Positions 1 through 64,000 of a stretch of DNA of 64,000 nucleotides are shown here, in pieces. A model generated the notes under the pieces. It made no database searches and was not told the origin of the DNA. It was given only the letters and a program-made list of their open reading frames with translations. Position 1 is the stretch's first letter. The number at the start of each line of letters is the position of its first letter. Location: contig CAVWLP010000002.1 in the NCBI GenBank assembly GCA_963755915.1, positions 3,904,001-3,968,000 of the forward strand, written 5' to 3'. Position numbers and translations under genes: made by a program. Source of the stretch: an uncultured Phycisphaerales bacterium. Its GTDB lineage: Bacteria > Planctomycetota > Phycisphaerae > Tepidisphaerales > Tepidisphaeraceae.

Positions 1-1643
1 ATTTTACGGGTGCGACCTTCACGAATTCCGGAACCCTTCTGGTCGGCGATGGCGCGCTGGATGACCTCACAACCGCTACCGTCTCCCTCTCGCAACTTGG
101 CACCTTCAGCGCCGACCCCGCCGGCGCGACCAGCCCCGGCACCATCGAAATCGCCGGCACGCTCAACAACACCGGATCGACACTCGCCCTTACCGGCGGA
201 GCCGACTCCCTGCTGATCCCCGGCACCATCGAGGGCGGAACCATCTCCACCCTCACGGGGCTGACATTCACCGGCACCACCACCCTCAGCGACGTGACTC
301 TCGGCGCCAACCTGCCGATGAACGCCAATTTGTTCATCGAGAATGGCCTGACCCTCGCCGACAGTTCCAAGTTGAGCATTGAGAACGGGGATGAATTGTA
401 TATCTATAACGGCAGCCAGAGCATCACCGAGACCGACGGTGGGTCGGGCATTGTGGAGTTCGACGGCACGGGCGCCGGCAATATCGCTCCTTACATTGGC
501 TCACCGACCCTGACGATCGGCTCAAGCATCACCGTGCAAACCGGGACCGGCTCCGGCAGCATCAGCACCGCCGGCCTGATCAACCAGGGGATTATCTCTT
601 CCCAGACCAGCGGAAAGACCCTCACCATCAGTAGCACCACCTTCACCAATTCCGGCACTGTTGAGACCTCCAATGGCGGAGTGCTAAGCATTTCAAGCAG
701 TACATCCGTAACCAACACGGGCCAGTTCACCAACGCCGGTACGACCTCCCTGAATACCATCAGCAATTCCGGCACCTTCACCCAAACCGGCACGCTGACC
801 GAAGCCGGCAACTTCCTCAACAGCGGCACCGCCAGCTTCGGTGGCACGCAAAACTGGACCAAAGGCACGACGCTCACCAACAGCGCCGGCCTGGCCACTT
901 TCGAATCCGATGCCGGCTCTGCCTCCGCATACGATCTGAACATGAACGTCACCGGCGGGCTCGTCACCCTCGAAACCCCGCAGCACTGGCAAGGCCTGAC
1001 CGTTTCCGGCAGCGGCGTCCTGGATATCACCAACAATCACATCATTATCACCTACACCGGCGCCGACCCGGTCTCCTCCATCGCCGCTTATATCAAGAGC
1101 GGATACAACGGCGGCTTCTGGAACGGGCCCGGCGTGATTTCCTCAACCGCACAGACGCTTACCGACGGGCTGCGGTATGGCGTCGGGTGGGCCGACGGCT
1201 CAGACAAAATCGTCACCGGCCTCACCAGCGGCGAGATCGAACTCAAATACACCCTCCTCGGCGACGCCAACCTCGACGGCACCGTTAACGGCTCCGACTT
1301 CAGCATCCTCGCCGCCAACTTCGGCCTCGGCGTCACCAACTGGGATCAGGGCAACTTCCTTTTCAGCTCATCCGTGAATGGCTCCGATTTCTCCGCCCTC
1401 GCCGCCAACTTCGGCCAGGGAGACAACGGCGCGGATTTAGCCGTGTCCCCAGCCGATATCGCCGCGCTCGACGCCTTCGCGGTCGCGAACGATTTGCCCC
1501 TGCCCACATTCGCCTCCGTCCCCGAGCCCGGCTGCGCTTCTTCTCTTCACCGCCGCAAGCGCCGCACTAGTGCGCCGTCGCAGAAGATGATTCCCGGCTC
1601 GTGTATTTTCAATTTCCTCCCTCTAAATCTTCTTCGTGGTTAG
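1..1643 (+). CDS. PEP-CTERM-type surface protein with beta-helix-like repeats and dockerin-like C-terminal module (5' partial)
   Basis: Frame is open from nt 3 (FTGATFTNSGTL...) into ORF 294..1643. Thr/Gly/Asn/Ser-rich repeats, duplicated GDANLDGTVNGSDFSILAANFG-like motif, VPEP followed by RRKRR. Confidence 0.8.
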   Translation, partial: FTGATFTNSGTLLVGDGALDDLTTATVSLSQLGTFSADPAGATSPGTIEIAGTLNNTGSTLALTGGADSLLIPGTIEGGTISTLTGLTFTGTTTLSDVTLGANLPMNANLFIENGLTLADSSKLSIENGDELYIYNGSQSITETDGGSGIVEFDGTGAGNIAPYIGSPTLTIGSSITVQTGTGSGSISTAGLINQGIISSQTSGKTLTISSTTFTNSGTVETSNGGVLSISSSTSVTNTGQFTNAGTTSLNTISNSGTFTQTGTLTEAGNFLNSGTASFGGTQNWTKGTTLTNSAGLATFESDAGSASAYDLNMNVTGGLVTLETPQHWQGLTVSGSGVLDITNNHIIITYTGADPVSSIAAYIKSGYNGGFWNGPGVISSTAQTLTDGLRYGVGWADGSDKIVTGLTSGEIELKYTLLGDANLDGTVNGSDFSILAANFGLGVTNWDQGNFLFSSSVNGSDFSALAANFGQGDNGADLAVSPADIAALDAFAVANDLPLPTFASVPEPGCASSLHRRKRRTSAPSQKMIPGSCIFNFLPLNLLRG

Positions 1644-2445
1644 CTTTTCTTCAGCCCCGGTAATGGCGCCGGCGGATAAGTCGTAAACGGCGTCTCACCC
1701 CGCAACCTCCGGGCAATATCCGCCAGAATTCGATCATCTGCCATCGCGTTCGAATGCGATATCAAAATCGAATCGCTGGCTAGCCAGTAAGGCGTCATCC
1801 CCGGCGGGGCGGCATATATCTCTCCCACAATATCATCGTTCAGAAGCGTATAAGGATAAATCCTGTAGTTCGCCGTCGCGTCCGACGCCGCCAACGCGCT
1901 CAGGAATTTCGACCCCGGCCGAATCTTCCGGTGAAACTCCGTAAACCCCGCCGTTTCCGCCAGCTTCGCTCCCGACTGCGGACTGCTGATGCTGAAGAGC
2001 CGAAAATTCTCAGCCGCCGCGGATGCCCTGCATCCGGCGCCGGCGCCGCCGCATATCGCGCAACCAGCCCTCCCAAAGACACGCCGACCACATCGACTTC
2101 GCTGGTCCAAACCGGGTCGTGGCTTGGGCACGCCGCATCGACCGCCGCGAGCACCTTTTCCCGGCACTCCGCAAAGCTGTTGCAAAACCCAATCGAAACC
2201 GGAATCAGCGTCGCATGTTCCGAAACGCTGCTAAAAAACCACTGCTCATAAGTCGCCGCGACCGCCGGGTCGGCAAATCCTCCGATCAAAACCAGCGGCC
2301 GTTGCAACTCCCGCCGGTCGGTGCGCATCACGGAGATAGCCGCCTTCGCCTGCCCTTCGGTAATGTTAAACGAAGGATTCACCGGCCCCGCCGCGCACCC
2401 CCACGCCGCAACCAGAACCAGCATCCCAGGCCAACCGCATCGCAT
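1640..2445 (-). CDS. alpha/beta-hydrolase (lipase/esterase-like) lipoprotein, frameshift near 2010
   Basis: ORFs 1900..2445 and 1640..2185 join. Lipobox-like AAWGC, nucleophile elbow GVSLGG; paralog of 4245..5061. Confidence 0.75.
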
Positions 2446-2690
2446 TCACGTAACATAGCACACGCTAACATGACGTTCAACCGCCAATCCGTCAGTACCG
2501 ATCCATTCCGCAAATAGCAGTGAACTCGCCAGCCTCGCAATCGCACTTGCCGCTGTTTTCCTCAGCGCTCGCCGCCGACGGCGATTTTGACTTGCAACTC
2601 GCAACTACTTTCACACCTTTCGCACTTTTCACACGTTTCACATCCTCCCCCATCCGGCATTCCCTCGCCCCGAATCCACCCTGCTCCTCA

Positions 2691-4090
2691 TCAAGCCGCG
2701 ATCGCCCTTGGCGTATATCCCCCATGCGCCAGATAAACCTTCAGCGCATCGAACACCTCCGGACAGATTCCCTCACCAGCCGCGCGTGCGAGAATGCTCA
2801 TCACTTCTTCCGACGTCAGGTCTTTGCGGTAAGGCCGCTTTGCCGCCAGGGCTTCGAACATATCCGCCACGCACAGCACTCGATCCGCCGTGGATAATTG
2901 GTCGCCGGGCAATCCGCGATGGTATCCCTTCCCATCCAGCCGTTCATGGTGCGAAGCTGCCAGCGATGCCAAATCTCGAAACCCGCTGACCTGTTGTAGC
3001 AATTGATACGTATACGCCGGATGCTTTCGCATTTCCGCCAGCTCTTCCGCCGTAAGCTTTCCGGGCTTGTCCAGAATCAGGTTCGAAATCCCCAGTTTTC
3101 CGATGTCGTGCAGCAATCCGGCGCGGCGTAGAATTTGACTCTCCGTCCGGCCAAAACCCATCGTCGTCGCGATGCCGCCCGCGATTTCGGCAACGCCTTC
3201 CGAATGTTGAAACGTCCACGGACTTTTCGCGTCGATCACCTGGGCGAACCCATGGGCAATCCGATCCAGCGTGGCGGCGTCCGCCGTCACCGACCGATCC
3301 TGCGGTTCAACCGCCGACACCGCGCCCCTCGGATCTTCCGTGAAAAACGTTTCCCAGAATTGTTCGTCGTTTCGGAAGGATATCATCGCCTGCACCAGTT
3401 CCGGATCGAACCATGTGCCGCTGCGCTCGTTCGCCATTTCATAGGCCGTTTCGATTCCCTCCTCGCGCGAAAACCTCCACCGTCTGCGCCAGCCCGAGAA
3501 TCCGCGCCAGCAGTGGAATGGCATCCCCGCGCAAACCTTCCGGATGCCCATGCCCGTCCCAGTGTTCGTCCAGCGAGCGAATCGCTTCCGCCGTCGCCTC
3601 GGGAAAATGCAGCTCGCGCGCAATCTTCGCCCCGCGCTCGCACGCGCAATTCAATCAGCTCCCGCGCCCCCTTCGGCCCCGCCAGGGCGACCTTCGCCAG
3701 TCGCCCTGCCTTTTGCAACAACGATCCTTCCGGCGCTACGGCCCCCGCGGCATAGGCAAGCGCGGACGGCATGCTCGACCAGTTCACCGTCTTGATCCCC
3801 CCCTTCACTTTCCGATCGTCCGCGCCGAACAGAAAGCACATCTTCGAAGCGTTCGTCGAACACCCCAGATCTTTCATCAACAGCGCGTAAAATAGCGCCG
3901 CGCTCTGGTCCAGCGGCAGCTTCAATTCCCGCGCTAACCGCATCCCGAAATAACAACTCCGCGCCGCATGTCCTTGTGGCTGCCCCTCTGTCAAATCCAG
4001 CGCATACGACAGCGCACCGATGACCTCCGAAAATCTAATTTCAACATTTTTTATCGAACCGATTGCGTCGAGGTGTGCTAACGAAGTCAT
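2691..4090 (-). CDS. HD-GYP domain phosphodiesterase (tandem HD domains), two frameshifts
   Basis: Pieces 3383..4090, 3439..3654 and 2691..3623. Motifs ALDLTEGQPQGH, EHWDGHGHPEG, LLHDIGK, HHERLDGKGYHRG. Confidence 0.85.
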
Positions 4091-4244
4091 TGCCGATATT
4101 TCATCGACGGGATGAGTCGTCGTGATCGTTCCCCCCCGCCCCTTCTATCGCGAACAACCCGTCCAGATGGCTCTTCAGCCCCCTACATCCTGCCCAATCG
4201 CTACAATCCTCTCAGACCGGCAGTCCCCATGCCCCCGAACAATT

Positions 4245-5061
4245 TCATTTCACATCCGGCAACGGCGCCGCCGGCGGGTGCGAAAACGGTGTCTCATCGC
4301 GCAACCGCAAAGCGATATCCGCCAGAATCCGATCGTCCACCATCGCCGCCGGGTGTGGTGGCAATAGCGAATCGTTCGCGAGCCACAGAGCCGTTTCTCC
4401 CGGCGGAGCCGCATACTCCTCGCCGATGATGTCGTCGTTCAGAAGTACATAAGGATAGATCTTGTAACTCGCCGTGGCGTCCGCGGCCGCTACTTCTTTA
4501 AGGAAATACGACCCCGGTCGAAGCTGCCGGTCAAATTCCGTGACCGCCGCGCTCTCGGCAAATTTCGCCCCCGATTGCGGGCTGCTGATGCAGAACAGCC
4601 GCCCGATTCGCAGCCGCCGCGGATGCGCCAAATCGGGCGACGGCGCCGCCGCATACCGCGCCACCAATCCTCCCAGCGAAACTCCCACCACATCCACTTC
4701 GCTCGTCCAGACCGGATCGTGATTCGGGCACGCCTCGTCCACCGCTTCGATCACCTTATCCCGGCAATCCCCGAAACTGTTGCAGAACCCCACCGAAACC
4801 GGAATCAGCAGCGCATTGCTCGAAACCTTTTCAAAAAACAATTTCTGATACGTCGGTACGACATTCGGATCCATGTAGCCGCCTACCAGCAGCACCGGCC
4901 GCTGAAGCGGCCGAGGATCCGCGCATCTGATCGATCGCCTGCTGCGCTTCTTTGTCGGTCACCGGAAACGAAGGATTCACCGGCGCGGCCGAGCACCCCG
5001 CAAGCAGCAGCACTAAAACCCCGACGCGTACAATCCACATAAGCGGCCGATATAGCCGCAC
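4245..5061 (-). CDS. alpha/beta-hydrolase (lipase/esterase-like) lipoprotein, frameshift near 4910
   Basis: ORF 4831..5061 (LLLAGC lipobox) joins 4245..4895 (GVSLGG); closely similar to 1640..2445. Confidence 0.75.
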
Positions 5062-5134
5062 AGCGCCGAAGCGTCAACGGGTTTACCCGCTTCCAATCCC
5101 GCGCGATTTTTCTAATCGCCCTCCGGAGCAATGG

Positions 5135-5317
5135 TCAGGCAGAAGTATCGATCTTCTGCCCTTTGTCCATGTCTCCCGCGGACGAAACTTCCAGGCCGTC
5201 TCCGCCGCCTTTTTCGTTTTCCATCGCGACTGGCGGTTGTGCCGGCTGGCTGGGCGCTTGCTTGTCAATCTGAACGAGCCGCGCTTCTAACTGACTCGCA
5301 ACACTCGGAATTTCCAT
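5135..5317 (-). CDS. small hypothetical protein, C-terminus resembling YjfB-like putative motility proteins
   Basis: GGAGG RBS before ATG at 5317; 60 aa ending KGQKIDTSA. Confidence 0.45.
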   Translation of the reverse strand: MEIPSVASQLEARLVQIDKQAPSQPAQPPVAMENEKGGGDGLEVSSAGDMDKGQKIDTSA

Positions 5318-5432
5318 AAGACCTCCCGTAAAACACGACAACCGTGTTATCGGATCAGTCACGCGGTTCCGATAAACTGAATATAGAATGAAGGGATGAC
5401 AATCTAATAAGCGGTGAGCCCCAATTTGCGCG

Positions 5433-7169
5433 TTATCTCGCTGCCGGCCCGTGCGTATGCGACGGGTCCGACATCGTCGCCGCGTAAACCGGCAGGCGGA
5501 TCGTAAACGCCGTCCCCTCCCCCTGTTTGCTCTTCACGCTGATCGACCCGTCGTGCTCATCGATGATTTTTTTCGCCACTGCCAACCCCAGCCCCGTGCC
5601 CCGGTTTCCTTTTGTCGAGTGGAACAGCTCAAACATGTGGCTCATCAGATTTGGCGGAATCCCCACGCCATTGTCGATCACTTCGATAATCATCTGCTTG
5701 GCTTCGCCGTTATACCGACTCACCACGCGAATGAGCCCCTTCTGCGGCTCGACCGCGTCGAGCGAATTGATGAGCAGATTCATCAAAACCTGGTGCAGCC
5801 CGTCCGGATCGGCTGGCACCGCCGGGATGTCCGGCTCGACGTCGGCGACCACCATAACGCCTTTGTCGTTGGCGCCGGAGGCGATCAACTCGACGCATTC
5901 GTCAACCACGACCTTCGGGTTGATCTGCTCCAGCTTGGGCTCGCGCGGGCGGCTGTAGGCGAGGAGGTTCATCGTCAGATTGTAGATTTTCTCAAGGTTG
6001 CGATCGACGATGCGCCAGCCCTTGGCCGCCTGGGGAAGGTTTGAAGTTCGCAGGCCGATCTCGACGACATCGGCCCCGCCGCGGAGGGCCTGGAGGATAT
6101 TCTTGATGGAGTGGGAGAGCGCTGCCGTGGTTTCACCAATGGCGGCGAGACGCTCGGCATGCAGACCGGCGTGATAGAGCCGGGCGTTGGTTGCGGCAAG
6201 GCCGGCCTGAAGTCCAATTGCGGTCAGAAGACGCAACTGGTCTGGGGCATAGGTGTAATTCTTTACGGAGCTGTCGATGTATATCACGCCGAGGATTTCG
6301 AATTCATTTTTACCGGAAAGCTTCGCGGCCTTGATCGGAACGCAGAGCGCGCTGCGGATGCCCAGGCTGTGAACGCTCTTGCCGGCGCTGAACCGGCGGT
6401 CGGCCATCGCGTTGCTGGAAAGAACGCCTTCGCCGCTGGAGAGGACGTGATTGATGATCGTCCGCGAGGCGTGGATCTTTTCCGGCTGCGGCTTGGGGCC
6501 GTTTTCGGTTTCGACCGCGATTTTGTCGTCCTCGCCCTTGGCTTTTGCGTTTCCGCGATCGGTGTCCTCGCGCGTGCGCACGACCTTGGGAATCAGTTCG
6601 CCCTTTTCCCCGACCAGGAAAATGATCCCCCGATCGGCTTTGACGTGCTCGAAGACCAGGTCCATGACCACTTCCATCACCTGGTCGATGCCGAAGCTGC
6701 TGCCGAGGGCGGCGCCGAGCTGGTAGAGGATTTTGAGGTTGGTCATCGCGACGGCAGCCGGTTCGGGAACGGCGAGGACCATGGAATCGTCGGCGGAGGT
6801 GACGGTGTGCATGATGGAGCTGTCCATGCCGGCTTCGGCGCCGGTGAGGGAGACGTTACCGCCGCTGGTGCGGGTGACGCCGGGCTGGGCGCCGAAGACC
6901 ATGAGGGTTCGGCCGACGCGAATCTGGTCTCCGAGCTTCAGGGCATAGCGGTTGTTGACGCGGGTCCCGTTGACGTAGCTGCCGTTGGAGCTGCCCATGT
7001 CTTTCAGGACCCATTTGCCCTCATCGGGGAGGAGCTCGGCATGGCGGCGGCTGACGGTGTTGTCGGTGATGGGAAGCTGGCGGCTCTCGCGGCCGATCAG
7101 CACGGGGGCATCGGGCAGCTCAAATCGGCGTCCCTTGTCGGGGCCTTGTAGAACCAGAAGGGTGAGCAC
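5433..7169 (-). CDS. FHA-GAF-HisKA-HATPase sensor histidine kinase
   Basis: FHA motifs (IGR, SRRHA, SSNGSYVNG), GAF region, H-box LSHSIKN, N/G boxes (NLLINSLDA, DNGVG, GTGLGL). Confidence 0.92.
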   Translation of the reverse strand: MLTLLVLQGPDKGRRFELPDAPVLIGRESRQLPITDNTVSRRHAELLPDEGKWVLKDMGSSNGSYVNGTRVNNRYALKLGDQIRVGRTLMVFGAQPGVTRTSGGNVSLTGAEAGMDSSIMHTVTSADDSMVLAVPEPAAVAMTNLKILYQLGAALGSSFGIDQVMEVVMDLVFEHVKADRGIIFLVGEKGELIPKVVRTREDTDRGNAKAKGEDDKIAVETENGPKPQPEKIHASRTIINHVLSSGEGVLSSNAMADRRFSAGKSVHSLGIRSALCVPIKAAKLSGKNEFEILGVIYIDSSVKNYTYAPDQLRLLTAIGLQAGLAATNARLYHAGLHAERLAAIGETTAALSHSIKNILQALRGGADVVEIGLRTSNLPQAAKGWRIVDRNLEKIYNLTMNLLAYSRPREPKLEQINPKVVVDECVELIASGANDKGVMVVADVEPDIPAVPADPDGLHQVLMNLLINSLDAVEPQKGLIRVVSRYNGEAKQMIIEVIDNGVGIPPNLMSHMFELFHSTKGNRGTGLGLAVAKKIIDEHDGSISVKSKQGEGTAFTIRLPVYAATMSDPSHTHGPAAR

Positions 7170-7255
7170 GGATTCAGTTTATCTCGCGCCGCGGCGGGTT
7201 GACCAGAAATCTTCGCGGACGCAGAATGGCAGTCGAAAATTCTCAAGGAGTCGCC

Positions 7256-8050
7256 ATGAGCCTTCTAGCCGGTAAAAAAGGATTAATCCTCAACATCGCC
7301 AACGACCGCAGCATCGCGGCGCACATTGCCCAGCATGCCGTGCGAGAGGGGGCCAAGTGCGGGTTTGGGTTTCTGCCGATGGATAATCCGGAAAAGTCGG
7401 AGCGGCGCGTCCGCAAGGCGATGGAGGAGATGGGGTTTCCGGATGAATGGCTCTTTCCTATCGACGTCTCGAAGGATGAGCGGATTGATAAGTTTTTTGC
7501 GGCGGCGCGGGAGAAGTTCGACAAGATCGATTTTCTGGTGCACTCGCTGGCGTTTGCGGATCGGGCCTATCTTCAGAAAAACTATGGGAACTTCACATCG
7601 ACGCCACGAGCGGCGTTTGCGCAGGCGGTGGATATCAGCGCGTATAGCCTGCTGGCGCTGGCACGGGCGGCGGCGCCGCTGATGACGGAGGGGGGATCGA
7701 TCATCGCGCTGACTTATCTGGGCGGCGAAAAGGTTGTGCCGGGGTATAACGTGATGGGTGTGGCGAAGGCGGCGCTGGAGGCAACGGCGCGGTATCTGGC
7801 GTTTGATCTTGGGCCGAAGAGAATTCGGGTGAATACGGTGTCGGCGGGGCCGGTGCGGACGCTGTCGGCGATGGCGGTGGGGGGGATCGATGAGATGTTT
7901 GCGCATGTGGAGCGGAAGGCGCCGCTGCAGCGGAATATTTCCGCGGAGGAAGTGGGGAAGACGGCGGTATACCTTTTGAGCGATTTATCCAGCGGGGTGA
8001 CGGGGGAGAATATTTATGTGGATGGGGGGTTCAGTACCGTGGGGTTATGA
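7256..8050 (+). CDS. fabI: enoyl-ACP reductase FabI
   Basis: AAGGAG RBS before ATG 7256; IANDRSIA, YNVMGVAK catalytic Y...K, VSAGPVRTL. Confidence 0.95.
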   Translation: MSLLAGKKGLILNIANDRSIAAHIAQHAVREGAKCGFGFLPMDNPEKSERRVRKAMEEMGFPDEWLFPIDVSKDERIDKFFAAAREKFDKIDFLVHSLAFADRAYLQKNYGNFTSTPRAAFAQAVDISAYSLLALARAAAPLMTEGGSIIALTYLGGEKVVPGYNVMGVAKAALEATARYLAFDLGPKRIRVNTVSAGPVRTLSAMAVGGIDEMFAHVERKAPLQRNISAEEVGKTAVYLLSDLSSGVTGENIYVDGGFSTVGL

Positions 8051-8055
8051 AGGGC

Positions 8056-8203
8056 ACTGAACAGAACTGAACAAAACTGAACACTTTTTCGATTTTGATT
8101 AGTGAATGCTAGCTTGATAGAGCGGCGTAGGTGATGATGGGGGAAGGGGTTGGGGCGTTTTCTGGCTGATGGTCGGTTTTGGGCTGGAAAAAGTGTTCAG
8201 TTT
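8056..8203. repeat. 3x 10-bp-period ACTGAACA tandem plus 17-bp perfect inverted repeat
   Basis: ACTGAACA at 8056, 8066, 8076; AAACTGAACACTTTTTC at 8074..8090 is the reverse complement of 8187..8203. Confidence 0.7.
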
Positions 8204-8239
8204 GATGGGAAGTTGCGGTTTTGGCGGTTGGGGCGGGTG

Positions 8240-8351
8240 AAAAAAAAGATGCCCCGTCTTTGGGACGTGGCATCGGGTTGCTCCGTAGAGCAGTGCCTGC
8301 GAATCTTTCGTCTTGTTGCGAAAAGTCTCGCAGGACGGGATTGAATAGACT
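8240..8351 (-). ncRNA. tracrRNA (type II-C)
   Basis: Anti-repeat 8315..8351 pairs with the CRISPR repeat (16-nt perfect block 8336..8351 plus the GTTGCG lower stem). It is followed by AACAAG, a C(UACG)G hairpin (8279..8292), a GC hairpin (8248..8274) and a U8 tract. Ends approximate. Confidence 0.9.
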
Positions 8352-8412
8352 GGATAGTAGAATAACTCCGGCTAGAGAGAGATGGGTCAAGGGCGCAAAA
8401 GCGGGAGTTCGG

Positions 8413-11400
8413 ATGGGACATAGGGTTCTTGGTTTGGATGTTGGTGCGAATTCGATCGGGTGGGTTTTGGTGGATCCCGATGAGGGAACGATCATCGCGA
8501 CGGGGGTTCGGGTTTTTCCGGAGGGGGTGGATAACTTCGATACGAAGAAGGAGAAGCCGAAGATGGAGGGGCGGCGGGTTGCGCGGGGGATGAGACGGCA
8601 GATTGCGCGGCGGGCGGGGCGGAAAAGAGAGCTTCGGCGATTGTTGACCGCGAAGGGTTTCCTGCCGCAGGATTCAGCCGAGCAGCGCGATCTCGATGGG
8701 GTTGATCCGTACGATCTCAGGCGACGAGCGCTGAGCGAAAAATTAACCGTGCATGAGATCGGGCGTCTTCTCGTTCATCTGAATCAACGTAGGGGATTTA
8801 AGTCGAACCGGAAGTCGGACCGCGGGAGGAAGGCGGACGACAAGGGGTTGCTGGGGGAAATCAATGCGCTGGCTGCGAAAATAAAGGAGGCGAATTGTCA
8901 GACGCTTGGTGAATACATGTCGGAGCTGCATGAGGACGCTCACACGCGGATTCGGAATCAGCATACGCGGCGCGACATGTTTGATACGGAATTCAAGGTT
9001 TGCTGGCAAAAGCAGCGGGAGCATCATCCGGAGGTATTGACGGATGAACTGAAGAAAGAGGTTCATCGGGTGATCTTTTTTCAGCGGGAGATTTATTGGC
9101 CGAAATCGGTGGTGGGGCGGTGCGAGCTGGAGCCGCGGGAGGCGCGGCGCCGCGGGCGGATCGGCTGGCGCAGCGGTTTCGGCTTCTGCAAGAGGTAAAC
9201 AATCTGCGGTACTTTGATCCTGGCACGGGAGGAGAGAGGGCTCAGTGCGGAGCAGCGGATGCTCTTGCTGGATAAATTGTCGCGTGTTGAAAAGATGGAT
9301 TTTGAACGGATTCGCAAGGCAATGGGATTCATCGATTCGATTGCATTTAATCTGGAGCGCGGGAATCGCAAGGCGCTGAAGGGGATGCCGACGGATTATG
9401 CGCTGGCAAAGAAAGAGTTGTTTGGGCCGGCGTGGCACGAATTTTCGGAATCGAAGAAGAACAAAATCGTTCGAGAATTGATTGATGTGAAGGATGAGGA
9501 ATTGCCGGCGCTGGCGGCGAAATGGGGCTTGCCGGCGGAGTCTGTGGAGTGTCTGGGGGCGGTGGATTTTCCGGATGGGTATGCGGCGCTGAGCCGGGTG
9601 GCGCTGGAGAAACTGGTCCCGCACATGGTGCGTGGGCTGCTTTATATGACGGATGATGAGACGCCGTGTGCGCTGACGGAGGCGGGTTACCTTCGGCCGG
9701 ATAAGAGGGAGCGGAAGGTGTTGGCGGAGCTTGGGGAGCCGCCGGAGATTGCCAATCCGGTGGTGAGGCAGGCGATGTTCGAGTTTCGGAAACTTGTGAA
9801 TGCGATTATCCGGGAGCACGGGAAGCCGGCACGGATTCATATTGAGCTGGCGCGCAACGCGACGATGTCGTCGGAGGAGAGGCAGAAGGCGTCGAAGCGG
9901 AGGCAGGAAAACGAAAAGTTGCGGGATGAGGCGGCGGAGATGATTCGTTCGGCGGGGATTAGGGTTTCGCGCGACGGGATAGACCGGGTTATTTTGTGGC
10001 GTGAGCAGGGGGCTAACTGCGTTTACAGCGGGCGAGCGATCAGCCTGACGCAATTGCTCCAGGGTGAGGTGGACATCGACCATATTCTTCCGCGGTCGCG
10101 ATGCCTGGACGATTCAATGGCGAACAAGGTGGTGGCCTTTCGGGAGTTGAACCACTTGAAGGGGAATCGGACGCCGCGAGAGTGGCTGGAGAGTGAACCT
10201 GAGCGATACAACCAGGTGCTGCTACAAGCAGCGGGGCTTGCATATGCCAAGCGCAAGCGTTTTGCGCAGAAAGAGCTGGAGCTGGATAAGTTCGTTCTTC
10301 GGCAGTTGAACGATACGCGATACATCGCGCGGGAAGCGGCGCGGTATCTTCGGACGATTGTCGATGAGCCGCATCATGTTTTGTGTCCGAAGGGGAGCCA
10401 TACGGCGGAGCTTCGGAGACACTGGGGGCTGAACACGGTGCTGCGGGAACTGGCGGACAGTCCGGGGTGGAGCGCGGAAAGCGATTTGCGCGATGGGGAG
10501 AAGGATAGGTCGGACCATCGACATCATACGATCGATGCGCTGGTTGTTGCGCTGACGGACCAATCGCGGTTGCAGCAATTGGCGAGGATTCAGCGGGAAG
10601 GGGGGACGGAGACGACGGGTGAGGTATTGCCTGAACCATGGCCGCACTTCCGCAGCCTCGTAGTTGGGGCACTGCAGCAAATTTGCGTATCGCATCGTGT
10701 TCAAAGGCGTGTTAGCGGAGCGCTCCATGAGGAGACGATTTATGGTCCTATCCGACGGCGGGATGTTCATGGCGAGTTGGTGGCGAAACCCGACGAGTTT
10801 GCGGTTCGCAAGCCGTTGGAGGCGCTTACGATTTCCATGGTCCATAACATCCGGGATAAGGCGATCCGGGCGCTCGTCTGGGGGCATTGAAAGAGCGAGG
10901 TATTGAGTTCGCTAATGGGGCCAAGGGGACGATTCCGAAGGAAGTTTGGAACCCCCAACTGAGGATGGCGTCGGGCGTGCCGATCAAGCGGGTCCGGATT
11001 TGCGTGGCGATGGGTTCCGAGAGTGTTGCGCACCTGAAAGACGGAAGAATTGTGGCGAAGGGGAGCAATCACCACGTTGAGATTTTCAAGGACGGGCGCG
11101 GCCATCGAATGGCACGCATTGTTTCTACATTTGACGCTGCCCGGCGGATCGTACAACGGCAGCCCGTGATCGATCGAAGTGCGCCGCCCGGCTTTGAATT
11201 CGTGATGTCGCTTTCGATAAATGAGATGATTTTGGTTCCAGACTTACCCGTGGGCAGGGCGTTGCATCGTGTTCAGAAAATGGATGTAAATGGGTCGGTA
11301 ATCTTACGACCACATACGTATGCGGGACGCGCAAAAGATACGGATAAACCGCCACTGATTTTGCGGAGAAGCGGCACAACCCTTCGCGGGCAAAAGGTAA

Positions 11401-11441
11401 CCGTCGATACCCTTGGGCGGGTTCATCGGGCAAATGATTAA
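8413..11441 (+). CDS. cas9: type II-C Cas9, ~1009 aa, three apparent frameshifts (~9150, ~9215, ~10885)
   Basis: RuvC-I LGLDVGANSIGW, Arg-rich bridge helix, HLNQRRGFKSNR, RuvC-II IHIELAR, HNH DIDHILPRSR...NKV...N..KGNRTP, RuvC-III HRHHTIDALVVA. A short off-frame segment reads RADRLAQRFRLLQEVNNLR. Confidence 0.95.
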
Positions 11442-12375
11442 GCGCACGATCGACATCTCGGAAGGTCCGACCTATCTGTCGATCGAGAACGATCAGTTGG
11501 TGCTGAAGCGCGGTGCGGATCGGATCGGGACGGTGCCGTGCGAGGACGTTGGGGTTTTGCTGGTGGATAATTTGGCGACGACGTATACGCACGCGGTGTT
11601 TACGCGGCTGGTGCATTTTGGGGCGGTGATTGTGCTGTGCGGTGCGAACCATTTGCCGGTGGGGATGGTGATGCCGATGGAGTCGAATGAACTGACGGCG
11701 CGGCGGATGCGGTTGCAGGCGTCGGCGGCGCTGCCGATGAGGAAGAGGTTGTGGAAGCAGATCGTGGAGGAGAAGGTGAGGCGGCAGGCGATGAACCTGG
11801 AGGCGGGGAGCGCAATGAGGCGGAGATTGGAGGCGATGGCGGGGGAAGTGAAGAGCGGGGACCGGACGAATGTGGAGGGACAGGCGGCGCGGTTTTACTG
11901 GCCGGCGCTGCTGGGGGCGGATTTTCGGAGGGATCCGGAGGGATTGCCGCCGAACAATCTGTTGAATTATGGGTATATCGTTTTGCGCAGCGCGGTGGCG
12001 CGTGCGCTGGTGGGAGCCGGCTTGCACCCGGTTTTTTCGCTTCAGCATTCGCATCGGAACAATGCGTTTGCGCTGGCGGACGATCTGCTGGAGGTTTTGC
12101 GGCCGCGGGTGGACCGGGCGGTGGTAGAACTGATGAGGGGGGGAGGGGGGTTTATTGACCGGGGATCGAAGGAGAAGCTGCTGGGGATATTGGCGGAGGA
12201 GGTTGAGCTGGGGGAGCAATCGGGGCCGCTGATGGTGCAACTGCACCGGATGGCGGCGTCGCTGTTGCGGTGTTATGAGGGGACGGGGAAGAGGCTGGAA
12301 TTGCCGGTATTTAAGGAAAAGTCGGGTCTGGATTCACAGGGAAAGGGGGAAATTGAAGCGCCAGACGTAGAATAA
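11434..12375 (+). CDS. cas1: type II CRISPR-associated endonuclease Cas1
   Basis: Overlaps the cas9 stop; NVEGQAARFYW, NNLLNYGY..LR, HSHRNNAFALADDLLE. Confidence 0.95.
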   Translation: MIKRTIDISEGPTYLSIENDQLVLKRGADRIGTVPCEDVGVLLVDNLATTYTHAVFTRLVHFGAVIVLCGANHLPVGMVMPMESNELTARRMRLQASAALPMRKRLWKQIVEEKVRRQAMNLEAGSAMRRRLEAMAGEVKSGDRTNVEGQAARFYWPALLGADFRRDPEGLPPNNLLNYGYIVLRSAVARALVGAGLHPVFSLQHSHRNNAFALADDLLEVLRPRVDRAVVELMRGGGGFIDRGSKEKLLGILAEEVELGEQSGPLMVQLHRMAASLLRCYEGTGKRLELPVFKEKSGLDSQGKGEIEAPDVE

Positions 12376-12377
12376 GG

Positions 12378-12743
12378 TTGGTGAAGTGGGGCGCTGAGCC
12401 GGAGAATCAGGGCGTGGACCTGAGCGCGTACCGGCTTATGTGGCTGTTCGTAATGTTCGATCTTCCGGTGGATACGAAGGCGGCGCGGCGGGCGTATGCG
12501 CAGTTTCGGAAGTTTTTGCTGCGGGACGGGTTTGCGCAGGTACAATACAGCGTGTATGCCCGGGTGTGTCCGAGCGAGGAGAACATGCGGGTGCATGCAC
12601 GGCGGGTGGAGGGGCGTGTGCCGGATGATGGGGAGGTGAGGCTGATATGTATCACGGACAAACAGTTCGAGCGTCAGCTCATTTTCTGGGGGAAAATGAG
12701 GAAACGGCCGTTGGCGGCGCCGAAGCAGCTCGAGTTTTTCTGA
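12378..12743 (+). CDS. cas2: CRISPR-associated endoribonuclease Cas2
   Basis: MWLFVMFDLPV, FRKFLLRDGFAQVQYSVY, ITDKQF, QLEFF. No csn2 or cas4, hence II-C. Confidence 0.95.
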   Translation: MVKWGAEPENQGVDLSAYRLMWLFVMFDLPVDTKAARRAYAQFRKFLLRDGFAQVQYSVYARVCPSEENMRVHARRVEGRVPDDGEVRLICITDKQFERQLIFWGKMRKRPLAAPKQLEFF

Positions 12744-12791
12744 GTCCGAATTGCGTTAACCTCCGTATCTACTGCGGGTTGCGGGCGGGAG

Positions 12792-12946
12792 GAGTCTATT
12801 CAATCCCGGCCTGAGAGCAATCCGCAACCGGGGCCCTTCGCTTCCGGCTTCGGTCGCAGAGTCTATTCAATCCCGGCCTGAGAGCAATCCGCAACGGATG
12901 ATCCGCCGCATAGCTGGCGCTGGCCGAGTCTATTCAATCCCGGCCT
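12792..12946 (-). CRISPR. CRISPR array: two full 37-bp repeats, one 21-bp truncated repeat, two 30-bp spacers
   Basis: Repeats at 12792..12828, 12859..12895 and partial 12926..12946. Minus-strand repeat GTTGCGGATTGCTCTCAGGCCGGGATTGAATAGACTC; spacers 12829..12858 and 12896..12925. Orientation from the GTT start and tracrRNA complementarity. Confidence 0.93.
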
Positions 12947-13027
12947 TGCCCGCATGGGGCGAACGCCGGAGGGGTGGGACATGGAGTTAGGGGGTGGCGT
13001 TCGCCCCATGCGGGCAAGGCCGGGATT
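12936..13027. repeat. perfect 32-bp inverted repeat (REP/MITE-like hairpin, 28-nt loop)
   Basis: AATCCCGGCCTTGCCCGCATGGGGCGAACGCC at 12936..12967 is the exact reverse complement of 12996..13027. Confidence 0.9.
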
Positions 13028-13177
13028 TGGGGTGAGACGGGGAGCGCTTCGCGAGAGAGTGGAGCAGTAGAAAGTAGAGCAGTAGATGAAAGCGGAGTGG
13101 GATCTGCGGCATATCTGAGATTTGAGCATAGCGGTTCGACGGCGCTCAGCGAAATCTTCGACCGGGGTGGGTTCGAT

Positions 13178-13474
13178 TTATCGCCAGCGTGGGGCTCCAT
13201 TGCTGGGCGATGGGGAATCGTCTTGTTTTTGATCTGGATGGGGAGGCGTGCGTCTTGGGTCAGCCTTGCGTCCGAAGGTAATGTTGGCGGGGGCTCTGAC
13301 GAACTTGTTTGGGACGCACCAGGTTTGGCCGTTGTCGTCGAGATCGATAATCCAAATCATATCGTCGTCACGATGGCCGGGTTCGAGGAAGTTGGCGACG
13401 CCCTTGCCGGTGGGGCCGGACCAGCCGGGACCGCCGACAATGATGCGAACGAGGGGGGGATTGAGTTGTAGCAT
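13178..13474 (-). CDS. small conserved hypothetical protein (phage-like LQLNPP...W..PN...R...NIT.GR type)
   Basis: 98-aa ORF with an ATG start; the motif pattern is recalled from small phage-associated proteins and was not verified by search. Confidence 0.55.
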   Translation of the reverse strand: MLQLNPPLVRIIVGGPGWSGPTGKGVANFLEPGHRDDDMIWIIDLDDNGQTWCVPNKFVRAPANITFGRKADPRRTPPHPDQKQDDSPSPSNGAPRWR

Positions 13475-13501
13475 GGGATGATCCGTGGTGGGGACGCAAA
13501 T

Positions 13502-13556
13502 GGAAGACGCCCCGCGGTTCGACTGAGCTCACCGAAGTCAAGCCGGGCCGCTAAAC
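13502..13556. repeat. dispersed REP-like element, copy 1
   Basis: CGCCCCGCGGTTCGAC-NN-AGCTCACCGAAGTCAAGC shared with 32349..32406; partial relative at 13132..13156. Confidence 0.65.
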
Positions 13557-13647
13557 ATTGTGCGGTTTCAGAATTTGGGACTGCAACGGTTGGGCCAATA
13601 CAGACCCGGGCGTCGCGTGCGGCGGAGTCTGGATTCAAGTACCGCAT

Positions 13648-13833
13648 TCAGCGAGACTGTTTTCGTTTGGGAACTTTAGCTCCGGCCTTTCGGGCCTCGG
13701 CGAGGCCGATTGCGATGGCTTGCTTGCGGCTGGTGACTTTTTTTCCGGATCGGCCGCTTTTCAGGGTGCCAAGTTTACGTTCGTGCATGGCCCTTTCGAC
13801 TTTGCTGGATGCTTTCCTGCTGTATTTCGCCAT
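13648..13833 (-). CDS. DUF6496-like small basic protein
   Basis: MHERKLGTLKSGRSGKKVTSRKQAIAIGLAEAR; GGAG RBS. Confidence 0.8.
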   Translation of the reverse strand: MAKYSRKASSKVERAMHERKLGTLKSGRSGKKVTSRKQAIAIGLAEARKAGAKVPKRKQSR

Positions 13834-14043
13834 GGGGCTCCTTTGCCGTTGGTACAGTAACGAGAATAAGCAATAGACGTGCCGGTCGAGGTGCGGAAAT
13901 CTATGGCGGTGAATGTGTCGGGGGCGATTGCGTGCAGGTAGGCGTTTACATTGGAGGAGCCGATGGGATGGCGAAGCTCATTTTCGTCGAGATACTGGAA
14001 TGTTCGCAGAAACCCCCCGGATGAGCCGATAAAATGTCGATGC

Positions 14044-14072
14044 TTGAAATCCGGGGCATCGACTTATAGACT
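14044..14072 (+). promoter_or_regulatory. sigma70-type promoter of tRNA-Gly
   Basis: TTGAAA (14044..14049)-N17-TAGACT (14067..14072), 16 nt upstream of the tRNA. Confidence 0.7.
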
Positions 14073-14088
14073 TTGCGGCCGGAAACTC

Positions 14089-14160
14089 GCGGGCGTAGCT
14101 CAGTGGTAGAGCGTCACGTTGCCAACGTGAATGTCGAGGGTTCGACCCCCTTCGCCCGCT
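14089..14160 (+). tRNA. tRNA-Gly (GCC), CCA not encoded
   Basis: Acceptor stem GCGGGCG/CGCCCGC, D arm GCTC/GAGC, anticodon arm TCACG-TTGCCAA-CGTGA, T loop GTTCGA. Confidence 0.97.
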
Positions 14161-15487
14161 TGAAAACCCCATCCCTGCCGGATGGGGTTTTTTGTTGCCT
14201 ATCCCCGCCAGTTACAAGAGATAACGACGAGTCGCGGTGAGGGGTATCAATGCCGCTGACTGCCGAACAAAACCCTATTGCAGCCGATCTTGTAGTGACG
14301 CTTTCACGCCACCCAGGAACCACGTTGGCATCGGGCCGAGTACTTGGCAACGCCGGAAGTTTCTCCACGGCACCGGCAAGATCAAAGATTCTCGGATCGG
14401 TGTACACGTTCATCGTCAACCGCATATCGGTGTGACGCATCAGGCTCATGGCTACACGCGGAGCAACGCCAGCCTTGGCCAGCAGACTGCCGTAAGTGTG
14501 ACGGAGCGAATGGAAATCCGCTCGGCGGCGGTCCGCATCCTCAAAGGGGATTCCGGCTTTTGTCAGATATCGCTTGTGCGTATCCATCGACGGCAAGGTG
14601 CGGCACACCGATGCGGAATCGTCCGCGTCGCCACGCGATTCTTTCAGCAGCTTTGCCAGGTCATTTCGTAGCGGCAGTGCGTCGCCACGCTTGCCCTTGG
14701 TCGTTTCCGCCCGCAATTGAATGCAGGGCATCGGTGCATCGAGCTTCACGTCACCCCATCGCAATTGCCGCAGCTCATCGCGTCGCAAGCCCGTCCCCAG
14801 GATGATTCGATAGGCGAGTTGATGCCGGGCATGCACCGCGTCCATCAAGGCCGCTATTTCTGTTTGCGTCAGTGCCCGCCGCTGGCGGCGTAAGTGGCCC
14901 GTGGTTTCCACCGGAGTCACATCAGCGAGCGGATGAACCGCGAGGCGTTTCCGTTTGATCGACCATTTGCAGAAGGCTCGTACGGTTTCCAAGTAATGGT
15001 TTTGTGTTCGTGCCCCCATCCGCAGGATTGTGCCGCCATCCTTGGCAGTATGCCCCATCGTGATCGTCGCGGTATCTCGCCAGCGGATGAAGCTATCCGC
15101 CGAGACGCTCGAAAAAGTCTTCCAATCGCAGTCGGCAATCAACCGGGCCATCCGGGATTCGCACAGCCCAACATAAATCTCATCACGCCCCAATTGCCGG
15201 AGTTCCGCAATCCAGTCAGCGACGTGTTCGCAAAGCCGTCGATTCCGGTGTGCCTTGAACGGGTCCTCCAACCCTTCCGCCCCTTGGGCTTTTGCACGCT
15301 CAATTTTCGCCCCCAATTGCTCGGAAGCGGCTCTATCGGTGTAGCCTTTGATCCGTCTGATTCTCCCGTCAACGTTGACCTGGACAGTGTAGAATCGGCT
15401 CTCTGCCCAATTCGCACCCGGAGTGTGCTTCGTGCATTTTCGTCCGTTAGCATCAATCCATCTTCCGCGTTTGAAAATACTGGCCAT
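14114..15487 (-). CDS. tyrosine recombinase/integrase (457 aa in the integrated state)
   Basis: GGAG RBS before ATG 15487; catalytic TGLRRDE, K, HSLRHTY, MRHTD, VYT. The 3' end reads through attL and stops inside the tRNA. Confidence 0.93.
   Translation of the reverse strand: MASIFKRGRWIDANGRKCTKHTPGANWAESRFYTVQVNVDGRIRRIKGYTDRAASEQLGAKIERAKAQGAEGLEDPFKAHRNRRLCEHVADWIAELRQLGRDEIYVGLCESRMARLIADCDWKTFSSVSADSFIRWRDTATITMGHTAKDGGTILRMGARTQNHYLETVRAFCKWSIKRKRLAVHPLADVTPVETTGHLRRQRRALTQTEIAALMDAVHARHQLAYRIILGTGLRRDELRQLRWGDVKLDAPMPCIQLRAETTKGKRGDALPLRNDLAKLLKESRGDADDSASVCRTLPSMDTHKRYLTKAGIPFEDADRRRADFHSLRHTYGSLLAKAGVAPRVAMSLMRHTDMRLTMNVYTDPRIFDLAGAVEKLPALPSTRPDANVVPGWRESVTTRSAAIGFCSAVSGIDTPHRDSSLSLVTGGDRQQKTPSGRDGVFKRAKGVEPSTFTLAT
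14132..14161 (+). repeat. attL core (3' part of tRNA-Gly)
   Basis: TGTCGAGGGTTCGACCCCCTTCGCCCGCTT, identical to 30115..30144. Confidence 0.93.
14163..14193 (+). terminator. intrinsic terminator downstream of tRNA-Gly
   Basis: AAAACCCCATCC-CTGCC-GGATGGGGTTTT hairpin with a T6 tract. Confidence 0.75.
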
Positions 15488-15507
15488 AGGACTCCATCGC
15501 TTTCGCA

Positions 15508-15738
15508 CTATTCTACACCGGCCCGCACCGCATTGGACTCGATCCACGTTTCAACTGTTTCGCGTTTCCATAACCGCAGCTTGCCGCCTATGCCAATGTC
15601 GGCCTTGGGAAATCGCCCCGACGAAATCAGCCGGAACAGGGTGCGGGACGCAATCGGAAGATAATAGCGCCGGATCATCGCCAAGGTCAGTAGAGCAGGC
15701 GGATTTTCCGTTTGCATATGGACCGTTTGAACCTGCAT
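15508..15738 (-). CDS. AlpA/excisionase-like HTH protein (recombination directionality factor)
   Basis: IASRTLFRLISSGRFPKAD...LRLWKRETVETWI; directly upstream of the integrase. Start 15738 or 15717. Confidence 0.8.
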   Translation of the reverse strand: MQVQTVHMQTENPPALLTLAMIRRYYLPIASRTLFRLISSGRFPKADIGIGGKLRLWKRETVETWIESNAVRAGVE

Positions 15739-15984
15739 CGTGAAATCTCCATTGTTCGATAACCGCCGCGCGAAACCGCGCGGCCTTGATTCCATTGACT
15801 GTACAATCTGGTCGGACGCTGCCCGTGGCCGCAGAACACACCCTAAGACTATTTGCGTCAAAGGGCGGAAATCTTTCACTAAAAATCATCAAGCGACCTG
15901 AATAGACCGGCAAATCTCCGGTCGCCGCAACGCGGCGTGTGCCTGTTCGGGTCGAATCCTGTAATGCCAGGGGCCAATTTCTCA

Positions 15985-16014
15985 ATGACATTCCGCCTCA
16001 AATGCCGTTATAAT
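15985..16014 (+). promoter_or_regulatory. putative sigma70 promoter of the TA operon
   Basis: ATGACA-N18-TATAAT, 27 nt before the antitoxin ATG. Confidence 0.55.
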
Positions 16015-16041
16015 GTGCGAAAGCCGTTAAGGATGAGGTCT

Positions 16042-16323
16042 ATGCAGCAAGTTCAATTGCCTGATCAACTCTACCGCGTAGCACAGCGACGCGCGTCGGA
16101 AGCTGGGTTTGCCACCGTCGAGGAATACATTGCCGATGTCGTAACCCAGGATGTCGCCGACGATACGGAGAATTTTGACCATTTGTTCACGCCGCAGGTA
16201 GTAAGCGAGCTTGAACAGATTTCCGCAGCGGCCAAGGCTGGCGGGAAAACTTACACGTCCGAGGAAGTCCGCGAACATTTCCGAAAGAAATCGGACGCAT
16301 GGCGAGCAAGCCACCCCGAATGA
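16042..16323 (+). CDS. putative antitoxin (RHH/ParD-like)
   Basis: GAGG RBS; MQQVQLPDQLYRVAQRRASEAGFATVEEYIADVV; acidic; ATGA overlap with the toxin. Confidence 0.7.
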   Translation: MQQVQLPDQLYRVAQRRASEAGFATVEEYIADVVTQDVADDTENFDHLFTPQVVSELEQISAAAKAGGKTYTSEEVREHFRKKSDAWRASHPE

Positions 16324-16628
16324 TCGTTGACTACACGCCGGAAGCTCTGGCCAATCTCGACGAGATTTGGGATTGGAACGCGGAGCAGCACGGTAGGGTA
16401 CACGCTGATTCGTACGTCGAATTCCTGCGAAAACGAACGGATCGCTTATCCACCGACTATGCCAGCGGCAAACCCGTGCCGACTAATCTATCGCTGTTTT
16501 ATCGCGTGATTCAAAAAAGGAAGAAGCATCACGGCCATATTGTCGTTTACGAAGTGAATGACAACGATGTTGTTCGCATCCTGCGTTATTTCCACACCGC
16601 CCAAGACTGGCAGAACAAGCTCAGATAA
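16320..16628 (+). CDS. RelE/ParE family toxin
   Basis: YTPEALANLDEIWDW...HIVVYEV...VRILRYFHTAQDW. Confidence 0.85.
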   Translation: MIVDYTPEALANLDEIWDWNAEQHGRVHADSYVEFLRKRTDRLSTDYASGKPVPTNLSLFYRVIQKRKKHHGHIVVYEVNDNDVVRILRYFHTAQDWQNKLR

Positions 16629-16689
16629 ACGCGAGGCGAAATAATTTCCCTGCCCCCAATTCCGACATTGTACGCTCCACGAATCGGCC

Positions 16690-17130
16690 TCAAGGTACTA
16701 CTCCATGAGTACACGGAGCCTCTTCTCCGACGGTTCCACCTTGACACCGATTCGCTCCGCTGAAAGCAATTCTGTCCACCATCGGGGGCAGGGAAAAAGA
16801 TGGTTCAGGAAGAAAGACAATCGAATCATCCGGCAGCCAGGCCGACGCGTCGAATTCTGCCACGGCGTCGAATATCGTGACCCGGTACGCACATCCGATC
16901 CGTTTTGGGGCGGAACGCCTTCGCCGTAATCGTTCCCGCACGATAGCCCGAATTTGATCCTCATCTTTTCCGGCAAACCGTTGCGTTTGATATCCGCCTC
17001 CGACACGACCGTAGCGGATGCTGAGTGTCCAATCGTCAAGCAAATCCCGGCCAACGGTGATTTCGTAGCGGCGATGATGATTGAGATCGTCGTTATGCGC
17101 TTCTAATGCAATCGTGAGCAGGTTTTCCAT
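16690..17130 (-). CDS. WGR domain protein
   Basis: NHHRRYEITVGRDLLDDWTLSIRYGRVG; ATG at 17130; divergent from the resolvase. Confidence 0.75.
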   Translation of the reverse strand: MENLLTIALEAHNDDLNHHRRYEITVGRDLLDDWTLSIRYGRVGGGYQTQRFAGKDEDQIRAIVRERLRRRRSAPKRIGCAYRVTIFDAVAEFDASAWLPDDSIVFLPEPSFSLPPMVDRIAFSGANRCQGGTVGEEAPCTHGVVP

Positions 17131-17249
17131 GCGGCGAGATATTTCTCTTGTCCCCTTCGATGAATCGTGATACGCCTTGACCTGACCATAAACTATAGTT
17201 TTTGGCCGATGTAAAGGGGTTTTTGCAAGCAGTTGATTTGTCGAGGGGC

Positions 17250-17870
17250 ATGACCGGAAATCAGGGGGAGGTTTTTGGCCAGGGGGCGAACGACCGTTTA
17301 CGCGTCGGGCTGTATGCACGTGTTTCGACTCACGACCAGCAGACATTGCCACTGCAAATTTCCGCAATGCGGGAATACGCCGAGCGACGGGGCTGGACCA
17401 TCGCAATGCAAATCGAGGAAGTCGGTAGCGGGGCGAAGGATCGACCAGCCCGCGGTGAAATTTTACGAGCCGCGATGCGACGGGAGATTGATATCGTCCT
17501 GGTCTGGAAGCTCGACCGGTGGGGCCGGTCGTTGCTCGACCTTGTGACGACGTTGAAGGAATTGCATGCTGTCGGCGTCAATTTCGTTTCGCTGAATGAT
17601 TCACTGGATTTCACGACCCCGAGCGGTCAAGCAATGGCGGGGATGCTGGCAGTATTCGCTCAATATGAGCGGGACATCCTTCGGGATCGCGTCAAGGCTG
17701 GCATTGCCGAGGCCAGGAAGAACGGTAAGCCGCATGGCAGGCCCGCGACGGTGACCGGCCTTGCGGATGAGGCAAACAAGCTGTTTCTTTCAGGAATCAG
17801 CAAGAGCCAGATCGCCCAGCGGCTCGGTATTGGGAGAACTTCGGTGCGGAGGCTTCTTACGGCTGTATAA
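17250..17870 (+). CDS. serine resolvase/invertase
   Basis: YARVST, SGAKDRP, KLDRWGRS, C-terminal HTH. Confidence 0.92.
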   Translation: MTGNQGEVFGQGANDRLRVGLYARVSTHDQQTLPLQISAMREYAERRGWTIAMQIEEVGSGAKDRPARGEILRAAMRREIDIVLVWKLDRWGRSLLDLVTTLKELHAVGVNFVSLNDSLDFTTPSGQAMAGMLAVFAQYERDILRDRVKAGIAEARKNGKPHGRPATVTGLADEANKLFLSGISKSQIAQRLGIGRTSVRRLLTAV

Positions 17871-18622
17871 TCGTGAGATTTGGGGGGCCGAACACCTGAG
17901 CCAGTGGGCGGATTAGAGTCAGGTCGTGCGTGGCAATGGCGTCAACGCGAGATAAGAAAGCAAGGTAGGTCAGATCTGCAAGATCGTTTGCCAGCTTCTT
18001 ATCTCCCAAGTGGCAGGCGTGGTTTCCGTTAAGACGGTAATGGAACGCTAGAAAATTGCGTAGGCGGTGCCAGTCGTATATCAGCCACCCAGGCTCCGGC
18101 ACGTCCTTCATCTGATAGTATTTCGCAATTGTTTCCCCCCTAACCTTTTTTGCTTCGGGCGGTGCAAACAGCTCAAGGTACTTGTTTGCACCCGTTACAA
18201 TATCTACCGACCTGCAACTTGCGAAAGTGCCGTTGTGTTTTTCATTCCACAGTCGTTCAAGCGCATTTTTGAACTCTTGCGGCTCGTCTCTCTCGAAAAA
18301 GTCTCGAACCTCTTGCACAGCGCCGATCCCTCGTGCGCTGATCGCGGCGTCGATTAATTCCTTACTGTTGGGATGTACCACGTCCTCTATCCGCTCACTC
18401 GTCCTGACTTCTTCTTTGAGCAAATTGACCAGCGCGCGAGTGAGCAAGGTTAAGCCCCGCGAGTTTTTTGAAGTACGTACAAGAATCGCTTCCATCGGAG
18501 CTAGTTGATATCTCGTATATCAATTCAAAGGTAAGCAAAACGGTATATTCGCGGAGGTCATTTTGCACCGATTCGCGTCCGGATGCTCTGAGATAGGACA
18601 AATCAACGATCGCGGTTGGCAT
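17857..18622 (-). CDS. hypothetical protein with PIN-like acidic motifs, frameshift near 18435
   Basis: N-part MPTAIVDLSYL...TFELIYE (18395..18622) plus C-part NDLADLTYLAFLSRVDAIATHD (17857..18495). Confidence 0.5.
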
Positions 18623-18825
18623 GATTCATCCTCCTTTTTCTTCTTGAGGAGTTTAACGTCATTCCCCTTCTCACTTCACCGCCCGGGTTTTGGCCTACCT
18701 GTAAGCGGCTCTCAATCCGACATCCAGGGCCAACTTTATCTTTAAGCAGCAAGGGAATTTGATGAAGGCTCGGCGGTTTGACTGTCCGTTCCAACCTTTG
18801 TGGCCACACCGAATGGGTTGGGTTT

Positions 18826-19455
18826 TCAGATTTGTTCCAGGCATTTGATAATGCTTATGTAGTCTGGTTTATCCTTCATTATTTCGTTCTGCAAGCCGCC
18901 TATTACTGATTGCCTGCGGAGGGCACAGCCGCACCACGCCATATAGACCTGTAGTGCCCCTAGCACAGCTACCGAGATTAAGATCGTGCTGCTAAAGAAG
19001 TGGCTTACGACAACAAACAACGTCACATAGACTGTTAACACCACAATTGCCGTAGGCGTGTTGTGATGCGAAGGTTTTCCGTTGATCCTCTTTTGTCTGC
19101 ATCGGACGTAGGGTATGTGGTTCAGAAGCTCGCCAATAACCGGAGAATCAAGATACCCCTTCACCAGATCGTCGGCGGAAAGGTGCATCTTATTATTACA
19201 ATCGCACCAGCTTGCCACTCCCATTCCGATGCTCAGAATCGCTACGACAATCAAAACGGTGCCGCCGAAAAAGTAGTTTGCCGTGTAAAAGATTGCCGCT
19301 TCGGTTATCAGGAGCAGAATGCCAGAAATCACCATGTCGCGTGATTTATACGGATGGATGTCGTCGAAAGAGTGCTTATATTGATGCACAGCTTCTTTTT
19401 CCTTCGATTTTGCTGCGGACTTGGCGTCCCTGGTGTAGATCGGCAACGCGGGCAA
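18826..19455 (-). CDS. hypothetical 4-TM membrane protein with internal duplication
   Basis: 209-aa ORF with two hydrophobic hairpins, each ending in WCxC; start uncertain. Confidence 0.55.
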   Translation of the reverse strand: MPALPIYTRDAKSAAKSKEKEAVHQYKHSFDDIHPYKSRDMVISGILLLITEAAIFYTANYFFGGTVLIVVAILSIGMGVASWCDCNNKMHLSADDLVKGYLDSPVIGELLNHIPYVRCRQKRINGKPSHHNTPTAIVVLTVYVTLFVVVSHFFSSTILISVAVLGALQVYMAWCGCALRRQSVIGGLQNEIMKDKPDYISIIKCLEQI

Positions 19456-19512
19456 AGCCTATTACAAATACGACGATTGCCGGTTGTGTCTCCAATTGGC
19501 TGATAACAAGCC

Positions 19513-20193
19513 GTGGCGCCGTGCAAAGCCGCCCCAGCGAATTCATGGCCGATAACTGCGGGAAAGGATGGTAATGGCCACATGCAAAGCAGATGTCGCG
19601 AGAAGGCAGCCATGGGGGGTTTGGCTCTGCTCTTCTGCGGCAAATCTCAAGCAGACCGTCTCATCGTCCGAAACAACCTGATGGGAAGTTTTTATTTCGT
19701 GTTCGTTGCGCTGGCTGCGATCGCTGCGTGGAAAATTCCCGCTTTAGTAAAACTCACCCGGGCGTGGCATGCCGGTGTCTCGGCGATGAGGAGGGTTAAA
19801 TCGCTGATGCCTGCACATTCCGAAAACGAAATTTGCGCCGCTAAATGGGTTGTTGAAGATTGGTTGCGGTGTGCGCAGGCACACATGGCTGTTTCTTTTC
19901 TCGAAGAAAAGATCGGCGTGGGTGCAGATGTGATTGGCGATTTGCTGTTTCGATCCTCGGCGGAGGCTATAACTAATGGGCCGGACGAATTCGGCGACGT
20001 TCTCGGCCACACCTTGCTAAAGCCGATAACCGACGCTGACGCGAAGTTAGACATTGCAAACAGAACTCAGAATTGGGAGAAGCTTAAAAAGGAAGCAGAA
20101 ACGCTCGCTATGTGTCTTAGGGCGATGGACGAGGGCCGGAATTCAGCAGCCTGTCGCAATGCGGATTCGGGTGCGGTTGTAGTTAATAGTTAG
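19513..20193 (+). CDS. hypothetical protein with N-terminal membrane anchor
   Basis: 226-aa ORF; likely start 19681 (MGSFYFVFVALAAIAAW). Confidence 0.45.
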   Translation: MAPCKAAPANSWPITAGKDGNGHMQSRCREKAAMGGLALLFCGKSQADRLIVRNNLMGSFYFVFVALAAIAAWKIPALVKLTRAWHAGVSAMRRVKSLMPAHSENEICAAKWVVEDWLRCAQAHMAVSFLEEKIGVGADVIGDLLFRSSAEAITNGPDEFGDVLGHTLLKPITDADAKLDIANRTQNWEKLKKEAETLAMCLRAMDEGRNSAACRNADSGAVVVNS

Positions 20194-20301
20194 TCGAATC
20201 TGTAATTGTCGTTTGGTCTGCCAACCATTCATGTGAGTGACGTGTCCTTCGGTCACCAGTCTCACCTTTCACGAATCAGTGGCCGTTGGCATGCTCGGAA
20301 A

Positions 20302-20679
20302 TTACCAAACGATTTCCTCAATAATTGCCGTCTTTTCATTTGTTTTCAGGCTATTGGGTCTGTCCCCTTCCTGCACCCACGCCACGCGGTGACGGGCGAT
20401 TCCTTGAAACAACCGAACTTCGGGCCGGACTTCTGCGTTCAGACTCCGGCCTTTGATATGAATTACATCGCCGTGAACTTGTAGGGTGATGCCATCCGTG
20501 GGGTTGAATTCGACGCGTTCGATCCATGAATATGCAACGGCCAACACATTGCCGGATTTCTTTCGCAATTCCAGCATCGAGGCCCGCTCGCGAACACCCC
20601 GCAGCCAGCCAAACGAATGAAAATCATCCACGGCGCCACCGTCGCCGGAGGGGGTCAGGTCGAACCGATCCTCACTCAA
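20302..20679 (-). CDS. hypothetical protein immediately downstream of the MobF relaxase
   Basis: 125-aa ORF (FGWLRGVRERASMLELRKKSGNVLAVAYSWIERVEFNP), co-oriented and 23 nt after mobF. Confidence 0.7.
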   Translation of the reverse strand: MSEDRFDLTPSGDGGAVDDFHSFGWLRGVRERASMLELRKKSGNVLAVAYSWIERVEFNPTDGITLQVHGDVIHIKGRSLNAEVRPEVRLFQGIARHRVAWVQEGDRPNSLKTNEKTAIIEEIVW

Positions 20680-20702
20680 GCCCAGGGCGATGATGCAGAA
20701 AC

Positions 20703-23339
20703 TTATCTGTCATACTCAATCCCCTCGCGGGTGGGCGTCCTCTCATCCCGTGCCCGCGTTATTTCCGCCATTCGTTCCATTTGCATCATGCGAGCGCGAT
20801 AATCCCGATCCATGACGAACTCCGTTGCCGACAACCGCTCATCGGGACGACTAACGGCTTCGAGCAGCGATTCCCTATCATCCGTATAGATCGTGGCCTG
20901 TTGCCTTCCCCTCGAAACCGACACATAGAATTGCTCACGCGATGAAGCTGGGAACGACTCGGAGGATTGCCCGATGAACACGCGGTCCACGGTTTTTCCC
21001 TGGCTCGCATGGCTCGTGACGACGTACCCATAGTCCAGATGCCCGAAGTTTTTGTTGATGGTCCAACCGTTATCGAGCCGAATATCGCCTTGCCGGGTGA
21101 ATCCGTCCACCACGTATTGCGCGCCGTTATTGAGCCGGTGCTTGCCATCGGCGGTTTTCCCGTTTTGCGTGACACGGAGGAGATCGCCCTCAGCGATGGT
21201 AATGGTTCGGGTGCGGTACTTCTGGAATTTGTTTGCCTGATCTAGTGGTAGCTCGCCTTTTCCGACGATGATGCGCTCGCCCTTGCGATACCCTTTGGCG
21301 TTTTGCTGAAACACAAGCACGTCGCCGGGAGCATAATTCACCGCGTCGCCACGCTCCGCTTGCGTCAGGTTTGTCTTTTGAAGAATCGAAAACTCGCGGT
21401 CCTCTGCATCCAACCGTCCCAAATCTTTCAGCGATTCGCGGATATGACCCGTAATGCGTTCGCCTTCCACATGGGTGGGGCTGACAACCAGAGCCGATTT
21501 CCCGGCGGCAACCGTCGCAACGTAATCGTCGGCCAGGGCTTTGTGCCGTTCGCCTTCGGGGACCTCTTTGATCCAGCCCAAGCGGTCAAGTTGCTGGAAT
21601 CCCTTTTCGGTGCGGCCATCGCTCAGCGATTGCACCGCCTGTTTGTATTCCCCCTTTTGCCGCTGAATCTCTTTAATTTCAGCGGCAACGCATCCGGCCT
21701 CGGATTCCAGCAGCCGTAACGCGGCACCATGTTCGACTGAGCCATGTTGCCTGCGGTCGCCGGAGAGTATTACGCGAGCTTCCAGTTTGTCGGCCAGGCC
21801 GAATACTTGGCCCATCGTTTTCGTTCCAATCAGCCCGGCCTCATCGATCCAGATAACTTGATCTTTGATTTGACCCTGTAATTCCTCATCGACGAGCAGC
21901 CGGGCAACAGTATCCGCGTTCTCAAACCCCTCACTTGCCAGTACGCCCCGGCTGGCGTCGGCGGAGGGTGCGAACGTGAAGACTTTGCTTCCACCCGCCT
22001 CGATAGCGTCCACCGCCTCACGCATCATGGTAGTTTTGCCGACGCCGGCGGCGCCGTTGACGATAATCACGCGATCGGAGGAATTCAGCACATGCTCGAC
22101 CGCCCGACGTTGCCCGGCGTTGAGCTTAGAATCGCCGAAGTAATGGGAGCCGTTGCCCAGGCGGGAGCACGTACCCCGTCCATCGCGGGCAAATTTGAGC
22201 ATCCGCGTTTCTTCCATCAGCACGTCATTGGACGTAACCAATTTCCGGCCATCCCGCTCGCCGAAGACCAGATCGTGTTTCCGAAACGCGGACTCCACCG
22301 ATTGCAAACTCGCCTTCCCTACCCCATGCTTCAATGCCTTCGCCAACACCGTTCGCTCCGGCACGACCGAATTGCGCTCGAACCAGTGATTGGTGGCGAA
22401 TGTCACCGCCTCTTTGGCCAGCGTGGGATCTTCCGGCAATGCCGGACCACCTATGCTTGCCGCAACGCGGTTAATGGCGTCCTGATCCTCGACAGGCAAT
22501 CGGGACCGCCATTCTGCTTGCAATTCCGAAAACGGCATATCCTTCTTTTTGCTTTCCCGTGTCCGGGCACCAAGGGAATCTTTATCCGCCGGGTTAGTAA
22601 TGCCAGCGTCTTTCGCTGTTTGCTCAATTTGTGCTGTCCGGCGTGAAAAGGTCTTGATGACCGATTTCGGCATATCAGCCAGTTCCCATCCGGCTTTGGT
22701 CCGCTCAACCTCAAGTCCCAATTCCTCCATTCGCCGGGCGAACCGGGAATGGAATGCGGCCTCAAAGAAGGGGGCGTCACGCTTGAGTTCCCGGAACTGA
22801 CCCGCCTTCCAACGGTTTTCGCTTTCGTCGAACGTCGCATTGAAGACGAAGCAATGGGCATGAAGATGCGGATCGGGTATGCCGTCCACGGGTCGGGACG
22901 TGAAGTGGGTAAACTCGCCCCAGGCCATATTGCCGGTCGTGCGTTCCTCATTCTTACCGTTCACGCGCACGCGGGTTTTCATTTCCCGCTCGATTTCCCG
23001 CATTGTCTCATCGACGGAGGTTTGGAATGCTTCCAGAATCCGATCATCGCGTGTCAGACCGTAGAGCACGGACACGCTCTTGGGGACGTGGAAGTTGAAG
23101 TCGTAGCCGACGGTACGATCCTGATTGCGACGGGCAGTCAGAGGCAGCCCCGTTGCCGGGTCGCGGTTATCGCACAGGGCATCCCATGCCGCCTTGTCGA
23201 TGCCGCCAGTCAGGCCAAGCCGTTCGGCACCCTGCCCGCGCCACTGGCCGAGTAGCTCTTGGCCCTCGCTGTAATAGTCCGCCGTGCTGTAATAGCTCAT
23301 AGCCCCGGCGGCGGAATTGCTCTGAATGATACGAAGCAT
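20703..23339 (-). CDS. mobF: MobF (TrwC-like) relaxase-helicase
   Basis: YYSTADYY catalytic tyrosines, HFTSR...DPHLHAHC HUH motif, GAAGVGKTT, DEAG, TSHASQGKT. Confidence 0.95.
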   Translation of the reverse strand: MLRIIQSNSAAGAMSYYSTADYYSEGQELLGQWRGQGAERLGLTGGIDKAAWDALCDNRDPATGLPLTARRNQDRTVGYDFNFHVPKSVSVLYGLTRDDRILEAFQTSVDETMREIEREMKTRVRVNGKNEERTTGNMAWGEFTHFTSRPVDGIPDPHLHAHCFVFNATFDESENRWKAGQFRELKRDAPFFEAAFHSRFARRMEELGLEVERTKAGWELADMPKSVIKTFSRRTAQIEQTAKDAGITNPADKDSLGARTRESKKKDMPFSELQAEWRSRLPVEDQDAINRVAASIGGPALPEDPTLAKEAVTFATNHWFERNSVVPERTVLAKALKHGVGKASLQSVESAFRKHDLVFGERDGRKLVTSNDVLMEETRMLKFARDGRGTCSRLGNGSHYFGDSKLNAGQRRAVEHVLNSSDRVIIVNGAAGVGKTTMMREAVDAIEAGGSKVFTFAPSADASRGVLASEGFENADTVARLLVDEELQGQIKDQVIWIDEAGLIGTKTMGQVFGLADKLEARVILSGDRRQHGSVEHGAALRLLESEAGCVAAEIKEIQRQKGEYKQAVQSLSDGRTEKGFQQLDRLGWIKEVPEGERHKALADDYVATVAAGKSALVVSPTHVEGERITGHIRESLKDLGRLDAEDREFSILQKTNLTQAERGDAVNYAPGDVLVFQQNAKGYRKGERIIVGKGELPLDQANKFQKYRTRTITIAEGDLLRVTQNGKTADGKHRLNNGAQYVVDGFTRQGDIRLDNGWTINKNFGHLDYGYVVTSHASQGKTVDRVFIGQSSESFPASSREQFYVSVSRGRQQATIYTDDRESLLEAVSRPDERLSATEFVMDRDYRARMMQMERMAEITRARDERTPTREGIEYDR

Positions 23340-23584
23340 CTGCCAGTTTACCCCAAGATTGCTTTACAAATCGTTAAGGTGGAGGTGTGCAGATGCACGC
23401 CACCCGCCTACCATCTATTGGCTTGAAAGACCTGATTATTTCATTTTGTGGCGACTGATTTGTGGCGGATTCGCACCGATTCGCGATGCCCTTCGGAACC
23501 CGTGGCCCCGTTTAGACACAATTAGTGGAAAATTCTTGAGTACCCACAGACATCTTCCCTTAGCACTGCTAAGGAGGATTTTCC

Positions 23585-23684
23585 CCGGGAAAACGACTTT
23601 GCGACGAAGCGCAAACCCGTTTCAACGACGCTACGGAGCGTCGTAAATCTGCATAAACGATTCCCCGGAAATACGACCCATCGG
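23585..23684. promoter_or_regulatory. putative parH-like centromere (8-bp-phased ACGA/TCGT-type boxes)
   Basis: CG at 23586, 594, 602, 610, 618, 626, 634, 642, (TG 650), 658, 666, 674, 682. Similar 8-bp-spaced boxes at 23760..23779 and 27590..27625. Confidence 0.65.
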
Positions 23685-23786
23685 CAGACTGCCGATCAGT
23701 GCCATCGCTTCAGAATCTTATTGACCGAACGCGTGAACCGGCGTAACCAGAAATGAGAATCGTAAAATCGTAATCACGACGGATCA

Positions 23787-24425
23787 GTGCCCAAGGTCAT
23801 TGCAATTCTTAACCAAAAAGGCGGCGTCGGTAAGACCACTCTGGCGGTCCATCTGGCTACGGCATTGGCCCGCAAGAAACGGGCCGTCATATTGCTGGAT
23901 GCCGATCCGCAGGGCAGTGCCCTCGATTGGGCCGCCGCCCGGCATGGCGATCCGCTGTTTCCCGTTGTTGGGTTGCCGAAATCATCAATCCACAAGGAAC
24001 TACCCGCCCTGGCCGCCAGCTATGAGTTGGTCATCATCGACGGCCCGCCGCGTGTCTACGATGTGGCCCGCTCGGCCATCATGGCCGCTGACCTGGTATT
24101 GGTGCCGGTGCAGCCGTCACCCTATGACGTGTGGGCCGCCAAGGAAATCATCGACTTGCTGACCGAGGCATCCATTTACAAGCCGAACCTCCGCAAGGCA
24201 TTCATCATCAATCGTAAAATCGCAAATACGGCGATAGGCCGGGACGTGGCCGAGGCCCTCAGCGAGTATCCCATCCCGGTGCTGGAATCGGCTATTTGCC
24301 AGCGGGTTGCTTTTGCGGAAAGTGCCACGCAGGGCCTCACCGTCTATGAATTGGACCCGGAGATGCTGGCCAGCCAGGAGATGGACACGTTGGCCGAAGA
24401 AGTGGAAAGGATGCTCCGCAAATGA
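23787..24425 (+). CDS. parA: ParA/ParF-type partition ATPase (type Ib)
   Basis: NQKGGVGKTT deviant Walker A, DADPQGS, IIDGPP, PVQPSPYD; no N-terminal HTH. Confidence 0.93.
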   Translation: MPKVIAILNQKGGVGKTTLAVHLATALARKKRAVILLDADPQGSALDWAAARHGDPLFPVVGLPKSSIHKELPALAASYELVIIDGPPRVYDVARSAIMAADLVLVPVQPSPYDVWAAKEIIDLLTEASIYKPNLRKAFIINRKIANTAIGRDVAEALSEYPIPVLESAICQRVAFAESATQGLTVYELDPEMLASQEMDTLAEEVERMLRK

Positions 24426-24583
24426 AGAAGGTGACATTTGGCGGCAAACGGCCCAGCACAGTGTCACGGGGCGCGCCAAAACCAGCCAGGGCGGGGCGCT
24501 TCAAAACCGGCCAATGTGCTGACGTATTCTATACCGCATCCGTTCTATCCGACGCAACTGTTCCTTGAGTTATTGGTCCCCGT

Positions 24584-25474
24584 TCACGCCGTCTGGCCGG
24601 CGGATACCCCCACATCAGAAGACAACGGCGGCTCTGTCACGGTGTCTTCCGGGGGGGAGCACCCTTCATCGCCGGCGGTACTCCGCCGTCCTTTTGGATT
24701 TGTCTTTTCCGGTGTCCCGGATTGGCCTGCCGTGAGCGAAGTCGAATGGCCCCCATGCCGAAGGCGGTAGCTCTTGCCGGTGATGTTGATGATCGTGGCG
24801 TGCTGCAGGAACCGATCCAGAATGGCCGTGGCCGCCGGCACGTCGCCGATCAGCTTGGCCCAGTCCTCCAGTGGACGGTTGCTGGTCATCATCGTCGAGC
24901 GGTTCTCGTGCCGGCGCATGACGATCTCCAGCAGGCATTCGCCGCTGCGCCGCGGAAGCTGCTTCATTCCCATGTCGTCGATGATAAGCAGATCAGGCTT
25001 GAGATACCGGGCCAGCGTCTTGTCCTGGGCTCCCAGATCCTCGTCGCCTAAAAAGTCGCGGGCCAGGTCGAAGATGGATCGGTACAGGACCACCAAGCCG
25101 CTCTTGATCGCCTGGTGTCCGATGGCCTGGGCCAAAAACGATTTGCCCACGCCGGGCGGACCCAGCAAGAGCACGTCACGTTTGTCACGAATGAACTGGC
25201 CGGCGGCCAGATCGTGAATCTGTTTGCGTTTGATGGAGGTGTTGAAGGAGAAGTCGAACTCGTCGAGGTTTTTGGTGTCGCGGAACATCGCCGCCTTGAC
25301 GCGCCGGCCGATCTGCCGGCTGGATCGGACGTTCAGTTCATCCTGAAGGATCAGTTCCAAAAACTCACTGTGGTCGAGCCGATTGCCGGCCGCCTCGCTC
25401 AGGCGAACTTCAAGGCTGCTCGCCAGACCTGAAAGCCGAAGTTGCTTGAGCGTCTGCATCAACGAAGGTCTCAT
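24584..25474 (-). CDS. istB: IS21 helper ATPase IstB
   Basis: GPPGVGKS, LLIIDDMG, TSNRPLEDW, AILDRF. Confidence 0.95.
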   Translation of the reverse strand: MRPSLMQTLKQLRLSGLASSLEVRLSEAAGNRLDHSEFLELILQDELNVRSSRQIGRRVKAAMFRDTKNLDEFDFSFNTSIKRKQIHDLAAGQFIRDKRDVLLLGPPGVGKSFLAQAIGHQAIKSGLVVLYRSIFDLARDFLGDEDLGAQDKTLARYLKPDLLIIDDMGMKQLPRRSGECLLEIVMRRHENRSTMMTSNRPLEDWAKLIGDVPAATAILDRFLQHATIINITGKSYRLRHGGHSTSLTAGQSGTPEKTNPKGRRSTAGDEGCSPPEDTVTEPPLSSDVGVSAGQTA

Positions 25475-27272
25475 GGGGTGGACTCCCTTCGGCTCTGCTC
25501 AGGGCAGGCCTGTAAAGGTTGTGCGGCAGGCAAAGCCTCCGCTTGGGTGATTGCGTCGCGTACGAACTGTCCGTAATCGGCCAGTCCGCGGATGATTGGA
25601 TGTTCCTGAACAAACTCGAAGTGTTGTTGAACCGGCGCGCCGTTTTGGTGTTCGATGAGCTGCCGCAGGGAGCGCAGGTGATACGCGCCATGCCCCAGAG
25701 CAATCTCGCAGGCTCGTTCCACGGCCGGTCGCGGCTGCTGATTGGCCAGCGACAGCAGCCCCATCAACACGCGCACGCCTTCGATGCCGCGATGCTGAAG
25801 CATTGACTGCGCCCACTGCGTGGCGTGCGGCCCGATGCATTCGATCCGCTGGAGAAGCCAGGTCGTTCCACGCTCGATGCCGCTGATCTTCTCCGGCAGG
25901 ATATGGGCGTCTTGCGTCGAGAACCTGCCCGGCGGACGCTGCGCGTGCAGAGCGATCGCACGCATCTTCTGATCGAACAGCCGGACCGTGCGCCGTTCCA
26001 CCGCGCCCAGACCCGCTGGCCCAAAAACTCCGGCGGGACCGAATAGTACGCCCCCTTGATCTCCACGTGCCCGTCGCGGTGAACACTGCGCAACGCCTCG
26101 GTGAAAAGATCGAATCGCACCGGCGGCAGAGCCAACAGTGCCGGCTTCTCTACCTGCTCGAAGACTTCCTTCACCTGCCGCCGCGTCGTGCCGTGGATGC
26201 GCGTGTCGGCCACGCTCTTCTCCCACGTCAGCAGATGCGCGTTCTGATCCGAGAGCGAGGCGAATTGCCGGCCTTTGAGAGCATTGCTCTTCACATAGCC
26301 GATGCCCCGCTCGATCTTCCCCTTGTGCCGCGGCGTGTACGGCTTGGTGGGCAGAATGGCGATTCCATAATGTTCGGCGAACGACCGGACCTTGGGACAC
26401 AACTCCGCCTCGAACCAGTCCGCCCGCGTCACCGCCGCGCGAAGATTGTCGATCACCAGCGCTGACGGCATCCCGCCGAAGTGCGTAAAGGCATTTTCCA
26501 GACAACGCAGAAAATCATCGGTCGTCTGCCGCTCCACCGCCTCGGCGTACCCCTTGCGGCTGTGGCTCAGCACAATGCGGAAGACCCAGGTTGCTTTGCG
26601 TTTGCCGTCAGGACCGACCAGGGCGCACCCCGGCCGAAGTCCACCTGCGCCTCGGCTCCCGGCTCGCATTCCATCCGGCGAAAGGGCGCCGGCGCGGCAG
26701 CCGAGAGCTTCTTGATGAACCGGCGCACGCTGTAATAGCTGCCGGCATAGCCGTGATCGCTGGAGATGTCTTGATAAATCCGCTGGGCCGTCAGCCCGGC
26801 TTCCAACTTCTGAACAATGACCTCACGCCAGGGCGATGCCGTACTGACCGACCCGATGGGCGCGCCGGATAACCCGGTGGGCGCGCTCTCCGAGCCGCCT
26901 GCGGCGAGCACCGTCGAGCCGCCTGCGGCGAGCACCGTCGAGCCGCCTGCGGCGAGCACCGTCGAGCCGCCTGCGGCGAGCACCGTCGAGCCGCCTGCGG
27001 CGAGCACCGTCGAGCCGCCTGCGGCGAGCACCGTCGAGCCGCCTGCGGCGAGCACCGTCGAGCCGCCTGCGGCGAGCACCGTCGAGCCGAGGGCGCGCTG
27101 GCCGGTTTTGAATCCGATCCGGGCGCCGCAGGATCGCCGCCCGACAACCGGATGTGGCGTCCAACGGTCTCCCGGTGAACGCCGAGTTGGCGGGCGATGT
27201 TCCGATTGGACCAGCCGCTGGCGCAAGTGCCAAAATTGCTTGTACTTCCGCCATCTTGAGTTGATTGGCCAT
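25471..27272 (-). CDS. istA: IS21 transposase IstA, several frameshifts
   Basis: MANQLKMA N-terminus, EPGAEAQVDFG, LSHSRK, IDNLRAAV, KGKIERGIGYVK across ORFs 26567..27307, 25764..26669 and 25471..26505. Confidence 0.9.
26891..27089. repeat. 24-bp tandem repeat x8.3 inside istA
   Basis: CGAGCCGCCTGCGGCGAGCACCGT, eight perfect copies 26891..27082; encodes GSTVLAAG. Confidence 0.95.
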
Positions 27273-27627
27273 CCCACCATTGGCTTGCGGCAACCGCCGA
27301 AAGCCAAGGTCGATAACCCAATCTCCTGTGCCTCAAAATGGCCGGTTTTGGCGCGCCCTCAATTGGCCGGTTTTGCGCGCCCCATGACAGCACCGCACCA
27401 ACCGGCAATGCCGACGCTTGGGTACATAACCGAGAGGCAGGGGAGCCGGAACCCATGAAGCGGCTCACTATTGACGTGCCGCTAAGCCTGCACAAGCGAA
27501 TCAAGAGTCAGTGTGCGATTGAAAACCTCATCATGGCGGATGTTGTCCGCGACTTGCTGGAAAAACGATTCCCGCCCGGCGGGCCACAATCGTAAATACG
27601 ATTTGTCGTGAATACGACGATACGGCT

Positions 27628-28248
27628 TTAGTTGTTGACAGGTTCCGGCAGGGCAGGGGCCGGTAATGCCAGAGTATCGTCGAGCGGCAATTCCTGCTGG
27701 CGGCTCGCGCCCTTCAAATGGTACGTCCGCACGAACGCGAGCCGGTCCCCGTTGAACATGAAACGTATGTTGATGAAGAAGACGCCGTCGCTGGTGCTAC
27801 GGTAAAGGAATTCTTTTTCGAGCAATTCACGCAGGCCCCGGCGGAAGGTGCGTTCATTCAAGCCGCGATCCTGTGCCATGTATTGGCTCAGTTCGATCTT
27901 GTCATTTCCGTGGTTTTCCCTGATTTGGTGGTAAACCAGTTCAAAGACCGCCATGCCCGATTTGGAAAGCCCGCAGGCTTGTTTGATGCCGTCCAGAAAC
28001 AGTTTCACGAACCGGCTGGCGTCCACTTCCTCCTGCCACCAGAAGCCCATGCCGCCGATGCCTTTGATTTCGCCGGTGCCGTTGTCCACGATGACGGCAG
28101 CCTTGCCACCAGGCACCTCGAAACGCTTCTGTCGCGTAGCCAGACCATTTGCCGGTGGCAGGCTGGGATTCTCACGATACACCGGGAGTCCGCGTTTCGT
28201 GGCGACATGGTTGGTTTCCGCTCGCAACTTTTGTCCGTTTTCGGCCAT
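27628..28248 (-). CDS. RepL-like plasmid replication/maintenance protein
   Basis: YRENPS, EEVDASRFVKLF, winged-HTH NERTFRRGLRELLEKEFL, FFINIRFMFNGDR; ATG at 28248. Confidence 0.78.
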   Translation of the reverse strand: MAENGQKLRAETNHVATKRGLPVYRENPSLPPANGLATRQKRFEVPGGKAAVIVDNGTGEIKGIGGMGFWWQEEVDASRFVKLFLDGIKQACGLSKSGMAVFELVYHQIRENHGNDKIELSQYMAQDRGLNERTFRRGLRELLEKEFLYRSTSDGVFFINIRFMFNGDRLAFVRTYHLKGASRQQELPLDDTLALPAPALPEPVNN

Positions 28249-28315
28249 TTTACCCCCTCTTTTTTGGTCAGGAACTACCAGCACCCTGTCACTATTCGGC
28301 CAATTTTGCAACTGG

Positions 28316-28517
28316 TTTTTGACCGTTGACGACCACAAATTGTCCGTTCTCGGACAGAAACTGTCCGTCGCGATCCAGATAAATCAAAGCGTTAAGCCGT
28401 TCCTCTTTCTTATACTAAAAAGCCTCTTTTTTTTGCCCCGACGCCGCGCAATGCAATTGAGCGCCGTAGGCGGCGGGGCCAAACCTTCCTGATGAGAACG
28501 CGATGCCCTGTGGATAA
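28316..28517. promoter_or_regulatory. putative plasmid origin (iterons, AT-rich tract, DnaA box)
   Basis: TG(A/T)CCGT at 28320, 28341, 28362 (21-bp period); AT-rich ~28405..28435; TGTGGATAA (=TTATCCACA) at 28509..28517. Confidence 0.6.
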
Positions 28518-28582
28518 GCCGTGCAACGAACAGATGAGTCCGGTGCCAATCAGCACCGCTTTACCGTGTGGAACGGAGACGC

Positions 28583-29821
28583 TCAGCAGAAGAACTTAGG
28601 AGAGAGCCATTTCCTGAGCATGCGTTTGCCCGGCACCTCGATGATGCGATAGGTGCAAGTGGCCGCGACGGTGGTGACAACCAAGTAAAGAAGCAGTTTC
28701 AGGAGCGACACGGCGTATGCGAGCGTCGATGGAACATACGCGACGTATTGGGGCAGTACGTTGCTGAAAATCCAAAACTGCACGATGTAGACCGAATAGC
28801 TGATTTCACCGCCACCCTGCATGGCATGCGTGCTGCACAGTCGGGTCAGCAGGTTCGGGTGCCGGGAAGAGGCGTAGAGGAGGTACGCCAGAAAAGGCGC
28901 CCATCCGAAATTGTGTGCGAGGAACGGCAAAAAGCTTGTCGCAGGTAACAGGCCCGCGTCGCCAATCGCCAGGATGGCGATGGCTGCGAGACAGCAGAGG
29001 GAAAAAAGACCGCTGTGCCTGCGGCCACTCGGCGACTCGCCGCTGTGCTGAGTGAGCATGTACATTCGGGCGGCGAACGAACCCAAGATGAACTCGCCAA
29101 GCCGCACGTAGGGTGAGGCGTAGGTGAACCAGTTCCAGACATCCCCGCGGCCGGTAATGGCGAGGGCGGAGAGAAACGCCGTCACCTCCGTTTGTTTTGC
29201 AAATAGGGCGGCGAGAAGCGGAAAGCAGCCAGCCGAAAGCAGGATGGCGTTGCGCCGGATTTGAGGGATGGAAGCGGTGCGCCGGGGACGGCGGATCAAG
29301 TACAGGGCGAAACACAGGTAGAAGAAGCATTCGGTGCTGATAGACCAAGCCGGGCGGAAGGTAACCCACTGCACGTTCCACCAGCTCTGTGTCAGCGTGA
29401 AATAGCTGAGCTTCTGTGGCCAGGTGGCATGGCGGAACAGCGGCTTGTAGTTCTGACGACTGCACAGAAGGAATGTGATATAGAGCGGATAGAGTCGGGC
29501 GAACCTCGCCACCGCAAAGTCGCGAGCGGCCTGTCGCCAAGGCAGCCGAACGAAGCGGTCATAGTAGCCGTAGGTGATGACAAAGCCGCTGAGCACAAAG
29601 AAGAGCGACATGCCCAGGTGGGCAAGGCACACCACGTATTTGTGAGCGACAGAGTCCAATTGGCCGTAGGCGAATGTGGTGTCAGCACTGTGGGACACCA
29701 AGACCAGGTACGCGGCGATCGCTCGAACGCCGGTCAGATGGGGAATCGGCGGTCGCTTTACATATCCCGAGTTGGCCATGTCAATCGCGTCGAGGGTGTG
29801 TTGCTCGAATCGGCTTAGCAC
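28583..29821 (-). CDS. acyltransferase-3 family (OafA/YrhL-like) O-acyltransferase
   Basis: LTGVRAIAAYLVLVSH, FFVLSGFVI, RFARLYP, WSISTECFFY, GEISYSVY; start may be 29779. Confidence 0.9.
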   Translation of the reverse strand: MLSRFEQHTLDAIDMANSGYVKRPPIPHLTGVRAIAAYLVLVSHSADTTFAYGQLDSVAHKYVVCLAHLGMSLFFVLSGFVITYGYYDRFVRLPWRQAARDFAVARFARLYPLYITFLLCSRQNYKPLFRHATWPQKLSYFTLTQSWWNVQWVTFRPAWSISTECFFYLCFALYLIRRPRRTASIPQIRRNAILLSAGCFPLLAALFAKQTEVTAFLSALAITGRGDVWNWFTYASPYVRLGEFILGSFAARMYMLTQHSGESPSGRRHSGLFSLCCLAAIAILAIGDAGLLPATSFLPFLAHNFGWAPFLAYLLYASSRHPNLLTRLCSTHAMQGGGEISYSVYIVQFWIFSNVLPQYVAYVPSTLAYAVSLLKLLLYLVVTTVAATCTYRIIEVPGKRMLRKWLSPKFFC

Positions 29822-29934
29822 ATCCTTTGACGAATCCGCAAGCGGTTATCGGTGGCTCGGTGCTTGTCGCATCAACGGATTGTAACTGCTTGGAATCGTC
29901 CCCGCTTAGATTTGCAGTATCGTTGCCAACTGAA

Positions 29935-30114
29935 CTAAAGCGATGCCTTGACCATCGCCACAATCCCGGATTTAATCGCCTTGTGGAGAGTTGGCCACGC
30001 AAGAGCCACGGCCAAGAAATCCTCATCCATCGGAAATGGCAACGAGGGAGGTGGTGCCGCTTTCACGCCACCCGTTTCCGAAATCGCTTTATTTCCGCCG
30101 GAATTCTCGGGTTT
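29935..30114 (-). other. detached 3' end of the integrase gene (59 codons), in frame with int across attP
   Basis: Same frame as int through the att core; translates KPENSGG...DEDFLAVALAWPTLHKAIKSGIVAMVKASL*. Confidence 0.75.
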
Positions 30115-30144
30115 TGTCGAGGGTTCGACCCCCTTCGCCCGCTT
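30115..30144 (+). repeat. attR core (duplicated tRNA-Gly 3' fragment)
   Basis: Identical to 14132..14161. Confidence 0.93.
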
Positions 30145-30238
30145 TCAGGTTTTTCGCAGTCACTTCTCGCTACCGATTCCGAGTTTCATTTTTTGTTCGA
30201 CCACTGCTACACTGCCCCCGACTTAAATTTGGAGACTC

Positions 30239-30703
30239 ATGCCCGACAAGAAATCATCCGCATTGAAGCAGTTGATCGACGGATTACAGGAAGACCTTTC
30301 ACGGGAATATCAGGCGGTGATCGCCTATACGGTGTACAGCAACGTGCTCTCCGGTGCACAGTGGATGGATATCGCCCGGGAACTGAAGAAGCATGCATCG
30401 GAAGAGCTGCAACATGCGATGATCATCGCGGATCAACTGGATTACCTGGGCGAGATGCCGAACGCTTCGCCGAAGACGGTGAAATTGTCGAAGAAGGCTG
30501 AGGATATGCTTCGGTTTGACCTGGAGAACGAAACGGTAACGATCAAGGCATATCGCGAGCGGGTTCGGCAGGCGGAGGCGCTGGGGCACTATGCGTTGGC
30601 GGAGCAAATCCGGAAAATCATCGCGCAGGAACAGGAACACCAACATGATCTGGCGACGGCGCTGGGGATTGATGTGCCCAAGGTGCTGGAAGACGGGGCT
30701 TGA
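30239..30703 (+). CDS. ferritin-like / bacterioferritin-like protein
   Basis: GGAG RBS; di-iron motifs REYQA, EELQHA, ENE, QEQEHQ. Confidence 0.88.
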   Translation: MPDKKSSALKQLIDGLQEDLSREYQAVIAYTVYSNVLSGAQWMDIARELKKHASEELQHAMIIADQLDYLGEMPNASPKTVKLSKKAEDMLRFDLENETVTIKAYRERVRQAEALGHYALAEQIRKIIAQEQEHQHDLATALGIDVPKVLEDGA

Positions 30704-30767
30704 ATCCGCCTCGATCGGTTTTAGGGGAAGGGCATTTTTCGCTTTACATCCGCAATGAGAGGCGCTA

Positions 30768-32327
30768 ATGGGATTTACCGGGCTTTCTCCTGGTTTTTTA
30801 AGTTTGGAGGGTGCAGCGGAAATGTCAGCATCGGAGCGAAGCGCTCCCCTTCGGGTCGCGGCTAAACGGGGAAGGGGTGGTCATCCCACCGCGGTTTGGG
30901 GTTTTGTGGTTTGGACGGTTCTGATGTTTATGGTTTGGGTGCGCGCGGCGGGGGCCGCGGATTGGCAGTGGATCACCAGCACCGATACCCAGCGGTGGGT
31001 GCCGCAGGCGCCGGTGATTCCGATGAACGCCGCGGTTCCGCAGGTTTCGCCGGCGGCGATTTCGGCGACGCAGCCGGACCTTGAAGGGGATCGGCTTCCG
31101 GCTTCGGGGCCGCTGACGATTGTGATTGATCCGGATGCCACGGGCCAGCGCATCGACGGGTTTGGGGGGTGCTTTAATGAGATTGGGTGGCGGGCGCTGC
31201 TGCGGCTGGATGATGTGGATCGGGAAAGGGTGCTTAAGTCGCTGTTCGATTCCAAGGAGGGATTGGATTTCAATATTTGTCGGGTGCCGATTGGGTCGAG
31301 CGATTTTGGGCTCAGTCCGTATTCGCTGGATGACGTGGCGGGGGATGTGGGGCTGGAGCATTTTTCGATTGAGCGGGATCGGTTCATGCTGATTCCGTAT
31401 ATCAAGGCGGCGATGGGGGTTCGGCCGGATTTGCGAGTGTGGGGGTGTCCATGGAGTCCGCCGGCCTGGATGAAGACCTCGGGGACTTACAACGGGGGGA
31501 AGATTCGGTGGGAGCCGGCGATCTTGAACGCGTATGCCAACTATCTGGCGCGATTTGTTGAGGCGTATCGGGGGGAGGGGATCGATTTGTTCGCCGTGGC
31601 GGTGCAGAACGAGCCTACGCAGGATACGAAGTATCCATCGTGCGTGTGGCCGGATGCGGGGACGATGCGGGATTTTATTCGGGATTATGCTGGGCCGGTG
31701 TTTGCGCAAAGGAATGTGCAGGCGAAATTGTGGCTGGGGACGATTACCAATAATCGGTTTGATTGGTTCAAGACGATTCTGGACGATCCGGGGGTGATGC
31801 GGACGATCGGAGGGGTGGGGATTCAATACTGGAGCGGGGATGTGGCGGCGCGGCTTCATGCGACGTATCCGAATCTGCCGCTGATGGAGACGGAGACGAA
31901 ATGCTTCAACGGGCATAACGACTGGTATGACGCGGAGGAGACGTTTCGGCAGATGATGGTGTTTTTTCGCGGAGGGGTGAGTGCGTATATGTATTGGAAT
32001 ATGGTTCTGGACCAGACGGGGTTGAGTTCGTGGGCGTGGTCGCAGGATTCGACGATTGTGGTGGATGCTTATGACGGGTCGATCGTGTATACGCCGCAGT
32101 ATGTGCTGATGAAGCATGTGAGCACGTTCGTGAAGCCGGGGGCGGTTTTTCTGAAGGCTTCATCCGATGGGGATCCGGTGTTGGCGTTTAAGAGGGGGGA
32201 TGGGGCGGTGATCGCCGTGATTATGAATAGCAATCGGTTTGATCGGGAAGCGGAGTTGCACGTTGGGGGGGAGATGGTGAGTGTGAGTTTACCGGCGAGG
32301 TCATTTAGTACGTTTGTTTGTCGGTAG
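30768..32327 (+). CDS. glycoside hydrolase family 30
   Basis: IDGFGGCFNE, RVPIGSSDF, PWSPPAWMK, QNEP acid/base, METE nucleophile, YWNMVLD; start uncertain. Confidence 0.9.
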   Translation: MGFTGLSPGFLSLEGAAEMSASERSAPLRVAAKRGRGGHPTAVWGFVVWTVLMFMVWVRAAGAADWQWITSTDTQRWVPQAPVIPMNAAVPQVSPAAISATQPDLEGDRLPASGPLTIVIDPDATGQRIDGFGGCFNEIGWRALLRLDDVDRERVLKSLFDSKEGLDFNICRVPIGSSDFGLSPYSLDDVAGDVGLEHFSIERDRFMLIPYIKAAMGVRPDLRVWGCPWSPPAWMKTSGTYNGGKIRWEPAILNAYANYLARFVEAYRGEGIDLFAVAVQNEPTQDTKYPSCVWPDAGTMRDFIRDYAGPVFAQRNVQAKLWLGTITNNRFDWFKTILDDPGVMRTIGGVGIQYWSGDVAARLHATYPNLPLMETETKCFNGHNDWYDAEETFRQMMVFFRGGVSAYMYWNMVLDQTGLSSWAWSQDSTIVVDAYDGSIVYTPQYVLMKHVSTFVKPGAVFLKASSDGDPVLAFKRGDGAVIAVIMNSNRFDREAELHVGGEMVSVSLPARSFSTFVCR

Positions 32328-32348
32328 GGGCTGTGATTTGTCGACGTC

Positions 32349-32406
32349 GGAAGACGCGCCCCGCGGTTCGACACAGCTCACCGAAGTCAAGCGGGGGCGG
32401 CTACAC
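32349..32406. repeat. dispersed REP-like element, copy 2
   Basis: Near-identical to 13502..13556; lies between convergent genes. Confidence 0.65.
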
Positions 32407-33444
32407 GGGGAGGGGGATGTCTTGTGATTTTGGGGGAAGGGGAGTGATGTGGGTGAGGCCCGTTTTTCCGAGCTTGCGCCATTCGACCCATTGCCAGGCG
32501 ATGACGCCGGGGAGGCCGAAGGCGAGTTCGCGGACGCGGCGGATGAGGGCGAGGGCCATGGCGGTTTGGGGGGAGATTCTGAGCATGGCGCCGAAGGCGA
32601 GGTAGCCGCTTTCCTGGGCGCCGAGGGCGCCGGGGAGAATGAACAGGGCGGATCGAATGGCCTGGCTGGCGCATTCGAGGACGTAGCATTTGCCGTAGCT
32701 CATGGGGAAGCCGAGGGCGCGAAGGGCGATCCAGACTTCGACCGCGCCGGTGGACCAGGTTCCCATGAGGCAGACGGCGCTGATGAGGAGGGCGCGGCGG
32801 CGGGAATAGATTTGGGAGATGGCGGAGTCGATTTCTCGGCCGTGGTCGGCCATTTTGCTCCAGGCGGGGGACTTGGTGATGCTGGAGACGATGGTGCCAC
32901 CGATGCGGAAGATGCCGGCGCGTTGGACGATGTAGAAGCCGCCGACGGCGAGGAATCCGACGATGAGGGCGACGATCATGGTGGTGTTGGAGCCGCCGCG
33001 GTGGGTGATGGCGAAGAAGGCCCAGATGCCGCTGAGGGCGAAGATGATCTGGGTGAGGACGCAGAGGGTCATGTCGGCAAGGACGCTGGCGGCGGAGATG
33101 GCGAAGTTCATGCCCCAGATGGTGGCGACGCGCATGCGGACGAGTTCGCCACCGACCTGGGCGACGGGGAGCATGGTGTTGACGGCGTCGCCCATCCAGC
33201 GGACGAGGAACAATCTGGGGACGGATAAGCGCTGTTTTACGGGGATCAGGATTCTCCAGCTAAAGAGATCGCAGAGCATGGGGACGCAGTGAAAAGCGAC
33301 GACGGTGGCGACGCCCCAGCCGGCGGCGAGGACGGTTTTGAGGACGTCGCGGATGTCGTTGTGAATGAAGAGGAAGAGGCACCAGACGGCGCCGATGAGG
33401 CCGACGAGGGCGATGGTGAGCTGGGTTTTACGCGCGGCGGTCAT
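32401..33444 (-). CDS. lysylphosphatidylglycerol-synthase TM / HpnL-like flippase domain protein
   Basis: VNTMLPVAQVGGE, PGALGAQESG, RRVRELAFGLPG; multiple TM helices. Confidence 0.85.
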   Translation of the reverse strand: MTAARKTQLTIALVGLIGAVWCLFLFIHNDIRDVLKTVLAAGWGVATVVAFHCVPMLCDLFSWRILIPVKQRLSVPRLFLVRWMGDAVNTMLPVAQVGGELVRMRVATIWGMNFAISAASVLADMTLCVLTQIIFALSGIWAFFAITHRGGSNTTMIVALIVGFLAVGGFYIVQRAGIFRIGGTIVSSITKSPAWSKMADHGREIDSAISQIYSRRRALLISAVCLMGTWSTGAVEVWIALRALGFPMSYGKCYVLECASQAIRSALFILPGALGAQESGYLAFGAMLRISPQTAMALALIRRVRELAFGLPGVIAWQWVEWRKLGKTGLTHITPLPPKSQDIPLPV

Positions 33445-33602
33445 GAGGGGGGGATTATTGCGTGTGGGGGTAGGTGAGTCCAACGGGGGTGGTGGCTGTG
33501 GCACGGAACGCGCACCCCGAAGTAAATTTGTAGCGTCTGTAACGGCTGGAACGGCAGTCGGTTTTGCTTGACCCATCTTCGGCCGTTGCCGATGAGCGAT
33601 AT

Positions 33603-34903
33603 ATGAACATTCGATGGCGTCGCGCGTGGCTGGCGGTCGGAGCGGCGGTGTTTGCGGCGGCGATGCCGCTTTCGGGGCGGGCCGATAAGATTACGCTGCA
33701 AACGGGGAAGACGTATGACTGCGATGTGATCGGCGAGGATGCGACGACCGTTTCGGTCGATCTGTCGGATTCCAATCGGGCTTTATTTGGGCATTTTCCG
33801 CGGAGCCAGATTACGGCGTGGGTGAAGAGCGTTCACCAGGGGCAGCCCTATGTTGTGCTGCCGATTTCGGGGACCATCGGCGTTGATGTGACGGCGGATG
33901 GGGTGAAAACGGGGATCGGCCGGGCGCTGAAGCTTAAGCCGAAAATCATCGTTTTTCTGATCGACAGCGGGGGGGAAATATCGGCCACCTTCAGAACATG
34001 GTGGCAGCGCTGCAGGCGATTCCGTCGGATGTAACGGCGGTGGCGTTCGTTCAGCAGGCCTACTCGGCGGCGGCGGTGTTTGCGATGTCGTGTCCGCGGA
34101 TATTTTTGACGTCGAATGCGGTGCTGGGGGCGGCGGTGCCGTTTCAGCATAACGGGGCAGGGCTGCCGGTAGACCTCGTGGATAAGGTTAAATCAGCGCT
34201 GGAGGCGCAGCAGCGGACGTGGGTGAGTGCGGCGGGGCATGACGACCTGCTGCTTCGGGGGATGATGGAGACGGACCTGGAGATATATCTGAGTGACGAT
34301 GCGTCGGGGCGGCCGATTCTCAGCACCAGCGGGCCGGGGAAGCTGCTGAAAGGGGAGGATCAGATTCTGACGTTGACGGCGGCCGATGCGGGGGAGTGCG
34401 GGCTCGCGCAGATCGCTCCCGATCTTCAAACGGCGATGACGGCGGTGGCGAAGGGCGCGGTTTATGAAGTGAGCCGGCGTCCGGGGGAGGCGGTTATTCG
34501 GGTTTCGCATCGGGAGAGGGATGAGATCTTGAGAACGGCGGCGCTGCTGCGGATCAAGCCGGAGATTGACGCGATCAACGCGCAGGCGGGACCGCTGGCC
34601 GCGAAGGTGGCGGCGGACAAGGCGGCGATCGACACGCTGGTGGGCACGGCCAAGCAGGAGATGGGGGCGATCGATACGGAGTTCCAGCAGGACGTTGAAA
34701 TTGCCAAGCACCAGAGCGACCCCGCCGATGCGATTGCGCAGGCCAAGCAGCAGCGGGACGCGCGGGTGCAGAAGGTGGTGGAGAACTGCAACGACGCCAT
34801 CGCGCCGCTCCAGGCGGAGATGAACGACGATGCGGCGCAGCTCAAGATTTACAGGGATCGGGTGAACGAACTCATGGCTACCGTGCCGGATTTTGTGGAT
34901 TAG
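33603..34903 (+). CDS. secreted NfeD/ClpP-crotonase-like domain protein with coiled-coil tail, frameshift near 33975
   Basis: Signal peptide; LPISGTIG, LIDSGG, AYSAAA, LGAAVP, ILTLTA motifs across ORFs 33564..34034 and 33998..34903. Confidence 0.65.
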
Positions 34904-34969
34904 TTGGAAGAGACTTGCAAACCCTCCCCGCAGCATCTAGGCTCTGAGCCCTAGTCTCAAGCGTCTAGC

Positions 34970-37900
34970 ATGAAACGGTTAATCCTGCGGATATCTATCC
35001 TGGCGGCGGGGGGGATCGTTCTGCTGGCGATTATCGTGGGGTTCATTTTAATGCATCGCCCGGGCAGCCTGCGCGATTGGATCGGGGCGCAGCTTCAGGA
35101 TATAGCCAATTCGTATCTGAATCCGCAGCTCAGCTTCACGGATCTCGCGTACGAGTATCCCCTTTCGGTTTCGCTGAAGAACCTACATCTGACGGCCGAC
35201 GACCCGGAGCATCTGGGGCACACGATCGACATCATTGCGTGCCGATCGGCGGAGGTTTCGCTGGCGGAGATTCCGCAGCTTGGCAAGCCGATCGTGATTC
35301 AGGAAATCGTGCTGGACGAGCCGCTGATATCGGCGGTGGCGATTGAGCCGAGGTCGAAGAAGTTTGTGGGGTTTTACAATCTGCTGCGCAAGAGCAATCC
35401 TGAGAATACGCCGGAGGATGCGAGCAAGCCGTCGAAGAAGCTGAGCGATGTTTTCAAGATGCGGCTGGTGCAGATCAAGGACGGAAAGGTTGTTTACGAT
35501 CCGCGCATCGAGGGGACGGTTCCGATGACGCTGGACCAGATCAACACGGTGCTGAACATCGAGCCGGTGGAGGCGGGGTGGTATACGATCGACACGGATA
35601 TCGCGCGGAAACCGGTGTTTGATCTTGGGGTGAAGGGGCAGGTGAGCCTGGACACATTCAGCGTGCGCGATGCGGATGTGAGGATTCTGGCGGACCTGTC
35701 GCAGGAAAAGCTCGATTATCTGCCCCCGGAAATTCAGGCGCTGCTGAAGCAGTATGACGCGAAGGGAAAGCTGACGATCAACGTGGCCGGCGATATGCCG
35801 GTGCTGGAGCCGATGAAGGGGCATATCAAGCTGGGGGTGACGCTGGATAAGGCCAATCTGCAGTTGAGCGGGCTGAAGATTCCTATTGATGGGCTGAATC
35901 TTGCGTCGAGTTTCGCGGATGGGAATGTGGCGGTTTCGTCGCTGAAGATCGCGGCGCTGGGGGGACGGCGGATTTGAGCGGGGCGATCGCGCTCAACGAC
36001 CGGCTGGATGGGGATCTGCACCTCAACATCGCGGGGATGGTCCCGGAGCGGATGTTCGCCAACGCGGAACGGGCTTCGCAGTATCCGGCGAAGGTGGGTG
36101 TGGATTTGAGCGTGGCGGCGTCGCTGAAGAGCCTTTTTGGGAAGGCTCCGCCGAAACCGAATGAGCCGCTGGCGGTGGTGGGGGTGAAAGATCTGAGGGT
36201 GACGGCGGACGATCCGGGGAATCCGGGGGAATCGATTGACGTGCTGGCTTGCAAAAAGCTGGACGTTTCGCTTTCGCAGCCGATCGTCTCGGGGAAGCCG
36301 GTGGTGATTGACAGCCTTGTTCTGCAGCGGCCGATTGTGTCGGCGATTTCGGTTACGCCGGGGTCGATGCGATTTGCGGGGGTGCCGAATCTGGCGCAGG
36401 CGAGCGCGGCACCGGCGGCGTTGGAAGCCGGTGTACCGGCATCGCCCGCGCCTGAGCCGAGGAAATTGGGGGACTTTGTGAGGGTGAAGTCGCTTGACCT
36501 CACGGGGGCACGGATCGTTTACGACCCGCGAATTCCCGGCACGCAGCGGATGATTCTCGATCCGATCGACATCGGGGTGAAGATCAATCCGGACAATGCG
36601 GGGCAGTACCTGGTCAAGACCAATATTTCACGAGCTCCCGTGTTTAACCTCGCGGTAAATGGCGGCGTGGATATCAACAATCCGGGGCTGCAAAACTTGG
36701 ACATCCACCTCCAGGCGGACCTGACGCAGAAGCAGGTTGATTTTCTGCCGCCGCAGGTTCAGGTGCTGGTGAAGGAGACGCATGCCCGGGGAAAGCTGGA
36801 TGCGCGGTTTGCCACGTCCGTCTCGCTTTCGGATCTCAGACGGGGACGGGCGAAATTTGACATGGATGTCCAGCACTTCAGCATCCTGGCCGCCAACCGG
36901 CAGATTCCGATCGACGATTGCAACGTCTCGGCCCGGCTTCAGGACCGGGTGGTGCACAATACGATCAAGCTGACGACGTTGGGAAACGAATTTGATCTTG
37001 TGGGCTCGGTGGCGTTGAACGACCGCCTGGATACAGATGAAACGCTGCAAATTCGCAATCTGGTGCTGGAGAAATTAATGGCAAAACTGGAGCCGGACCG
37101 GCCGGCGTTGGCGAGTTCGACGATTTTGAACGCCGACCTACAAATCCAATGTGCGGGGATGGTGGCGATGGGGGCGGTTGCGCCGAAAGCGAATGAGCCG
37201 GTGATTTCGGTGAATTTGCGGAATTTCCGGCTGACGACGGACGATCCAATCGCGCCGGGGCAGCCACTGGATTTTGTGACGTTGGAACGGCTGGGGGTGG
37301 TTTTACCATCGCTGCCGGAGGCGGGGAGGCCGGTGGTGGTGGATCAGATTGTGCTTGAACATCCGGGAATTCATGCGATTTCGATGGAGCCGGGATCGAA
37401 TCGGCTCGCGGGGTTCTGCGATCTTCAGAAGATGTTTGCGGCTCTGTCTTCGGCTTCGACGCAGGAGTCGGGCGAAGGGGCGACGACCCAGCCGGAAACG
37501 GCGAACGTGCGGCTGGAGAATCTTGCCCGGATTGGGCGAGTTGATATGACGGATGCCTCGCTGAATTACAATCCACGAATCGACAACACGGTGCCGATGT
37601 CGCTGCAGAACGTCAGCGCGAAGATCAACATGGATTCGGAAGACGGCAGTGCGTATCGGTTTGACGTGCTGGTTCCGTCCAAGCCGGATTTTAATCTTGA
37701 AGTTTCGGGGCGGCTGGACCTTGAGGACATGACGCTTCAGCCGCTTACCATGGGGATAACGGCGGATTTTGGGGATGGACCGCTGAGCTGGCTTCCGCCG
37801 CAGGTACAGCTCATCGTGAATCGGTATAACCCGGTGGGATCGGTGGATGTGAATGAGGAGGCGACGGTTCCGCTGCGCGATCCATTGTCCGGGGATTTTC

Positions 37901-38919
37901 ATACCGATTTGAAGATGGACAAGTTCACGGCGGATATCTCCAACTTTCATCTGCCGCTGGACCAGGTCCGTATGCCGGTGCGGTTTCATGAGAACCAGAT
38001 CGAGTTTCTGGATTCTTCTTCGCTGGGCGGACCGACGCTGACGGCGTTTGGGGGGACAGCCAATCTTATGGGGACGGTGAGGCTGAACGACCGGCTCGAT
38101 ACGACGATAGGGCTGCACACGGATGGGATTCTGATCGAGTCGATCCTGGCGTGCATGAATCCGCCGTCCAAACATAAGCTTATTGGGGCGGTTCATCTGG
38201 ATCTGAATCTGGTGAATGCGCCGGTGATGGTGGTAATCGGGAAGTGGCAGCATCCGGATGTCGATCCTGCATCGCTGCCGAGTGACGAGCCTTTGCCGCT
38301 TTATGCGCAGGAGCTGCCGGCTCACTGGGGCAGCGCGCACCTGGAGATTTCGCATGCCTATCTGGTGGGGCTCGAGCTGGTTCACGGAGTGACGGAGTAT
38401 GCGAAGCAGGCGTTTCAGGAGCTATTTGAGAAAAAGAAGCCGACCGAGCCCGAGGAGATTATTCCGAAGGAATCTGCCGAGGTGGACTGCACGTTTGACC
38501 GGGATCGGGTTTCGGTTTCGCACGTGTACTATGAAGGGGAAGATATGTCCGCGGGAGGGAGCGGGTGGATATCGCTTTCGCAGAATCTGGATTTGAAGCT
38601 CACCGGCGGCCTGGGGAAGGGGGAGAACTGGCTTAAGCGGGCGATGGATTCGCTGGCGTATTACCACATCTATGGGTCGCTGCATAACATTCAGTACACG
38701 GTGAACCGCGGGGATGGGAAGCCGATCATCATGGGGGTGAAGATGGTGGCGCAGCAAGCGAATACGGGGATTCATACGGGCGTGCACTATGTGGGCGTGG
38801 GATTAAATCAGGCGGGGAAGGGGTTGCAAAAGGCGGGGGATTTCCTGCATGGGCTGTTTAACCATAAGAAGGATCAGGATGCGGCGCCGACGCAGCCTTC
38901 GGATCAGAATCAACCGTAA
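34970..38919 (+). CDS. large AsmA-like envelope protein with three ~340-aa repeats, frameshift near 35965
   Basis: N-terminal TM anchor, beta-rich; repeated TxDDP, LPPxxQ and LNDRLD motifs; AsmA-like C-terminus. Confidence 0.65.
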
Positions 38920-39007
38920 GAGATGCCGACGGATGGGGTTGTCCGCGGCGATGGGGTTTTGATAAGATTGCATGCGTTCAATTGCGACAAATTAAGGTTC
39001 GAGAGGT

Positions 39008-40057
39008 GTGAAAATGGAGACTTCCTCATCGGCTCCTGCTACCAGTTCGGTGCGACCGCGCCGCCGGTGGCTTCGGCGGATTTTGGTTGCCGTCGTGGTG
39101 ATGGTCATCGGGGTGACCTGCGTGGAGCTGTATGTGCGCTTTCGACTTGGGTTGGGCGATCCACCGCTCTCGATGGATGACCCGGGGATGAAATATTTGT
39201 TTCAGCCGAACCAGGATGGGTGGCGGTTTGGCAATCATTACCACTACAACGCCTACTCGATGCGGAGCGAGGATTTTCCGGCGCATAAGACGGACCCGCA
39301 CGAGCTGCGGGTGATGTTGGTGGGGAACAGCATCATCAACGGGGGAAATCTGACCGACCAGAAGGATATTGTCAGCGCGATTCTTGAGGATGATCTGAAG
39401 CGCGATCTTGGGCGGCCGGTGATCGTGGGGAACATTTCGGCAGGTGGGTGGCATGCGCCAAGCGAATACGGGTATGTGAAGAAGTTCGGTTTGTTCGATG
39501 CGGATGTGGTGGTGATTGTGCTGGCGAGTTTTGATTGCGCGGAGGATCCGCCGCCTTATCCGCATTTCTCGGGTGTTTTGTCGTACATGCCGGACCACAA
39601 GCCGGTGCTGGCGATCCAGGAGGCGGTGACGCGTTATCTGCCCCGGTATTTGCCCGGCTGGCTGCACGGGGCGGAGGCGAACGAATCTGGGCCGATTCCG
39701 GACATGCAGGCGACATTTACGCAGCAGGAGGCCGACTGGTCGCAGGGGTGCCTGCGGAAACTGATCGAAGCGGGTTTTGCCTCGCACGCATCGGTGATCG
39801 TGGCGCAGTATCTGGTTCCACACGAGGTGACTGGAAACGTGGATAACGGATATCCGATCAATCAGAAGACGGCGCTGGAAGAGGGAGCCGCGGTAGTGCA
39901 GATGGGGCCGACTTTTGCGGCGGCGGTGGCGGCGGGTAAACAGCCTTTTCGCGACTCGTGCCATCCCAATGTGCTGGGGCAGAGACTGATGGCGCAGGTG
40001 CTGCTGCCGGCGATTGAGAAAGCGGTGGAGGGGCAAACCAAAGAGCCGAAACCCTAA
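39008..40057 (+). CDS. SGNH/GDSL-like hydrolase
   Basis: N-terminal TM, VGNSIING, D..H motif DSCHPN. Confidence 0.75.
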   Translation: MKMETSSSAPATSSVRPRRRWLRRILVAVVVMVIGVTCVELYVRFRLGLGDPPLSMDDPGMKYLFQPNQDGWRFGNHYHYNAYSMRSEDFPAHKTDPHELRVMLVGNSIINGGNLTDQKDIVSAILEDDLKRDLGRPVIVGNISAGGWHAPSEYGYVKKFGLFDADVVVIVLASFDCAEDPPPYPHFSGVLSYMPDHKPVLAIQEAVTRYLPRYLPGWLHGAEANESGPIPDMQATFTQQEADWSQGCLRKLIEAGFASHASVIVAQYLVPHEVTGNVDNGYPINQKTALEEGAAVVQMGPTFAAAVAAGKQPFRDSCHPNVLGQRLMAQVLLPAIEKAVEGQTKEPKP

Positions 40058-40095
40058 ACCAGTCTTCGACCCTGAGGCGCAGACGCAACGGGAGT

Positions 40096-41417
40096 TCAAA
40101 TCGGCTTGCGGCGGTCGATGAAGACGCGCTGTTTGCGGAGGTCGCGGGAGTCGCCGAGGGTCTGGATTTCCTGCAAGGTGGTTAAGCGGACGGAGGGGCA
40201 GACTTTGAGCTCGCCGCGGAGTTTGTCGCAGATCAGCTCGATGGCGCCGTCGGCGGAGCCGCGCCAGGCGATGAGGATTTCAAGCTCGTCGGAAAGTACG
40301 GTGGGGGCGGTGGCGATCATCAGGTAGTCGATGATGTTTTCGATGGGCTGAAGGGCGCGCTGGACGGCGGCGGGATAGACCGTTGTTCCTTTCAGCTTCA
40401 TGGCCTGCTCGCGACGGCCGAGGATGGGGCCGATGCGCGGGGTCCAGAGTCCGCAGGGGCAGCGGACGCGGGTCATGAAGGTGATATCGCCGGTGGCGAA
40501 GCGGATGAGGGGCATGGCCTCGACGCCGATGGTGGTAGCGACGAGTTGGCCGGGCTGGCCATCGGGGACGGGGCGGCCGGAATCGTCCAATATTTCTGCG
40601 TGCAGGAGTTGGGGGTGAAGATGACCGCCCTGGCCGGCGGGGCATTCGCAAAGGGAGGAGGCAAGCTCGGTGATGCCGTAGGTCGAAAATGCCCGGGCAT
40701 TCCAGGCTTCGGTGATTTGAGCGGCCAGAGGCGTCAGGGCCATGTCCGCGGCGCGGATTGGCTCGCCGATGCAGATGAGTTTGCGGACGGAGGCGGATCG
40801 GAGATCGAAATCATGCTGGCGGGCGTAGTCGGCGATTCGTTTGAGGAAAGAGGGGACGGAGACAATTGCGGTGGGGCGAAGACGCTGGATCATCGAAAGC
40901 ATCATGGAGGGGGAGCCGGCGCCGACGCGCACGATGCCCGCGCCCAGTTTTCGCAGGCCTTCGAAATAGGCGAGGCCGGCCATGAAGCATTTGTCGACGG
41001 TGACGGCGAGGATGACGAGGTCATTGGAAGTCAGACCGACGCGGCGGAAACAGAGGTGCTCGTTTTGGCCGAGGCGATCGAGATCGGCCGCCGTCAGGGG
41101 GTAGAGGGTGGAGATTCCGGTGGTTCCGCTGGTGGTGCAGAGGTCGATTATTTTGTCGCGGGAAACGCACCAGAATTTTTCGTTGGATTCGGAGACCTCT
41201 TTTTTGGTGGTGAGGGGGAGAGCGGAGAGGTCGGCCAGTGAAGAAATGGCGCGGAGCCCGAGAGTTTCTGGCGATAGAAGGGGGAATTCGTCCTGGCGTA
41301 TTCGAAGGTGGCGGTCACGCCGGTGGAGAGAAGGGAATCAATTTGGTCGGGAGTTAGATCGGGCTCGATGTCTCGCGGATCGATTGGGAAAGGCACGGAC
41401 GCGATTTTATTTGGCAT
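40096..41417 (-). CDS. phenylacetate-CoA ligase-like (PaaK family) adenylating enzyme, frameshifted
   Basis: SPFYRQKL, TTSGTTG, YGITE, PLIRFATGD, KLKGTTVYP; break near 41240. Confidence 0.85.
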
Positions 41418-41487
41418 GACCTCTGGTGGCAATCAAACCGCTTACGAGGCGCGGGCGGAGAAAATCCGTTTTCGATATGATGCGGAA

Positions 41488-42299
41488 ATGACTCGCTACG
41501 GCGTGGTGACCTGGACGGCGGTTGGGATTGCATCGGTGCTTTTCATCGCGTTGCCGATCCCGAAATGCACGTGGGCCGTGGCGGGGGTGTGGGCCGTGTA
41601 TGTTCCGATCTTCGTGGGGGGGATGGGGTTTATTCGCTGGCAGTTTTTCATGCCGGCGATTTGCAGGGGGGCGGCGGGGGGAAAATAGTTGCGCTGACGT
41701 TTGACGATGGGCCGGATCCGGCGAGCACGCCGCGATTGCTGGAGCTTCTGGAGAGGGAAAAGATTCGAGCGACATTTTTTTGTATCGGGAAACGTGTGGA
41801 TGCGCATCCGGAGCTTGCGGCGCGAATCGTGGGGGAGGGGCATCTGCTGGGGAATCATAGTTATGAGCATCCCTGGTATATCAGCATGATGAGGGAGAAG
41901 CGGCTGGCTGAAGAATTGCGCAGAGGGCAAAGGTCGATCGAGGCGGCGAGCGGCGTGACGTGCCGGTATTTTCGGCCGCCCAGCGGGATGACCAGCCGGC
42001 ATTTTCCGGCGGTGCTGAAGGAGCTGGGGCTGACGATGGTGGGGTGGGATGTGAGGTCGCTGGATACGGTGGGAAGTGCTAAAGGGGCGATCGATCGGGT
42101 TTTGAGCGGGACGCGGGACGGAAGCATTATCCTGATGCATGATGGGGGGATGGAGGGGGAGAAGCTGATTGAGATCGTGAGTGCCGTGATTGGGGAACTT
42201 CGTAGCCGGGGCTTTGGATTTGAGCGGGTGGACCGGATGGTCGAGGTTCAATCGGTGGGGAAGTCGATGGAGCCGATGGGGAGTTTGCCAGTGCGGTAA
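41488..42299 (+). CDS. polysaccharide deacetylase (NodB family), frameshift near 41675
   Basis: TFDDGP, NHSYEH, FRPPSG, LMHD; N-terminal TM pair. Confidence 0.88.
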
Positions 42300-43843
42300 A
42301 GCTCCAGGACCTTTTCGATATCGGTGTCCTGGCGGCGGTCTTCGTTGTTTACCGGAACGCTTTGGCGGAGCGTGCGGTGAAGGTCGCGGCTGCGGCGGTG
42401 GCAGCCTTCGGAGTTACGCAGATCGACGGCCTGGCAGACCGCAAGCTGGATGATGGCCAGGACGGTTTCGGTGAGCTCGATGACGCGCAGGGCATCGCGG
42501 GAGGCGATCGTGCCCATGCTCACCTTGTCCTGGTTATGCGATTCGGTGCTGCGGCTGAAGACGCTGGCGGGCATGGTGAGCTTCAGGGCTTCCGCTGCGA
42601 GGGCGGAAGTGGAAATCTGCATGGCCTTGAAGCCGTGATGGCTGACCTGATCGGCGCCGCTGTTGGCGACAAGGTCGGCGGGGAGGCCGTTGTTTGTGTG
42701 GGGGTTGCAGAGCATGGCCATCTGGCGGTCGGCGAGGTCGGCAATGTTGGCGACGGCGATCTTGAGCATGTCCATGGTCATGCAGGTGTGGCCGCCATAG
42801 AAGTTTCCGCCGTGGAGGACATCGCCGGTTTCGGGGTCGAAGAGGGGATTGTCGTTGGAGCTGTTGATTTCGGTTTCGAGAAGCTGGCGGATGAAGGTCA
42901 GGGAGTCGAGGAGGACGCCGATGATGTGCGGGGCGCAGCGGATGGAATAGCGGTCCTGGATTCGGCCGTTGCGCTTGGCTTCCTTAGCGGTGTAGCCGAT
43001 GTCGTGGGCGATCCAGCGGGCGCAGGCAAGTTGGCCGGCGTGGGGCTTGGCGAGGAAAAGGCGCTCGTCGAAATGGTGGCGGTTGCCGTGCAGGACGTCG
43101 CTGGCCATGGCGGTGATGGAGGCTGCCCAGCGGGCGAGTTTGCGGGCGCGGTCGTATGCGAGGCAGGCCAGGCCAGTCATGACACTGGTGCCGTTCATCA
43201 GGGCCAGACTCTCCTTGGGGCGAAGCTCGAGGGGTGTGAGGCCGGCGGCTTCGAAGGCGTCGGCGGTGCGCATGACCTTGTTGTCGAAGCAGACCTCGCG
43301 CTCGCCGATGAGGACGGCGGCGACATAGGAGAGTGGTGTCAGATCGCCGCTGGCGCCGACGGAGCCTTCGGAGGGTATCCGCGGCAGGATACGCATGTTG
43401 ATAAGCTGACACATATGCTCGAGAAGAACGGGTCTGACGGCGGACCGACCCTGGGCGAGGCTTGCGAGGCGGACGACCATGACGGCGGCGGCCTCGCTTT
43501 CGTCGAGAAACCGGCCAGTGCCGCAGCCGTGGAAGCGGACGAGGTTGGCGGCCATCTTTGCAGAAAGGGCCGGGGGGACGAAATTCTCACAGGATGCGCC
43601 GAAACCAGTGGTTACGCCGTAGATGGCCGTGCCTTTTTCGATGAGTTCGTCGAGAAGGCGAACGGTTCGCTCCAGTTTCTTGCGAAATGCCGGGGAATCG
43701 TCGAGCTGGATGCGGCTGGCGCCGGAGGCGACGGCGATGACATCCTCAATCCGTAGTTTCGAGGAGCCGAGGGTGACCATAGGCGTTGGGGTTTCCAAGG
43801 CCACCGGCTTAATTTTAAGATTGTGTATGTCAGCCTCTAGCAA
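42248..43843 (-). CDS. aromatic amino acid ammonia-lyase (HAL/PAL/TAL family)
   Basis: YGVTTGFG, MIO motif GASGDL, NGTS, QDRYSIRC, NDNP, HNQDKVSMG. Confidence 0.93.
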   Translation of the reverse strand: MLEADIHNLKIKPVALETPTPMVTLGSSKLRIEDVIAVASGASRIQLDDSPAFRKKLERTVRLLDELIEKGTAIYGVTTGFGASCENFVPPALSAKMAANLVRFHGCGTGRFLDESEAAAVMVVRLASLAQGRSAVRPVLLEHMCQLINMRILPRIPSEGSVGASGDLTPLSYVAAVLIGEREVCFDNKVMRTADAFEAAGLTPLELRPKESLALMNGTSVMTGLACLAYDRARKLARWAASITAMASDVLHGNRHHFDERLFLAKPHAGQLACARWIAHDIGYTAKEAKRNGRIQDRYSIRCAPHIIGVLLDSLTFIRQLLETEINSSNDNPLFDPETGDVLHGGNFYGGHTCMTMDMLKIAVANIADLADRQMAMLCNPHTNNGLPADLVANSGADQVSHHGFKAMQISTSALAAEALKLTMPASVFSRSTESHNQDKVSMGTIASRDALRVIELTETVLAIIQLAVCQAVDLRNSEGCHRRSRDLHRTLRQSVPVNNEDRRQDTDIEKVLELYRTGKLPIGSIDFPTD

Positions 43844-43894
43844 GTTGCCCGATCATAATTTGCTGTGGCTTGTAATGCCAGTGAGAAGGAAGTG

Positions 43895-45081
43895 TTAAAC
43901 AATTGAAACGGCGACTCGCCCGGCGGCGCAGCCGGTGGCCATGCAAATGCCGCTGACACGGATAGAGGCCATTGCGTCGGAAGTAGCGGAAAGACAGGCG
44001 CCGGCGGCGAGCAAATTTTCAATACTGGCGCTGCGCAGGGCGTCGGAGGGGATGTCGTAAGGTTTTCCGGAAGGGGGGTAGAAATAGGTCGGACCCTGGT
44101 CTTCGACCCATTTTTCGATGGGCCACCAGGCGTGGACGGAGCCGTCGCCGTGGCCGCGGGCGGTGGTGACATCGGATTCGGAGACAGTGAAATGACCGGC
44201 CAGTCGGAGGCCGTCGCGGGGGAGGACGCGGGGGATTTTTCGAGAATTTTTATGCCGGAAAGGGCGTGGATCTCGGCGGCGAGGATCTTCAGGATCTTGT
44301 CGAGGAGCGCCGAAGCGGACTCATGGGAATAATGGGCGGGATTGAGGGCGAGTTTACAGACGCCTTCGCCGGGTCCGGGGCCGGGGTGGAAGGCGGTGAA
44401 GCGGGCGACAGTGGGGAGTGCCCCGGTTTCGACGGCTTTGGCGAGGGCGAAGGGGATTTGGAGGCGGAGAAGCTCGGGGTCGCCGGTGATGCCGGAAAGT
44501 CGGGCGGCGAAGCCACCGAGGATTTTGCCGGTGGAATCGTCCGGGGGTTGATAGGTGTCCGCGCCGGCGAGCTCGAGCAGTTTGCCGCCGCCGGTGCAGT
44601 CGATGACGGCTTTGACGTCGATCCATTGGGGATTTTCACCGGCGATTTGGAGGGCGGTGATGCGATTGCCTTCACGCTTCAGCGCCGAGGCGCGGCAGTT
44701 GAGGCATACATCGGCGCGGGATTCAACGCACATCTGCTGAAGAGCGGATTCCCAGGCGGGGGCGGGGAATTCGAGGACCCAGGCTTTTCCGAGTTGCTTT
44801 GGGGCGGTGCGTATCGGCTCGTTTTTGACGATCAGGCTGACCAGGTGGCGCTGGGCGTCGGCGTTCAGAGTGTCGAGGGCGTTTTTTGGCGCATCGGCGT
44901 AAAGGCCGCAGATGGAGCGGTGCATGGCGGCGGTCACGACACCGCCGAGACGCGGGGCGGCGTCGATTAAGAGAACGCTGCGGGATTGTCCGGCGGACCA
45001 GGCGGCGCAGATTCCAGCGGCACCCGCGCCGACGATGGCGATGTCGTATCCGGTTTTAGTAGCCCGGCTCGGACGGATCAT
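43895..45081 (-). CDS. FAD-dependent oxidoreductase, frameshift near 44220
   Basis: IAIVGAGAAG, IDCTGGG; corrected tail YDIPSDAL...NLLAAGACLS...IRVSGICMATGCAAG. Confidence 0.8.
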
Positions 45082-45481
45082 AGTGGATATCTTCGACACT
45101 CCAGCCGGAAGTGTAAGCGCTGTCGTTGGAGAAGGTGATGACGCCGACGCCTTTGTAGTGGGCGGCCAATCGGGCGTCGTCGCCACCGCCATAATGGAAG
45201 GGGATGAACGCCTTGCCGGTCTGGTAGGTGTTGTAGGAAGTGGGCTGGCCGATGGTGGCGTAGACCTGGTCTCGCTCCTCACCCATCTTGACCTTGGCGA
45301 AGATGGAGTCTGGCGGAATGGGCTGTGTGGCCGGCGCGGCAGAGGCCGAGCTGGAGCCGCTGTCGGAAGAGGAAGTGGTGCTTGCGGTGCTGCCGCCGGA
45401 ACTGCATCCGGCATAAAGGCCGGCGGCAATGACCATTCCCACGGCGGTGATCAGTAGTTTCCTTGCCCCATCGCGATTCAT
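45056..45481 (-). CDS. lipoprotein (SmpA/BamE-like fold possible)
   Basis: AGGAG RBS; lipobox YAGC; VKMGEERDQVYATIGQP. Confidence 0.7.
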   Translation of the reverse strand: MNRDGARKLLITAVGMVIAAGLYAGCSSGGSTASTTSSSDSGSSSASAAPATQPIPPDSIFAKVKMGEERDQVYATIGQPTSYNTYQTGKAFIPFHYGGGDDARLAAHYKGVGVITFSNDSAYTSGWSVEDIHYDPSEPGY

Positions 45482-45885
45482 TTGAGTCTCCTTTCAGAAA
45501 TGAATGGGCACAAACATAACAGTGAGAGAAGTGGGGAGCAATAGTTTGTGGGGATTTCCGGGATTGCGACGCAGGGCAATCGGGTTCGGAAGGGGCATGT
45601 CCGAAGATGTCCGGAAATGCCCGGGATTCGACGGTGAGTTTTTTTTTCTCCCTGGCTTGGGTTTGATGAACCGGGGAAGATCGCCGCGGAATATGGGTCG
45701 AAGATAAGATGCATCTATATATAGGTCCAAAAGGTGTACGTTTTGTACCTATTTTTGGGAAATCGGCGGATTTTCTGAAAAAAAATTTGAGGGGGAGAAA
45801 TGATGACATGCGATTGCCCTCGGATTGCGAGGCAGGGGGTAAGCCGGCAAATGCTCCTTCGTGGTCCTAAGTGTGATTCTATACA

Positions 45886-46878
45886 ATGGATGGTTTGATG
45901 GTCCTTCCACCGCTTTCGATCCTCGATCTGGCATATATCTGCCGCGGCGCGACTCCGGCGGAGGCGCTGCGAAACGCGATGGATCTTGCCAGGCACGCGG
46001 AGGGGTGGGGCTATCGACGTTATTGGCTTGCCGAGCATCACAACATGACGGGCATCGCCAGCGCTGCGACGTCGGTGGTGATTGGGTACGTGGCGGGTGG
46101 AACGAAAACGATTCGGGTGGGCGCGGGCGGGATCATGCTGCCGAACCATTCGCCGATGCTTATCGCGGAACAGTTTGGGACATTGGAATCGCTGTATCCG
46201 GGGCGAATCGACCTGGGCGTGGGCCGTGCGCCGGGGACGGATCCGCGAACGATGATTGCGCTTCGCCGGCAGCTCGCCACCGCCAATATTTTTGCGCGAG
46301 ATATTCAGGAACTGCGGATGCTGCTGGGTCCTTTGCAGCCGGGGCGGGTCGTGCAGGCGGTGCCAGGTACGGGGCTGAAAGTGCCGATCTGGGTGCTGGG
46401 GTCGAGCCTTGCTGGGGCTCAGATCGCGGCTGATTTTGGGGTTCCATATGCGTTTGCGGGGCAGTTTGCACCGGCGCAAATGATGGAGGCGCTGCGAGCG
46501 TACCGCGGGGAATTCAAGCCGTCGGAGCAGCTGAAAAATCCGCACGTTATGGTGGGCGTAAATGTGATCGCGGCAGATTCAGACGCCGAAGCGAAGCGTC
46601 TGTTTACGTCGATGCAGCAGAGCTACACGAATCTGGTCCGCGGGGCGAATGGGCCGCTTCCGCCGCCGATCGACGACATTGAATCGTATTGGTCTGGCGA
46701 GGAGAAGGAGCGCGTGTCGGCCATGCTGGCAAAATCGTTTGTGGGATCGCCGGAGTCGGTAGTTAAGGGCCTTCGTACACTGGTTGATGAAACGGGGGCG
46801 GATGAACTGATCGTCTCGACAGGTATCTTCGATCATTCACTGCGGCTGCGATCGTACAAGCTACTCAGCCAGTTGTGA
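45886..46878 (+). CDS. LLM-class flavin-dependent oxidoreductase (luciferase-like)
   Basis: [32 protein letters not shown]. Confidence 0.92.
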
Positions 46879-48099
46879 CTTCGCAGGCGATGGCGGAGTT
46901 GATGCCGCCGAAGGCGAAGCTGTTTTTGAGGAATTTCGTGAAGCGGAGGGGTGTTTTTTCGCGGACGTGGGAGACTCCCGCGCAGGCGGGGTCGATTTCT
47001 TCGAGGTTGTGGGTGGGATAGATGGCGCCGGAGCGGGCCATTTCGATGGTGGCGGCGAGTTCGATGGGGCCTGAGGCGCCGAACGTGTGGCCCATGTTTC
47101 CTTTGAGGCTGCTGACGGGCGTCGCGTTGCCGAAGACGGCGGCGATAGCGCGGGCCTCGGCGGCGTCGCCCTGAGTCGTGCCGGTGGCGTGGGCGTTGAC
47201 GTAGGCGATGTCGGACGGCGACAGATTTCCTTCGGCGAGGGCGGTTTTCATGCAGTTGGTCATGGAGACGTCGTCGGACTGGCTGACGTGGATGCCGTTG
47301 TTACAGGTGTGGTAGCCGAGGACTTCGGCGAGGATTTTGCGCCGCGTTTCTGGGCATGCTCCAAAGATTCGATAATGACAACGCCTGCACCTTCGCCGCA
47401 GATGAGTCCATCGCGCTTGGCATCGAAGGGGCGCGGGGTGGCGGAGGGGCGGTCGTTAAACTGGGCCGAGGCGGCGTAGAGGATATCGAAGGAACCGACG
47501 ACGGTTTCGTGCAGCTCTTCAGCGCCGCCGCAGAGGACGACGTCCTGGCGGCCGAGGCGTACTTGGTCGCAGGCGGCGCCGACGGCTTGTAGGCCGGAAG
47601 CGCAGGCGGCGGAGGTGGCGGAGACGACGCCCTTGACGCCGAAGAACTGGGCGACGTTGAGGGCGACGGTGTGGGAGATGCAGCGGAAGAATTCGCTGGC
47701 TCCGAGCATGACGTATTCGTTTTTGGCGAGGAGGATTTCGTATGTTTGGGTGATAGCCTGGGGACTGCCGGTGGTGGAGCCCATGATGCAGCCGATGCGG
47801 GGGTTGTCCGGGATTTCCGCGGGGTTGATGCCGGCGTGCTGGAGGGCCTGGGTTGCAGCCTGGACGGCGTAGATGCTCATCGGGCTCATGGTGCGGCGGA
47901 GGGAGCGCGGGATGGCCTTGGGGTCGCGCATTTCGATGGGAGCGCCGACCTGGCAGCGAAGACGGCCGAAGCGGTTCCAGGAGGGGGGCATGGCGCGGGT
48001 GGCGCAGACGCCGGCGTCGAGGCCCCGCATCATCTCGGCGACGGAGTAGCCGATGGGGCTGACGACGCCATATCCGGTAATTACCGCGCGGTTGAACAA
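46865..48099 (-). CDS. beta-ketoacyl-ACP synthase (FabF/B-like), frameshift near 47340
   Basis: [42 protein letters not shown]. Confidence 0.9.
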
Positions 48100-49601
48100 G
48101 TTGATCCTGAAAGATATTCGCGGAAGACTTCGCGGCCGAGGATGCTTCGGCAGACGAAAAAGGCGGAGGTCATCGCCCCCAGGACGCCGGGAAGAAGGGC
48201 GCTTTGGCCGGCGGCATAGAGATTGGTCAGGGGGAGGCGGCCGGATAGGTTGAACTGGCCCATCTTCTGGCGGATGCCGTAGGCGCTGCCGTCGGGGTTG
48301 TGGAGATAATCGCGATAAGTGAGGCTGGAGGCGGAATCGATGACGCGCATTTCGGCGCACTGGGGGATAAATTTTTTGATCCTGCCGACGATGGATTCGG
48401 TGCGCTCGGTTTTGTACTGGTAATACTCCGGTGGGCGGCGTTTGAGTTTGGTTTCGAACCAGCCCTGCGTGGTTTCGGGGAAGGCGACCTCGAGCGCGGT
48501 GACCGTGTTGACGGAGCCATCTGATGCGCGCTCGCGGCTGCGGAGGACCATCATCGCGCCTTCGCGATGGGCTAGATGATCCTGGGGACGATGGGTGAGC
48601 ATATCGTCAAGGTTTTCATCCGGCAGAATCGAGGCGAGGGTGATAGCGCCGCCTTCCATTTTTTCCAGGGCACCGTAGACGGTGAAGAAGGCGTTGCTGG
48701 GCTGAAAATCGCCGACGCGCTCCTGGAACGCCTTGGAGAGATGTTCCTTGGGCAAAACCGCCAGGACGCTGGCGGGGTGGATGGTGAAGATGACGGAACT
48801 GGCGGTGACTTCGGTGCGGTCGGAAAGGAGGAAGCGGGTGACCTTGCGGTTGGCGACCTCGGCGCACTGCTGGATGGTGCAGCGGGTGCGGATTTCGACG
48901 GAATCGTGTTTGAGGACATCTACGAGTGAATCGACGAAGGCGTCGCCGCCGTCTTCGACGCGGGCGAGGGATTCCTGCATCCCCCAGCTTGCCCGGCAAT
49001 GTGTGGCGAAGGAGGCTTCGGAGGGCTTGGTGCCGTAGCACATGCACAGGCCGCCGAGGATGGTTTGGAGGGTGCGGTCGGAGGTTGTGTCGTCGAGAAC
49101 GGTCTGGAGGCTGACGTGGTCTTCATCGAGGGGAGGGGGGAAGGTGTCGAAGCCGGAGACGTTTAGGGTTGGGGTGTTGTCGACGACGTGGTGGAAGCGA
49201 CGGAAATAGCGTTCGAGGCCTTCACGTTCTTTGGGGAAATCGCGGCAGAGCTGTTCGTGAACGATATCGGTGCCGCAGGGGACGACGTATTCGAGATTCG
49301 CATGGGGGAAGATCATGCGATGGCAGGCTTCGCGCGGGAAATAGATGGGGTGGATGCGTTCGCGGACGCCGAGGAGGGAGAGGATGACGTCGAGGACGCC
49401 GTTGCGATCGTCGGTGAATCCGCCGGTGAAATGGAAGCCGACGTCAAAGGGAATTCCCTCGACGCGGAAGCGGGCCAAAGAGCCGCCGAGGATGGAGGCT
49501 TTTTCGAGGAGGAGGACCCGTTTTCCGGTTTGGGAGAGGATTCGAGCGGCGGTGAGGCCGGTGATTCCGCTGCCGACGACGATGGTATCGTAAGATTTCA
49601 T
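48081..49601 (-). CDS. phytoene desaturase-family FAD oxidoreductase
   Basis: VVGSGITG, FDVGFHF, GSAYG, NLYAAGQ...PGVLG. Confidence 0.88.
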   Translation of the reverse strand: MKSYDTIVVGSGITGLTAARILSQTGKRVLLLEKASILGGSLARFRVEGIPFDVGFHFTGGFTDDRNGVLDVILSLLGVRERIHPIYFPREACHRMIFPHANLEYVVPCGTDIVHEQLCRDFPKEREGLERYFRRFHHVVDNTPTLNVSGFDTFPPPLDEDHVSLQTVLDDTTSDRTLQTILGGLCMCYGTKPSEASFATHCRASWGMQESLARVEDGGDAFVDSLVDVLKHDSVEIRTRCTIQQCAEVANRKVTRFLLSDRTEVTASSVIFTIHPASVLAVLPKEHLSKAFQERVGDFQPSNAFFTVYGALEKMEGGAITLASILPDENLDDMLTHRPQDHLAHREGAMMVLRSRERASDGSVNTVTALEVAFPETTQGWFETKLKRRPPEYYQYKTERTESIVGRIKKFIPQCAEMRVIDSASSLTYRDYLHNPDGSAYGIRQKMGQFNLSGRLPLTNLYAAGQSALLPGVLGAMTSAFFVCRSILGREVFREYLSGSTCSTAR

Positions 49602-49606
49602 CGATC

Positions 49607-50340
49607 TTAAGTTGCCAGCCCACCGTTGATGCCGATGACCTGGCCATGAATATACATGGATTTCTCGCGGCAGAGAAATTCGATGACGGAGGCGACATCG
49701 TCCGGCTGACCGAAGCAGCCGAGAGGGATGAGAGGGAGGATCTGGTCCTTGGGGAGGTTGGCGGTCATGTCGGTTTCGATGAGGCCCGGGGCGACCACGT
49801 TGACAAAGATATTGCGCTTGCCGACTTCGCGCGCCAAGGCTTTGGCCGCGCCAATGAGACCGGCCTTGGCGGCGGAGTAGTTGACCTGCCCAGCCTGTCC
49901 CACCTGACCGGAGACGGAGGCGACGGCGACGATGCGCCGCGGCGGGCGCGAATCATGGCGAATAGGACGGAGTTCATGACGTTGTAAAAGCCGTCGAGGT
50001 CGGTGCGGATGACGGTGGACCATTCTTCAGGCTTCATCCAGACGAGAAGATTGTCGCGGGTCACGCCGGCGTTGAAGACGACGATGGCGGGGGGAGTCTC
50101 GTCGGCACGGTCCCGGAGGGCTTTTTCGGTGGCGGCGAAATCGCTGACGTCAAAGCAGAAAAGCTCGCACTTGCGATCGAGCGATTCGATCTGGCGGGCG
50201 GTTTCTTTTGCCTGGTCGTGGTTGGAGCGATAGGTGAGCCAGATGTCGCACCCGCTTCGGGCGAGGCGGAGGGCGACGGCTTTGCCAATGCCTCGGCTGC
50301 CGCCAACGACCAGAGCGATGTCTGGAGAACCGTCCGACAA
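49607..50340 (-). CDS. fabG: 3-oxoacyl-ACP reductase, frameshift near 49940
   Basis: GGSRGIG, NAGVTRD, YSAAKAG, VAPGLIETDM. Confidence 0.88.
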
Positions 50341-50448
50341 GGGGAACCTTTCAAAATCGACTGGCTATGATTTTCAAAATGCCCGGAACTGTGATGGGGG
50401 GAGTATAGATTGCCGGTTGCCAATTGCCAAATGCCGAATGGGAAAAGG

Positions 50449-50480
50449 GTGTGAAAGTGTGAAAGTGTGAAAGTGTGAAA
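50449..50480. repeat. 8-bp tandem repeat GTGTGAAA x4
   Basis: Copies at 50449, 50457, 50465, 50473 in the divergent intergenic region. Confidence 0.85.
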
Positions 50481-50502
50481 GAGGGGCGGTAAGATTTTTT
50501 TT

Positions 50503-51275
50503 ATGTCCAGGGCTGCGGTGGTTGTCGGCGTTTTGGTGGGCGTGATTGTTTTGGCGCCGATTTTCTTGAGGCTTTTTCTGGGTGTGCGGCCGGAGGGGGC
50601 GAAATCGTGGCGGGATCGGGTGCAGCTCAAGTATCAGCGGCTGGGGACTTTCACGTGGATGTTTGCCCGGTTCAAGATGAGGCTCGATCCGATGTTTCGG
50701 GAGTTGCCGGAATTTTTAGGGAAAACGCCCGGGTTTAAGGAAGTTTTAGATTTGGGGTGCGGGCATGGGATCGCGGGGTGCGCGCTGATGGCGTGGGTTG
50801 CGGAGGTGAGGGTTTACGGGGTGGAGCCGAATCCGCGGCGCGTGGCAGCAGGCGCGAGGCGTTTGGGATGAGAGGCGTGGTTCAAAAGGGCGCCGCACCG
50901 GATTTTGAGTGGGCAGGGCTGCCCGAGAAATTGGACGCGGCGTTTGCCCTGGACATGATGCACTTTCTCGATGACGCGGCGTTTACACTCACGCTGTGGA
51001 AGCTTCGAAGAAGGTTGCGCGAAGGGGGAAAATTGTTTATGCGAATCCCGATGGCGCCGGCGGGAAAGGGATCGATGGCATGGAAGATTGATCTGATCAA
51101 CCGGCGGATTCGGAGCATTCCCGCGACGCATCGCTCTAAGGAGGCGATTGAGAAGGCGATTGCCAATGCGGGGTTCAGCATATTGACGGTGCGGCCGTCG
51201 GGCGGGAATCGGGAATTGTTTTGGTTTATCGCTACGGCAAGCGGTGGCGCAGAAGAAAGAGAATCACCGCGATGA
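50503..51275 (+). CDS. class I SAM-dependent methyltransferase, frameshift near 50850
   Basis: FKMRLDPMF, VLDLGCGHG, DMMHFL, LREGGKL. Confidence 0.82.
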
Positions 51276-51996
51276 ACAGCAGGACATGCGCGGCGATGAT
51301 GGGAATGAGACGGCGGGTGCTGAATTCGTTCCAGTGCTGGAGGATTTCCAGGCCACCAAACAGGCGGCGGCTGCGGTCGACGCGTTTAAGAGCGTCGTTA
51401 TCGGTGGAAGCGCCGCTCTGATAGGCGAAGGAGGGGTAGAGGGCATAGATGCCTTCGTTGCCGGTGGAGCGCAGGAAATCGTCGAATGAGACGCCGGCGT
51501 AGGGCGCTTCGACGAGTTTCTGGGCGAAATCGCGGCGGATGACGTAACCGTGGGCGAGGCAGCGGTAGGCGATTTTGACGACGGAGGGATAGGCGGTTTT
51601 TCGAGAGGAATTGACGAAGCAGCCGAAGAAGAAGAGTCGCCAGTTGGGATCGGCGTGCATGAATTGCACGGCGCGGCGGAGGCGTTTGACGGAGAAGCGC
51701 TTGAAGAGGATATCGTCCTCAAAGACGACGATTTTGTTTGCGCCGGCGGCGAGACCCTGGCGAAGGCAGGCAAGATGGGATTCGAAGATGCCGCGTTCGC
51801 TGTCGGTGAGGTCTTTGTCGGCGATGACAAATTCAACTTTTGACGCCAGCCCGACGCGCTGGAATTCGGCTTTGGCGCTTTGCAGGCGGTCCGGGCGCTG
51901 GGCGAGGGAGATGCAGTATATTTTTTCGAAAGAGTTCCAGGGACAGTTGGAGGTATTTTGCTGTGCGGAAGCCGGCTGAAGGGTTGAGAGGGTCAC
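51232..51996 (-). CDS. glycosyltransferase family 25
   Basis: IYCISLAQRPDR, GIFESH, VFEDD, AHGYVI; start uncertain. Confidence 0.8.
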   Translation of the reverse strand: MTLSTLQPASAQQNTSNCPWNSFEKIYCISLAQRPDRLQSAKAEFQRVGLASKVEFVIADKDLTDSERGIFESHLACLRQGLAAGANKIVVFEDDILFKRFSVKRLRRAVQFMHADPNWRLFFFGCFVNSSRKTAYPSVVKIAYRCLAHGYVIRRDFAQKLVEAPYAGVSFDDFLRSTGNEGIYALYPSFAYQSGASTDNDALKRVDRSRRLFGGLEILQHWNEFSTRRLIPIIAAHVLLFIAVILFLLRHRLP

Positions 51997-52040
51997 TTTT
52001 TCTTCCCTAAGCCCATGGAGCGCTGCGACTGAATCGGCTA

Positions 52041-52463
52041 TTGTGCCGATGGGAAATTTTACACGTGAATCAGACGCTGTACAAGATCGGGCTGCGTCTG
52101 TCGCAAACGAATTATGTGCGGCAGGCGATCGAAGACCGCGCAGATCTGATGGAATTCCGCAAGCGGCCAACGCTTCGGATTCTTGGGGGGATGTTTTTCA
52201 TCGGGTTGAGCTTTGCGATGTGCTGGCCGGTGATCATTCCATTGGAGGGTCTGGCGGTCTATTTGCGGCGATCGTGGCCGTTGATATTGGCGGGGGTTAT
52301 TTATTTTTCGTCGCACGGGATGTTCATGGCAGGGATGCTTTTGTGCGGGGAGAAATATACGCGGATCACGCTGCGATGGGCGACGCGGTGCGGGGTTGAG
52401 CGACTGCTTCAGTTTGGGGAGAAGCGCAAGCCGGCCGAGGCTGAGCGCGGTGGGTCAGCCTGA
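52041..52463 (+). CDS. hypothetical membrane protein
   Basis: 140-aa ORF with two hydrophobic segments. Confidence 0.55.
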   Translation: MCRWEILHVNQTLYKIGLRLSQTNYVRQAIEDRADLMEFRKRPTLRILGGMFFIGLSFAMCWPVIIPLEGLAVYLRRSWPLILAGVIYFSSHGMFMAGMLLCGEKYTRITLRWATRCGVERLLQFGEKRKPAEAERGGSA

Positions 52464-53375
52464 AGTTTGCGGCTTCTTCCACAGGTCATAGAAATTGTAG
52501 AATTGCCAGGGGTAATCCTTCGTGAATTGCTCGATGGCATCCGCAAACTGCTGGGCGTAGGGGGCGTAGTCGGCCGGCTTTCGGCCGAGATTGGGCGGGA
52601 CTTCGATGATTTTCAGGACCCGCAATTCATAGGAGCGGGGGCTGGTTTTGGGGGCGGCCATAACCAGCACCGGGCATTCCGTCGCGGAGGCGAGGCGATA
52701 GGGGGTTACGGGGAGCATCACAGTGTCGCCGAGGAATTTTGCGGGAACGGTGTTCTGGTCGTTGCCGAAGATGCGGTCGCCCATCATGGTGACGATTTCG
52801 CCGCGGAGCAGCGCGTTGGTCATTTCCACAACCCCGGCAATGCCGGAGCGAGGGTCGATCATGGCGGCGGCCTGGGGTTTGAGAAGCATTGGCGCGTGAG
52901 TTTCGGGGATCATGACGATCGAGACGTGCTTGGGGAACTGCGTGAGTGCGGCAAGGCCGAGCTGAAAACAGCCGACGTGGGCATGGATAAGGACGAAACC
53001 TTTCGGCTGGGAGCAGAGCTGGATAAGGCGGTCGTGTTCGGGGGCAGTGGCGGAAATGGCAGAGGGGCCGAGGACTTCGAGGACAACCATGTCGACGAGG
53101 GTGGCGGCGTGAGTGCGGACGAGGCGGTAGTCATCGAGAAATCGGCGGAGCAATCCTTTACGCTCTGGGAAGCGGCGATTGAGGTAGTGGCGGCAGCGAC
53201 GGCGAATCGAGGGATAGAAGAGGACGTACCAGAAGGCAACGATGAGGGCGATGTGGTAGCCGCGCGCGCGGCCGCCGAAGCGGATGAGCCGGTGGAAGAA
53301 CCGGGTCTGCCACTTGAGTCCGATTCCGGGCTGGGCCCATGCCGAGGGTGAGGGGGTGTTGAGGGTGGAGGACAT
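52455..53375 (-). CDS. LpxL/LpxP-like acyltransferase
   Basis: AHVGCFQ, MMGDR, YPWQFYNFYDLW. Confidence 0.85.
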   Translation of the reverse strand: MSSTLNTPSPSAWAQPGIGLKWQTRFFHRLIRFGGRARGYHIALIVAFWYVLFYPSIRRRCRHYLNRRFPERKGLLRRFLDDYRLVRTHAATLVDMVVLEVLGPSAISATAPEHDRLIQLCSQPKGFVLIHAHVGCFQLGLAALTQFPKHVSIVMIPETHAPMLLKPQAAAMIDPRSGIAGVVEMTNALLRGEIVTMMGDRIFGNDQNTVPAKFLGDTVMLPVTPYRLASATECPVLVMAAPKTSPRSYELRVLKIIEVPPNLGRKPADYAPYAQQFADAIEQFTKDYPWQFYNFYDLWKKPQTSG

Positions 53376-53510
53376 GGACTGGGAGCGGATCGTACTCGAT
53401 GAAATGTGGTCGTTGCGAGTGGTGAGTTGCGTGTTGCGAGTGAAATACAGGTAATCTTGTTTTGGCGTTGCTCGACCTGTAAACTTTTCGCGGGTCAATG
53501 AGGTAACTTG

Positions 53511-53771
53511 ATGACAGATGCAGAGTTGATTCAAGCTGTTAACGACGTGTTTGCCGATTCGTTTGAAATACCTCGCGAGAAGCTGGCGCCCGAAGCGCAG
53601 ATTTTCGGCGATTTGGGGCTGGACAGCCTGGACGTGGTGGATTTAGTGGCCGCTATCCAGAAGCGGTTTAACGTCCAGGTTCGGGATGATGAGCGGATTC
53701 GATCGATTCGCAGCCTTCAGGATTTGTACAATTACCTGATCATGATCCGCAACGAGCAGAAGAAGGGCTGA
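53511..53771 (+). CDS. acyl carrier protein
   Basis: GAGG RBS; DLGLDSLD phosphopantetheine site. Confidence 0.92.
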   Translation: MTDAELIQAVNDVFADSFEIPREKLAPEAQIFGDLGLDSLDVVDLVAAIQKRFNVQVRDDERIRSIRSLQDLYNYLIMIRNEQKKG

Positions 53772-53777
53772 GACGCG

Positions 53778-54590
53778 ATGGACGCGCGGCCTGGGCAACC
53801 CCAGAGGATTTTTTGGCGGCTGGAGACGGCGGCGCTGAACGTGCTGTTCTGGTGCCTGTTTCCGTTTTGGACGGCGCTGCTGGTGGTGGTGGGGCTGCCG
53901 TATTACTACGCATTCAGATTGCTGACGCGGAATCCCCGGCGGTCGGTGTGGGTCATACGGCGGACGATCACCCATTATGGAAGGCTGGTCATCCGTTCGG
54001 GGTGGCCGTTCGTAAGGGTGAAGTATGTGGACTTGGCGCCGGATGAGCGTCCGCCGTGGGTGTTTGTCGCGAATCATCGGTCGACGTCGGATGCGTTTTT
54101 GATGTCGGTGTTGCCGGGCGAATGCGTGCAGGTGCTGAATATCTGGACCTCTCGGCTGTATATCGTGAACCGGCTTTCGCGGCTGGGCGAGTATTTGCGC
54201 GTGAAGGAGATTTCCTTCGAGCAGTTCATGGAGCAGGGAGTGGCATTGCTGACCGCGGGGGTGTCGGTGATTGCGTTTCCAGAGGGGACGCGTTCGGGGT
54301 CGCGGCAGATGGGGCCGTTCCATGGGGCAATTTTCCGGGTTGCCCAGAAGGCGGGGGTGAAGGTTTGTCCGATCGCGATTTCGGGGAGCGAGGAGATTCC
54401 TCACAAAGGGTCGCTGGTGATGCATGCGGGGAAAATCACCATAACCAAACTTCCTTCGCTGACGGCGGAGCAGTATCACGGTATGAATGCATTTCAGCTC
54501 AAGATGCGGGCGCACGACATCATCGACAAATACCTGGACCCGCGTCCGGAGCTTGCGGCTCGTCCGGAACTCGATCCGCAGCCGATTTAG
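53778..54590 (+). CDS. 1-acyl-sn-glycerol-3-phosphate acyltransferase (PlsC-like)
   Basis: NHRSTSD, FPEGTRS. Confidence 0.9.
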   Translation: MDARPGQPQRIFWRLETAALNVLFWCLFPFWTALLVVVGLPYYYAFRLLTRNPRRSVWVIRRTITHYGRLVIRSGWPFVRVKYVDLAPDERPPWVFVANHRSTSDAFLMSVLPGECVQVLNIWTSRLYIVNRLSRLGEYLRVKEISFEQFMEQGVALLTAGVSVIAFPEGTRSGSRQMGPFHGAIFRVAQKAGVKVCPIAISGSEEIPHKGSLVMHAGKITITKLPSLTAEQYHGMNAFQLKMRAHDIIDKYLDPRPELAARPELDPQPI

Positions 54591-54644
54591 GCAGCGAAAC
54601 AATGATTAACCGCTGGCTGCGCTAGAGATCGCCGAGAGCGCAGA

Positions 54645-56105
54645 GTGGTGATACTACTGAAAGCAGGTTTGGAATTGGCCGGTGATTGTTCAATTCGAGT
54701 GGGCGGCATCGGGTTTTCACGCGAGGAGATCGAGGCCTGCGCGGCCCGGCGGGGATTGCTTTCGATTGAGCTGGATTTGTCTGGGGAGAGGTGTGAGTGC
54801 GCGGCGTGCCTTGCCAATCCGGCGGCGGACCGGAGTCCGCTGACGGTGATTGAGATCGCGGATTTGCTGCAACAGGCGCAGAAGGAGGGGGCGCGCAGGG
54901 TGATTTTTTGCGATGCGGGGGAGACTTCGCATCCGGCGCTGCAGCAGATGATCGATTCGGCCCGGCACATGGGAATGGAAGTGGAATTGTTTGCGTATTC
55001 GACGCCGATGAATTCCTCGATGGCGGCGTTTTTGCTGGAGCGGAATGTTTCGGTGGTGCTGCGGAGCGAAAATACTGAAGCCGTGGAAGCACTGAGGGGG
55101 GTTGGATATGGGCAGGAGGGTGGGCCGAGGCTGGCGGCAGCGATTTGGGTCTCGGAGGGGAATATTGGGGAAGTGACGAAGGTATGGCGGTGGGCTCGGG
55201 AGCGAGGGATTGAGCCGTATGTGCAGATTATCAAGCCGAAGAGCAACGGGGCGGGGAGCGTCGTTTCGCCGGATCGGGCGAAGGCGCTTTTCGAAGAGCT
55301 GGGGCGGATTGATCTGGAGGAGTTTGGGAAGACGTGGGAGAAGCCGGCGGCGCTGGTTGGCCGATCGTGCAAGCGGCATCAGTTTGCGTGTCACGTGACG
55401 GCATGCGGGACGATTTTCGCCTGCGTGGGGGTGACGATTCCGCTGGGGAATGTGCGAGGCGAATCGCTCCATGAGATTCTGGAATTGAGCGAGGTGCTCG
55501 AGAATTTGCGGGCGTATCCGGAGAAGATCAAGGAGCCTTGCCGGACGTGCTCGAAATCGACGGATTGCTACGGGTGCCGGGGGGCGGCGTATCAACTGAC
55601 TGGGGATTACCTGGCCGCGGACCAGATGTGCTGGAAGATCAACGGCCAGGCCGTGGAGCGGCTGCCGATCGCGGCGGCGGGGCTGGTGCCGCATGGGAAG
55701 TCGATGCGGATGGTGGATGAGCTGATCGACGTGGGGGAAAGGACGGCCAAGACGATTTTCACCGTGCGCGAGGATTGCGTGCTGGTGGATGCGAGCGGGA
55801 GGCTCGATGAGCTGGCCTTTGTGGAGATGATCGCGCAGTCGTTCGCGCTGTGTCATGGGTATCACCTGAGCGAGGACGAGCGATTGCGGCACAGGGGGCT
55901 GCTGTTGGGAGTGAAAGAACTGAACGTGGCGTCGGAAGCGCGCGTGGGAGATCGGCTGACGATCCATTTGAGAAAGGTCACGCGATTTGGGGCTTTCGGC
56001 GTAGTCGAGGGGGACGTTTTCCGCGATGATGGAACGCTCGTGGCAAGCGGACAGGTGAAAATCTGGCGGCCGGGCGACGAGATCGCCGCGGAAATGGGAC
56101 TATGA
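54645..56105 (+). CDS. degenerate radical SAM-SPASM domain fused to a hotdog-fold dehydratase-like domain
   Basis: CECAAC in place of CX3CX2C; SPASM cysteines (CRTCSKSTDCYGCR); C-terminal LVPHGKSMRMVDEL...EMIAQ. Confidence 0.78.
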   Translation: MVILLKAGLELAGDCSIRVGGIGFSREEIEACAARRGLLSIELDLSGERCECAACLANPAADRSPLTVIEIADLLQQAQKEGARRVIFCDAGETSHPALQQMIDSARHMGMEVELFAYSTPMNSSMAAFLLERNVSVVLRSENTEAVEALRGVGYGQEGGPRLAAAIWVSEGNIGEVTKVWRWARERGIEPYVQIIKPKSNGAGSVVSPDRAKALFEELGRIDLEEFGKTWEKPAALVGRSCKRHQFACHVTACGTIFACVGVTIPLGNVRGESLHEILELSEVLENLRAYPEKIKEPCRTCSKSTDCYGCRGAAYQLTGDYLAADQMCWKINGQAVERLPIAAAGLVPHGKSMRMVDELIDVGERTAKTIFTVREDCVLVDASGRLDELAFVEMIAQSFALCHGYHLSEDERLRHRGLLLGVKELNVASEARVGDRLTIHLRKVTRFGAFGVVEGDVFRDDGTLVASGQVKIWRPGDEIAAEMGL

Positions 56106-56839
56106 AATCCAGAATATCTCACGCAGAGGCGCAAAGGCGCAGAGAGAAGATTGGACTTTGCATCTCCTCTGCGCCTCTGCGCCTCTGCGTGAGATTTTGT
56201 TTCTTCGCGCTGCTGATTGGGTATTGCAGGGGAGCTTTCGCGCAAACAACCCAGCCAGCGACGCGGGCTTCGATGGAGATTATTCAGGGGGTGCAGCAGC
56301 ACCTGAAGGGGATTGCATCCGTTGAGGCGGATTTCAATGAAGAAAAAAAGCTGGCGATGCTCGATCATACGCTGAACATCGACGGGCATATGGCGCTTGA
56401 GAAGCCGGATCGGCTGATCTGGATTGTGCGCGATCCGGTGAAGTATGCGGTGCGGATTGCCGGGGATGAGGTTTCGCAGTGGGATGAGGATACAAACCAG
56501 GTGCAGACGGTGCATCTGGGGGGCGATCCAACGTTTAAGGCGATTACGCAGCAGATGCAGGCGTGGTTTCTGGGGGATTACAAGGCGCTGGGGGACAGTT
56601 ATGACGTTTATGTGAATTCCAATCAGCCGCTTTCGCTGGGGTTTGTGCCCAATGGCAGCATGATGGTTTCGAAGCTGATCAAGCGGATCGATCTGACGTT
56701 CGGCGCGGATGAAAGCTACATCGATACGATGGTGATTTCCGAGGCCAGCGGGGATGTGACGACGTTGAAGTTTTCGGGGACGCGGGTGAATCAGCCGGTC
56801 TCGGGGGACATCTGGGAGATGCCGCCGCATGCGCCATGA
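56102..56839 (+). CDS. LolA-like outer-membrane lipoprotein carrier
   Basis: ADFNEEK...GHMALEKPDRLIW...P; the N-terminus contains a palindromic insert. Confidence 0.85.
   Translation: MKSRISHAEAQRRREKIGLCISSAPLRLCVRFCFFALLIGYCRGAFAQTTQPATRASMEIIQGVQQHLKGIASVEADFNEEKKLAMLDHTLNIDGHMALEKPDRLIWIVRDPVKYAVRIAGDEVSQWDEDTNQVQTVHLGGDPTFKAITQQMQAWFLGDYKALGDSYDVYVNSNQPLSLGFVPNGSMMVSKLIKRIDLTFGADESYIDTMVISEASGDVTTLKFSGTRVNQPVSGDIWEMPPHAP
56116..56195. repeat. 29-bp inverted repeat (1 mismatch) inside the lolA-like 5' end
   Basis: ATCTCACGCAGAGGCGCAAAGGCGCAGAG (56116..56144) versus 56167..56195. Confidence 0.85.
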
Positions 56840-59278
56840 TGAAAGCGACGCGCGCCAAAAGCGATGGATGATCGTGGGCATCGTGATCGCGGTGCTGGTT
56901 TCGATTGCGGGGTGGTTTCGGCTGAGGCTCGACAATTCGCTGGAGCCGTTGCTCCCCGAGCATAGCCCGGCCCGGCAGACGATTTTATTTTTACGCGATT
57001 CAAGTTTTGCCACCAAGGCGGTTTTGTGGTTTCGACTGACCGGGGATGGGGATCCTTCGGATCTATACCGGGCGGCGGATGAGGTTGAGAAGAAGCTGGA
57101 TCCGAACCTGATCAAGGGCGTCGTGCATCCACCGCCGGCGGCGGGGGCGATGGAGGAAGCGCTGGCGATGCTGGGGAATGCGGGGGAATTGCTGACCACC
57201 GACGACCTGGCGGACATGCAGGCGCAGATGGAGCCGGCGGCGCTGAAGAAGCGGATGCGAGAGTGTTATCTGCAATTGGTCAAGCCGGAGAGTTCGTTTT
57301 ACACGCAGATCCTGCCGCGCGATCCGCTGGGGATCAGCGAGCGGGTTTTGCCGCGGATGCTGGCACTGGTGCAGGGGCTGGGGTACCGCGTGCAGGTGAA
57401 GGACGGGCGGCTGCTTCACGAAGACGGCCGGCAATTGATGATGGTCCTGGAGACCAAAGCATCGGCGACCAGCCTGGAGAGTTCCAAGGCCCTCGCCGAC
57501 CATCTGGAAAAGATCGCCGGCGAGGCCCCGCCGGGCGTGCAGATTATTCCCATCTGCGGGCAGATTCACACCGAGCAGAACGACCAGTTGATGGAGCACG
57601 ATTTTCATATCGCCGGCGCGATCAACACGGCGGCGTTTATCCTCCTCTTTTTCCTGGTGTCGCGAGATTTCCGCGTCGCGGCGGTTTTTCTTCTGCCGCT
57701 GATCACGACCGGGATCACCATCGGCTGGTGCGCGCTGGTCTACCCGCATCTGTCGACGATGATGATCGCGCTGGCGGTGACGATGGCGGGTAGCGCAGTG
57801 GATTATGGGATTTATGTTTATACGGCGGTGACGCTGGGTCGCGATCCGAAAGCGGACGTGCGGCGGATTTTCAGGCCGCTGATCATCAGCCACCTGACCA
57901 CGCTGGGAGTTTTCGTCGCATTTTTCTTTTCCCGCATACCCGCGTTTCGGCAACTGGGTTGTCTGACGAGCATTTCGCTGGTGATGTCGCTTCTGGCGGC
58001 GATTTTTATTTTGCCCAGGATGATCCGGCCCGGAGGGAAGGTGATGCTGCTGGGGAGGGGAATGCCGCTGACGCAATGGGGGAAATATATGCTCACGCCG
58101 ACGGTTATCGGGGCGCTGATCCTGGTGGCGGTGGTGGTGATCGCCGTGCGGATTCGGATTGATCCCGACGTGACGCGGCTGGATGGCGTCAGCCAGCAGG
58201 TCAAGCGGAATGAAAGCGATTTTCAGAAGATGTGGGGCCGCAACGATAAGGAGCTGGCGATTTTGGCGGTCAGTGGCCCCACGCGCGAGGCGGCGGAGGA
58301 GGCGAATGACCAGATTTATGCATCCGTTGCGCCGCAGTTTGGGGAGGGGAAATTCGTTTCGCTGAGCGGGTTCTGGCCGTCGGAGAAGACGCGGCGCAGA
58401 ATCTGGCGCGATGGGAGGCGTTCTGGTCGCCGCAACGGGTGGCGAAATTCAGGGCCGATCTGGAGGCGGCGGGGAAGTCGTATGGATTTTCGGCGCAAGC
58501 TTTTCAGCCGTTTTTTGAGAGCTTGGCGCATCCCCCTTCCGTCGCGGAATCAGGGGCGATTGTGGAGACGATCGGGGATCAATTCATTGCCCGATCCGGG
58601 GATCAGTATCAGATTCTGAATTATTTCGAGGATTCGCCTGACAATGTGACCAAGGCGCGGGGGCTGATCGCCGGCCGGGATGATGCGGAGGTGGTCTCGC
58701 GGGTGGCGCTGGGTCAGGCGTTTGCGGAGTCGGCGGTGTCGGAGACGAAAATCCTGGTGACGGTGAGCGTGATTTTTATCGCGGGGTCGCTGCTGATTTT
58801 GACGCGCAGCGTGAGGAAATCGGCGATCATCATGTTTCCCGCGGGAGTCGGCGTGGCCGTGATGCTGGCGACGCTGGTGGTGACCTCGCTGTCTATGACC
58901 GTGGTAAGCGTGGTCGCGGCGATTCTGGTGCTCGCACTGGGGAGCGATTATGGAACATTTTCGGAATTCGCGTGGGACAATCGTGAGCCGGTGCTGGGGC
59001 AGGGGATGGCGTCGATTCTGTTGTCCTTCCTGACGACGCTGGCGGGGGCTGGGGCGATGCTCCTGGCTCGGCATCCGGGACTTTTTCTGGCCGGGGTCAG
59101 TTTGACTTCGGGGCTGGTCGCGGGATTTTTGACCGCTTTCATTATGATTCCGGGGATTAACTTTCTTCGCGAAAAATGGAAGAGCCAGGGTGTAAGCGCA
59201 CTGCGGCCCCCTCCCCAACCCTCCCCCGGGGTACCGGGGGCGGGGGAAGTTGCACCGAAATCCGGGCAGCCGATATGA
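56829..59278 (+). CDS. MMPL/RND family exporter, frameshift near 58400
   Basis: Two TM bundles with AVDYGI and GSDYG motifs; ORFs 56829..58619 and 58439..59278. Confidence 0.88.
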
Positions 59279-59939
59279 GATTCCGGTGGGCGATTCTATT
59301 TTTGATGGCGGGGTGCGCCAGGAGCCTTTTGTACGCGCGCCTTTGCCGGAATTGAACGCGCCTGATCCGCAGTCGATGCGGGCGACGTTTGCACAGACTT
59401 TGCCAAAGCATTTTATTTCCGACGACACGGTGATTATCAATGCGCCCTTTAACCATGACTTCGCATTTCTCGGCGTGCTGGAGGTGAACCGGCCGACCGG
59501 TGAATTTGAATTTGTCGCCCTGAACCAGGTGGGGCTGAAGCTCTTTCAACTGGGGGGGAATTCGCGCGGGGTGCAGGTGCAATACGCGCTGGGGCCGCTC
59601 AAGGACCACCAGGATATTCTGACGGCGATCGGAGAAGATTTTCGGCGGATGTATTTTGACCTGGTGCCCGGCGAAGCGAGCGACATCGACGTCGGGAGCA
59701 GGACGGTGAAATTTAGCGAGAAAACGAGCGGAGGAAGCGTCGAATATCAGTTCGGCGGCGACCCGGCCGTCCTGCTGGAAAAAGGGCAGGGGGGATTTTT
59801 GTTTGGTTGGGAGTGGCGGGTTCAGTATTTTCAGTACAGTTTGCAGAATGGAACTCTTTACCCGCGCGGGATTGTCATGGACAATAGCGATTATCACTAC
59901 CGGATCATCGTGAAGAATCGGGATCGGGAGCTTCGATAA
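59275..59939 (+). CDS. DUF3261-like lipoprotein, frameshift near 59320
   Basis: ATG 59275 gives an MRFRWAILFLMAGC lipobox, which joins ORF 59250..59939. Confidence 0.6.
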
Positions 59940-60319
59940 TGAGCCGCTTGCGCACGGAAATTGGCCGAATGGTGCAGATGGAAAATCGGCCGGGGGGATT
60001 TGGCGCGGTCGTGGAGGTGGATCCGCAGCTTTCGGTTTTTCCGGATCATTTTCGGGACGGGCCGATTTTGCCGGGGATTTGCCTGGTGCAGGCGGTTCTT
60101 GTGGCCGGTGCGGCGCGGCAGGGAGTGGAGGAGATGCGGATCAAAACTCTCAAGACGCTGAAGCTCACCCAGCCGGTGCGGCCCGGGCAGCGGGTGCAGA
60201 TTGATGCGGAGATGATGCCGGGAACAAACGGCGATTTTGTGATCCGAGCGAAGCTGTCGGTCCAGGAGCGCAGGTGCGCGGAGATTTCGCTGGTGGCGGC
60301 GGGGGAGAACGGGAAATGA
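59939..60319 (+). CDS. 3-hydroxyacyl-ACP dehydratase-like (FabZ/ApeI-like)
   Basis: FPDHFRDGPILPGICLV. Confidence 0.85.
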   Translation: MSRLRTEIGRMVQMENRPGGFGAVVEVDPQLSVFPDHFRDGPILPGICLVQAVLVAGAARQGVEEMRIKTLKTLKLTQPVRPGQRVQIDAEMMPGTNGDFVIRAKLSVQERRCAEISLVAAGENGK

Positions 60320-60802
60320 TCCAGTCTCCCCGCCGCAAGCGAGGCGATTATTTTCCGGCGAATCCTGAGTCGCCGCGGGCGCTGATTGTTCGCGTGAAGC
60401 ACCGCGTGCGGTTCAGCGAAGTCGATGCGATGGCGGTGATGTGGCACGGGCGATATGCGCAGCTTTTCGAGCAGGCTAACGAGGAGGTGTGCCGCGCGGT
60501 GGGACTGGGATATGCGGATTTTTATCGGGAGAAGCTTCAGGCGCCGATCGTGCAGTTTCATGTCGATTATTTCGCGCCCACCGTGCTGGGCGAAATCGTG
60601 ACGATCGAGGGGAAACTGCTGTGGAGCGACGGGGCTCGGATTAACATGGAATATGAGGTTTTAAAAGAGAAGGTGGTGGCTGCGCGGGTACACTGTGCAG
60701 ATGTTCGTCGATCGGGAGGGTGTGCCGCTGCTGGCGAGTCCGGCGCTGCTGGAGACGTGCCGGCGGCGCTGGGCGGCGGGTGAATTTGCGGAATTGAAAT
60801 GA
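60316..60802 (+). CDS. acyl-CoA thioesterase (4HBT/FcbC-like), frameshift near 60685
   Basis: VRFSEVDAMAVMWHGRY. Confidence 0.85.
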
Positions 60803-61914
60803 CGCGCGCAGTAATCGGGCAAAGCGATGTGGTGACAGCTTATGGCTGGGGGCTGGATAGCCTCTGGAACGGCGTGATGAGCGGGAGAACCGCGATTACC
60901 CGCACGGCGCGGTTTGCCGAGCGGGGGTTTGTCAGCGATCAGGCGGGGGTGATTCCTGATCTGGCGGATGTGGCGGGGGAGTCGCGCGTCTGGACGATTT
61001 TGCGGAAGTTGCTGGGGCCGATTGCGGGGAAGATCGACGCCGAGACGCCGCTGATTTTTGCCAGCACAGTGGGGGAGATTGAGTTTGTAGAGCGGGCGAT
61101 ACTGGAAAATAAATCAGAGCTGTCCCGGTTTTCTTTGCCCGCCGTTTTGGCGCGGAAGGTCAAGGAGCTTTTGGGGTTGCGCGGGGATGCGATGGCGATG
61201 TCGTCGGCATGTGCTTCGTCGTCGGCGGCAGTGACGCGGGCGGCATCGATCGTGCGAAATGGTAAGGCACGGCAGGTCCTGGTCGTTACCGCGGATGCGG
61301 TTTCGGAGTTTGTTTATTCGGGGTTTTCTTCGCTACTGTCTCTTTCGGCGGGGCCGGCGCGGCCGTTTGATCGGGATCGCTGCGGGCTGACATTGGGGGA
61401 GGCGGCCGGGTATGCCTTGGTGAGTGCGGAGGCGGAGGGGACGGAGATTTTGGGATGGGGGAATACGACGGATGCGATTCACATGACAGCGCCGGATCGC
61501 AATGCGCGGGGGCTGATCCGCGCGATTCAAAAGGCGGTGGGAATGGCGGGAAAATCAGCCGTGGATGTGGGGGTGATCGCCGCGCACGGCACGGCGACGG
61601 TTTACAGTGATGCGATGGAGATGACCGGTTTTCGCGCCAGTGTGCCAGAGCCGCGACCGGTGTTTTCCATCAAGGGTGCCATTGGACATACGCTGGCGGC
61701 AGCGGGATTGACGCAGATTCTGGTGGCGAAGAGAGCGCTGGAACAAGGGATTGCCCCGCCCACCGTCGGTTGTGAATCGGCGGATGACGCGGCGATGGGC
61801 TGGGCGAGTTCGAAGGCCATGCCCCTGGCAAACGCAGGCGTTGCGCTCTCGACGAATTCCGGGTTCGGCGGCGTGAATACGGCGATTCTGCTGGCGAAAG
61901 GGGGGCGGCAATGA
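60799..61914 (+). CDS. beta-ketoacyl synthase
   Basis: SSACASS, AHGTAT, GHTLAAAG, NSGFGG. Confidence 0.9.
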   Translation: MTRAVIGQSDVVTAYGWGLDSLWNGVMSGRTAITRTARFAERGFVSDQAGVIPDLADVAGESRVWTILRKLLGPIAGKIDAETPLIFASTVGEIEFVERAILENKSELSRFSLPAVLARKVKELLGLRGDAMAMSSACASSSAAVTRAASIVRNGKARQVLVVTADAVSEFVYSGFSSLLSLSAGPARPFDRDRCGLTLGEAAGYALVSAEAEGTEILGWGNTTDAIHMTAPDRNARGLIRAIQKAVGMAGKSAVDVGVIAAHGTATVYSDAMEMTGFRASVPEPRPVFSIKGAIGHTLAAAGLTQILVAKRALEQGIAPPTVGCESADDAAMGWASSKAMPLANAGVALSTNSGFGGVNTAILLAKGGRQ

Positions 61915-62489
61915 TTCGGGCAGCGGGATGGTTTAATCTCGAAACTTACGGGGCCGTGGGCCCCTCAGGAAAATCGTGGCGGAAAACGTCGCCGGATTTG
62001 GAGCAGTCGAGCGACATCCTGGCGTTGGTGGAAAGGCCGGTGAAATATCTTTCGCGGATGACCGTCGAGACGCGCTGCTGTTTGTGCGCGGCGGCCCTGG
62101 CAATGAAGGCGGCGGATTGGAATGGCGGCGAAATCGGGTTGATCTCCTCTGGCGCCGAAGGCGTCGTGAACGCAAACGAGGAATATTTTCGCGATTATGT
62201 GGCGACGGGAAGGACGCTGGGACGGGGGAACCTTTTCATTTACACGCTGGCGACGAGCGCGCTTGGCGAAGTGGCGATTGCGCTGTCGCTCACGGGGCCC
62301 GCGATGTTTGTTCAGCATGACGTTGATCCGCTGGCGGCTTCAGTCGCAGATGCGGAGCAGATCGTCGCCGATGGCGAGGCGAAGGGAATGCTGGCGATCT
62401 GGAGCGACGCGAATTCGGCGATTTGCTACGCTGTTGCCGCGGGTGCGGGCGGGATTGAGTTGGGCGACATTCAAGCGGCGATTCGATGA
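61911..62489 (+). CDS. ketosynthase N-terminal / chain-length-factor-like protein
   Basis: LFIYTLATSALGEVAIALSLTGP; short, lacks the catalytic His pair; coupled to the upstream KS. Confidence 0.7.
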   Translation: MIRAAGWFNLETYGAVGPSGKSWRKTSPDLEQSSDILALVERPVKYLSRMTVETRCCLCAAALAMKAADWNGGEIGLISSGAEGVVNANEEYFRDYVATGRTLGRGNLFIYTLATSALGEVAIALSLTGPAMFVQHDVDPLAASVADAEQIVADGEAKGMLAIWSDANSAICYAVAAGAGGIELGDIQAAIR

Positions 62490-63568
62490 CACGCGTCTGC
62501 TGCGCCATCCCGGTTTTTAACAACGCCCGTACCATCGCGGATGTCGTGCAGCGATGTTTACAGCAGATAAGCGACGTCATTGTGGTGGATGACGGCAGCA
62601 CGGATGCGGATTTGATGGAATTGCTCAAGCCCCTGGGAGCGAGCGTTGTGCGGCATCCGCATAACCTGGGCAAGGGGGAGGCGATCAAGACAGCGCTGCG
62701 CGAGGCGGATCGGCGCGGATTTGAAAACGTGATTACGCTGGATGGGGATGGTCAGCATTTTCCCGAAGACATTCCCCAGTTTCTTTCGCGGCTCGGGCCG
62801 GAGACGATCTTCATCGGGCATCGGGAGGAGGTTGTCGGCACGATGCCACCGGCGAGCCTGTTTGGGCGGGACTTTTCAGATTTCTGGGTCTGCGTCGAAA
62901 CGGGCTGGAAAGTGAGCGATACGCAGAGCGGGTTTCGGGCCTATCCCGTGAAGAGCGTTCTGGGATTGCCGGTGAGTTCCAGGCATTACAATTTTGAGGT
63001 GGAGGTGGTCACGCGGGCGATCTGGGCGGGGATGAAAATCGAATCGGTGCCGATCCGGGTCGAATATCAGCAAGGGGCCGAGCGGGTTTCCAGCTTTGAT
63101 CCGCTGCGCGATAATGCCCGGTTATCGTGGATGCACGCCCGGCTGGTTTTGCGGCAGGTCTTGCCGATTCCGCATCGGAGAAATGTCGGCGTGGAGAGAA
63201 AATGGAACCTCGCGGGCTCTTTGACGCAGAATTCAACGCCGCTGGGGCTGGCCTTTACCGCGGCGATCAGTGCGCTGCTGGGGATTCTGCTGTGGCCCTG
63301 GGGAATCGTGGCGGTAGCCTATTTTGCGGTTCGATTGCATCTGAACAAAATCGCCGCGCTGATTACCCTGGCACTTTGTATGCCGGAGGGATTGGCCCGG
63401 CTGTGCGCGAGGATCGGGAGGCCGATGGTACAGATTGATTCGAGCTTTGCGTGGGCGCGGTTTGTAGGGGCACACGTCGTGGCACTGGTAGCCGTGCCGG
63501 CGGCGGCGATCCTGGTGTATGCCGTCGCCAGGACTTTTCAGAGGAGCGTCGCCCGTGAACATCGTTGA
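62486..63568 (+). CDS. glycosyltransferase family 2 with DUF2062-like TM tail
   Basis: IPVFNN, VDDGSTD, NLGKG, LDGDGQH, DTQSGFRAYP. Confidence 0.9.
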   Translation: MTRVCCAIPVFNNARTIADVVQRCLQQISDVIVVDDGSTDADLMELLKPLGASVVRHPHNLGKGEAIKTALREADRRGFENVITLDGDGQHFPEDIPQFLSRLGPETIFIGHREEVVGTMPPASLFGRDFSDFWVCVETGWKVSDTQSGFRAYPVKSVLGLPVSSRHYNFEVEVVTRAIWAGMKIESVPIRVEYQQGAERVSSFDPLRDNARLSWMHARLVLRQVLPIPHRRNVGVERKWNLAGSLTQNSTPLGLAFTAAISALLGILLWPWGIVAVAYFAVRLHLNKIAALITLALCMPEGLARLCARIGRPMVQIDSSFAWARFVGAHVVALVAVPAAAILVYAVARTFQRSVAREHR

Positions 63569-64000
63569 GAGAATCCGACTGGAGACGCGCGAATTGGGCC
63601 ATCGCATTGCGATTGTCGAAGGAGAGCGCACGATCACCTATCGCGATCTGCTGGATGCGATCGGGAAGTTGAGCGGGAAACTGAAGGAGCTGGGAATCGC
63701 GGCAGGCCAGCGGATTGCGTTTCGGTGTGCGGACGGGATTGATTACGTCATCGGGGCATTGGCCCTGCTCGAGACGGGGGCGGCGGTCGTGCCGCTAGCG
63801 GATTCGCTGACGGAGGATGAGATCATTGAAACGATTGAGCGGATCGATGTCGCAGGCGTGCTCACGCATGTGAGTCTTCAGCCGACGAAGGGAGAAGAGG
63901 GGTCGAAGGGCATTGATGAAATGTTTCGGTGGGTATCGAGGGCTTCGGGCGAAGAGTTGAACGCACGCTGCCGCGAGATTGGGGCGGCATTTATCCGGTT
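63555..64000 (+). CDS. class I adenylate-forming (AMP-binding) enzyme, 3' partial
   Basis: GTG start, open to the window end: IAIVEGERTITYRDL...GIAAGQRIA...GAAVVPL. Confidence 0.8.
   Translation, partial: MNIVERIRLETRELGHRIAIVEGERTITYRDLLDAIGKLSGKLKELGIAAGQRIAFRCADGIDYVIGALALLETGAAVVPLADSLTEDEIIETIERIDVAGVLTHVSLQPTKGEEGSKGIDEMFRWVSRASGEELNARCREIGAAFIR

Follow-up and report, generated by a model that had tools for sequence, protein, structure and literature searches.

Where does an integrase gene end when the site at which its product recombines lies within the gene itself? The question is raised by a 64,000-nt stretch of DNA from an uncultured Phycisphaerales bacterium (the window), which carries a 15,983-bp integrative mobilizable element bounded by a tRNA-Gly(GCC) gene and an exact 30-nt direct repeat whose copies (14132-14161 and 30115-30144) are spaced by the same 15,983. 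The element has int, attL and attR at the tRNA gene, a TrwC relaxase, ParA, and a RepL-like gene and is classed as integrative and mobilizable on these grounds; the ORFs of its 16 kb include no gene for type IV secretion. Apart from the integrase gene, its features are as follows:

14089..14160, plus strand: tRNA-Gly (GCC), the integration target (ARAGORN); once integrated, the element provides the 3′ part of this gene
14132..14161, no strand: attL copy of the 30-nt core (identity segment; repeat family D6); the empty-site joint is 14131 to 30115
30115..30144, no strand: attR copy of the 30-nt core (repeat family D6), at the empty-site joint
14162..30114, no strand: body of the integrative mobilizable element (ORF and domain calls)
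14164..14195, plus strand: terminator-like hairpin and T-run directly 3′ of the tRNA (stems 14171-14188 and 14173-14187; inverted repeat 14162-14175/14179-14192)
15508..15879, minus strand: putative excisionase/HTH gene, next to int on its upstream side (HTH_17 at E 1.1e-5, narrowly short of the Pfam cut-off)
16299-16628: ParE toxin
17202-17870: resolvase
20703..23339, minus strand: TrwC-type relaxase with helicase domain, for mobilization (PF08751, E 1.8e-71)
23787-24425: ParA
24454..27387, no strand: IS21-family insertion (IstB intact; istA frame broken, with a 24-nt tandem array)
27628-28338: RepL-like gene
28583-29821: acyltransferase

The resolvase is a serine resolvase, and the product of 15508..15879 also matched the phrog_66 excisionase (E 1.4e-5) and TIGR01764 (E 0.0048). 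Comparison with metagenome contigs revealed a variant of the element without the IS21 insertion, in which 24453 is joined to 27388, and the exact empty site was recovered as a 719-nt metagenome contig from the same sample that fuses 14131 to 30115. No contig spanning the circle junction of this element was found among the metagenome contigs, which drop rare forms.

The original prediction placed attP inside int and proposed a longer integrase in the excised form, and both points held. The core at 14132-14161 falls within the ORF 14114-15487, downstream of the catalytic tyrosine, as it does in homologues, and the arms joined in silico were translated into a product of 511 aa as opposed to the 457 aa of the integrated form. 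The parts of the gene are:

14114..15487, minus strand: integrase gene, integrated form, 457 aa plus stop (PF00589 and phrog_1 matches)
14393..14875, minus strand: integrase catalytic domain, aa 205-365 (Pfam Phage_integrase)
14162..14392, minus strand: linker from catalytic domain to core, aa 366-442, which doubles as the P′ arm of attP
29935..30114, minus strand: alternative C-terminus of 59 codons and a stop, which continues the int frame across the core and is joined to int solely in the excised circle
29944..30027, minus strand: conserved tail motif (alignments A1 and A2, codon analysis, profile searches)
30145..30147, minus strand: in-frame host-side TGA that closes the tail frame when integrated (read from sequence)

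The minus-strand ORF itself spans 14114..15547; the 457 aa are counted from the ATG at 15487 (15487 to 14117), the start common to int homologues. Window Int matched PF00589 over aa 205-365 (E 2.7e-20, 73.3 bits, cut-off 27.1) and the phrog_1 integrase (E 1.2e-37), and the catalytic residues R218, H309, R312, H335, and Y345 (P0197 numbering) were invariant in 22 aligned sequences including window Int. In the integrated state, the last five codons and the stop (14114-14116) are derived from the tRNA and host, with the stop lying within the tRNA. At attR, the tail frame is open from 30114 to 29938 (59 codons) and stops at 29935-29937; the remaining two frames close after 16 and 7 codons. The 511-aa product could be aligned over its full length with P0197 (its residues 1-510 with 1-510 of the 513 in P0197). 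As far as sequence can tell, the gene is split by the att core, its tail is stranded, and a 511-aa gene is predicted on excision. In the window alone, a 59-codon continuation could arise by chance (at 36% of positions, 59 or more stop-free codons follow, and (1-f)^59 = 0.26), so that its significance comes from comparative data.

The tail might be a separate small gene or regulatory peptide at the far end of the element, its frame match with int being incidental. Gene callers do predict it as a stand-alone small ORF (45-180 aa in the best 150 of 10,732 profile matches), a GTG start in the window would yield a 43-aa ORF (29935-30066), and a few small ORFs bear two or three motifs. The relatives argue otherwise. 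Their int ORFs extend about 90-110 aa beyond the catalytic Tyr and terminate within tRNA genes (Gly-GCC, Gly-TCC, Gln, Lys, and Leu), and the int frame ran uninterrupted into the tail in 21 of 24 resolvable int/far-end pairs in the same order, against one-third expected (binomial P(>=21 of 24 | 1/3) = 6e-8, a value that treats the relatives as independent, which they are not). The 28 pairs examined cover several tRNA targets and several core reading frames: all six in frame in a first set (those with attR found among 14 sequences searched), all five in a second set from the window's own genome (the window's pair being also one of the first six), and 11 of 18 in a third. Four pairs (G069, G025, G101, and G013) could not be resolved. 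G026 and G132 have the same tRNA-Gly core as the window and read it in another frame; their tails still match their own int frame. The three exceptions were a tail out of the int frame by one (G052:C43), a frameshift just past the catalytic domain with the downstream piece in frame with core and tail (G010:C4), and in-frame stops (G097:C1). At two contiguous int-core-tail junctions, the tail lies in another frame, which we interpret as a tandem array of unlike elements (G118:C9, locus L091) and an indel (G011:C8). The open tail frame also usually begins in tRNA-derived core or host DNA, with no common start, a further point against a gene of its own.

Contiguous int-tail proteins exist in nature, which likewise speaks against a separate gene. 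Among the matches listed, 26 of 120 motif-bearing longer proteins were PF00589 integrases of 501-641 aa, and these 26 have a tRNA-antisense-like peptide between the catalytic domain and the tail. Five of the 88 near-full-length close homologues of window Int (45-52% identity) were 505-518 aa long and carried the tail. One long int stands on a circular contig: an IMG/VR contig of 9,200 nt has a 99-nt terminal overlap (giving a 9.1-kb circle), and a complete long int spans its ends. This contig has no tRNA gene; a 17-nt match to a tRNA D-arm lies inside the 3′ part of int. We regard a separate small gene as highly improbable.

Could the conservation around attP instead reside in the DNA only, in arm-type sites and the tRNA terminator, with open frames as by-products of G+C richness and an integrase that ends soon past its catalytic domain? 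Long open frames are common in the window, and part of the linkers is plainly constrained as DNA. They hold a repeat:

14295..14315, no strand: P′ copy of a 21-nt direct repeat (D18), candidate arm-type integrase site, inside the int linker
30054..30074, no strand: P copy of the same repeat (D18), candidate arm-type integrase site, inside the tail linker

The two copies are read in different frames. Eight of ten elements had an element-specific 18-29-nt direct repeat on both arms, within the int coding arms, some 114-183 nt ahead of the core and 41-62 nt beyond it, above all 100 shuffles. The terminator-like hairpin (14164..14195) is element-borne and antisense within the int ORF, and the matching peptide segment is conserved in homologues. 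Arm repeats differ among elements, however, whereas the tail motif is common to them, and of 25 homologues inspected, those not otherwise broken all read on from the catalytic domain to the tRNA without a stop. The tails of relatives carry W-P-x-L-P...A-G-I-L-A-M-V, and the consensus is D-x-D-[LF]-x-x-V-x-x-A-W-P-x-L-x-x-x-I-[KR]-x-G-I-x-A-M-V-K-A. Across 30 tails, pairwise nucleotide difference at codon positions 1, 2, and 3 was 0.39, 0.26, and 0.59, so that the third position varies most; Trp was present in 30 of 30, and the invariant Leu was encoded by six different, synonymous codons. The closest tail pair (G000/G124; three synonymous and nine non-synonymous codon changes) was uninformative. 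This codon pattern indicates that the motif is under amino acid-level selection, and conservation of DNA alone is exceedingly improbable. Several expectations of the original prediction are borne out here: that homologous tails would lie in the cognate int frame, that they would be conserved as amino acids, and that the tail is a real coding segment, which annotation either misses or calls an orphan small ORF.

An att site within int, for which Mx8 and SSV had been cited, does have precedents in print. In Mx8, attP lies within int, and integration creates a new 3′ end and modifies integrase specificity, as stated in PMC6070905. Mx8 (where the integrase gene is called intP in the phage and intX in the prophage) and the element described here have in common a tyrosine integrase gene with the attP core in its 3′ part, past the codon for the catalytic Tyr, a tRNA target read antisense in the int ORF, and a new, shorter 3′ end after integration; a small HTH gene, uoi in Mx8, stands directly upstream of int in both. 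The attP of Mx8 reportedly needs arms that flank the core on either side and lie within int, and phage Mx9 has been reported to be similar. In Mx8 Int, the tRNA-antisense-like peptide is followed by about 110 more residues. The carrier here is a mobilizable element and not a phage, and the arrangement extends through the family and the phylum, with a terminal module that its members share. We detected no homology to Mx8 Int beyond the catalytic motifs (BLASTP E 0.68), Mx8 was absent from the matches of a tblastn search of the phage collection at 1e-5, and the Mx8 tail did not match the W-P-x-L-P profile (hhalign probability 0.1). Judged by sequence, the mechanism is that of Mx8 (intP/intX), with a family and a tail that are not homologous to those of Mx8.

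Other systems were compared. SSV-type integrases of Sulfolobus fuselloviruses have att inside int and a gene interrupted by integration (PMC5861418). They are archaeal with a non-canonical active-site tetrad, and there the gene is interrupted, whereas here the C-terminal module alone is exchanged; we rejected this type, as integration leaves the catalytic domain (aa 205-365) joined to the N-terminus and the promoter. In BPs-type mycobacteriophages, attP lies in a coding sequence, free and integrated genomes make different protein forms, and integration removes a C-terminal segment (PMC3694055). In those phages it is the repressor gene that is split and a degradation tag that is removed; here it is int that is split and a conserved ~ 30-aa motif that is removed. 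Integration-dependent immunity was rejected since int is the split gene and there is no fixed extreme C-terminus beyond the motif. Like lambda-type heterobivalent integrases, window Int is extended at its N-terminus, ahead of the core-binding and catalytic domains, with direct repeats at fixed distances on both arms and an adjoining putative excisionase; unlike in the lambda type, both arms lie inside the integrase coding sequence, and the repeats are candidate arm sites.

Sequence and comparison show that int spans attP, so that integration removes the tail and excision restores it. We propose that the long form is integration-proficient and the resident form weaker or excisionase-dependent, and we hold this account as a whole to be probable. 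In the free form, the order would be N-terminal and catalytic domains, a ~ 75-aa linker (P′ arm) holding the arm-type repeat and the terminator that the element donates to the tRNA, the 30-nt core, a ~ 30-aa linker (P arm), and the conserved ~ 30-aa W-P-x-L-P module. Recombination of attP with attB would cut int in the core and give a 457-aa enzyme with five tRNA-derived end residues, leaving the last 59 codons 16 kb off at attR behind a host-side stop; excision would rebuild the 511-aa gene. By analogy with IntP and IntX of Mx8, the long form may be the integration-proficient enzyme that the free circle makes, say when mobilization has brought it into a new cell, and the truncated resident Int may be less active or reliant on the upstream HTH/excisionase, so that integration would turn down its own enzyme and stabilise the inserted state. 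The role of a directionality or stability switch, which the original prediction gave to the tail, would likewise follow from the Mx8 analogy.

A one-shot version, in which the long form is the sole working integrase and the resident copy a dead by-product, the element being locked in or needing another recombinase, is unlikely in our estimation. The short form retains an intact catalytic domain and an intact helix behind the Tyr, the empty site in the same sample is exact, and the Mx8 prophage form is not inactivated according to a review (PMC6070905). Many resident copies look decayed by frameshifts or stops (G124, G090, G010, G011, G013, G025, and G097:C1), as such a version would have it, but several of the broken copies come from few-contig, possibly long-read assemblies, in which indel errors are common. 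The small share of long forms among near-full-length database homologues and the serine resolvase of the element also fit a one-shot integrase.

Integrase self-modification by recombination has so far been seen as an Mx8/Mx9 curiosity. Here it is the rule for a large integrase family in Planctomycetota, a phylum with poorly developed mobile-element biology and genetic tools, with a conserved module as the exchanged part, and it would offer a testable general device by which integration limits itself. In the literature searched, we found no paper on an attP-spanning int in planctomycetes and no description of the family. The mechanism would also account for thousands of orphan small ORFs and help annotators to locate attR ends and true integrase C-termini; the W-P-x-L-P motif, if this is true, is a ready marker of element ends.

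The W-P-x-L motif that the original prediction had placed beside planctomycete att sites proved real and widespread in profile searches: the 10,732 small-ORF cluster matches were mostly orphan and almost all from Planctomycetota. The tail had no match in Pfam, NCBIfam, PHROG, or PDB. This helix-hairpin-like module also stands at the end of IS66-type transposases and of a serine recombinase, and for that reason it most likely acts as a portable protein-protein contact, for self-association or host-factor recruitment, and not through docking on the catalytic domain of the integrase. It would be an undescribed protein module common to unrelated mobile-element recombinases. We give even chances to a broader reading, that the module is a Planctomycetota-specific add-on of such recombinases (two or more divergent subfamilies of tyrosine integrases, IS66-type transposase/nuclease fusions, and one large serine recombinase), encoded beyond attP in integrases so that the enzyme "senses" the free or inserted state, and that the > 10,000 orphan clusters are mostly stranded attR stubs. 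The ~ 30-aa motif is followed by 0-59 residues (within 10 in 70 of 80 loci) that vary in number and sequence.

The element is bounded by an exact direct repeat that corresponds to the final 29 bases of a tRNA-Gly(GCC) gene plus one more base. We found no conjugation apparatus among the genes between the two repeat copies and therefore describe it as an integrative mobilizable element. The features used below are as follows (window positions):

14089-14160, plus strand: tRNA-Gly(GCC), the sole tRNA found in the window (ARAGORN)
14132-14161 and 30115-30144: exact 30-nt direct repeat, spacing 15,983 bp (attL and attR cores)
15487 to 14114, minus strand: tyrosine integrase between the repeats, 457 aa, PF00589 at aa 205-365; ATG at 15487, stop at 14114-14116 inside the tRNA
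directly upstream of the integrase: small HTH/excisionase-like gene
elsewhere in the element: ParE toxin, serine resolvase, TrwC relaxase-helicase, ParA, RepL-like protein, acyltransferase and an IS21 copy
14295-14315: first copy of a 21-nt direct repeat, in the int linker, 133 nt before the core
30054-30074: second copy of the 21-nt repeat, in the tail linker, 41 nt after the core

In a 719-nt soil-metagenome contig, position 14131 is fused directly to 30115, and the contig otherwise has no differences. The site therefore also occurs precisely empty, and the element ends exactly with the repeat; the contig's run may be the genome's own source sample, and its independent support is limited to these boundaries. 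A circle junction of the window element was not found among the contigs of four runs, which is uninformative because contigs drop rare forms. The IS21-family copy (24454-27387) has an intact IstB and a broken istA frame, which holds 8.3 exact tandem copies of a 24-nt unit (26891-27089). This copy is absent from one metagenome contig (joint 24453 to 27388), and its depth is ~135 compared with ~5 for the element. About 1 kb upstream of the tRNA lie a repeat with a 67-nt period (2.3 copies, 12792-12946) and a perfect 32-nt inverted repeat (12936-12967 and 12996-13027).

The original prediction held that the integrase frame runs through attL and ends inside the tRNA, that the same frame stays open for 59 codons at attR with an in-frame TGA on the host side, and that the excised circle would encode 511 aa and the integrated form 457 aa. 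ORF reading and an in-silico join of the arms bore out all three points. The start at 15487 is backed by an N-terminus common to homologues, and the ORF extends 92 residues past the Pfam catalytic domain, crossing the attL core. Beyond the attR core, the int frame is open for 59 further codons (30114 to 29938), with the remaining two frames closed after 16 and 7 codons, and the host-side TGA at 30145-30147 shuts the tail frame. The arms joined by script gave the 511-aa product. Taken alone, the 59-codon open continuation means little; at least 59 stop-free codons follow 36% of window positions, and the value predicted from the stop frequency is 0.26. For the window's linker and tail, comparing GC content between codon positions was uninformative.

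We then looked at relatives. Homologues of the window integrase (E ≤ 1e-20) occur in 65 of the 141 genomes of the order. At all 25 homologous loci inspected, the ORF extends past the catalytic Tyr; at those with a detected tRNA (Gly-GCC, Gly-TCC, Gln, Lys or Leu), the int ORF ends inside that tRNA. Most family members also share a short motif, A-T-G-T-D-[GD], after the catalytic domain, which is absent from the window Int. The far ends of the elements were sought in three sets. In the first, the attR repeat was located for six of 14 oriented sequences, the others having too short a contig, no tRNA, or no repeat in the next ~40 kb. All six have an int frame that is open for 50-94 codons beyond the core and ends in a common motif. 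Two of the genomes (G026 and G132) have a tRNA-Gly core frame different from that of the window, and their tails still follow their own int frame. The second set was the window's own genome, where six tail-profile matches and six paralogous integrases (30-37% identical) gave five pairs including the window's, all with a core repeat of 18-30 nt and in frame; their targets include tRNA-Met and tRNA 5' ends. Weak matches of the 59-aa tail in this genome had been considered chance hits, a reading rejected when the profile search and the pairing showed them to be far-end tails of paralogous elements. The sixth tail match (C2:3575371-3575712, minus strand) remained unpaired. It is a weak tail-like motif at the end of a small ORF whose start resembles a signal peptide. 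A seventh integrase, of a different, P0201-like subfamily (G000:C2:3566746-3568107, minus strand), lies 8 kb away and runs antisense through tRNA-Val(GAC), but no repeat shared by the two was found.

The third set, further genomes, contributed 18 pairs: 11 in frame, three not, and four that were left unclassified and excluded from the total (G069, G025, G101 and G013). Among the exceptions, the tail of G052:C43 is off by one from the int frame; G010:C4 has a frameshift right after the catalytic domain, its downstream piece keeping the frame of the core and the tail; and in G097:C1 a repeat of at least 120 nt contains in-frame stops. Of the 28 pairs examined, 24 could be resolved, and 21 of these have the tail in frame with its cognate int, as required by the original prediction, against an expected one third; the binomial probability of 6e-8 is overstated because the relatives are not independent. 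The pairs cover several tRNA targets and core frames. At two loci, G118:C9 (L091 1015-1485) and G011:C8 (L103), int, core and tail are contiguous yet out of frame. Both junctions sit in chromosomal contigs; the former resembles a tandem array that has brought the int of one element up against the tail of an unlike element, and the latter looks like an indel in an already split, decaying int. A 497-aa open frame around the G090 tail was considered as an integrase and rejected as only open host DNA.

A profile built from six tails matched 100 of the 141 genomes, often several times per genome; the tally counts the window's genome and G062 (flagged unpublished). At the 30 best loci, a tRNA-derived peptide precedes the motif, the motif is near the end of the open frame, and the frame is short (60-160 aa) in 27/30. 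The consensus is D-A-D-L-x-x-V-x-x-A-W-P-x-L-P-x-A-x-R-A-G-I-x-A-M-V-K-A-A. Conservation at the amino-acid level, also anticipated, was confirmed by pairwise nucleotide differences of 0.39, 0.26 and 0.59 at codon positions 1, 2 and 3. The motif Trp is present in all 30 tails, one invariant Leu is encoded by six codons, and the conserved Ala and Gly by four codons apiece. Between the window tail and that of G113, third positions hold 20 of 41 differences, and synonymous codon changes number 11 in the int frame and 7 and 3 in the others; the closest pair (G000/G124) has too few differences for a synonymous/non-synonymous test. By this codon-level evidence, the tail is a translated, conserved segment whose terminal motif is under protein constraint. 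Neither Pfam, NCBIfam, PHROGs nor the PDB sequences contained a significant match to the motif, and a weak similarity to LdrD/Ldr_toxin (E 0.4 and 0.018) was discounted as an effect of composition.

The linkers on both sides of the core carry further signals. The two 21-nt copies are read in different frames, and an element-specific direct repeat of 18-29 nt flanks the core in eight of ten elements tested, 114-183 nt before and 41-62 nt after it. The repeats, often made up of two short sub-repeats, scored above all 100 shuffles and are candidates for arm-type sites. Immediately ahead of the core, the sequence is antisense to a terminator-like hairpin and T-run located after the tRNA, and the element therefore supplies the tRNA 3' end and terminator alike. 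The peptide matching the terminator antisense is kept in homologues; with the repeats, this places the linkers under mixed DNA and protein constraints.

The motif is not confined to this order. A pattern scan with one genome per species confirmed 236 of 324 matches. The best 80 are almost all from Planctomycetota MAGs (Phycisphaerae including Tepidisphaeraceae, Isosphaeraceae, Gemmataceae, Pirellulales, Planctomycetales and Brocadiia), with a few contigs labelled otherwise. Among these 80, the motif lies in an ORF shorter than 250 aa in 78 and at most 10 residues from the ORF end in 70. A tRNA-like fragment occurs within 260 nt upstream in 32 (E ≤ 1e-4) to 49 (E ≤ 0.01); among the 32 stricter matches, 27 run antisense and 27 fall within the motif's own open frame. 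A metagenome scan confirmed at least 464 of at least 598 matches, and the best 80 of its loci plus three viral-contig loci comprised 77 short ORFs, four long ORFs without an integrase and two with a partial integrase.

Searched with the profile, 1.84 billion cluster representatives yielded 10,732 matches at E ≤ 1e-3 (1,127 at E ≤ 1e-10). All of the top 150 measure 45-180 aa and nearly all carry the motif C-terminally, as would be expected of stranded attR stubs that had been called as genes. Some database ORFs (P0002, P0003, P0021, P0055 and P0133) hold two or three motifs in tandem and may be the stacked remains of insertions made one after another into a single site. A single-sequence tail search found no match among longer proteins; the profile alone found them, 127 in number. 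The 120 listed include 26 PF00589 integrases of 501-641 aa with a C-terminal motif, and in every one inspected the catalytic domain and the tail are separated by a tRNA-antisense-like peptide. The joined 511-aa product can be aligned from one end to the other with proteins of this kind, such as P0197 (residues 1-510 to 1-510 of 513). Among the 120 best homologues of the window Int, 88 reach at least 430 aa, and in five of these the tail is contiguous (505-518 aa, 45-52% identical to the window Int); 14 others of at least 495 aa that were inspected end mostly in tRNA-derived or unrelated residues. A 9,200-nt IMG/VR contig is a circle, as it has a 99-nt terminal overlap. When circularised by script, one ORF spans the old ends and encodes a complete, motif-terminated integrase (P0236). 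The circle has no tRNA gene, but 17 nt within the 3' part of int match a tRNA D-arm exactly. To judge from these sequences, the long form exists in nature.

At the level of gene structure, these comparisons show that the int gene spans attP, and that integration swaps the last 59 residues, including the conserved module, for five tRNA-derived residues, with excision restoring them. They also show that the arrangement is selected across a large integrase family. The structural reading of an int gene split by attP is supported. The closest system is Mx8 (and Mx9), which has the same architecture. A review describes attP within Mx8 int, with integration giving a new 3' end and an enzyme that is modified, not inactivated (PMC6070905). 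In Mx8 Int, ~110 residues come after a tRNA-antisense-like peptide, and uoi lies upstream of the gene; Mx8 Int shows no detectable homology to the window Int beyond catalytic motifs (E 0.68), nor does its tail to the window-family tail. SSV-type integrases are interrupted by integration (PMC5861418), whereas the catalytic part of the window int remains whole. In integration-dependent immunity, a repressor is split and a degradation tag removed (PMC3694055). In the window the split gene is int, and what this family loses is a conserved internal motif that variable residues follow. Mechanisms of this kind are already known; what is new is the scale, together with the conserved module and an explanation for very many orphan ORFs.

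By analogy with Mx8, the free circle would encode the full, integration-proficient enzyme and the resident copy a weaker or excisionase-dependent one, stabilising the inserted state; a switch of this kind would be plausible. Six of the 120 listed longer proteins are IS66-type transposase/RecB-like nuclease fusions with the motif (841-1069 aa), and one is a large serine recombinase. The motif terminates these proteins, which are found among P0172, P0208, P0217, P0219, P0223, P0263, P0242 and P0160; in the same set it begins an ORF running into an N6-methylase. Its presence on other mobile-element enzymes suggests a portable module of planctomycete mobile elements. Since it also terminates unrelated recombinases, we speculate that it may be a contact module for self-association or host-factor binding and not part of the integrase fold. 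A 140-aa ORF at G052:C43 (L064:1664-2083), with no Pfam or PHROG match, combines a segment resembling an integrase N-terminus with the tail motif, and may encode a mini-protein with the same partner as the tail.
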